Below, in pieces: positions 1 through 36,403 of a stretch of DNA of 36,403 bases. A program made the position numbers and the translations under genes. Numbering within the stretch: the stretch's first letter is position 1; every line of letters begins with the position of its first letter. A model generated the notes under the pieces. The model made no database searches. It was not told the DNA's origin and saw only the letters and a list, made by a program, of their open reading frames with translations. The DNA comes from Chiloscyllium plagiosum (taxonomy: Eukaryota). The stretch spans positions 9,930,862 to 9,967,264 of the forward strand of contig NC_057752.1 in assembly GCF_004010195.1 (NCBI RefSeq). The letters run 5' to 3'.

Positions 1-404
1 TTTGTCATAATTTTAATAAACTATTTTCTTATTTAATTCAGGTTGTATACCATGTGAGTATTTTTCACTTAACCAAAGAGTTTGCATAGACTTTATACAT
101 GGCTCCACAAATCTTACTTTTGCAACTCAGCACTTTATGTTTGAAACAAATCTGAAAGTCTATCATTTTTTAACAACCACTGTTCATGATTGGCACCACT
201 TATGCCCATTGGAGAAATAGAAATAAATAGTTACTGGGAAAGAGCTTATAGGATATGTCAGTTTATAATTATCATCTGTTATTCAATCTGGTACACTATG
301 CTGGTTGAATTAACATGACATTCAACTGGTTCCAGGTATACTTTTGCTGTGTAATACAGAACGTATTATAGTAGGAATTTATTAATAAACAGATGAAATT
401 GATG

Positions 405-1775
405 TAGGATAACAACTTCTGTAGTGGGGAAAATGCTTGAGTCTATTATCAGGAAAGAAATAGCAAGGCATCTAGTTAGAAATTGTCCTGCTGGACAGAT
501 GCAGCATGGGTTCATTAAGGACAGATCATGCTTAACTAATCTACTGGAATTATATGAAGACGTTACGAGCACGGTGGACAATAGATACACAGTAGATGTG
601 GTGTATCTAGATTTCCAAAAGGCATCCAGATGCCACACAAAAGGCTGTTGCGTATGATAAAGAGGCATGGCATTATGGGCAATGTATTAGCACAGACAGA
701 GGATTGGTTAACTAGCAGGAAGCAAAGAGTGGGGATAAATGAGTGTTTTTTTCTGATTGGCAATCAGTGAATAGTGGTGTGCCTCAGGGATCAGTATTGG
801 GACTGCAATTATTCATTATTTATATAAATGATTTGGAGTTGGGGACCATATGCAGTGTGTCAAAGTTTGCAGATGCAAAACGTGCAGAGGATTGTGAAAG
901 TTTGCAAAGGGACATAGTTTAAGTGAGTGGACAAAGGTCTGGCAGATGGAGTATAATGTTAATAAATGTGAAGTCATGCATTTTGGTAGGAGTAACAGTA
1001 AAAAGGACTACTCCTTGAATGGTAAAAAAAAATGCCAGCATGCTGCTGTGCAGAGGGACCTGGGTGTCCTTGTGCATGAATTACAGAAGGTTGGTCTGCA
1101 GGTGCAACAAGTAATTAAGAAGGCACATGGAATTTTGTACTTCGTTGCTGAAGGGATTGAGTTTAAAAGCAGGGAGGTTATGTTGCAACTGTACAGGGTG
1201 CTGGTGAGGCCACACCTGGAGTACTGTGTGCAGGTTTGGTCTCCTTACTTGAGAAAGGATGTACTGGCACTGGAGGGGGTGTAGAGGAGGTTCACTAGGT
1301 TGATTTTGGAGTTGCAGGGGTTAGTTTATGAGGAGAGACTGAGTAGACTGGGATTATATTAATTGGAATTTAGAAGAATGAGGGGGGATCTTACAGAAAT
1401 ACATAAAATTATGAAGGGAATAGGTAGGATTGAAATAGATATTTCCACTGGTGGGTGAAACTAAGACAAGAGGGCAAAGCCTCAAAATTAGGGGGAGCAG
1501 ATTTAGGACTAAATCGAGAAGGAATTTCTTCACCCAGAGGTTTGCGAATCTTTGGGATTCCCTGCCCAGTGAAGTGGTTGAGGCTTCCTCAGTAAATGTT
1601 TTTAAAGTTAAGATAGATAATTATTTGAACAGTAAAGGAATTAAGGGTTATGATGAGAGGGTGGGTAAGTGGAGCTGAGGCCATGAAAGGATCAGCCATG
1701 ATCTTATTGAATGGTGGAGCAGGCTCGAAGGGCCAGATGGCCTACTCCTGCTCCTAGTTCTTGTGTTTTTATAAA
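405..1775 (+). mobile_element. 5'-truncated, frameshifted CR1-type LINE (RT domain to 3' UTR)
   Basis: QHGF..RSCLTNL, VDVVYLDFQKA, LYRVLVRPHLEYCVQVWSPY; CR1 tail ...gggccagatggcctactcctgctcc. Confidence 0.95.
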
Positions 1776-1844
1776 ATGGATCATAGTGAGTCAGAAGCCT
1801 GTTTTATGCACTGCCTGGGTTTCTTTTCCACCAATCTCAATTCC

Positions 1845-2063
1845 AGCCTTGGATGACTGTCTGTGTGGAGTTTCTTCCGGGTGCTCCGGTTTCCTCCCAC
1901 ATTCCAAAGATGTGCAGGTTAGGTGAATTGGCCATGCTAAATTGCCCGTAGTGTTAGGTGCTTTGGTCAGAGGGAAATGGGTCTGGGTGGGTTACTCTTT
2001 GGAGGGTCGGTGTGGACTGGTTGGGCTGAAGGGCCTGTTTACACACTGTAGGGAATCTAATCA
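1845..2063 (+). mobile_element. HE1-type shark SINE, partial
   Basis: gactgtctgtgtggagtt...ccgggtgctccggtttcctcccac...gatgtgcaggttagg core; HER1-derived tail gaagggcctgttt...gtagggaatctaatc. Confidence 0.9.
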
Positions 2064-2348
2064 AGAGAAAATTGAGCAGTGAAAAAATGGGCTGTCAATC
2101 CTGTTTGTTTTAAGCAATTGAACAAGACCAAGTTTACTCCTACATTCATTTTTATGTAAAGTTAACAATTTTTTTTATTATTTAATAATCAGTTGTAGTT
2201 GAGTAAAATACCTTTTGTCTAATTTTACACACAGAGGAATGATACCTCATCGTCAATGGGCAATATAAAGGCTTGACACTGTACAATGTAACTATATTCC
2301 CATCACTGTGAGAACATTAATTAAACATTTTATGCTTCTGATTCTCAC

Positions 2349-2394
2349 TTTCTGGACTCATTCCATTGTTGGAGCTTTGTAACCAACAGAAGGA
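2349..2394 (-). CDS. Candidate downstream exon (46 nt) of the same gene
   Basis: Acceptor tgttttcactatacAG and donor AAA|gtgaga; open in phase 0 (SFCWLQSSNNGMSPE) and phase 1 (LLLLVTKLQQWNESR); splice signals only. Confidence 0.4.
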
Positions 2395-4122
2395 CTGTAT
2401 AGTGAAAACAATACCAAGCTGGGATTTCTTATATATTTTATTATGATCTTTATACAGAAAAAATCCACATTATCAATGAATTAGTTGTCACTCTTCAATC
2501 TATAAAATAACAGAAAAATATCAAAATTAACTGGAGAACAAATATTTATCAAAAGCCATACAATAAAATTGAGAACACTTTAGAAATAGCTGAGTATTCG
2601 TGAATACCTGAGATCTAAAATTAAATGACAAGTTTTGCCCGTCTATTTATATCCCCATAAGAGCCCTATGCTCCCCGTGTCACACATCATACCGTTGACA
2701 GGGCAATCTGAAAACTATCTTTCCTTGTACCTCTGTCTAACTGGTTTTATATGTATGAGAACAGAGTGGGTTGACTCATTCTTTCATCAAAGTTAAAAAT
2801 CACGCAACACCAGGTTATAGAATGATGAAAGAAAGATGTGGAGATGCCAGTGTTGGACTGGGGTGTGCAAAGTTAAAAGTCACACTACACCAGGTTATAG
2901 TCCAACAGGTTTATTTGGAAGCACTAGCTTTCAGAACGCTGCTCCTTCATCAGGTAGTGTGGAGCAGGACCATAATACACAGAATTTATAGCAAAAGATC
3001 ACAATATCATGCAACAGAAATGATATATTGCACAAACCTAGATTGTTGTTAAGTCTTACATCTTTTAGAATGGGTTGCAGGTTTCAGTTCATTAATACGT
3101 AAATCCCAGAACTTCTTTTAAGTCACATTCTCAAGATAACTAAAGTTTTTATAAAAAAAGTGACATCTCAGCTCAGACAATGCATTAAAGCTGTGAGGTT
3201 AGAGCTGTCTGATTTCCAAAGTGGAATTTATAAAATATTACATGGATTGACTGCCTGTAGATTGTGCAATTTTTGAGCAAAATAGAATGTACCTGCAAAT
3301 ATAGCTCTGCAAATACAAATTCACCCCTTAGACTTATATGTGCGTGCATGTGCATGAGAGAGAGAGTGTGTGAGTGCATGTGAGAGAATGTGTGTTTAAG
3401 CTTGGTAAAGTGCGTGTATGAGTGTGATGGAATATAAGCCTGTGAGAGGGTGTGCGCGTGGGTGAGTGTGTGGGGCGTGTATGTCTGTGTGTATGAGAGA
3501 GGGTCTGCGTGAGTGTGTGAGAATAGAAGAGAGTGTGTGTGTGTGTCCAAGGCGGACTTCGGGATGGGCAACAATGCAAAGTGGCTGAGCAGAGGCTGAT
3601 AGCCAAGTGCGGTACCGATGAGGATGGCCTCAACCAGGACCTTGGGTTCATGTCACATTACAGGTGACCCCACTACACTATACACTCTCTCACACACATA
3701 CACACAAGCACACACACACTCTTATATGCTCACTCACGTAGACCCTCTCTCATACACACACACACATATACCCCCCACACTCACAGGCTTCTTCTCCATC
3801 ACAATCACTCACACATTTTACCAGGTTTGCAAACACACACTATCATGTACTCACACGCACCTCACTCTATCTCTCTCTCTTTCTCTTCCATGCGCACGTG
3901 TGCGCACACACAGGTAACACACACACACACACATAAGTCTATGGGGTGAATTTGTAGTTGCAGAAACATTCTATTTTGCTCAAAAAATGCACAATCTGCA
4001 GGCAGTCAATCGATGTAATATTTTGTAAATTCCACTTTGGAAAGAGAACCAGTCTGACTCAAGATTGGGATACAGACAGATTCTAACCTCACACCTTTAA
4101 TGCATTGTCTGAGCTGAGATAG

Positions 4123-6005
4123 CCATAGAGTCAGAGAGATGTACAGCACAGAAACAGACCCTTCGGTCCAACTCGTCCATGCCAACCAGATATCCAATCT
4201 AGTCCCATCTGCCAGCACCCGGCCCATATCCCTCCAAACCCTTCCTATTCATATACACATCCAAATGCCTTTTAAATGTTGCAATTTACCAGCCTCCACC
4301 AATTCCTCTGGCAGCTCATTCCATACACGTACCACCCTCTGTGTGAAAAAGTTTCTTTTATATCTTTCCCCTCTCACCCTAAACCTATGCCCTCCAGTTC
4401 TGCACTCCCCCACCCCAGGAAATGACCTTGTCTATTTATCCTGTCCATGCCCATCATGATTTTATAAACCTCTATAAGGTCACCCCTCAGCCTCTGACAC
4501 TCCAGGGAAAACAGCCCCAGCCTATTCAACCTCTCTCTATAGCTCAAATCCTGCAACGGTGGCAATATCCTTGTACATCTTTTCTGAACCCTTTCAAGTT
4601 TCACAACATCTTTCCGATAGGAAGGAGACCAGAATTGCACGCAATATTCCAACAGTGGCCTAACCAATGTCCTGTACAGCCACAACATGACCTCGCAACT
4701 CCTGTAACCAATACTCTGACCAATAAAGGAAAGCATACCAAACGCCTTCTTCACTATCCTATCTATCTGCGACACCATTTTCAAGGAGCTATGAACCTGC
4801 ACTCCTAGGTCTCTTTGTTCAGCAACACTCCCTAGGACCTTACCATTAAGTGCATAAGTCCTGCTAAGATTTGCTTTCCCAAAATGCAGCACCTCACATT
4901 TATCTAAATTAAACTCCATCTGCCACTTCTCAGCCCATTGGCCCATCTGGTCCAGATCCTGTTGTAATCTGAGGTAACCCTCTTCGCTGTCCACTACACC
5001 TCCAATTTTGGTGTCATCTGCAAACTTACTAACTGTACCTCTTATGCTCGCATTCAAATCATTTATATAAATGATGAAACGTAGTGGACCCAGCACCAAT
5101 CCTTGTGGAACTCAATGGGTCACAGGGCTCCAGTTTGAAAAACAACCCTCCACCACCCTCTGTCTTCAATCATTGAGCCAGTTCTGTATCCAAATGGCTA
5201 GTTCTCCTTGTAGTCCATGAGATCTAACCTTGCTAACCAGTCTCCCAAGGGGAATCTTGTCGAAAGCCTTACTGATGTCCATATAGATCACATCTATATG
5301 CCCTCATCAATCCTGTTTGTTACTTCTTCAAAAAACTCAGTCAAATTTGTGAGACAGGATTTCCCACACACAAAGCCATGTTGACTATCCCTAATCAGTC
5401 CTTGCTTTTCCAAATACATGTACATCCTGTCCCTCAGGATTCCCTCCAACAACTTGCCCACCACCGACGTCAGGCTCACTGGTCTATAGTTCCCTGGCTT
5501 GTCCTTACCACCCTTTTTAAACAGTGGCACCACGTTAGCCAACCTCCAGTCTTCCAGCACCTCACCTGTGACTATCGATGATACAAATATCTCAGCAAGA
5601 GGCCCAGCAATCACTTCCCCAGCTTCCCACAGAGTTCTAGGGTACACCTGATCAGATCCTAGGGATTTATCCACCTTTATGCATTTCAAGACATCCAGCA
5701 CTTCCTCCTCTGTAATATGGACATTTTTCAAGACGTCATCATCTATTTCCCTACATTCTATACCTTCCATTTCCTTTCCCACCAGTAAACACTGATGCAA
5801 AATACTCATTTAGTATCTCCCCCATCTCCTGCAGCTCCACACAAAGTCCACCTTGCTGATCTTTGAAGGGCCCTATTCTCTCCCTCGTTACTCTTTTGTC
5901 CTTAATGTCCTTAACTCTATTTGCCAAAGCTATCTATGTCTCCTTTTTGCCCTCCTGATTTCTCTCTTCAATGTACTCCTACTGCCTTTATATTCTTCGA
6001 AAGAT
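4123..6005 (-). mobile_element. HER1/CR1 LINE, 5'-truncated, inserted into the Penelope arm
   Basis: ORFs 5294-5809 and 4374-5099 (NYRPVSLTS, QHGF, FADDTK, LEYCVQFWSP); HER1 tail; host arm rejoins as gagat^gtcac. Confidence 0.95.
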
Positions 6006-6220
6006 TTTGTCACCTTTTTTTTTAATAAAACCTTAAGTTATCTTGAGAATGTGACTTAAAAGAAGTTCTGGGATTTATATATTAATGAACCGAAACCTGC
6101 AACCCATTTTAAAAGATGAAGGACTTTACAACAATCTAGGTTTGTTCAATATATCATTTCTGTTGCATGACACTGTGATCTTTTGCTATAAATTCTGTGT
6201 ATTATGGTCCTGCTCCACAC

Positions 6221-6255
6221 TACCTGATGAAGGAGCAGCGTTCTGAAAGCTAGTG
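6221..6255 (+). ncRNA. Minimal hammerhead ribozyme motif in the pLTR (identical copy on minus strand at about 2922-2956)
   Basis: TAC-CTGATGA-A-GGAGC-agc-GTTCT-GAAA-GCTA-GTG: conserved core, stem II, 3-bp stem I, palindromic AGCT stem III. Confidence 0.65.
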
Positions 6256-6649
6256 CTTCCAAATAAACCTGTTGGACTATAACCTGGTGTAGTGTGACTT
6301 TTAACTTTGCACACCCCAGTCCAACACTGGCACCTCCACATCTTTCTTTCATCATTCTTTCCTTTGCTAATGAGGAGGCTCAGTTTTATCTGTTACTACA
6401 CCCTTGTGAAGAAACTTGCAATTAAAGGGAATTCTGGGCAAAAAAATACCAATGAACTATCACACCACGGAGCTAGTGTGCCCACACAATTCAGGGCTCT
6501 GCCTAACTATCCAATCTGCAGTGATGTCTCATAATCTGAGAGAGAAAATTACTCTGTACCAAGCAATTTATTGGGGTATCCAAGTAAGTTTTAAGTAAAA
6601 CAACCTCACCTCAATGTCACAACTGAAACATAAATATGTTGTCACTCAC

Positions 6650-6741
6650 GTTTATTTTTAATTCTTTGTGTTCCAGCCAGCTCACTAAGCTCTGCAATTT
6701 CATGTTCTAGGGTTGCAATTTCTGCATCTTTCTCCTTCAGG
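6650..6741 (-). CDS. Coding exon C2 (92 nt as assembled): (S)LKEKDAEIATLEHEIAELSELAGTQRIKNK
   Basis: Acceptor ttttcttacttttAG and donor |gtgagt; 16/30 aa identical to C1; one base longer than C1. Confidence 0.8.
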
Positions 6742-6899
6742 CTAAAAGTAAGAAAATGATCTGTACAGTAATTGTAGTATAAGGTTTACGTTGTATCTCT
6801 TGTTCTGGTGCGAGGCAGATAGCTTGTAACATTGAGTATAAATGTGATGTCAATAATATACAATCCAAAAATGCCTACCTGCCTGGAGTTTTAACCAAA

Positions 6900-7110
6900 G
6901 TTCCAATCCATCATCAAAAATGGTGAGCAAGAACAACCACCGAGAAAGAACAGTGAGAAAAACAGGGGAAGAGAAAAGGGCAGCTGCTCAAGCCAACAAT
7001 CTTCCATCATCAGTACCAACTTGCAAAGTATATTCTCATTGCAGGACAGCCTGTAAGGCTAAAACAGCACTCATAACCCACTGTACTGTGTACAGTCCTG
7101 GTCCCAATAT
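6900..7110 (+). mobile_element. Possible decayed RTE-type LINE C-terminal fragment
   Basis: Basic stretch followed by YSHCRTACKAKTALITH, resembling the RTE terminal CxxC..GL.SH knuckle. Confidence 0.4.
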
Positions 7111-7119
7111 AGAGTCAAA

Positions 7120-7480
7120 GATGACTTAATTGAAACGTAATATGAATTGACTGGGTGGATGTGGAAAAGGATGCTTCCTCTTGTGGGTGAATCTTGAACG
7201 AGGAGTCAGAATTTAAAAATAAGGTGCACCCATTTAAAACAGAAATGAGGAAATATTTTTCTCTAAGTTGAGAATCTTTGGAATTCTGTCCCTCAAAAGG
7301 CAGTGGATGCAGAATCTTTAAATATTTTGAAGACAGAGGTCGATAGACTCTTGATGACTAAGGCAATGAAAAGCTATTGGGGATATGCAAGAATATAGAG
7401 TGGAGGTTAAAATCAGGTCAGCTATGATCTTATTGAATGGCAGAGTGGCCTACTCTTGTTTCTTGTCTGCATGTTCAATG
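7120..7480 (+). mobile_element. CR1 LINE 3' fragment
   Basis: Similar to 1430-1770 (ctttggaattctgtccctcaaaaggcagtgg; atgatcttattgaatgg). Confidence 0.85.
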
Positions 7481-7622
7481 TTTATCATGACTTGAATAAA
7501 ACAGTGTAGAGATACACAGTTAAAACTTGGGGGCTATGAATTACGGGATTAGTATTTTCGATTAAAACAGCTTTACAAACATGAAATCAAATACATGATT
7601 TTCAGGTGATAAAATACTTTAC

Positions 7623-7660
7623 CTGTTTTCCAGTTGTTCCACTGCTTCTAATTTTGTGAG
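7623..7660 (-). CDS. Coding exon B2 (38 nt, phase 0-2): LTKLEAVEQLEN(S)
   Basis: Acceptor ttttttcccattattctAG and donor CAG|gtaaag; paralog of exon B1. Confidence 0.85.
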
Positions 7661-8394
7661 CTAGAATAATGGGAAAAAATAATATCATAATGGTGGAATG
7701 AGAAAATACCATTTGTCCCATTCAATTTTCTGTGTAAACCAGTTGTCGTTTCAGGACCTGTTTCACAATTTGTCATCTATTTCTAACCTTATATCTCTGC
7801 CCTGTACTCTTTAATAAGTACGGTAGTAACACTTTTATAGCACTTTTTTGTGCCACGCTTCAGTCCCTGCTTGGTTCAGTGTGAATAAGTTTTTATACTT
7901 AGCTGTTTCTTGAAATACAGGGTACTCAGACATAAACCAATATCTATATATAAACGCTGCTAGTTTATGAAATGAACCAACTAAGTGATGAATGCTTGTA
8001 TCATTACTGAATGAACTGAGCTTAATCTTTCAAATTTCCTTCTCCTTCCAGTGTAAAACACTGATCTATATTTGATACTCTCCATTGATAGCATGGCTAA
8101 TCTCTGCGAGCAATCATGGGTATGAAAGTGCATGCAACAGCAGCATTGCACAGCATGTTATTACACCAAATTGTGTTGTTCCAATGCTTGCTGTGAAAGA
8201 ATTATAAGAATATTCAGATTTAGTATTACAAATAGTTGTTTGGTAATACATAACTTGGAATATTGCTGTAAAAGATTTATTTTGTCAAAGCTTTTTATCT
8301 TGTACTGATCAGGACAATTTGCGAGAATACCAATAAAGGGGAAAACCAACATTTATTCTGTGTGAGAGAATGCAGAAGTTAATGATGATTGACT

Positions 8395-8794
8395 TGGCAG
8401 CCCTTTTTGAATTACATAAATACAGATATTTCGGCTATCCTAACAAGGGCTTTTATTTAATTGAGATTACAAACCTGGCTGGTCCGCGGCCCCTCGGGGG
8501 AGGAATCCCGCACGAATACGGGTTTTATCATATCTGATGCTAACACATCCCGAGCATGTAAGAGACTTAAATATACACCCTGGTTAGTTGTAGGTTAGAT
8601 TAGTAGATAGTTGAGTTTTGCTTGTTTGTTTTTTTTTCTTTTCGGGTTTTTTTTTGTTGTTTTGTTTTTTTTGTCAAATTTTGGCTATTGTATATTTGAG
8701 CTAATTGTATATCAATGTTTATATCTGAGAGTTTTGTTTATTTTTGTAAACTTGTAAAAATGTTAAATTTCTAATAAAAATATCTATTAAAAAA
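8395..8794 (+). mobile_element. 5'-truncated L1-type LINE 3' end with poly(A) and 14-bp TSD
   Basis: TSD aatgatgattgact at 8381-8394 and 8795-8808; ORF2 end WQPFLNYINTDISAILTRAFI*; T-rich UTR, aataaa at 8773, A tail. Confidence 0.85.
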
Positions 8795-10663
8795 AATGAT
8801 GATTGACTGTTGACAGCCAGGCTTTAAATTTCAAACCAGTAGGTACTGAATCAGCGAATAGCTGCTACTTATTTTTGAGTTAGAACAGGTGCAGAGTGTG
8901 CACATATGATCTTTCTGTCTGTAAATAAAAGGGCCCTGTGTATTAATATAAGTAGCTTTCAGTTTACATAAGTGCACCACATTGCAAAGTTGAATTGGTT
9001 GTCAGTGTAATTCTTCACTCACTCAGGATTTCTAGCAAGTGCTGTCCAAATGCAGAAGCACATCTAATGTTGGACAATGCATTGCGTGTTTGGCAAGCAC
9101 AGGCTGTTTGGACATGGTCATTACCTTGAACAGCCCGAGGGGTTTTCTGTTTGATAGAATGCATCAATCTTTGGGATGTACAGCCGACATACAGCTTTCA
9201 CGTCAGCAATGAAACTCATATACCACATTACTTATTTGTGTGATAGGCACAATGTCTTTTTGGCTTGATGACAATATCCTCTTAATGGTGGGCAACACCC
9301 ATCTTGTTATTGCATAATGAAACAACTAACCTCATTTGTTGCTGGAACATTTGCGATACTTTAACCTCCCTGGGTAACCTAAGGTAAACTGGCCACTCTT
9401 CAGGGCTCAGAGTAACTTTTCATGAGATTGAGTGATATACATCAACAAATGATCTTATCAAGGTACCTATTATCCTGCAGGCTGTGTTTGATCCTTCGCA
9501 TTTCAGCATCAGGTTTGCATGGTGAACAAATGACTTGAGCCCTATTTAGGTTAGCGATAATGCCACTTCTTAGCATTTTAACACTGTAATAATCCCAATG
9601 TGTATACAGACCAGTGAAGGTAGGTTTGTGGCAGACAGTAGTGGAGAACCCTTGGTTGACTTCTTTAACAGATCAAGGAAAGGCAGCTATTTTGATTATT
9701 CCATTTCAAATGTAAATTTGAGTATAGGAATGGACTCCATTAAGGCATAAAAGGACTTTCTTACATACAGCTGTGGTCTCAAATGTAGCAAACATTTCAT
9801 ATACATTTGGAAATCTGAAAGTGGTAGCAAGTTAAGTATCATTCAGTCAAATACGCATTTCTGATGGAATGCAAAGACATTTGTAAGAGCTGTGATTTGC
9901 AGGGTCTACAGTGTCGTACTATTTGTTTGGGTGTACATGATGACATTGAGCCTGAACTCAACTGCTGAGTTGATAATTTCAGTGAATACTGGTTGATACA
10001 ATGGTGATGGGTCAAGATCACTATGATGTAGAGCTACAACGTAGATGTCTTTGACTTCCTTCAGTAGTACATTGGTGAATAGCTAGCATTATCAAAGTTA
10101 AGAGGTGGTCTCTGAATTGCCATTAATATGCAAGTCCTGTGCAGTCCTCGCAAAGATGAAGGAATTCCTTCATCAAGTGGATAACCTGCTCAAAATGGTT
10201 GTAGCAATTCATCCAACCATTTGGCCAGTTCATGTTATGCAGAATCAATCAAAGATAGGCTGTAAAGGGACACAACTTTTGTGTCTTGGGCAGCCTGTAC
10301 ATAAGTGGCATTACATTGTATGGTGAAGGATTCCTTCAGCTTTGCGTATCTCTGATGGAATGGCATTTAACCTCCTCCCTCTTTCCATATATAGATGATG
10401 TTTGCAGAAAGCAAAGTACTGACCACACTCGAAAAGCCCACCCTGACAAAACCTGCAACATAGTGTCCAACGTTAGAAGTGATTCTGCAATTGGATAGTA
10501 TTTGCTGGATCATCTTGAGTGTCCAAAGAATTACACTGACAACCAATTCAGGATTGTCAGTTGGGCTTGCAGTGTGGTGCACCTACATGTGCTAGAACAT
10601 AATAATTACACAGGGCCAACTCTTTGTGGCAGACAGTAAGATCATGTGTATGCATTGCACCAG

Positions 10664-10756
10664 AGCTGAAAATGTGTTGCTGGAAAAGCGCAGCAGGTCA
10701 GGCAGCATCCAAGGAACAGGAGAATCGGCGTTTCGGACACAAGCCCTTCTTCAGGA
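10664..10756 (-). mobile_element. 93-bp PLE-derived mini-element with hammerhead core and 14-bp TSD
   Basis: TSD atgcattgcaccag at 10650-10663 and 10757-10770; minus strand CTGAAGA-A-GGGC-ttgt-GTCC-GAAAC; same family as 35006-35195. Confidence 0.85.
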
Positions 10757-13559
10757 ATGCATTGCACCAGTTTCATCTCAACAAAATCGCTGAATAGCCA
10801 TTCTGTGGTTCATTTTTCAGTGCACGGCCCTGAACAATCACAACCAATCTGACTGGTTTGAAATCCTAACAGTCAATCATTAACTGCTGTATTTGGCCAT
10901 GGCAACGCCTCTACCAATCAATCAACACTCTCCTCATACGGTTGGTTTCCCCTTTATCAGTATTCATGTGAAGTATCCTGATGAGTGTAAGATGGAAAGC
11001 CTAAACAAAATATGTTGTTTTTCAGCAATATTTGGCATTGTCTTGTACCATAGGGCTGATTCTGCAGTGATCCACTCGGTGAACAGCTTCTTGCTAGCAG
11101 CATCTCTGACCTGTGGAATCAAGAAAATTGGCCTCAGCACATTTCAGCGCTGTGATCCTGATTCTGTTGGAGAAAAATAATTTAATTTTTGAAGTAATGG
11201 ACATTAAAAATCCCATGGCATTAACCAATGCAGGACAGAGTTCTCCTGGTTGTCTAAACAAGGTCTGTCAGTTTAGCAACATCGAAAGCAAACTAACTCA
11301 TCATTCAACCTATTACCGTCCACACAGAACAGCAATTGCACATTCATTTCAAAATTAATTAATTGGGTGAAATGCGAAATGTTTCAACTTGATAAGATAA
11401 TACATAAATGCAAGTATAATTCCATATATAGTTCCCAGATAAACTTTCTGCACTGTCTGCCCATTTTTGTGGCACAATTCAAGGAGTTGCATCGGGAAAT
11501 ATTGCAAAGATCAGTTAGAGTAGACCTTTCCCCAGTTTAGTGCTTGTCTATTTACAGCCTTTGTTTCCATTGATTGGCATAAACAAAATGTAAATATTAA
11601 TTTTGGGTGGTTACAGTCTACCGTCTATTTCCTGCTCCTCTTTTGTGCAGGACATGAGATAGAGCTAGGTGGCAGTCTTTACATGAAAGATAATGGAAGT
11701 AGTACATTATATTAAAGTAAACTGTTCCAACCATTTCTCACCTGATTTTTTAAAATGTTTTATTGTGCTAATTGTCAGCTATTTATTTTCAGCCATTATC
11801 AGCACCCACAGATTTCCCAATGGGAATCTCCCTATCAATCCCTTCCAATAGATTGGAGTTGGGGAGACATCATTTGTTGACAGCAAATTTGCTCTAGGTC
11901 AAGCGACAAGCAGTTCTTTTCAGCCTAAGCAAATGCACCTTTTTTTTTTTGTTTATTGTTTCTTCAGTCTTCCTGTTGTTCATTACAAGTTAACAAGTGG
12001 TGCTCACACATTCAACATGGCAAGATGCGTTATGTTGGGCATTAGGGAAAGAGTAGCATTCCTTCAGACAAGGTTCAAACATGGGATGGTGCAAAAAACG
12101 GGCAGTCTCTGTATGTTCATCATTGCAATGACAGGTGATCAGACAGGTAGTGATGTACAGTGTCAATAATGTTGTGAATGTAATCTTCTATTTCCAATGA
12201 AGTAGCACTCATGTCACATATGTGCCCGCAAAAGTTTTTCTGTTTTTTGTTTCCCTTTTCCTATATCAAGTGTGAAGGGCTATGGGTATTCCTGGTTGGC
12301 AACGTTTGGACTGGTGCACAGGCTGAGCTTTAAATTTGGCACCAAAACAGGCATTCTGGATGTTGCCATAGGGGTAAGCACTTTGGCCATTGGCAAGTGC
12401 ATGATCACACAAGCATGACAAGATGAGCAATTAAGAATTACATGAGGCAATAGAGGGAAACCTTCGGTATATTCTCTGAAATTGAAATTTAATTATGTTT
12501 GGTAAAATTCAGCCCACGGTTTGTTCTCCGGCAGTGTGTTGTATAATGAGATGAGAACAGAGAGTAGCAGGCTTCAGTTGGCATCTGCCCTTCTACTTCT
12601 CCACATCCAGCACACTCTCTGGCCTCCCTCCCCAGACTTGGAAAGCTGCCTGTCAAGGGGAGGCAGCAGTTACTGATCAAAGATTTGGTAGTCCACTAAC
12701 TCTTCTAGCTTTCCATTCCAAAGTGGTGGGTTGGCTTGCTGACAAAAGAATGGCAAAATTGCTGCCATGAAGTTAAAAAATCTATTATTATAATCGATAC
12801 AACAACTGCTGCATACAAAAGCAGCTACATTCCATGAATGGGTCCCAAGAAGAACACATAGAAGGTTGCAAGTAAAGGAACCTGTTTATGTGAAGGCTAT
12901 GATAAGGGAAGCTATCCTGCCTCAGGTGTCAGTGATAAGCAATTCAAACACTTCAATAACGTATATCATGGAAAGATGATCAGGGAAATAAATGAGAGAT
13001 GCTTGAGAACCATGGCTGATTCCTCTTATCCTGCCTGACCTCATAGAAATCTCTCCCTTAAACCTGAACTTGACATTTCAAGTGTCTAGAATGCTATAAG
13101 TCTAAATTAGGTTTCTACAAATTAATTCATAGCTAGCCTTAAAGTAAAACTTGCACTTTGAAATTCTGTACGTGAGCGTGGCGAGCAGGTTCATTTTCAG
13201 GAGTTACACCAACAGAACAGCCTAATTAAGGCCCAGCTGAAAATGGATCTTCATTAACTGGCACAGCTAGGCCCCTTCTGATAGAAGGATATACAAATTC
13301 ACAACGAAGTAGCACTTGAATGCAACTTCAGAGTATTGGAGCTGACCATCTCAGATTGAAGTGATGGCAGAAGAGTTGTTTGGTTGCTTTCAACTAAACA
13401 AAGCACCTTATTGGCAAGTATATCTAACTTTCAGTTTGAGTTTAGGTCCATGGTAGTTTTAACCCTTTTTCCTAAAAAGAGCTTGTTAAGTACAAGATTG
13501 ATACTCAACATTAAACAAGTACAATAATGTACTCAAAAAAGGGATTTGTCAAGTGTGAA

Positions 13560-14420
13560 AGATAGGGACACGAGTGATTTAACTAATAAGTTAAGATACG
13601 ATAGTGATGGCAGGACAAACTACGTGTTATGCTGCAGCATGTGGGAGCTGTTAGACACCATGTTGATCCACATTGAACTCATTTGTAGTACGTTTTTGCA
13701 GATTGAGTAACTTTGGAGCAGAGTTGAGGAGTTTGAGTTTGAGCAGCAGATATTGCATCACATCAGGGTCACATTGCATCAGGAGGCAGTCACAATCCTA
13801 GGATTAGGTAATTCAAACTTGGTCTGTAATCAAGGACAGAAGGTGCAAGTGTAAGGGACACAGGCATTGGGGGGGGGGAGGCTGAAAGGACAGTTTTGAG
13901 CATCTTTCATCTGAGAAACCATCCAATAGTTAGAGGTTCTTGCAAGCTGTGTAGATGAGAGCAGGGACTGCAGGGTGAGTGAACTGACTAGGGCACTGTG
14001 GTATAGGGAGCCAGTCAAGTAGGGAAGGAAGTAGTGTACAATATAGTTAGGGGTAGTTAAGGGGATATTGTTCCCTCCAGCCAGGAGTGAGAGTGCTGAA
14101 GGTTGTGTTGCCTGCCTAATGCCAGGGTTAAAGGACATCTCCTCAGGGCTCAAAAGGAAATTAGAGTGGAGGGGAGGGATCCAGTAGTCATCGATGTTGG
14201 TACTAAACAATATTAATAGGATTAGAAAGGAGGTTTTGCTTGAAGATTTTGAACAATTCAACTAAATTAGAAAGCAAAACAAGGTAATAATCTCAGGATT
14301 ACTAACTGAGTCATAGGTAAATTAGGATTGGGTAAATAAAAAGTCAAAAGGAATTAAATGCATCAAAGACTGATGTGGGAGGAGGAGTTTAAATTCATGG
14401 GGGAAAGGATGCTGTTCTGA
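13560..14420 (+). mobile_element. Decayed CR1 LINE ORF1 (Cys-rich N-terminus and SGNH-esterase-like domain)
   Basis: MAGQ..CCSMWEL, HICS, CCLPNARVK, DPVVIDVGT remnants. Confidence 0.75.
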
Positions 14421-14599
14421 TGGCGCAGGCTTCTCGAACCGTACTGAGACCAGTGTCCTGGAAAATCACCGAGGGAGTTTGGTTTGGGGGGTGGTGGCAG
14501 GCAGGGGAAGAAGAGAGAGAAGGGAAAGGAGAGAAAAAAAATACAAAGGCTCACAAAAAGAAACAAAAACAAGGATTTGGGGGCATTGCAGGGCAATTT

Positions 14600-14885
14600 C
14601 AGGCAGTATAGTCGTCAGTGGTTAGCACTGCTGCCTCACCAATGTCAGGGACCCGGATTCGATTCCAGCCGCAGGTGACTGTCTCTGGAAAGTTGGCACA
14701 TTCTCCCAGTGTCTGTGTGGGTTTCCACAGGGTGCTCCAGTTTCCTCCCACAATCTAAAGATGTACAGGTTAGGTGGATTAGTTATGGTTAATGCAGAGT
14801 CATGGGAATGGTGGGGGCTCCTCTTCAGAGAGTTGGTACAGACATGATAGACTGAATGGCCTCTTTCCATAATTCTATGATTCTT
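14600..14885 (+). mobile_element. HE1-type tRNA-derived SINE
   Basis: cagtggttagcactgctgcctcac...cccggattcgattcc A/B boxes; core; tail ctgaatggcctctttcc...ttctatgattct. Confidence 0.9.
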
Positions 14886-14929
14886 TGCTGAACATTTAAA
14901 AAATTAAGAGTAATGCGAAAATGGCAGCA

Positions 14930-15345
14930 TTAGTGGTTCTTTCATTTATATAGTTCTGAATAAAAGTGACTTAACTGCACAAGAGAGGTTATTGGGTATG
15001 ATCATACAACCACATTTCTAATGGGTACACAGAGTCTGAGCTTGGAACTAAACATTCAGGAATGTGAATTTTCAAAAAGACAGGTGGGGAGGAAAAGGTG
15101 GCAAAGTAGTTTTGTTAGTATTACGTGAAGAAAGTATAATAGCAAATTATCTAGGTCAGATGATGTAGAATCCAGATGGGTGGAGATAAGAAATAATAAG
15201 GAGAGGACAACATTGGTGGTCATAGTCTACAAGTCCACTATCAGCAGCTATACTGTAGAATTGAATAAATCAGGAGATAATGAAGGCATGCGAGAAAGGC
15301 AGTACATGAATGATGGGCACCTTTAATCTTCATGTAGATTTTGGA
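14930..15345 (+). mobile_element. Decayed CR1 ORF2 endonuclease fragment
   Basis: VESRWVEIRNNK, VIVYK, MGTFNLHVD remnants. Confidence 0.7.
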
Positions 15346-15739
15346 AGTTGGGGGGGGGGGGGGAAATCAAGCCGGCACAAAGATTGCCACAAGAAAGCAA
15401 TGTGCAATCTTTGTCAGGGGTAATATTACCCCTGACAGCCTCCAGTCTTTTTCGGACCTTCAAGGCAACCAAAGCAACACTGTTCTCAATGCACTTCCCT
15501 ATTACAAGTGTCAATTCAGAGACATCTGCTCAAAAGAATTCTCTTTCTTCCTCATGGGAACACCGACAGCAAGATTGAATATGCAGTGGACCAGGATCTG
15601 CTTTGGCTAAAACGGACTCTTTTGAGCGGTACCAAATCTCTACAGCAGATGGCAAAGATGCCTCTTTTTCCTCAAGTGTTGTCTCATCAGCCTCTGCTGC
15701 TGTCCAGTGTAACCTTTTTCATTGTCTTCTGCATTTGCC

Positions 15740-16340
15740 AGAAACAGTCTTTTTCAGATAATGAAATTGTGTAGCACACAACAGACACTATAACCAGACA
15801 GGTGCCAGACAGAACTATATTTAAATACACTCCAGATCTAAGCACCTGAAGAGAGCCATTGGAGTGCTTCTCGTCTATTCTATATCAATCTTGGTACAGG
15901 ATTCATTATATCAATGTTGTAGGGTCTTTGAGATCCCCAGTAGTATCATTACCCAGTGTTACAGATAGCAGCCCTTGGCACAGAGCAACTGTCTTGGGCC
16001 TGTGAACTGTGATAGGAATTTAGAGTTCCGTAACACACAAGAATTATGACAGCTTCCTCTATAATAACTACTGAAATGGTGTGCTTGGCATTACACACCA
16101 GCTTCAGATTAAATAAATTACATGTTTTCATATTGGAAAAATTATGTTCTGCAGGACACACATGGTGGCACAAGTTCCTGTAATGACCATCCAGTCCTTA
16201 AGAAATTCAAGAAGTCAGTAAAATTGTCCTATGCATTGTGCCAGGACCAGTAGGTGTGAGGTAACTGGGTAACTTGTACAAATAAGACGTCTATAACCTG
16301 CATTATGCACTGGTATAAAGCCAATTGGTTCATATGATAT
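15740..16340 (-). mobile_element. Decayed PIF/Harbinger (HARBI1-like DDE) transposase
   Basis: Minus strand LKLVCNAKH...RGSCHNSCVLRNS...LLCAKGCYL*HWVM...YNES...IE*T...LFRCLD...CVLHNFII follows the Harbinger motif order PGSxHD, LLGDxGY, RYN, RFRCL, CCxLHN; contains stops and frameshifts. Confidence 0.8.
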
Positions 16341-16419
16341 GTCACCAATGCTCCCTTGGGGAAAAAAAAACCCTGAAGAATACAAATGCAACATTTCTTT
16401 TCATGGTCATTGACAATGT

Positions 16420-16795
16420 GCTTTTTATTTACTCGGGGGATATAGGCATCGCTGGCTGGCCAGCACCTTTTTTTTAAACTGCCCGTTCCCTAGCTGCCAT
16501 TGAGAAGGTGGTGGTGATGAGCTGCCTTCTTGAACCGCTGCAGTCTGAATACTGTAAGGTGACCTACAATCCTGTTAGGGAGAGAATTCCAGGACTCTGA
16601 CCCAGTGAGACTGAAGGAACAGTGATATATTTCCAAGTCAGGATGGAGAGTAGCTTGGAGGGGAACTTGCAGGGGGCAATGTTCCCATGTATCTGCTGCC
16701 CTTGTCCTTCAAAATGGTCATCTGTTTAGAAGGTTCTGTTTAAAGGATCTTTGGTGAATTTTTGCAGGCTGCTTTGTCCTGGATGCTGTCCAAGT
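16420..16795 (-). mobile_element. CR1/L2-group LINE 3' fragment
   Basis: Same 3' end as 16808-17130 (gagaaggtggtggtga..gctgccttcttgaacc). Confidence 0.8.
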
Positions 16796-16807
16796 TTTAA
16801 AAGAATT

Positions 16808-17632
16808 AATTTATTTATTCATTTGTGGGATGTGGGCATTGCTGGCTGGCCAGCATTTATTGCCTGTCCCTAGTTGCCCTTGAGAAGGTGGTGGTGAGCT
16901 GCCTTCTTGAACCACTGCAGTGGGTTGACCCACAATGCCCTTCGGGAGGCAATTCCAGGATTTGGACCCAGTGACAATGAAGAAATAGCGATATATTTCC
17001 ACATCAGGGTGGTGAGGGGCTCGGAGGGGAACTTGAAGGTGGTGTTCCCATATATCTGCTGCCCTGGTTCTTCCAGATGGAAGTGGTCATGGGTTTGGAA
17101 GGTGCTGTCTGAGGATCTTTGGTGAATTTCTGTAGTGCACCTTGTCGATAGTACACACTGCTGCAACTGGGCATCGATGGTGAAGCGAGTGGATACTTGT
17201 GGATGTGGTGCCAATCAAGCAGGCTACTTAAGCGAGTGGATACTTGTGGATGTGGTGCCAATCAAGCAGGCTACTTTGTCCTGGATGGTATCAAACTTCT
17301 TGAGTGTTGTTGGAGCTGCACTCATCCAGGCAAGTGGGGAATATTCAATCACTCTCCTGACTTGTGCCTTGTAGATGGTGGACTGTTTCTGGTCAATGGT
17401 AACCCCCAAGGATGTCTATAGTGGGAGTTTCAGTGATGGTACCACCATAGAATGTCAAGGGGCAGTGGTTAGATTGTCTCTTGTTGGAGATGGTCATTTC
17501 CTGGCATTTGTATAGTGCAAATGTTACTTTCCACTTGTCAGCTCAAGCCAGCATATTGTCCAGATCTTGTTTCGTTTAAACATGGGCTGCTTCAGTATCT
17601 GAGGAGTTGCGAAGGGTGCTGAACATTGTGTG
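16808..17632 (-). mobile_element. CR1/L2-group LINE 3' part (RT C-terminus)
   Basis: GVTIDQK, IYKAQVRRVIEYSPLAWMSAAPTTLKKFDTIQDKVACLIG; gaataaataaa tail. Confidence 0.85.
17183..17276. repeat. Perfect 47-bp tandem duplication inside the LINE
   Basis: aagcgagtggatacttgtggatgtggtgccaatcaagcaggctactt at 17183-17229 and 17230-17276. Confidence 0.95.
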
Positions 17633-18671
17633 ATTAAGACTGCTTCAGGTCAATGTGGTTTCCAGGAATAAGTTGCTGGCAAAACCAATTGCCTTTCATG
17701 AAAAACACAGCCTCTCAAAGTATTGGCTACTCATCAGGTCGAGATCGGAGCACCCAGTTTTAATAGGCACAATGGCATAATGATCGCAGGTGAGAGTCTG
17801 GTAGTCCTGAGTTCACCAAGCTGATCTGATCATACTTTTTTTTCTTTATTAGAGAAGAGGAATGTCACAGCAAAATGGCACTGTGGCTTAGATGGAATAG
17901 GTCTTTAAAAAAAAGAGATTAAATCTGTGGGGCAGTGCTCCAGGTATCTCCTCAAGGTTCACAAAGCTGCAGCAAAATAAATGAATGAATAAATGGTTCA
18001 GAGAAAGGAACAACCAAAAAATAGTGCTTTTTATGTATCTCTGTCGGCCCACTGACAATGAACAACCTGCAGTGATTCTTAGATACTCATTGTTTCGTGA
18101 AGACAGAGGACAGCTAGTTAGAAGAGAAATGCAGCATTATATGTTGTATACTGACTTGAACACAATTAGCTTGCTGAAAGAAGATCTACTTGCAGGCACT
18201 GCACGATGCAAAAATCAGTAGGGAGTGTTAAGAAAATTCTACCGGACCTCAGGGATCCAAAGAATAGCCTCTCTATCCCTTTCCTCAGCTATCTCCTCCA
18301 AATTAGCTACAAAAATGGGAAAAATTCTCACCTTTTGAGATGCACTACAAATCTGTTTTCCCATTTGCCTGTCTTGTCAAGCTGCAGGAAGCCATTAAAA
18401 ACGTGTCGGCACCAGTTAATATCCACAAATAGGTCAGCTAGCACATCACAGGTATTCATGATCATTGGCAAGTATTATTCAGCTGACTGTGGAGACCACA
18501 ATGGGGAATCAACTCATTTTATATTGATGTATGGAAATGCAGTTCTTCCTATTTCTGCTCAGGATTCTACGCTCATGTGTGGTGGAATGCTTTCAGTGAA
18601 GCTCTCAATGTTAGAAAGGGGGTGTATATATATATATTCTAACATTAATTTAGAAGTATATTGCTCTCTAC

Positions 18672-18722
18672 CTTCAAGAATCTTGCCTTTACTTTGATGT
18701 GCCTTTTTTCTTTCTCTGTTTC
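18672..18722 (-). CDS. Coding exon A2 (51 nt, phase 0-0): ETEKEKRHIKVKARFLK
   Basis: Acceptor ctttaacatttAG and donor AAG|gtagag; paralog of exon A1. Confidence 0.8.
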
Positions 18723-19394
18723 CTAAATGTTAAAGTAAATCAACAAACCAAATTTACAAACAATAATAAAAAGTATTAAAAAATGGTTTGTCGTGTAAAC
18801 TATAAATAAAAGTAGCTGTCTATGGTGATTGAGGGCAACAAAAAAAATGGCTCATGTCTTCCTGTAGAAGCAAGGAGATATTTAGCAGAGTTTTCCCCTC
18901 ACTTTTAATTGGTTAAATTGGTGAAAAGTGACACAGAGTATACATGTTTGTGGATAGAGTGGTCTGAATTAAAAGCACTCTTATTCCATGGATGTCAATC
19001 TGTTAAGATGACTTTTTTTTAAAAAAGCTGGGGGTTAGAAGAGGAAGATGAGTGTTTAGAACGACTATGGCAATAATTCATGCACAAAACCTGAGAAGGT
19101 AGCTGGAGTATTTAAAAAAAAACAAAAAAAGGGGTCATTGAAGAGAAGTCCCAATGTGTATTTTAAAAGACTTCTTGGAACTCACAGCGCTACCATTCTC
19201 CTCCATTCCGAGAAACATCATTTGAGGGTCCGGTGTGACCATAGGGCTGGCTGCTCTCTCAGGAGAGTGAGACAACTGGTGGCAAGGGTCACCACACCTC
19301 AGGCATTGGGGGAGGGGGTTGAGAAAGAGAGTCCTTCATGGTAACTTCAGATGGTGCAGGACTTGAACCCACAGTGTGCCAACTGAAGTATTGA

Positions 19395-21945
19395 TCTCCT
19401 GACGAGGACTCGTCTACTAAGGTTAGAAACAGGAGAGGAGAGGTCACACTACTGGGAGTTTTATTTAAAAAAAATATATAGGCCTCTGATAAGTGCCAGG
19501 GATGCGGAGGAGAGGATCGGCAAAACAATTCTGGATAGGAGTGAAAGGAAAAGGGTGGTCATTATGGGGGACTTTAACTTCCCCAACATTTATAGCATTT
19601 CCAGTCACTCTAGTATAATCAGATGGATCAGTTTTTGTTCAATGAGTGCAGGAGGGTTTCCTGGCACAGTATGTTGAAGGGCCAACAAGAGAGGAGGCCC
19701 CACTGGATCTGGTACTTGGTAATGAACCAGGTCAGATGTTTGATTTAGTGGCAGCTGAGTACTTTGGAGAGCGTGACCATAATTTGATTACAATTAGTTT
19801 AGCGATGGAAAGGAAATTGGTACATGCCACAGGGCAAGAGTTATAGATGGGGGAAGGGCAATTATAATGTGATTAGGCAACACTGAGAAGGCATAGAACG
19901 GGGTAGCAAAATGCAGGGGATGGGGACAATCAAAACGTGGGGCTGGTTTCACGAATAGATATTGTATGTCCCTGTCAGGCAGGCAGGAAGTGATAAGGTA
20001 AGGGAACCATGGTTCACTAAAGAAATTCTCTCTCTTGTTAAATGGAAGAGGGAGGCTTATGTGACATTTGAGAAGAGATGGTTCAGATGAGGTGATGGAG
20101 AGTTACAGATTAGCTCAGAAAGATTTAAAGAGACAGTTAAGAAGAGCAAGGAGGCAACATGAGCAGTCTTTAGCAAGTAGAATAAAGGAGAACCCTAACG
20201 CTTTCTATAGGTATGTGAGGAATAAAAGGATGACTAGGGTAGGAATAGGGCGTGTCAAAGACAGAAGTGGGAAGTTGTGTATGCACCCTGTGAAGATCAG
20301 AGAGGTGCTAAACGAATATTTCTCATCTGTTTTCACTCAGAAAAGGAGAATATTGTAGAGGAGAAGAATGAGATACAGGCTATTAGACTGAAAAGGATTG
20401 AGGTTAGTAAGGACGAGGTGTTATCAATTCTAGAAGGTGTGAAAGTAGGTACGTCCCCTGGGCCGGATGGGATTTATCCGAGGATTCTCTGGGAAGCTAG
20501 GGAGGAGATGGCAGAGCCTTTGTCCTTGATCTTTGAGTCGTCATTGTCTACAGGCATAGTACCAGAGGACTGAAGGATTGCAAATGTTGTACCCTTGTTC
20601 AAAGAGGGCAGTGGAGAGATGACCCAGGTAATTATAGACCAGTGAGCCTTATATCTGTTGTAGGAAAAGTTCTGGAAAGGATTATAAGAGATAGGATTTA
20701 TCATCTAGCAAGGAACAATTTGATTAGAGATAGTAAACATGGTTTCATCAAGCGCAGGTTGTGTCTCACAAACCTCACTGAGTTTTTTGAGAATGTGACC
20801 AAGCATGTAGATGAGGGTAGGGCAGTTGACGTCGTATACATGGACTTCAATAAAGCCTTTGATAAGGCTCCACATGGTAGGCTTTTAGAGAAAATGCCGA
20901 GGCATGGGATTGAAAGTGATTTAGCAGTTTGGATTAGAAACTGGCTTTCTGTAAGAAGGCTGCAAGTGGTGGTTGATGTTCAGCCTGGAGTCCAGTTACT
21001 AGTGGTGTGCCATAAGGATCTGTTTTGGGACCACTGTTGTTTGTCATTTTTATAAACGACTTGGACGCAGTTATAGGTGGATGGGTTAGTAAGTTTGCAG
21101 ATGACACTAAAGTCGGTGGAATGGTGGAAAATGTGGAAGAATGTTGCAGGGTGACTTGGAATAACTGCATAATTGGGCTGAGAGGTGGCAAATGAAGTTC
21201 AATGCAGATAAATGAGAGGTGATTCACTTTGGAAAGAATAACACGAAGGCAGAATACTGGGTCAATGGAAAGATCCTTGGTAGTGTGGATGTGCAGATCT
21301 TGGTGTCCCTGTACATAGATCCTTGAAAGTTGCCACCCAGGTTGATAGTGCTGTTAAGAAGACATACAGTGTGTTAGGTTTTATTAGTAGAGGATTGAGT
21401 TCCGGAGCCGTAATGTCATGCTGCGACTGTACAAAACGCTAGTGCGGCCGCACTTGGAATATTGTGTGCAGATCTGGTCGTCCCATTACAGGAAGGATGT
21501 GGAAGCATTGGAACAGGTGCAGAGGAGATTTACCAGGATGTTGCCTGGTCTGGAGGGAAGGTCTTATGAGGAAAGGCTGAGGGACTTGGGTCTGTTCTCA
21601 TTGGAGAGAAGGAGGCTAAGAGGGGATTTAATACAGACATACAAGATGGTCAGAGGATTAGATAGGGTGGACAGTGAGAGTCTTTTTCAGAGGATGACGA
21701 CGTTGACTTGTACGAGGGGGCATAGCTGCAAACTGAGGGGTGATAGATTTAAGACAGGTGTTAGAGGTAGGTTCTTCACTCAAGAGTGGTAAGGGCGTGG
21801 AATGCCCTGCCTGCCAATGTAGTTAACTCAGCCACATTAGGGGCATTTAAACAGTCCTTGGCTAAGCACGTGAATGATGATGGGACAGTGTGGGGGATGG
21901 GCTTAGAGTCACAGGTTGGCGCACTGCATTGTTCTATGTTCTAAA
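19395..21945 (+). mobile_element. HER1/CR1 LINE ORF2 (endonuclease end, RT, 3' UTR), decayed
   Basis: MGDFNFP, PTREEAPLDLVL, SPGPDGIYPRIL, VYMDFNKAFDK, FADDTK, LEYCVQIWS; ttctatgttcta tail. Confidence 0.95.
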
Positions 21946-22284
21946 GCTCCTGAAAGAGAGTTCTTCTTGGCGCTACCTGAAGAAACGGTGTCTGCAAAAA
22001 AAATGACCCAGTGACAACTGCTTGTGTTTAGTGACATCAGTTAATATTTGCCAGGATGGGCAAAACCCATCTCTTTTTCCACCCCCTCCCCCCCCCTTCA
22101 GAAACAAACAATTATTCACCAAAGTGATCTGATAAAGTTAATCCTAGAGAAAATGTCTTCCATTACTGGGGGGGTGTGTATTATTTAGAAGGCTTAACAT
22201 TTATATCTTCATATTTAAAACGGTGTTAATGTGATTTTGCATTATCAAAGAAATAATTTGTTCTTTATTGAACAAACCTGGTTG

Positions 22285-23090
22285 ATAGATAGAGTCACAG
22301 ATGTACAGCATGGAAATAGACCCTTCAGTCCAAACCGTCCATGCCGACCAGATATCCCAACCCAATCTAGTCCCACCTACCAACACCCGGCCCATATCCC
22401 TCCAAACCCTTCCTATTCATTTACCCATCCAAATGCCTTTTAAATGTTGCAATTGTACCAGCCTCCACCACTTCCTCTGGCAGCTCATTCCATACAGGTA
22501 CCACCCTCTGATAGGAAGGAGACCAGAATTGCACGCAATATTCCAACAGTGGCCTAACCAATGTCCTGTACAGCCGCAACATGACCTCCCAACTCCTGTA
22601 CTCAATACTCTGACCAATAAAGGAAAGCATACCAAACGCCTTCTTCACTAGCCTATCTACCTGCGACTCCACTTTCAATGAGCAATGAACCTGCAGTCCA
22701 AGGTCTCTTTGTTCAGCAACACTCCTGAGGACCTTACCATTAAGTGTATACATCCTGCTAAGATTTGCTTTCCCAAAATGCAGCACCCTCGCATTTATCG
22801 GAATTAAACTCCATCTGCCACTTCTCAGCCCATTGGCCCATCTGGTTAAGGTCCTGTTGTAATCTGAGGTAACCCTCTTCGCGGTCCACTACATCTCCGA
22901 TTTTGGTGTCATTTACAAACTTACTAACTGTACCTCTTATGCTCACAGCCAAATCGTTTATATAAATGACAAAAAGTAGAGGACCCAGAACCGATCCTTG
23001 TAGCACTCCACTGGTCACAGGCCTCCAGTCTGAAAAACAACCCTCCACCAGCCAGTTCTGTATCCAAATGGCTAGTTCTCCCTGTATTCC
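22285..23090 (-). mobile_element. HER1/CR1 LINE 3' fragment with internal deletion
   Basis: Very similar to 4123-5210; jumps from ccaccctctg to ataggaagg at 22510, skipping about 275 bp present in the other copy. Confidence 0.95.
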
Positions 23091-24559
23091 TCTTTTTCTT
23101 TTACTCCCAATATAGATAAATACTTTATCTTATTATCAATTAGGTTTATGTTGTGATTAGTGGAGGGTGAGACTAGAGGATGACAGTACATTCTTTCAAT
23201 CTGGGTCAAAGCGGTTCAGAAACTAATTACAATCCAGAAAAGGACACATCCTAGCTCTAACACACATTGTGACAAATGCATAATATACAAAATACACAGC
23301 GAGGATAAAGTAAGTGCTTATCATTTAAGACTGTGGGAAAAATTCACCTTGGGTGGTAGCACAGAATTAATTGTCCACCCCTTATAAGCAGTGCCTGATA
23401 CCCAGTTTATTTGGCCACAAAAGGGACCCGAATATCCAATACTGCACGTAATAGGCAGCTGATCTAATGTCTCATTTTATGCCATCCACCACTCGAGATA
23501 AATTTCTATTCTCCAGAATTGTCTTTTTCTTCAAGCAAATTGGTATAATCAGCAACATCTGAAAACACTAGGATTAAAATATTTGATCTTGTAAACTTCA
23601 AGAACTGAGCAAGGAGTGGCGCAATGGGTTAGTAGTACTTTCCTTTCAGATTTCTCCCCTTAACTGAAGGGATAATGATCTCTCAAGACTTTTATGCAAG
23701 ATGATTTTGAAGAAACATCAACTACTTTGCTCATAGCCACTGGCTCACAGTTCAGGTGTTAGTGACAGCTGGTTTAAAAGAAATGGTTATAAATGATTCA
23801 GTACTGAGTGCTTGAGAGATTAAGACAATATTAACTATATGTGGCCTGATTGTATTTGGAGGAGACCCTCGGGCCTAGAAATGAGTCCGGGTTGTTTGCA
23901 ATCAGAGCGTAGCTGAAATGAGAGGTCAGAGGATGGAAAGAAATCAGTGTTTGGGTTTCATCAATACATTTAAGAATGGCCAACAGTCATCACAGGCAAC
24001 TTGTCGAAGCAAAGACATAAATGGTGAGCCACTTGCTTCATCTACATGTTCTGGGAGAGATGATCAGTGATTTTTTTTCGATGCAAGGTGAAGAAATAGA
24101 GTTTCCTCTCTTGGTTTTATTTGAATTCATAGTTATATAAAAAAAAACCATAGGGGAAAAAAAAATCTTGCCTGCTGCTGGCAACCATCGAAGAATTGCA
24201 ATACCTGCCCTCACTACCAACAGGTTTACTAATGGAGGCCATCAACAGGATTCAACTCAAATGATAAATTAAGGGGTGTAATGCTAGATTTTAGGCATGA
24301 TCCTGTGTATATTGCGTTCCAATTTCAACTCAAAGAGCCAAAAATTGGAAAAAATACTATTGCCTGACCTACGTGACTGAACTTAATTAACACAAAAAAG
24401 TTAAACTGCAACAATATCCATTAGCACAGTCCCAGAAAATCAATGTAAAGGGAAAGACCCACAGCTACACAAAGGCATTGAAACATCCAAGCTATATATA
24501 ACTTAATGTCATAAATGTACTTTCCAAATGATTAAATATGAAATCCTGCAATCACTCAC

Positions 24560-24650
24560 ATCATGTTTACTTTTTTGCGTTTCAAACATTTCATTCAGCT
24601 GCATAATTTCTTGTTCCAATGTTGAAATCTGTGCATCTTTTTCCCTCAGC
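24560..24650 (-). CDS. Coding exon C1 (91 nt, phase 2-0): (R)LREKDAQISTLEQEIMQLNEMFETQKSKHD
   Basis: Acceptor ctcttttccttAG and donor GAT|gtgagt; heptad-like pattern; phases join B1 upstream and A2 downstream. Confidence 0.85.
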
Positions 24651-25129
24651 CTAAGGAAAAGAGAATAGTTTATCACAGTGCAGGAATCAAATTTATATTT
24701 TGTATTTTAGTATGCTAAGGGGAAAGACATGGTTTTAAATTAGACTTGGCTTTGCGGGCTGTGATATGAGGGAATCTGGACAGCGATTTGTATGCATTTT
24801 ATTTTTTAAAACATGCGATTTTACAACCTTTGCAATGAAGAAATAGGGGTTACAAGTTTAATTGCCATTTAAAATAAAAAAAAATTAATGACTGCTGATG
24901 CCTAGTGATAGAGATCCAGGGACAGAGAAAATCTAGGAGAGAGTGGACATTACAAGGAAAGAGTGCTGAAAGTTAGGGAACTCTGCCCTTAAAGTAAGAG
25001 TTTAGCTTGCAGTTTGTTTCTGGTGTCTCAGAGAGATACCAGCTGAAGGAAAAGGCATTTAATGAAATGTGCAAAAATTTGCCAGAAAGAAAACAGATAT
25101 GGATATGCCAGCCTGCGCTAGAAACCTTT

Positions 25130-25692
25130 CATAGAATCTCTATGGTGTGGACCCTCCAAACAGTAACCCACCTAGACCAATTCCCCTACCCTATTATCCT
25201 ATATTTACCCCTGACCAGTGCACCTTTGGGCAATTTAGTTTGGCCAATTCATCTAACCTGCACATCTTTGGATTGTGGGAAGAAATGGTGGCTTAAATGG
25301 TTAGCACTGCTGCCTCACAGTGCCAGGGACCCGGGTTGAATTCCCGCATCAGACAACTGTCTGTGTGGAGTTTGCACATTTTCCCAGTGTCTGTGTGGGT
25401 TTCCTCCCACAGTCCAAATATGTGCAGGTCAGATAAATTGGCCATGCTACATTGCCCGTAGTGTTAGGTGTAGGGGAATGGGTCTGGGGTGGGTTACTCT
25501 TCAGAAGGTTGGTGTGGACTTGTTGGGCCGAAGGGCCTGTTTCCACACCGTAGGGAGTCTAACCTAATCTAAACCCACACAGACACTGGAAGAATGTGCG
25601 AACTCCACACAGACAGACAGTCGCCAGAGACTGGAATCGAATCCAGGTCTCTGGTGCTGAGAGGCAGCAGTGGTAACCACTGAATCACCAAG
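25130..25692. mobile_element. Nested HE1 SINEs: plus-strand copy (about 25286-25570) inserted in a minus-strand copy
   Basis: Minus copy breaks at gattgtgggaagaaa and resumes at aaacccacacagacac; inner copy has A/B boxes and a ctaacctaatct tail. Confidence 0.9.
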
Positions 25693-26084
25693 CAGTGTTT
25701 GGTGTGGAAGCAGTGGTAAATATTCACTGGATGTTTGGTGTTTGGAAGGATATTCCTGTGATAAAATTATTGTTGAGTGAATTTCAGAAATTTAATGAAA
25801 TCTTTCCAACTTTTTTGTCTAATGTAATATACTTCACGTTTTTCTTTTTTAATAGAAATTTTTATTTTGTTAAATGTACACTGGCAGACTCCTGTAAAAT
25901 GTGTTTATAAATTGAAACCCACATTTAAAACAAAGTTAAAGTCTATCATGCCAGGTTGCAGAGTGGTCCGACTTGTCCAGTATTGACATCAGTTGGAATT
26001 GATAACCTTTCAAATTTGAATGCAATTTATCATACAAAACCAAAACATGATTGTCTTATCTCAGACTCTAATAACTCAATAATA

Positions 26085-26235
26085 TAAAAAAAAGAACTGC
26101 AGATACTGGAGATCCAAAACAAAATCTGTGTTCTGATGAAGAGTCACTGCACTCAAAACATTAACTCTGCTTTCTCCCCACAAATGCTGACAGACCTGTG
26201 GAGATTTGCCAACAATTGGTGCTTTTGTTTCTCAG
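26085..26235 (+). mobile_element. Degenerate PLE-derived mini-element with decayed hammerhead core
   Basis: CTGATGA-A-GAGT-cactgc-ACTC-AAAAC at 26133-26159; gatgctg..agacctg-type downstream sequence. Confidence 0.6.
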
Positions 26236-27504
26236 TAACGCAGTCCCTGGAACTCTGCACCTTCATCTCTTTTTTTCCTTTCTGCTACAATCTGTAGGTT
26301 TTTAAACACAAGCTTGGCATCACTCAATTACTTCTAGTTAATGTGTTTTATGCTCAGTCTGCTAAGGAAAAATTTATGCAGCTCTGTCCAAGTGCGGATG
26401 AGATTAAAACACATCTGCTACAATTAGAAAACTGTTTTTGCATGGCTTTGTAACGTCACTTCATTTAGTAATTGGCAAATGATCTCTATTATATTGCCAT
26501 GTGCAAGGAACATAGTAGATGCATTAGCAGGATATCAGGTTGTTCAGTAGCTGATAACAGACTGCTCCTTACAATAAACTGTTGAAAAGTGAAAATTCTA
26601 GAGGTCTGCTACTGTTCTCTGAAGGTGGAAAATAAATGAGAGAAAAGAACAGGCTGAATCAAAGTATGCTGCTCTGGGAGGTCTCCCAAAAGCTGCTGCA
26701 AAGAAGGGTTGTCCTTCAAGTTATTGGGATATCCTCCAATCAGTAGTTAGAAATGCCTGGTGAAACTGGACAAGTAGTGGCAGTAGATGCAAAAAAAAAA
26801 CCCCAAATTATGGGACTTCCACCCCTCACTGGGAAGGAGTCTGAAACTCTGGAGTTGCTGATTGGCTGACAGTTACAAAAGCCCAACAGCAGAGTTCTGT
26901 TGTGGGTACTGCAAGAGATGCAGGCAGGCCCCTGCCAGAGGTCCCATGGATTCCAGATTCAGATAAGTCTAAGGGCTTTGGGTTTTTTGGGAAACTCAGG
27001 GGAGGGACATGGGTTTTGAAGAAAATGAGGATGGAAATGATGGTGCTGTCAGGGGAAGGAAAAAAGGTAGGGGGTGCTTTTGAAAAAAAAAATGAAAGCG
27101 AATACCACTCCTGCTCAACTGTATTATGGCACCTGGCAGTATAATACTAAATTCAGTTGAGTTTTTATGAAGCTTAAGCTCAATTGACCCTTTTTTATTT
27201 CCATATGGTGGGGGGGGGTGGGTGCCAAGTGATAAGGTGATGGGCTAGCTACCCTCCCTATATAACATTCTCTCCCCCACCCAACCCAAAACACACACAG
27301 CAGAGGCACTTATTATACAGCCCATGGGCTTCTGACTAATGTCAAGAATAATTCACCACTACTTTAATGTTTGAATCATAACATTCACGTGTATACCTAT
27401 ATTGTTGCAGGGCACACTTAGCTGTGACAGAAACATGCTTCTCAAAGTCAAACAAAGTTATTACCATCATTGTCGAAAAGTTTTCTTCACAATTTAAATC
27501 GATA

Positions 27505-27840
27505 GGACGTGAGCATCACCAGCAAGACCAGCATTTATTGCTCATGGGTAATTAACCTCAAGAACGTGGGGGTGACCTGCCTTGTTGAATGACTGCAGTT
27601 ATGTGGTGTACACACTCCCACAGTGCTCTTCGTTAGGGAGTTCTAGGACTTTGACAGTGAAGGAACACAATGCATTTCCAAGTCAGAGTGATGCACAACT
27701 TGGAGGGGAACCTGAAAATGGTGGCTTTCCCATGGTACTCTTGCCACTCTTGTCCTTTTGGGTAGTAAAAGTCACAGGTTTGGATGTGCTTTCAGAGACT
27801 CCTTGACGAGTAGCTGAAGTACTTTACAGATGGTACATAC
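27505..27840 (-). mobile_element. Old CR1/L2-group LINE 3' fragment
   Basis: Diverged match to 16820-17160 (ccagcatttattgc, tttccaagtcag, ttggaggggaac). Confidence 0.7.
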
Positions 27841-27927
27841 TTCAGTTCATGAATTCACACAAAATTGGCATATGGATTTATCACTTCAGTGAGACAGTTT
27901 CTGGTCTTTCAACATATGTATTTAACT

Positions 27928-27972
27928 GACACACACACAAACAGACAGACAGACAGACAGACACACACACAC
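27928..27972. repeat. (CA)n/(CAGA)n microsatellite
   Basis: Direct inspection. Confidence 0.9.
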
Positions 27973-28181
27973 TCATCAGTGACTCTCACCTATTGGTTCG
28001 TTGTGAGGATGAGTGCTCAATCGAGGCCATAGGAGGAGTGAAAAAGCAGCAAGGTCAGAAACCATCCCAAATTAAAAAAGGTAGAATTAGCTTTGAAGAG
28101 TAAGAAGGAAAACAAAAACACAGTTGCTTATTCATTGATGCACTACATTCATCTCCTGATCTGTTGTAAACCTTTCCTTAC

Positions 28182-28219
28182 CTGCTTTCCAGCTGCTCAG
28201 TCACTTCTAATTTGGTAAG
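28182..28219 (-). CDS. Coding exon B1 (38 nt, phase 0-2): LTKLEVTEQLES(R)
   Basis: Acceptor cctttatAG and donor CAG|gtaagg; only phase 0 is open; 28/38 nt identical to exon 7623-7660. Confidence 0.85.
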
Positions 28220-29428
28220 CTATAAAGGATGGAAGAAAAGAAGTGTTCACGGACAACAATAGCTTTAAGATCTTGCCATGCCCAATGGAACATCGAGGCA
28301 GATACAAAGCAGTTGCCCAAGTTAAAGTAGCCACACAAAAAAAAGGAGCTAGAAGTCTTGAAATAACAGCATTGCTGAGCATGTGCTGCTAAATGACCTT
28401 AAAAATAAACAAACCAAATACCTACATCTTCCCAAAAAAAAATTAAACAAATTCAGCTATTTAAATTTCATTCTCATCTAGGAATTAGAAACTGCTGCAA
28501 ACATTCAGCTGGGTTAGTTCCCACAGACTAGTCAAATGGTTGGAAAAATGATGGCAACATGCATTACGATTACCATGGACTGATCAAGTTGGTACAAAGT
28601 AACATGGGTTGAGTGGACAACTTTAGCACAGGGCCCTACATTTTAATTAAAATCACATCGTATGTCAAACATGGAAAAACTATTTTTGAAATTAATGTTT
28701 TTTTCTTATAATACTTCATTGCTTCATTTTGAGTTGTGATTTTGCTTGATCACCCAAAAGACCTTTATTCAAGCACTCAGGTGGAGAATCAAAGCTCGTC
28801 TGAATTCTAGGTGAAATACGGAAGAGGAGAGTTCCAAGGTCCACAGCCAACCACAGGTCTCCTGTAATCCGATCAATCTTCATATTTCTGACTCATTGCC
28901 CTATTCCTCAATACGTGTGCTATTAGCTTGGAGGAAGGAAAGTTACTGCATCAAAGTTGCAGAACACTATATTTTCAGTAACTCAAATGGGGGGAAAAAA
29001 AAACACAGATCAGCCAATAACTGCATGATAGAGGAGCTGGATGGCCTAATTCAATTTCCTTTTTACCTGTACATCAGTAACAGTTATGCCATATCTAAAT
29101 GATTTGCATTTCAACTTTGTTTCCCTCTTCAGATTTTACTGTACCCTGCCTCATTCTTGGATCAACAGGACCAGAAGGTGATCCACTCAGTTCTTTCCAA
29201 AACCATTCTTGAAACCCAAGGGGTGATTGATCTACCTCAACTGACTTTATCTGTATTTTTATTTGGTGTTTCATTCTTGTTCAACAATCCAGATTGTACA
29301 AGAGAGATTAGAAACTGGTGGGCTTTGCAGATTAGAATAGTTATTAAATTGTTCTTTTGCCAGGAAGAAAAAAAGATAGCCCAAACTCCGATTGACAGTT
29401 TAAAACAAAACAGTATTTACTAATTTAC

Positions 29429-29473
29429 CTTCAGGAATTTTGCCTTTGTTTTGAGATGTTTCTTTTCCTTTTC
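29429..29473 (-). CDS. Coding exon A1 (45 nt, phase 0-0) of an unidentified coiled-coil gene: EKEKKHLKTKAKFLK
   Basis: Acceptor ctctatttAG and donor AAG|gtaaat; open frame; paralogous to exon 18672-18722 (11/15 aa identical). Confidence 0.8.
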
Positions 29474-30063
29474 CTAAATAGAGACCAAAAATAGAGGAAT
29501 CAGAATTACTAATCAATAACACCACTGGATTTATGGTATTTCCTTACAAAATACATATGTATTTTCATACTTAGTTTCATTGGTATTCAAGTTGGGACTT
29601 AATGCTAGGGTCTGCCTAAAGGTGTTGACTTGAACGATTTCAGTTTGGTCACCACGCCCACTATTGCCAAATAGACCAAATACCTCTCAAGTTATGTACA
29701 CTTTGACTAACATTCCCAACCATTCCACCCGCACACACATCTTTGTAAATGGTGACAAGTGCAGTCAGTCAGTAGTGTGTTTTTAAATTTATATCAATGC
29801 CTCCAGTATTAGATTCATCTTCTCTTTCATGGACAACAATTTGAAAGCTTATTGAAGATAAGTATTTTTTGACCTTGGTTTATTATTTACAGCTGTGCTG
29901 TTGGGACATTGGTTGGGGGTGGGGAAATTTTTTGACCACCGATATATTTATGCCAATTCAGATTCAAGGGGAGGGGTTTACCCAGCCTCAATAAAAGATT
30001 CCATATATAAAAGTATGCTGCTGGGATAGGGATTTGAAAATGCGTGTAGGTGGGAGAGATTGT

Positions 30064-30448
30064 GGATGTAAGTTTGCTTGCTGAGCTGGAAGGTTCATTG
30101 TCAGACATTTCGTTACCATACTGGGTATCATCATCAGTGAGCCTCCGGAAGAAGCACTGGTGGTATGGCCCACCTTCTATTTATGTGTTTAGGTTTCCTT
30201 GGGTTGGTGATGTCATTTCCTGTGATGGAAATGAACACAGGAAATGACATCAACACAGGAAATGACATAGACAACCCAAGGAAACCTAAACACAAACAGA
30301 AAGCAGGCCATACCACCAGTGCTTCATCCGGAGGCTCACTGATGAGGTTGTCTACTATGGTGATGAAATGTCTGAAAGTGAACCTTCAAGCTCAGTGAGC
30401 AAACCTACATCCAGAACCTCAACAGAGCTACAAATCTTCTCAAAACTT
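30064..30448. mobile_element. Palindromic PLE-derived element (two inverted pLTR arms) with 14-bp TSD and hammerhead cores
   Basis: TSD gtgggagagattgt at 30050-30063 and 30449-30462; 30064-30224 is the reverse complement of about 30253-30412; CTGATGA...GAAATGTC on both arms. Confidence 0.85.
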
Positions 30449-30905
30449 GTGGGAGAGATTGTTAGAGCATCAACATATATTTTTCTTCTTTTTGCAGTCT
30501 TCCCTCCTTCCCCCACCAAGGAAAGGAGGTTTAAGCTAAAAAGAAAGAAAAGTAACCATTCTTGCTGACAGGAGTACTAGTTGGTACAGCACAATCCACG
30601 TGTCACAGAGACCCTTTTTCAATCTGGGTTCTGATATAATGCAATTAAGAGCAACAAAGGATTGAAACTCTTGCTCGCCTTTCCTTCTCTGCCTTACTTT
30701 TCCACCTCTTAAACATCCACTACACCACACAGTGGGGCAATCTCACAGCAGGGGGGGGGGGGGTGGTGTGGGTCACTTTGTTTTTTTTTCTCCTTTTGGC
30801 TTAAACATGGCTGTCTATAAAAAGGATCAGCCATTGAGAACAAAACAAATACAAAAAAAAGGGGAAAGAGACTATCCCACAGCATATATACTGTATTGGT
30901 GGTAC

Positions 30906-31061
30906 CTTGCTGAGTCCATCATTACACAATAATTCTGATCTTCAATAAATACTATTTTCTTTCCTTTCTGTATTGAGACCTCAGACAAGTGAACCTCCAG
31001 AACTCTCAGCTTCAAGGAGCAAAACCCTTGATGCAGTTTAAACCTTTTCTTGTTACTTTTT
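30906..31061 (-). CDS. Candidate upstream exon (156 nt, phase 2-2): KSNKKRFKLHQGF...VMMDSA
   Basis: Acceptor ctaattgcttctgctttAG and donor AAG|gtacca; open only in phase 2; no clear phase 2-0 bridging exon to A1. Confidence 0.25.
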
Positions 31062-32297
31062 CTAAAGCAGAAGCAATTAGACTTCAAGACTCTCAGTAAA
31101 TCTCAAAGTAAAGCCAAATGGAACAACAGCAGCAACCACCTCAGGTGTCATTAACATCTCAAATGATACAAATGGTTTATTGCTCATCTGGAAATACAAG
31201 GAGACAAATTACATACCATCGCTTCATAACGTTTCTCATATTCAAGGAGCAAATCCCTAATTTCTTCACTGAGGAGAGATCTACAAGACAGAGATTTATA
31301 AAAGGTAATTATATCCAAACATCAAGCATTTTTTGAGTTTGCCAATAAAGACAGGATGACAGCTGACAAGTTGAACATGGCAATTAGGAGGTCTCAAAGT
31401 TGAAGAGTGTTTAGCACGGGGTTCTCAGCCAAGGTTGCACGTTTTTGAGTCCCAAGACTTTTCCCCGCGTTCATATTTATTTTCTTAGCTGTTTTCCTGG
31501 ACAGTCAAGAAACAGCATACATAGTTTTTAAGTACTAGATCCTCTTCTTTGGAGGAAAGACCAGGCAGACCAAGAGTTTCACCTGCTCCTCTCCGTCTAC
31601 CTCAATTTGACCCATTTCCTTGCAGCATCAGAAGATTATGGACAAGAAGGTTTAAAAAAAAAAAAATGGGTAAAAGCATTGAGGAGGACAAGGTACCATT
31701 TGCATGTAGCAGCAAGTAGTGATCCTGATGAGAGCACAGAGGGAAACTTGCAGTTTGAGAAAGCAGGATGTCACAGAGATGCAAATCCTAGAATCTGCCT
31801 CCATTTCTCATGATTTCGAGTAGGATCACAAAAGAGAATTGCTCCAACGTGCTTCCTCTCCAGGAGAAGGAAGGAAGCAGCTGATTATGTCCAACTATTC
31901 CAAGTCAATCACAATGACAACAGAACCCTCATGAGCGCATAACAGATCCACCTGGCGTTATTGAAATGCAAGTGCACATATTTAGATCGAAGCAAGAGGA
32001 ACCAGAAAGGGTTGTGACAGTGATAAAACCCCTACCTCTAGGCCAGAAGGTCCTAGTTTATGTCCCACGACCGGAGGCTGTATCATAACATAGCTGAACA
32101 GATTAATAAAAAAACGTCTTTCACATCAGAAGAGAAAACATTAATCAATGAAGACGCCACTACAACAAAGAAGACCACATTTTTTTTTTTTACAATGAAG
32201 GGCCCTGAAGTGGGTTACATTACCACTATGCATTTTTAAAAAAGAAAACTAAAGCAGGTACCTGTATCAAATTGTAAGGAAGAGAGGAAATACTCAC

Positions 32298-32328
32298 TGA
32301 TTAACTGCCTGTAAACTTTCAGCACCAT
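32298..32328 (-). CDS. Candidate upstream exon (31 nt)
   Basis: Acceptor cttcattctgtaattatAG and donor TCA|gtgagt; phase 1-2 reading xGAESLQAVNx; splice signals only. Confidence 0.4.
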
Positions 32329-32769
32329 CTATAATTACAGAATGAAGATAAACAATAGTCAATAAAAGTTAATCCAAGTAGTTTTGATTATTTCTTAGAA
32401 AAGGTGCTGGATCCCTAATGTTCTGCCATTCCATGGTAGTGGAATTTCTCCATTATTTTTCTTTGCCCATCTTTCCTCATGGTTACTGTATGGAAACAAA
32501 TCAAAACTTTTTAAATTCTCAGGAAGAGACACTGGCCAATATTTATTGCCGTAAACTATATGAATACGGATTTATTTAATATAACTGAGCAGCTTGTTTG
32601 GTCACAATTAGGCAAAACTAGTTAAGGGAGGAGCTTTCCCTCCCTAAAAAGGACCGTATTCTCTCTCCCCTGACAATTTGCCACCTTGACATTCATTTTT
32701 GAAACCAACTTTGTTTTCCTTCAAATTTTTGACACAGAATTCAAATTCTCAAACTGCAATGCCGCTGCA

Positions 32770-33400
32770 AGCAGTGTAAAACCCACACTTTCCCCCTCAC
32801 CTCCATCCAAGGCCCCAAAGGATCCTTCCGGGATTGCATTTTGATTTATTCCATAAATCTTTTAAGAATGCCCTTCTAATTGACCACCACTTCAGACCCA
32901 CTATAACCTTGTCCTCATCCAAAACTCTGTTACCGGAATAATATCTTATACCAGTAGCCTTACAATGGTCACTGTTCTGGTTCCTAGCCTGGCAGAAAAT
33001 GTTGAAAATTCCTACCCTTGTTGCCTTCTCCCACCTGTCCCTCCTTATCTCAGTAAACCCCTTCATTCCTACTTTCCCATATTTTTGCCCACTTCCAATT
33101 CCAGTCTCTTCCAGAGCCTTGATTTTTATTGTTAACCATTCACAGATGTGCATGTACCTCGATCTTAGCCCCAGGTCTCTTAACACATGTGCACTTTCCA
33201 TTCTTTTACTTTTTAAAAAAAATACTGTGCACATCAGTTTCTCCCACTAAAGTCGATAACCTCACAGTTTTCCACATTATATTGCATCTGCAATGATCTT
33301 GCCCAATCATTAAGCCTGCCCAAATCCTCCTGAAAATGATTTCCACTTTCCTCACAGAAGACGTTCCAGCTTAGGTCTGTATCATCTACTAATATGGCGA
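32770..33400 (-). mobile_element. Old CR1 fragments (endonuclease- and RT-derived)
   Basis: Remnants such as WANDWADWQMQYNVENCEV-like sequence at 33250-33320 and SDH at 32965. Confidence 0.55.
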
Positions 33401-34499
33401 CAGTACGGTGCCTTTAAGAGAGATTTGGTCTGTGCGGGTTCTCTTAGTTTGGGAAACTTGGTTGATATGGATGAGTTGGACTGAAGGGTCTGTTTCACAT
33501 CAATGTGGGATTACTGATAGCCCATCAGTGCTTCATCCAGAGCCAAAGGCTAACAAGTTTTGGAATGGATGCTGCAGCCTGGTCCTATCAGATAAGCAGC
33601 TGTCCCTGCATGCAAAGTATCATTACTGCAGTCATTCAACACCAGTTGCCAGTGCATCCTGCAATGTATGGACATCCTAAGTAGCCTGCAAGTGGATGAG
33701 AGTGGTGTCATGATGGTTGAAGGATTGGTAAATGTCAGATACTAATGTCAATGGATGAGGGGGTGCTGCTTGCAGATGGTGCAGATGGATCATGTCCCAG
33801 GATGCTAAGTAACACGGAGGCTAGTCAAAGCTCGTGACAAGCCAAAAGGTGCCAGGTACCTGTTATCAAGAACAAAATCGGTTACAGTTTGAGGAGAAAC
33901 TTGAAAAGTTATGCATTTTATCTTTGGAGCTAAGAACCTCTTCAAGATTATGGTGGGTCACACAAGGTAGCTAGTGATCAATTATTTCCCCTGGTCAGTG
34001 AGATTGTAACGAGAGGTTATAAATTTAAGATAATCACAGAAATTACAAAGGAGGTTAGGAAATACTGCTCCAGAAGGTGATTAGAAAGTGAAATTCTCTG
34101 CCACCAACTATTGCTGAAGTAGATGTCAAATTGAATTTAAATGAGAATTAGGTCATTGCTCACAAAAAGAGAAGAGGAATAAAGAGCAAAAAAAGAGGCA
34201 TGGGTTAAAACGAGGTGGTGATGTGGTATAAAATAGCAGTGCAGACTTAAAGTGCAAAATTACCCACTTCAGATGCATCGTTACAAAATGCCATTGTTCT
34301 TTACCCAACCTCTGCATTAAATACTTAAACATGCAGCTGTTTGAAAATTATTTGAGGACTTTTCTGCCTTGCCAGGGAGACACAACAGGAAATTTCATAC
34401 CTCCAGCATGCGATTTCATTTCCAGGAGAACAAAATTAACATCTCAGATTTTGGCTGCAACATAGTGTTAAAATCGTCTCTTGAAATAGCATAGTGGGC

Positions 34500-35600
34500 A
34501 TAGAAATATTAAAAACAGAAGCAGGTATAGACCATTAAGCCCTTCAAGCCTGCTTCACCATTAAATATGATCATGACTGATCATCCAATGCAGTCCCCTG
34601 TTCCTGCTTCCTCCCCATATCCTTTGATCCCTTTCGACCCAAGAACTATCTCCAACTTCTTCTTGAAAACATTCAATGTTTTTGCCTCAAACACTTTCTG
34701 TGGCAGAGAATTCCACAGGCTCACCACTCTGTGGGTGAAGACATTTCTTCTCACCTGAATCCTAAAATGGCCTGGTTCTGGGTTCCCTGGTTATCAGGAA
34801 CATCCTTCTGGCGTTTACCTTGTCTAGTCCTGTTAGAATTTTAATAGGTTTTGAGGGGATACTGTATTATTCTTCAAAACTGCAGTGAATATAGTCCTAA
34901 CTAATCTAGTTTCTGCTCATGCGTCAGTCCTGCCATGCTAAGAAGAAGTCTGGTAAACCTTAGTTCCAATCCCTCCATTGCCAGAACACCCTTCCTCAGT
35001 GGCAATGGAAAGGCACAGCAGGTCAGGCAGCATCCAAAGAGCAGGAAAATCGACGTTTCAGACATTCCTGATGAAGGGCTTTTGCCCGAAACATCGATGT
35101 TCCTGCTCCTCGGATGCTGCCTGACCTGCTGTGCTTTTCCAGCACCACTCTAATCTTGACTCTAAGCTGCAGCATCTGCAGTCCTCACTTTTGCTTAGCT
35201 TGAAAATAATACATTTTTCTCAATGCTCTGCTGTTATATTCTTTAGACTACTCTAGCATTTTCCCCAATAACAGCTGTTAAAACTAACTCGCCTATATCT
35301 GGACCTGCTTTTGTCTTCTTCCCTTTATAAAGGGGTTACAGCAGCATTTTTTCCAACCGCTGGAGCTTTTGACGAATCCTGAAAGATCACCACTAGTGCA
35401 TCCACTATCTATGTAGCTCCTTCTCGTAATATCCTAGGACGCAACCCATCAGATCCAGAGAATTAAACAGACTTTGGCCCCATTAGTTTCCTGAACAATT
35501 TTTCTCAATTCGTTAATGAATTTATTTCTCCTCCTCCTTTTGATTATTTAGTATTTTTTAATGCTGTTCATGTCTTCAATTGTGAAGACCGATGAAAGTA
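34500..35600 (-). mobile_element. Decayed CR1 LINE, interrupted by a hairpin element
   Basis: CR1 3' UTR (gcccttcaagcctgcttcacca), ggcagagaattccacagg..caccactct; upstream SGSDGLRPRIL motif near 35440. Confidence 0.8.
35006..35195 (+). mobile_element. Hairpin PLE-derived mini-element with hammerhead core
   Basis: Arms 35006-35059 and 35088-35141 are near-perfect reverse complements; CTGATGA-A-GGGC-tttt-GCCC-GAAAC at 35068-35092. Confidence 0.85.
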
Positions 35601-36344
35601 TTTTTCTCCCCCTCAAACTGAATGCGAAATTCACTTTTTCAGACTAGATGGACACAGGGACAAAAATCTAGTCAGAGGCATTTAAAATTACGCGAAAATC
35701 CTTCCCAAGTCATCTTCTGGTGCCAACAGTGAGCAGCGGCCTATTTGGTGGTGCACCCAACAAGTACTCAGGTTGCACATTCAAAATGAGATGATTCTTA
35801 AGCAGCCAGCAACTTTTTTTTGTTGTTCACATTTTGGTTCAGTGAGAGGTCAAATTCTTTGTGGCATATTGGCCGGATGCAGCGGATTTAAATTGCTGAT
35901 GCAAACAGGAGCCACGGCAAAATTCCCTTTCCCCATGAAATATAAAACAGCTGAACGAGGATTTCTGGCCAGATTAGCATTCAAGTTCAGTGTTCTGGAG
36001 TAATCAGCAGGCAGGAAACTCAGACCCACAATGTCATCATTTTAAGACTTTATTGGAATTGAGAATGCCAACTTAAAACTGTAATGTTAGTTCCAAGGCT
36101 CTGCTCACCCAACATAGGGAGGTCCAATGTAACTACAAGCAATTGGCTCAAAACGAATAATCAGCCCTTCAAACTGCAGCTATTTAGCATCATTCTTTCA
36201 AGGAAGACAGTATTGTTACTTGCCTCTTTGACTTTACTTCAAATTCCATTTTCAGTATATCAAACTTACTGGTTTCACATCCCACATCTAAAATTGCTAT
36301 ATCCTCAATTCACCCCAATACAAAAGCCTCAAGCTGTGACTGAA

Positions 36345-36355
36345 GCGAGAGAGAA

Positions 36356-36403
<48 letters not shown>
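36345..36403. repeat. (GA)n microsatellite
   Basis: Direct inspection; runs to the window end. Confidence 0.95.

What the first reader, a model, noticed from the sequence alone, without database searches (positions are those of the whole stretch)
6650..29473. Hidden coiled-coil gene built from a tandemly duplicated three-exon module
Seen: six short minus-strand GT-AG exons, absent from the ORF track, splice in frame to EKEKKHLKTKAKFLK|LTKLEVTEQLESR|LREKDAQISTLEQEIMQLNEMFETQKSKHD|ETEKEKRHIKVKARFLK|LTKLEAVEQLENS|LKEKDAEIATLEHEIAELSELAGTQRIK... The two modules share exon order, internal phases (0, 0, 2) and near-identical sizes (45/51, 38/38, 91/92). Amino-acid identity is 11/15, 9/12 and 16/30, with many synonymous changes (e.g. 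CTT/CTC, ACC/ACA, GAG/GAA, CAG/CAA). The introns show no evident similarity. Inference: an old internal duplication under purifying selection, giving an about 60-aa repeat of a basic KxKAxFLK segment plus a heptad segment. Module 1 starts and ends in phase 0, so it could be skipped as a cassette. I do not recognise the protein family.
Basis: partly seen in the sequence, partly recalled or inferred. Interest (0 to 1): 0.75.

Follow-up and report, generated by a model that had tools for sequence, protein, structure and literature searches.

The report
Shark anchorless p180 coiled-coil offshoot gene
This is a real, conserved shark gene whose twice-repeated coiled-coil exons match two exons of an ER ribosome-receptor gene (likely p180/RRBP1) but which has no membrane anchor, so it likely makes a small soluble rod that would pair with itself or with p180 and may damp protein synthesis on the ER.

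Summary
All six GT-AG exons, their sizes, phases and identities (11/15, 9/12, 16/30) are exact, and dN/dS between modules is 0.19. They belong to an 11-exon, 181-codon gene between PRIM1 and a CSAD/GADL1-type gene. It is conserved in catshark, sevengill and bamboo shark records under meaningless automatic names. Splicing is shown by four intron-less retrocopies (five junctions up to C1) and by RNA contigs (B2-C2, C2-last exon). C1-A2 appears only in catshark models.

The 38+91-nt exon pair matches one pair in a PF05104 gene on contig C9 (likely RRBP1; 17/30 aa, 65/91 nt, reciprocal best hit). The other PF05104 gene (likely KTN1) carries seven 38+91-nt units, six followed by a phase-0 exon.

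The shark gene lacks the transmembrane anchor, the KP region and the downstream exons. It is therefore a fragment-derived, internally duplicated offshoot, not a full family member. The single basic A exons, not module 1, are the cassettes seen. Function is untested. The best guess is a soluble dimerising rod that competes with p180, as engineered p180 fragments do.

The parts
32298..32328 (-).
   Evidence: ortholog match and AG/GT ends; joined to neighbours in retrocopies
31217..31280 (-).
   Evidence: 20/21 aa to catshark; 58/64 nt to retrocopy
29429..29473 (-). Exon A1 (45 nt, phase 0 to 0), basic (net +5); cassette in one sevengill record
   Evidence: weak profile match to the phase-0 repeat exons of the C10 (kinectin-type) gene, p 0.007
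28182..28219 (-). Exon B1 (38 nt, phase 0 to 2), kinectin/p180 38-nt repeat exon
   Evidence: 21/38 nt, 5/12 aa to the C9 exon
24560..24650 (-). Exon C1 (91 nt, phase 2 to 0), heptad segment; homolog of the C9 (p180-type) 91-nt exon
   Evidence: 17/30 aa, 65/91 nt; blastn E 8e-19 against the C9 locus; reciprocal best hit in the genome
24360..24559 (-). First 200 nt of the intron after C1, carried by all four processed copies; marks an RNA that read past C1 without splicing
   Evidence: 89% over 293 nt including C1
18672..18722 (-). Exon A2 (51 nt, phase 0 to 0), basic (net +4) cassette exon
   Evidence: 14/17 aa to catshark; present in 7 of 8 catshark and 0 of 4 sevengill records; zero depth in X1 and X5
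7623..7660 (-). Exon B2 (38 nt, phase 0 to 2)
   Evidence: joint 6741/7623 with CT..AC ends in contig set X5; 25/38 nt to the C9 exon, E 1.6e-4
6650..6741 (-). Exon C2 (92 nt, phase 2 to 1)
   Evidence: covered without mismatch in X1, X2 and (in part) X5; 14/30 aa to the C9 exon
2437..2499 (-). Last exon: completes one codon, TGA stop, 3' UTR with an AATAAA about 60 nt in (3' end not mapped)
   Evidence: predicted by acceptor scan; the loose ends of X1 and X2 contigs at 6650 read exactly this exon

Best explanation
The exons belong to a conserved, spliced 181-codon shark gene whose repeated 38+91-nt exon pair is homologous to a pair in an ER ribosome-receptor gene (likely p180/RRBP1), and which likely arose when that piece was copied to a new chromosome and then duplicated in tandem, giving a predicted soluble coiled-coil rod that would pair with itself or with p180's matching segment and so would damp p180-dependent polysome assembly on the ER. 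Shown: exon chain, conservation, splicing of most junctions, purifying selection, homology of exons B and C, and absence of a hydrophobic anchor and of the KP domain. Predicted: one long helix. Inferred: origin by partial DNA-level duplication, because intron positions and phases are kept; germline transcription, because heritable processed copies exist; dimer formation; competition with p180; and A-exon inclusion adding or removing basic patches that tune binding. My odds: about 0.9 for homology of B and C to the kinectin/p180 family, about 0.7 for descent from the p180 branch, about 0.3 for the competition mechanism.
For:: the C exon and the C9 exon are each other's best hit outside their own gene and its retrocopies; the C9 gene has a 38-nt (0 to 2) exon followed by a 91-nt (2 to 0) exon. 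PF05104 lies 73 kb upstream of it on the same strand, and only 2 PF05104 loci were found in the genome; the C10 gene has seven 38/41+91-nt units, six followed by a 69- or 54-nt phase-0 exon (one 38-nt exon was picked out only). C1 scores 92 against the C9 exon and 42 against the best C10 unit; 0 of 20000 heptad-preserving shuffles reach 92; the tree joins both shark units (0.81) and groups them with C9 and the last C10 unit (0.97); maximum 19-residue hydropathy is 0.28 against 2.33 for the C9 N-terminus; of 15 C9 exons tested only the C exon matches within 436 kb by tblastn. AlphaFold gives one helix, residues 30-162, mean pLDDT 87. PMC3326322 (passages and section 21): soluble p180 coiled-coil fragments cut membrane-bound ribosomes by more than 75%. 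PMC11580933 (passages): the KTN1 cytosolic domain forms parallel dimeric coiled coils and p180 is its paralog.
Against: No experiment or expression data tie the protein to the ER or to p180. Exons X, Y and Z, and the A exons, have no significant match in the C9 gene. The A exons resemble the C10 gene's repeat exons (p 0.007 and 0.02, composition shuffles only), which fits an older paralog as well as a p180 copy. The tree rests on 43 columns and the position of C9 relative to the last C10 unit is unresolved (support 0.005). By my recalled numbering of human KTN1, the CDR2/eEF1B-beta site (1114-1153) and KIF5 site (1188-1288) lie in exons downstream of C, which this gene lacks, so it cannot sequester those partners directly. 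The names RRBP1 and KTN1 for C9 and C10 are recalled from their N-termini; a synteny check with PF00241 gave no C9 hit.
Confidence: 0.55

Rival explanations
1. Same origin, new job: the piece no longer touches p180 and works as an independent homodimeric scaffold, likely in the germline, whose optional basic A exons bind microtubules or RNA and whose acidic N-terminal helix recruits a partner.
For: About a third of the protein (exons ATG, X, Y, Z) has no match in C9 or C10 yet is about 90% conserved across sharks. The N-terminal 46 residues are net -9 and the A exons net +5 and +4. Four heritable processed copies imply germline RNA. The known partner-binding exons are absent.
Against: C1 has stayed as close to the C9 exon (17/30) as to its own sister C2 (16/30), which suggests constraint shared with p180. 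No tissue data were obtained.
Confidence: 0.3
2. It is the remnant of a third, ancient kinectin/p180 paralog that lost both ends, not a piece copied out of p180.
For: The order phase-0 exon, 38 nt, 91 nt equals the end of the C10 repeat array, while the C9 gene shows no such phase-0 exon before its 38-nt exon.
Against: No other C9 or C10 exon matches in 436 kb around the gene (18.6 kb reads N) and PF05104 has no C43 hit. Its neighbours (PRIM1, NACA-like, CSAD/GADL1-type) belong, from recall, to the HOX-linked paralogon, not the one holding RRBP1 and KTN1.
Confidence: 0.2
3. It is a bZIP-like regulator: each basic A exon plus the following zipper binds DNA, and A-skipped forms act as zipper-only inhibitors.
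For: A basic segment lies directly before a heptad segment, twice. The top PDB sequence hits are GCN4 zipper constructs (E 0.03-0.11). One bZIP row appears among Atlas structure neighbours, under the bar.
Against: No bZIP Pfam family was listed for 8 proteins scanned at E up to 0.1 or 1. The invariant Asn of the bZIP basic region (recalled feature) is replaced by Leu or Ile in the two modules. The zipper is explained by p180 homology.
Confidence: 0.04
4. The two modules are separate tandem genes, or the locus is non-coding.
For: One bamboo shark gene prediction splits the locus in two, though between B1 and C1. Two raw RNA runs gave next to no exon reads.
Against: 12 of 12 catshark and sevengill isoform records hold both modules. 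In X1, exons A1, B1, C1 and C2 all show depth near 14, that of one 509-nt contig ending in the last exon (inference). dN/dS is 0.19.
Confidence: 0.03

Closest known systems
p180 / RRBP1 (ER ribosome receptor; PF05104 gene on contig C9, name recalled)
   Same: 38-nt (0 to 2) plus 91-nt (2 to 0) exon pair; 17/30 aa and 65/91 nt in the C exon (22/31 aa for the catshark ortholog); acidic coiled coil
   Different: No transmembrane anchor, no KP/ribosome-binding region, none of the tested upstream or downstream coiled-coil exons; the pair is doubled; basic cassette exons and a new acidic N-terminus; 181 aa; different chromosome
Kinectin / KTN1 (PF05104 gene on contig C10, name recalled)
   Same: Tandem three-exon repeat with the same phases (38 nt, 91 nt, phase-0 exon); alternative cassette exons within the coiled coil (PMC12768868, passages)
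   Different: Two units against seven; only 10-13 of 30 aa to the closest unit; phase-0 exons shorter (45/51 against 54/69 nt) and strongly basic; no anchor; lacks the segments that bind CDR2, eEF1B-beta and KIF5 (placement recalled)
Scyliorhinus canicula LOC119958254 (XP_038642597-615), Heptranchias perlo XP_067832602-610, Chiloscyllium punctatum chiPu_0017134/0017135
   Same: Orthologs: about 85-96% identity over aligned residues; same exon chain
   Different: Carry automatic names (NETWORKED 1A-like, CLIP1-like, CCDC68-like, paramyosin-like) that none of my searches supports; catshark has two extra 12-aa cassette exons not found in this genome
Engineered soluble p180 coiled-coil fragments (PMC3326322)
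   Same: Cytosolic, anchorless pieces of the p180 coiled coil
   Different: Laboratory constructs of 160-240 aa of native human sequence; the shark protein holds only two diverged 43-aa copies of p180-like sequence

Membership tests
kinectin/p180 family | N-terminal transmembrane anchor | tested here: not met
   maximum 19-residue hydropathy 0.28, against 2.33 for the C9 N-terminus
kinectin/p180 family | PF05104 lysine/proline-rich region | tested here: not met
   2 of 2 genome hits are on C9 and C10; no PF05104 in 6 ortholog proteins
kinectin/p180 family | 38-nt (0 to 2) plus 91-nt (2 to 0) coiled-coil exon pair with sequence homology | tested here: met
kinectin/p180 family | Long cytosolic coiled coil with the C-terminal partner-binding exons | tested here: not met
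   helix of about 130 residues; none of 8 tested downstream C9 exons matches near the gene
kinectin/p180 family | Parallel dimer formation | tested here: inconclusive
   heptad a/d occupancy up to 7 of 8 in both C exons; no experimental test
kinectin/p180 family | ER-sheet localisation and effect on polysomes | not testable with these tools
   needs cell experiments
bZIP transcription factors | Basic region with invariant Asn and Arg/Lys at fixed spacing before the zipper (recalled) | tested here: not met
   Lys and zipper Leu spacing fits but the Asn position is Leu or Ile (sequence)
bZIP transcription factors | Pfam bZIP hit | tested here: not met
   none listed
NETWORKED, CCDC68, CLIP1, paramyosin (automatic names) | Family-specific domains or significant sequence similarity | tested here: not met
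   no Pfam family over its cut-off; no such protein among the hits

The most novel reading that the evidence does not exclude
Sharks have evolved, from a copied piece of p180, a natural anchorless inhibitor of rough-ER polysome assembly, with splice-switchable basic exons as its control. It would be a genome-encoded counterpart of the dominant-negative p180 fragments so far made only in the laboratory, and a third branch of the kinectin/p180 family.
Probability: 0.2. Interest if true: 0.75.

Novelty: new variant of a known kind. Interest (0 to 1): 0.45.

Why it matters
It gives an orphan shark gene, annotated under four unrelated automatic names, a traceable origin. It is also a clear case of a new gene built by exon-level copying from an ER-shaping protein, followed by tandem duplication and long retention in both major shark lineages. 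It exposes the three-exon repeat of shark kinectin. If the product pairs with p180, it offers a natural probe of how the p180 coiled coil builds ER polysomes, which PMC3326322 leaves open. The four LINE-headed processed copies show germline expression and a host mRNA piece spread inside a retroelement shell. The function is untested, so the interest is moderate.

Tried and rejected
Pfam scans of the protein and its orthologs: nothing over a cut-off.
Full phmmer of 1.84 billion representatives with the 81-aa retrocopy frame: 5 hits, 4 shark or shark-like and one sea-urchin coiled coil at 27%. It did not return p180 itself, so the blank is weak evidence on range outside sharks.
The search for shorter homologs covered only 30-43 aa proteins and found none: uninformative.
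ESM Atlas: best feature scores 0.88; CCDC73, CCDC171 and DUF3496 were leads under the bar.
PDB by sequence: only generic zippers. Foldseek PDB: nothing at E up to 0.001.
Homodimer prediction: no verdict, score 0.20 against a mark of 0.32; no evidence either way.
No RNA holder on record was listed. Raw runs X10 and X11 gave next to no exon signal, and the first lay was swamped by repeats.
Search for a third module within 236 kb: none. The catshark extra exons were not found here.
Destrin-family synteny check for C9: no C9 hit among 4 matches.
A recalled likeness to synaptonemal or golgin coiled coils found no support.
Literature: accession and locus names gave 0 papers. RRBP1+shark+duplicate, RRBP1+kinectin+paralog+exon, kinectin/RRBP1 evolution and PRIM1/CSAD/synteny/shark gave listings with no sign of this gene. 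PMC9804665 passages mention no third family member. Supplements were not read.
Earlier scan notes: none near this place, for this sequence or for p180 words.
Full report
OBSERVATION. The window is a stretch of contig C43 of a 3.56-Gb genome, rich in LINE reverse-transcriptase fragments (CR1-type from recall). All six exons are present on the minus strand with canonical splice sites. Between modules, over 58 codons, dN is 0.23 and dS 1.22 (ratio 0.19, Fisher p 1e-5), and paralogous introns share no blastn match at E<1e-3. No third module lies in 236 kb.

THE WHOLE GENE. Orthologous protein records exist for Scyliorhinus canicula (LOC119958254, 8 isoform sequences), Heptranchias perlo (4) and Chiloscyllium punctatum (two split predictions), plus one unnamed assembly protein. 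Together they read as 181 codons without a stop. Identity over aligned residues is 158/164 to sevengill and 161/182 to catshark (computed with exon X one codon too long, corrected). Neighbours are PRIM1 about 25 kb downstream, NACA-like and PTGES3-like exons beyond it (names partly recalled), and a CSAD/GADL1-type gene about 85 kb upstream.

SPLICING EVIDENCE. (a) The genome holds four intron-less copies, on C13, C28, C49 and C97783. They join X, Y, Z, A1, B1 and C1 without introns, which shows these five junctions directly. (b) In RNA-like contig sets (RNA is the tool's guess), X5 shows the B2-C2 joint at 6741/7623 with CT..AC ends. X1 and X2 cover C2 without mismatch and continue into the predicted last exon. 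(c) In X1 the bins holding A1, B1 and C1 have depths that work out to about 14, the depth of the one 509-nt contig holding C2. I infer one transcript across both modules. (d) Isoform records, which are predictions: C1-A2 in 7 of 8 catshark records; C1-B2 in 1 of 8 catshark, 4 of 4 sevengill and the bamboo shark model; A1 skipped in 1 of 4 sevengill; whole module 1 skipped in 0 of 12.

WHAT IT DERIVES FROM. Pfam, the ESM Atlas, PDB sequence search and Foldseek named no family. A search of the own genome with the sevengill protein gave one non-self locus among 9 matches, on C9 (E 0.004). It is a 91-nt exon entered in phase 2 and left in phase 0, preceded by a 38-nt exon in phases 0 and 2: the sizes and phases of B and C. 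PF05104, the ribosome-receptor KP region, hits two places in the genome: 73 kb upstream of that exon on the same strand, and on C10. From recall of the human N-termini, C9 is RRBP1/p180 and C10 is KTN1. The C10 gene contains seven units of a 38/41-nt and a 91-nt exon, six followed by a 69- or 54-nt phase-0 exon.

C1 matches the C9 exon at 17/30 aa and 65/91 nt, and the best C10 unit at 10/30. None of 20000 heptad-preserving shuffles reaches the score. By blastn against the C9 locus, C1 has E 8e-19 and B2 E 1.6e-4. The C9 exon's best other hit in the genome is C1. A 43-column tree joins the two shark units (0.81) and groups them with C9 and the last C10 unit (0.97); the order inside that group is unresolved (14 rows, none dropped, one lacking its B part). 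The A exons match the C10 phase-0 exons weakly (p 0.007 and 0.02) and nothing significant in C9. X, Y and Z match neither. Of 15 C9 and 10 C10 exons tested by tblastn, only C-type exons match within 436 kb.

PROTEIN. AlphaFold2 on the sevengill isoform gives a short helix (15-24) and one long helix (30-162), mean pLDDT 87, pTM 0.42. Heptads are clearest in Z-A1 and in each C exon, with register shifts at the B exons. The N-terminal 46 residues are net -9, each B+C net -4, and A1 and A2 net +5 and +4. There is no hydrophobic anchor.

HOW IT MOST LIKELY WORKS. Shown: a spliced, conserved, selected gene with p180/kinectin-type B and C exons and no anchor. Inferred: a genomic piece with introns was copied to this locus, acquired new upstream exons, and doubled before catsharks and sevengills split, since both have two units. 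The product is likely a cytosolic parallel coiled coil. I commit to competition with p180 as the most likely action, at about 0.3. Soluble human p180 coiled-coil fragments cut membrane-bound ribosomes by over 75% (PMC3326322, passages and section 21), and C1 has stayed as close to the C9 exon as to its own sister. By my recalled numbering, the B+C pair falls near the border of the first two of those fragments, and upstream of the CDR2/eEF1B-beta and KIF5 sites given in PMC11580933 (passages). The protein would thus act by mis-pairing, not by soaking up those partners. An independent germline scaffold is nearly as likely. A bZIP reading fails its tests.

THE PROCESSED COPIES. Each has a LINE-like head whose first roughly 36 codons encode a CxxC..CxxC zinc finger; a related head in L009 (71% nt) runs on into its own frame. 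After the head come the spliced exons, 200 nt of the intron after C1, an AATAAA where the parent has AATTAA, and a 10-bp-unit tail. The copies are 213/237 nt alike to the parent over Z-C1, with dN/dS 0.58 (not different from neutral, p 0.28) and two stops upstream, so they look dead. The gene-derived parts differ by 0-2 bases in 540, the heads by 2-6%. That means recent spread with different heads, gene conversion, or homogenisation by the assembler. Beyond the tail, three copies read N, so their 3' ends could not be described. Retrocopies are not rare in cartilaginous fishes (bioRxiv 10.64898/2026.06.26.734816, passages), and many LINEs are held to need their own 3' end (PMC3747384, passages). 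Two unchecked scan notes describe CR1-mRNA chimeras in other shark genomes.

NOVELTY. The gene is already predicted in public annotations, but under unrelated automatic names. My searches (listings, plus passages of PMC9804665 and PMC12768868) found no account of it or of a third, anchorless kinectin/p180 offshoot; subscription papers and supplements were not seen. It fails family membership on the anchor, the KP region and length, so it is a fragment-derived variant, not a member. Its range beyond sharks is open, because the widest search also missed p180 itself.

VERDICT. Real gene, origin largely solved, function untested. New variant of a known kind; interest 0.45.

Noticed in passing
G000 C13:41051, C28:34752, C49:8583 kb, C97783:15 kb (L002-L004, L029-L031): Four chimeric processed copies of this gene: LINE-type head with a zinc-finger frame, spliced exons X to C1, 200 nt of intron, gained AATAAA, 10-bp-unit tail. 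Bodies 99.6-100% alike but heads only 94-98% alike.
   Followed up: partly
G000 C13, about 41050030-41051640 (L030/L029): 7.3 tandem copies of a 220-bp unit (98% matches) directly upstream of the retrocopy head, like a monomer-array LINE promoter. Nine bases just after this copy's tail equal the continuation of the interrupted head frame, but the LINE does not go on.
   Followed up: partly
G000 C49 around the retrocopy (L025, L026): A 473-bp direct repeat (95.6%) lies on both sides of the retrocopy, and a 4-kb inverted duplication (95.9%) lies upstream of it.
   Followed up: no
G000 C10:48088189-48117533 (L075-L078): The kinectin-type gene is built from seven tandem 38+91-nt exon units, six followed by a 69- or 54-nt phase-0 exon.
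   Followed up: yes
L012:2800-5400 (about 15-17 kb downstream of the window): Endogenous-retrovirus-like stretch with broken pol and env-like frames (MLV integrase C-terminal Pfam hit), between this gene and PRIM1. Observed only.
   Followed up: no
L021:8500-8772: Intron-less ribosomal protein L27 copy (PF01777), likely a processed pseudogene near the NACA-like gene.
   Followed up: no
L017-L018: Long Ser/Thr/Ala-rich minus-strand frames inside the NACA-like gene, likely its large muscle-specific exon (recalled).
   Followed up: no
window 31005-31028: A 24-nt stretch 88% like part of exon Z, 200 nt into the next intron; possibly a small local duplication.
   Followed up: no
window 17183-17276; 741-1439, 3702-6007, 19965-23090: A perfect 47-bp tandem duplication, and LINE reverse-transcriptase fragments in both orientations filling the introns.
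   Followed up: no
P0009 (unnamed assembly protein): This ortholog has an unrelated 38-aa insert exactly where A2 sits, not found in the window; possibly another alternative exon.
   Followed up: partly
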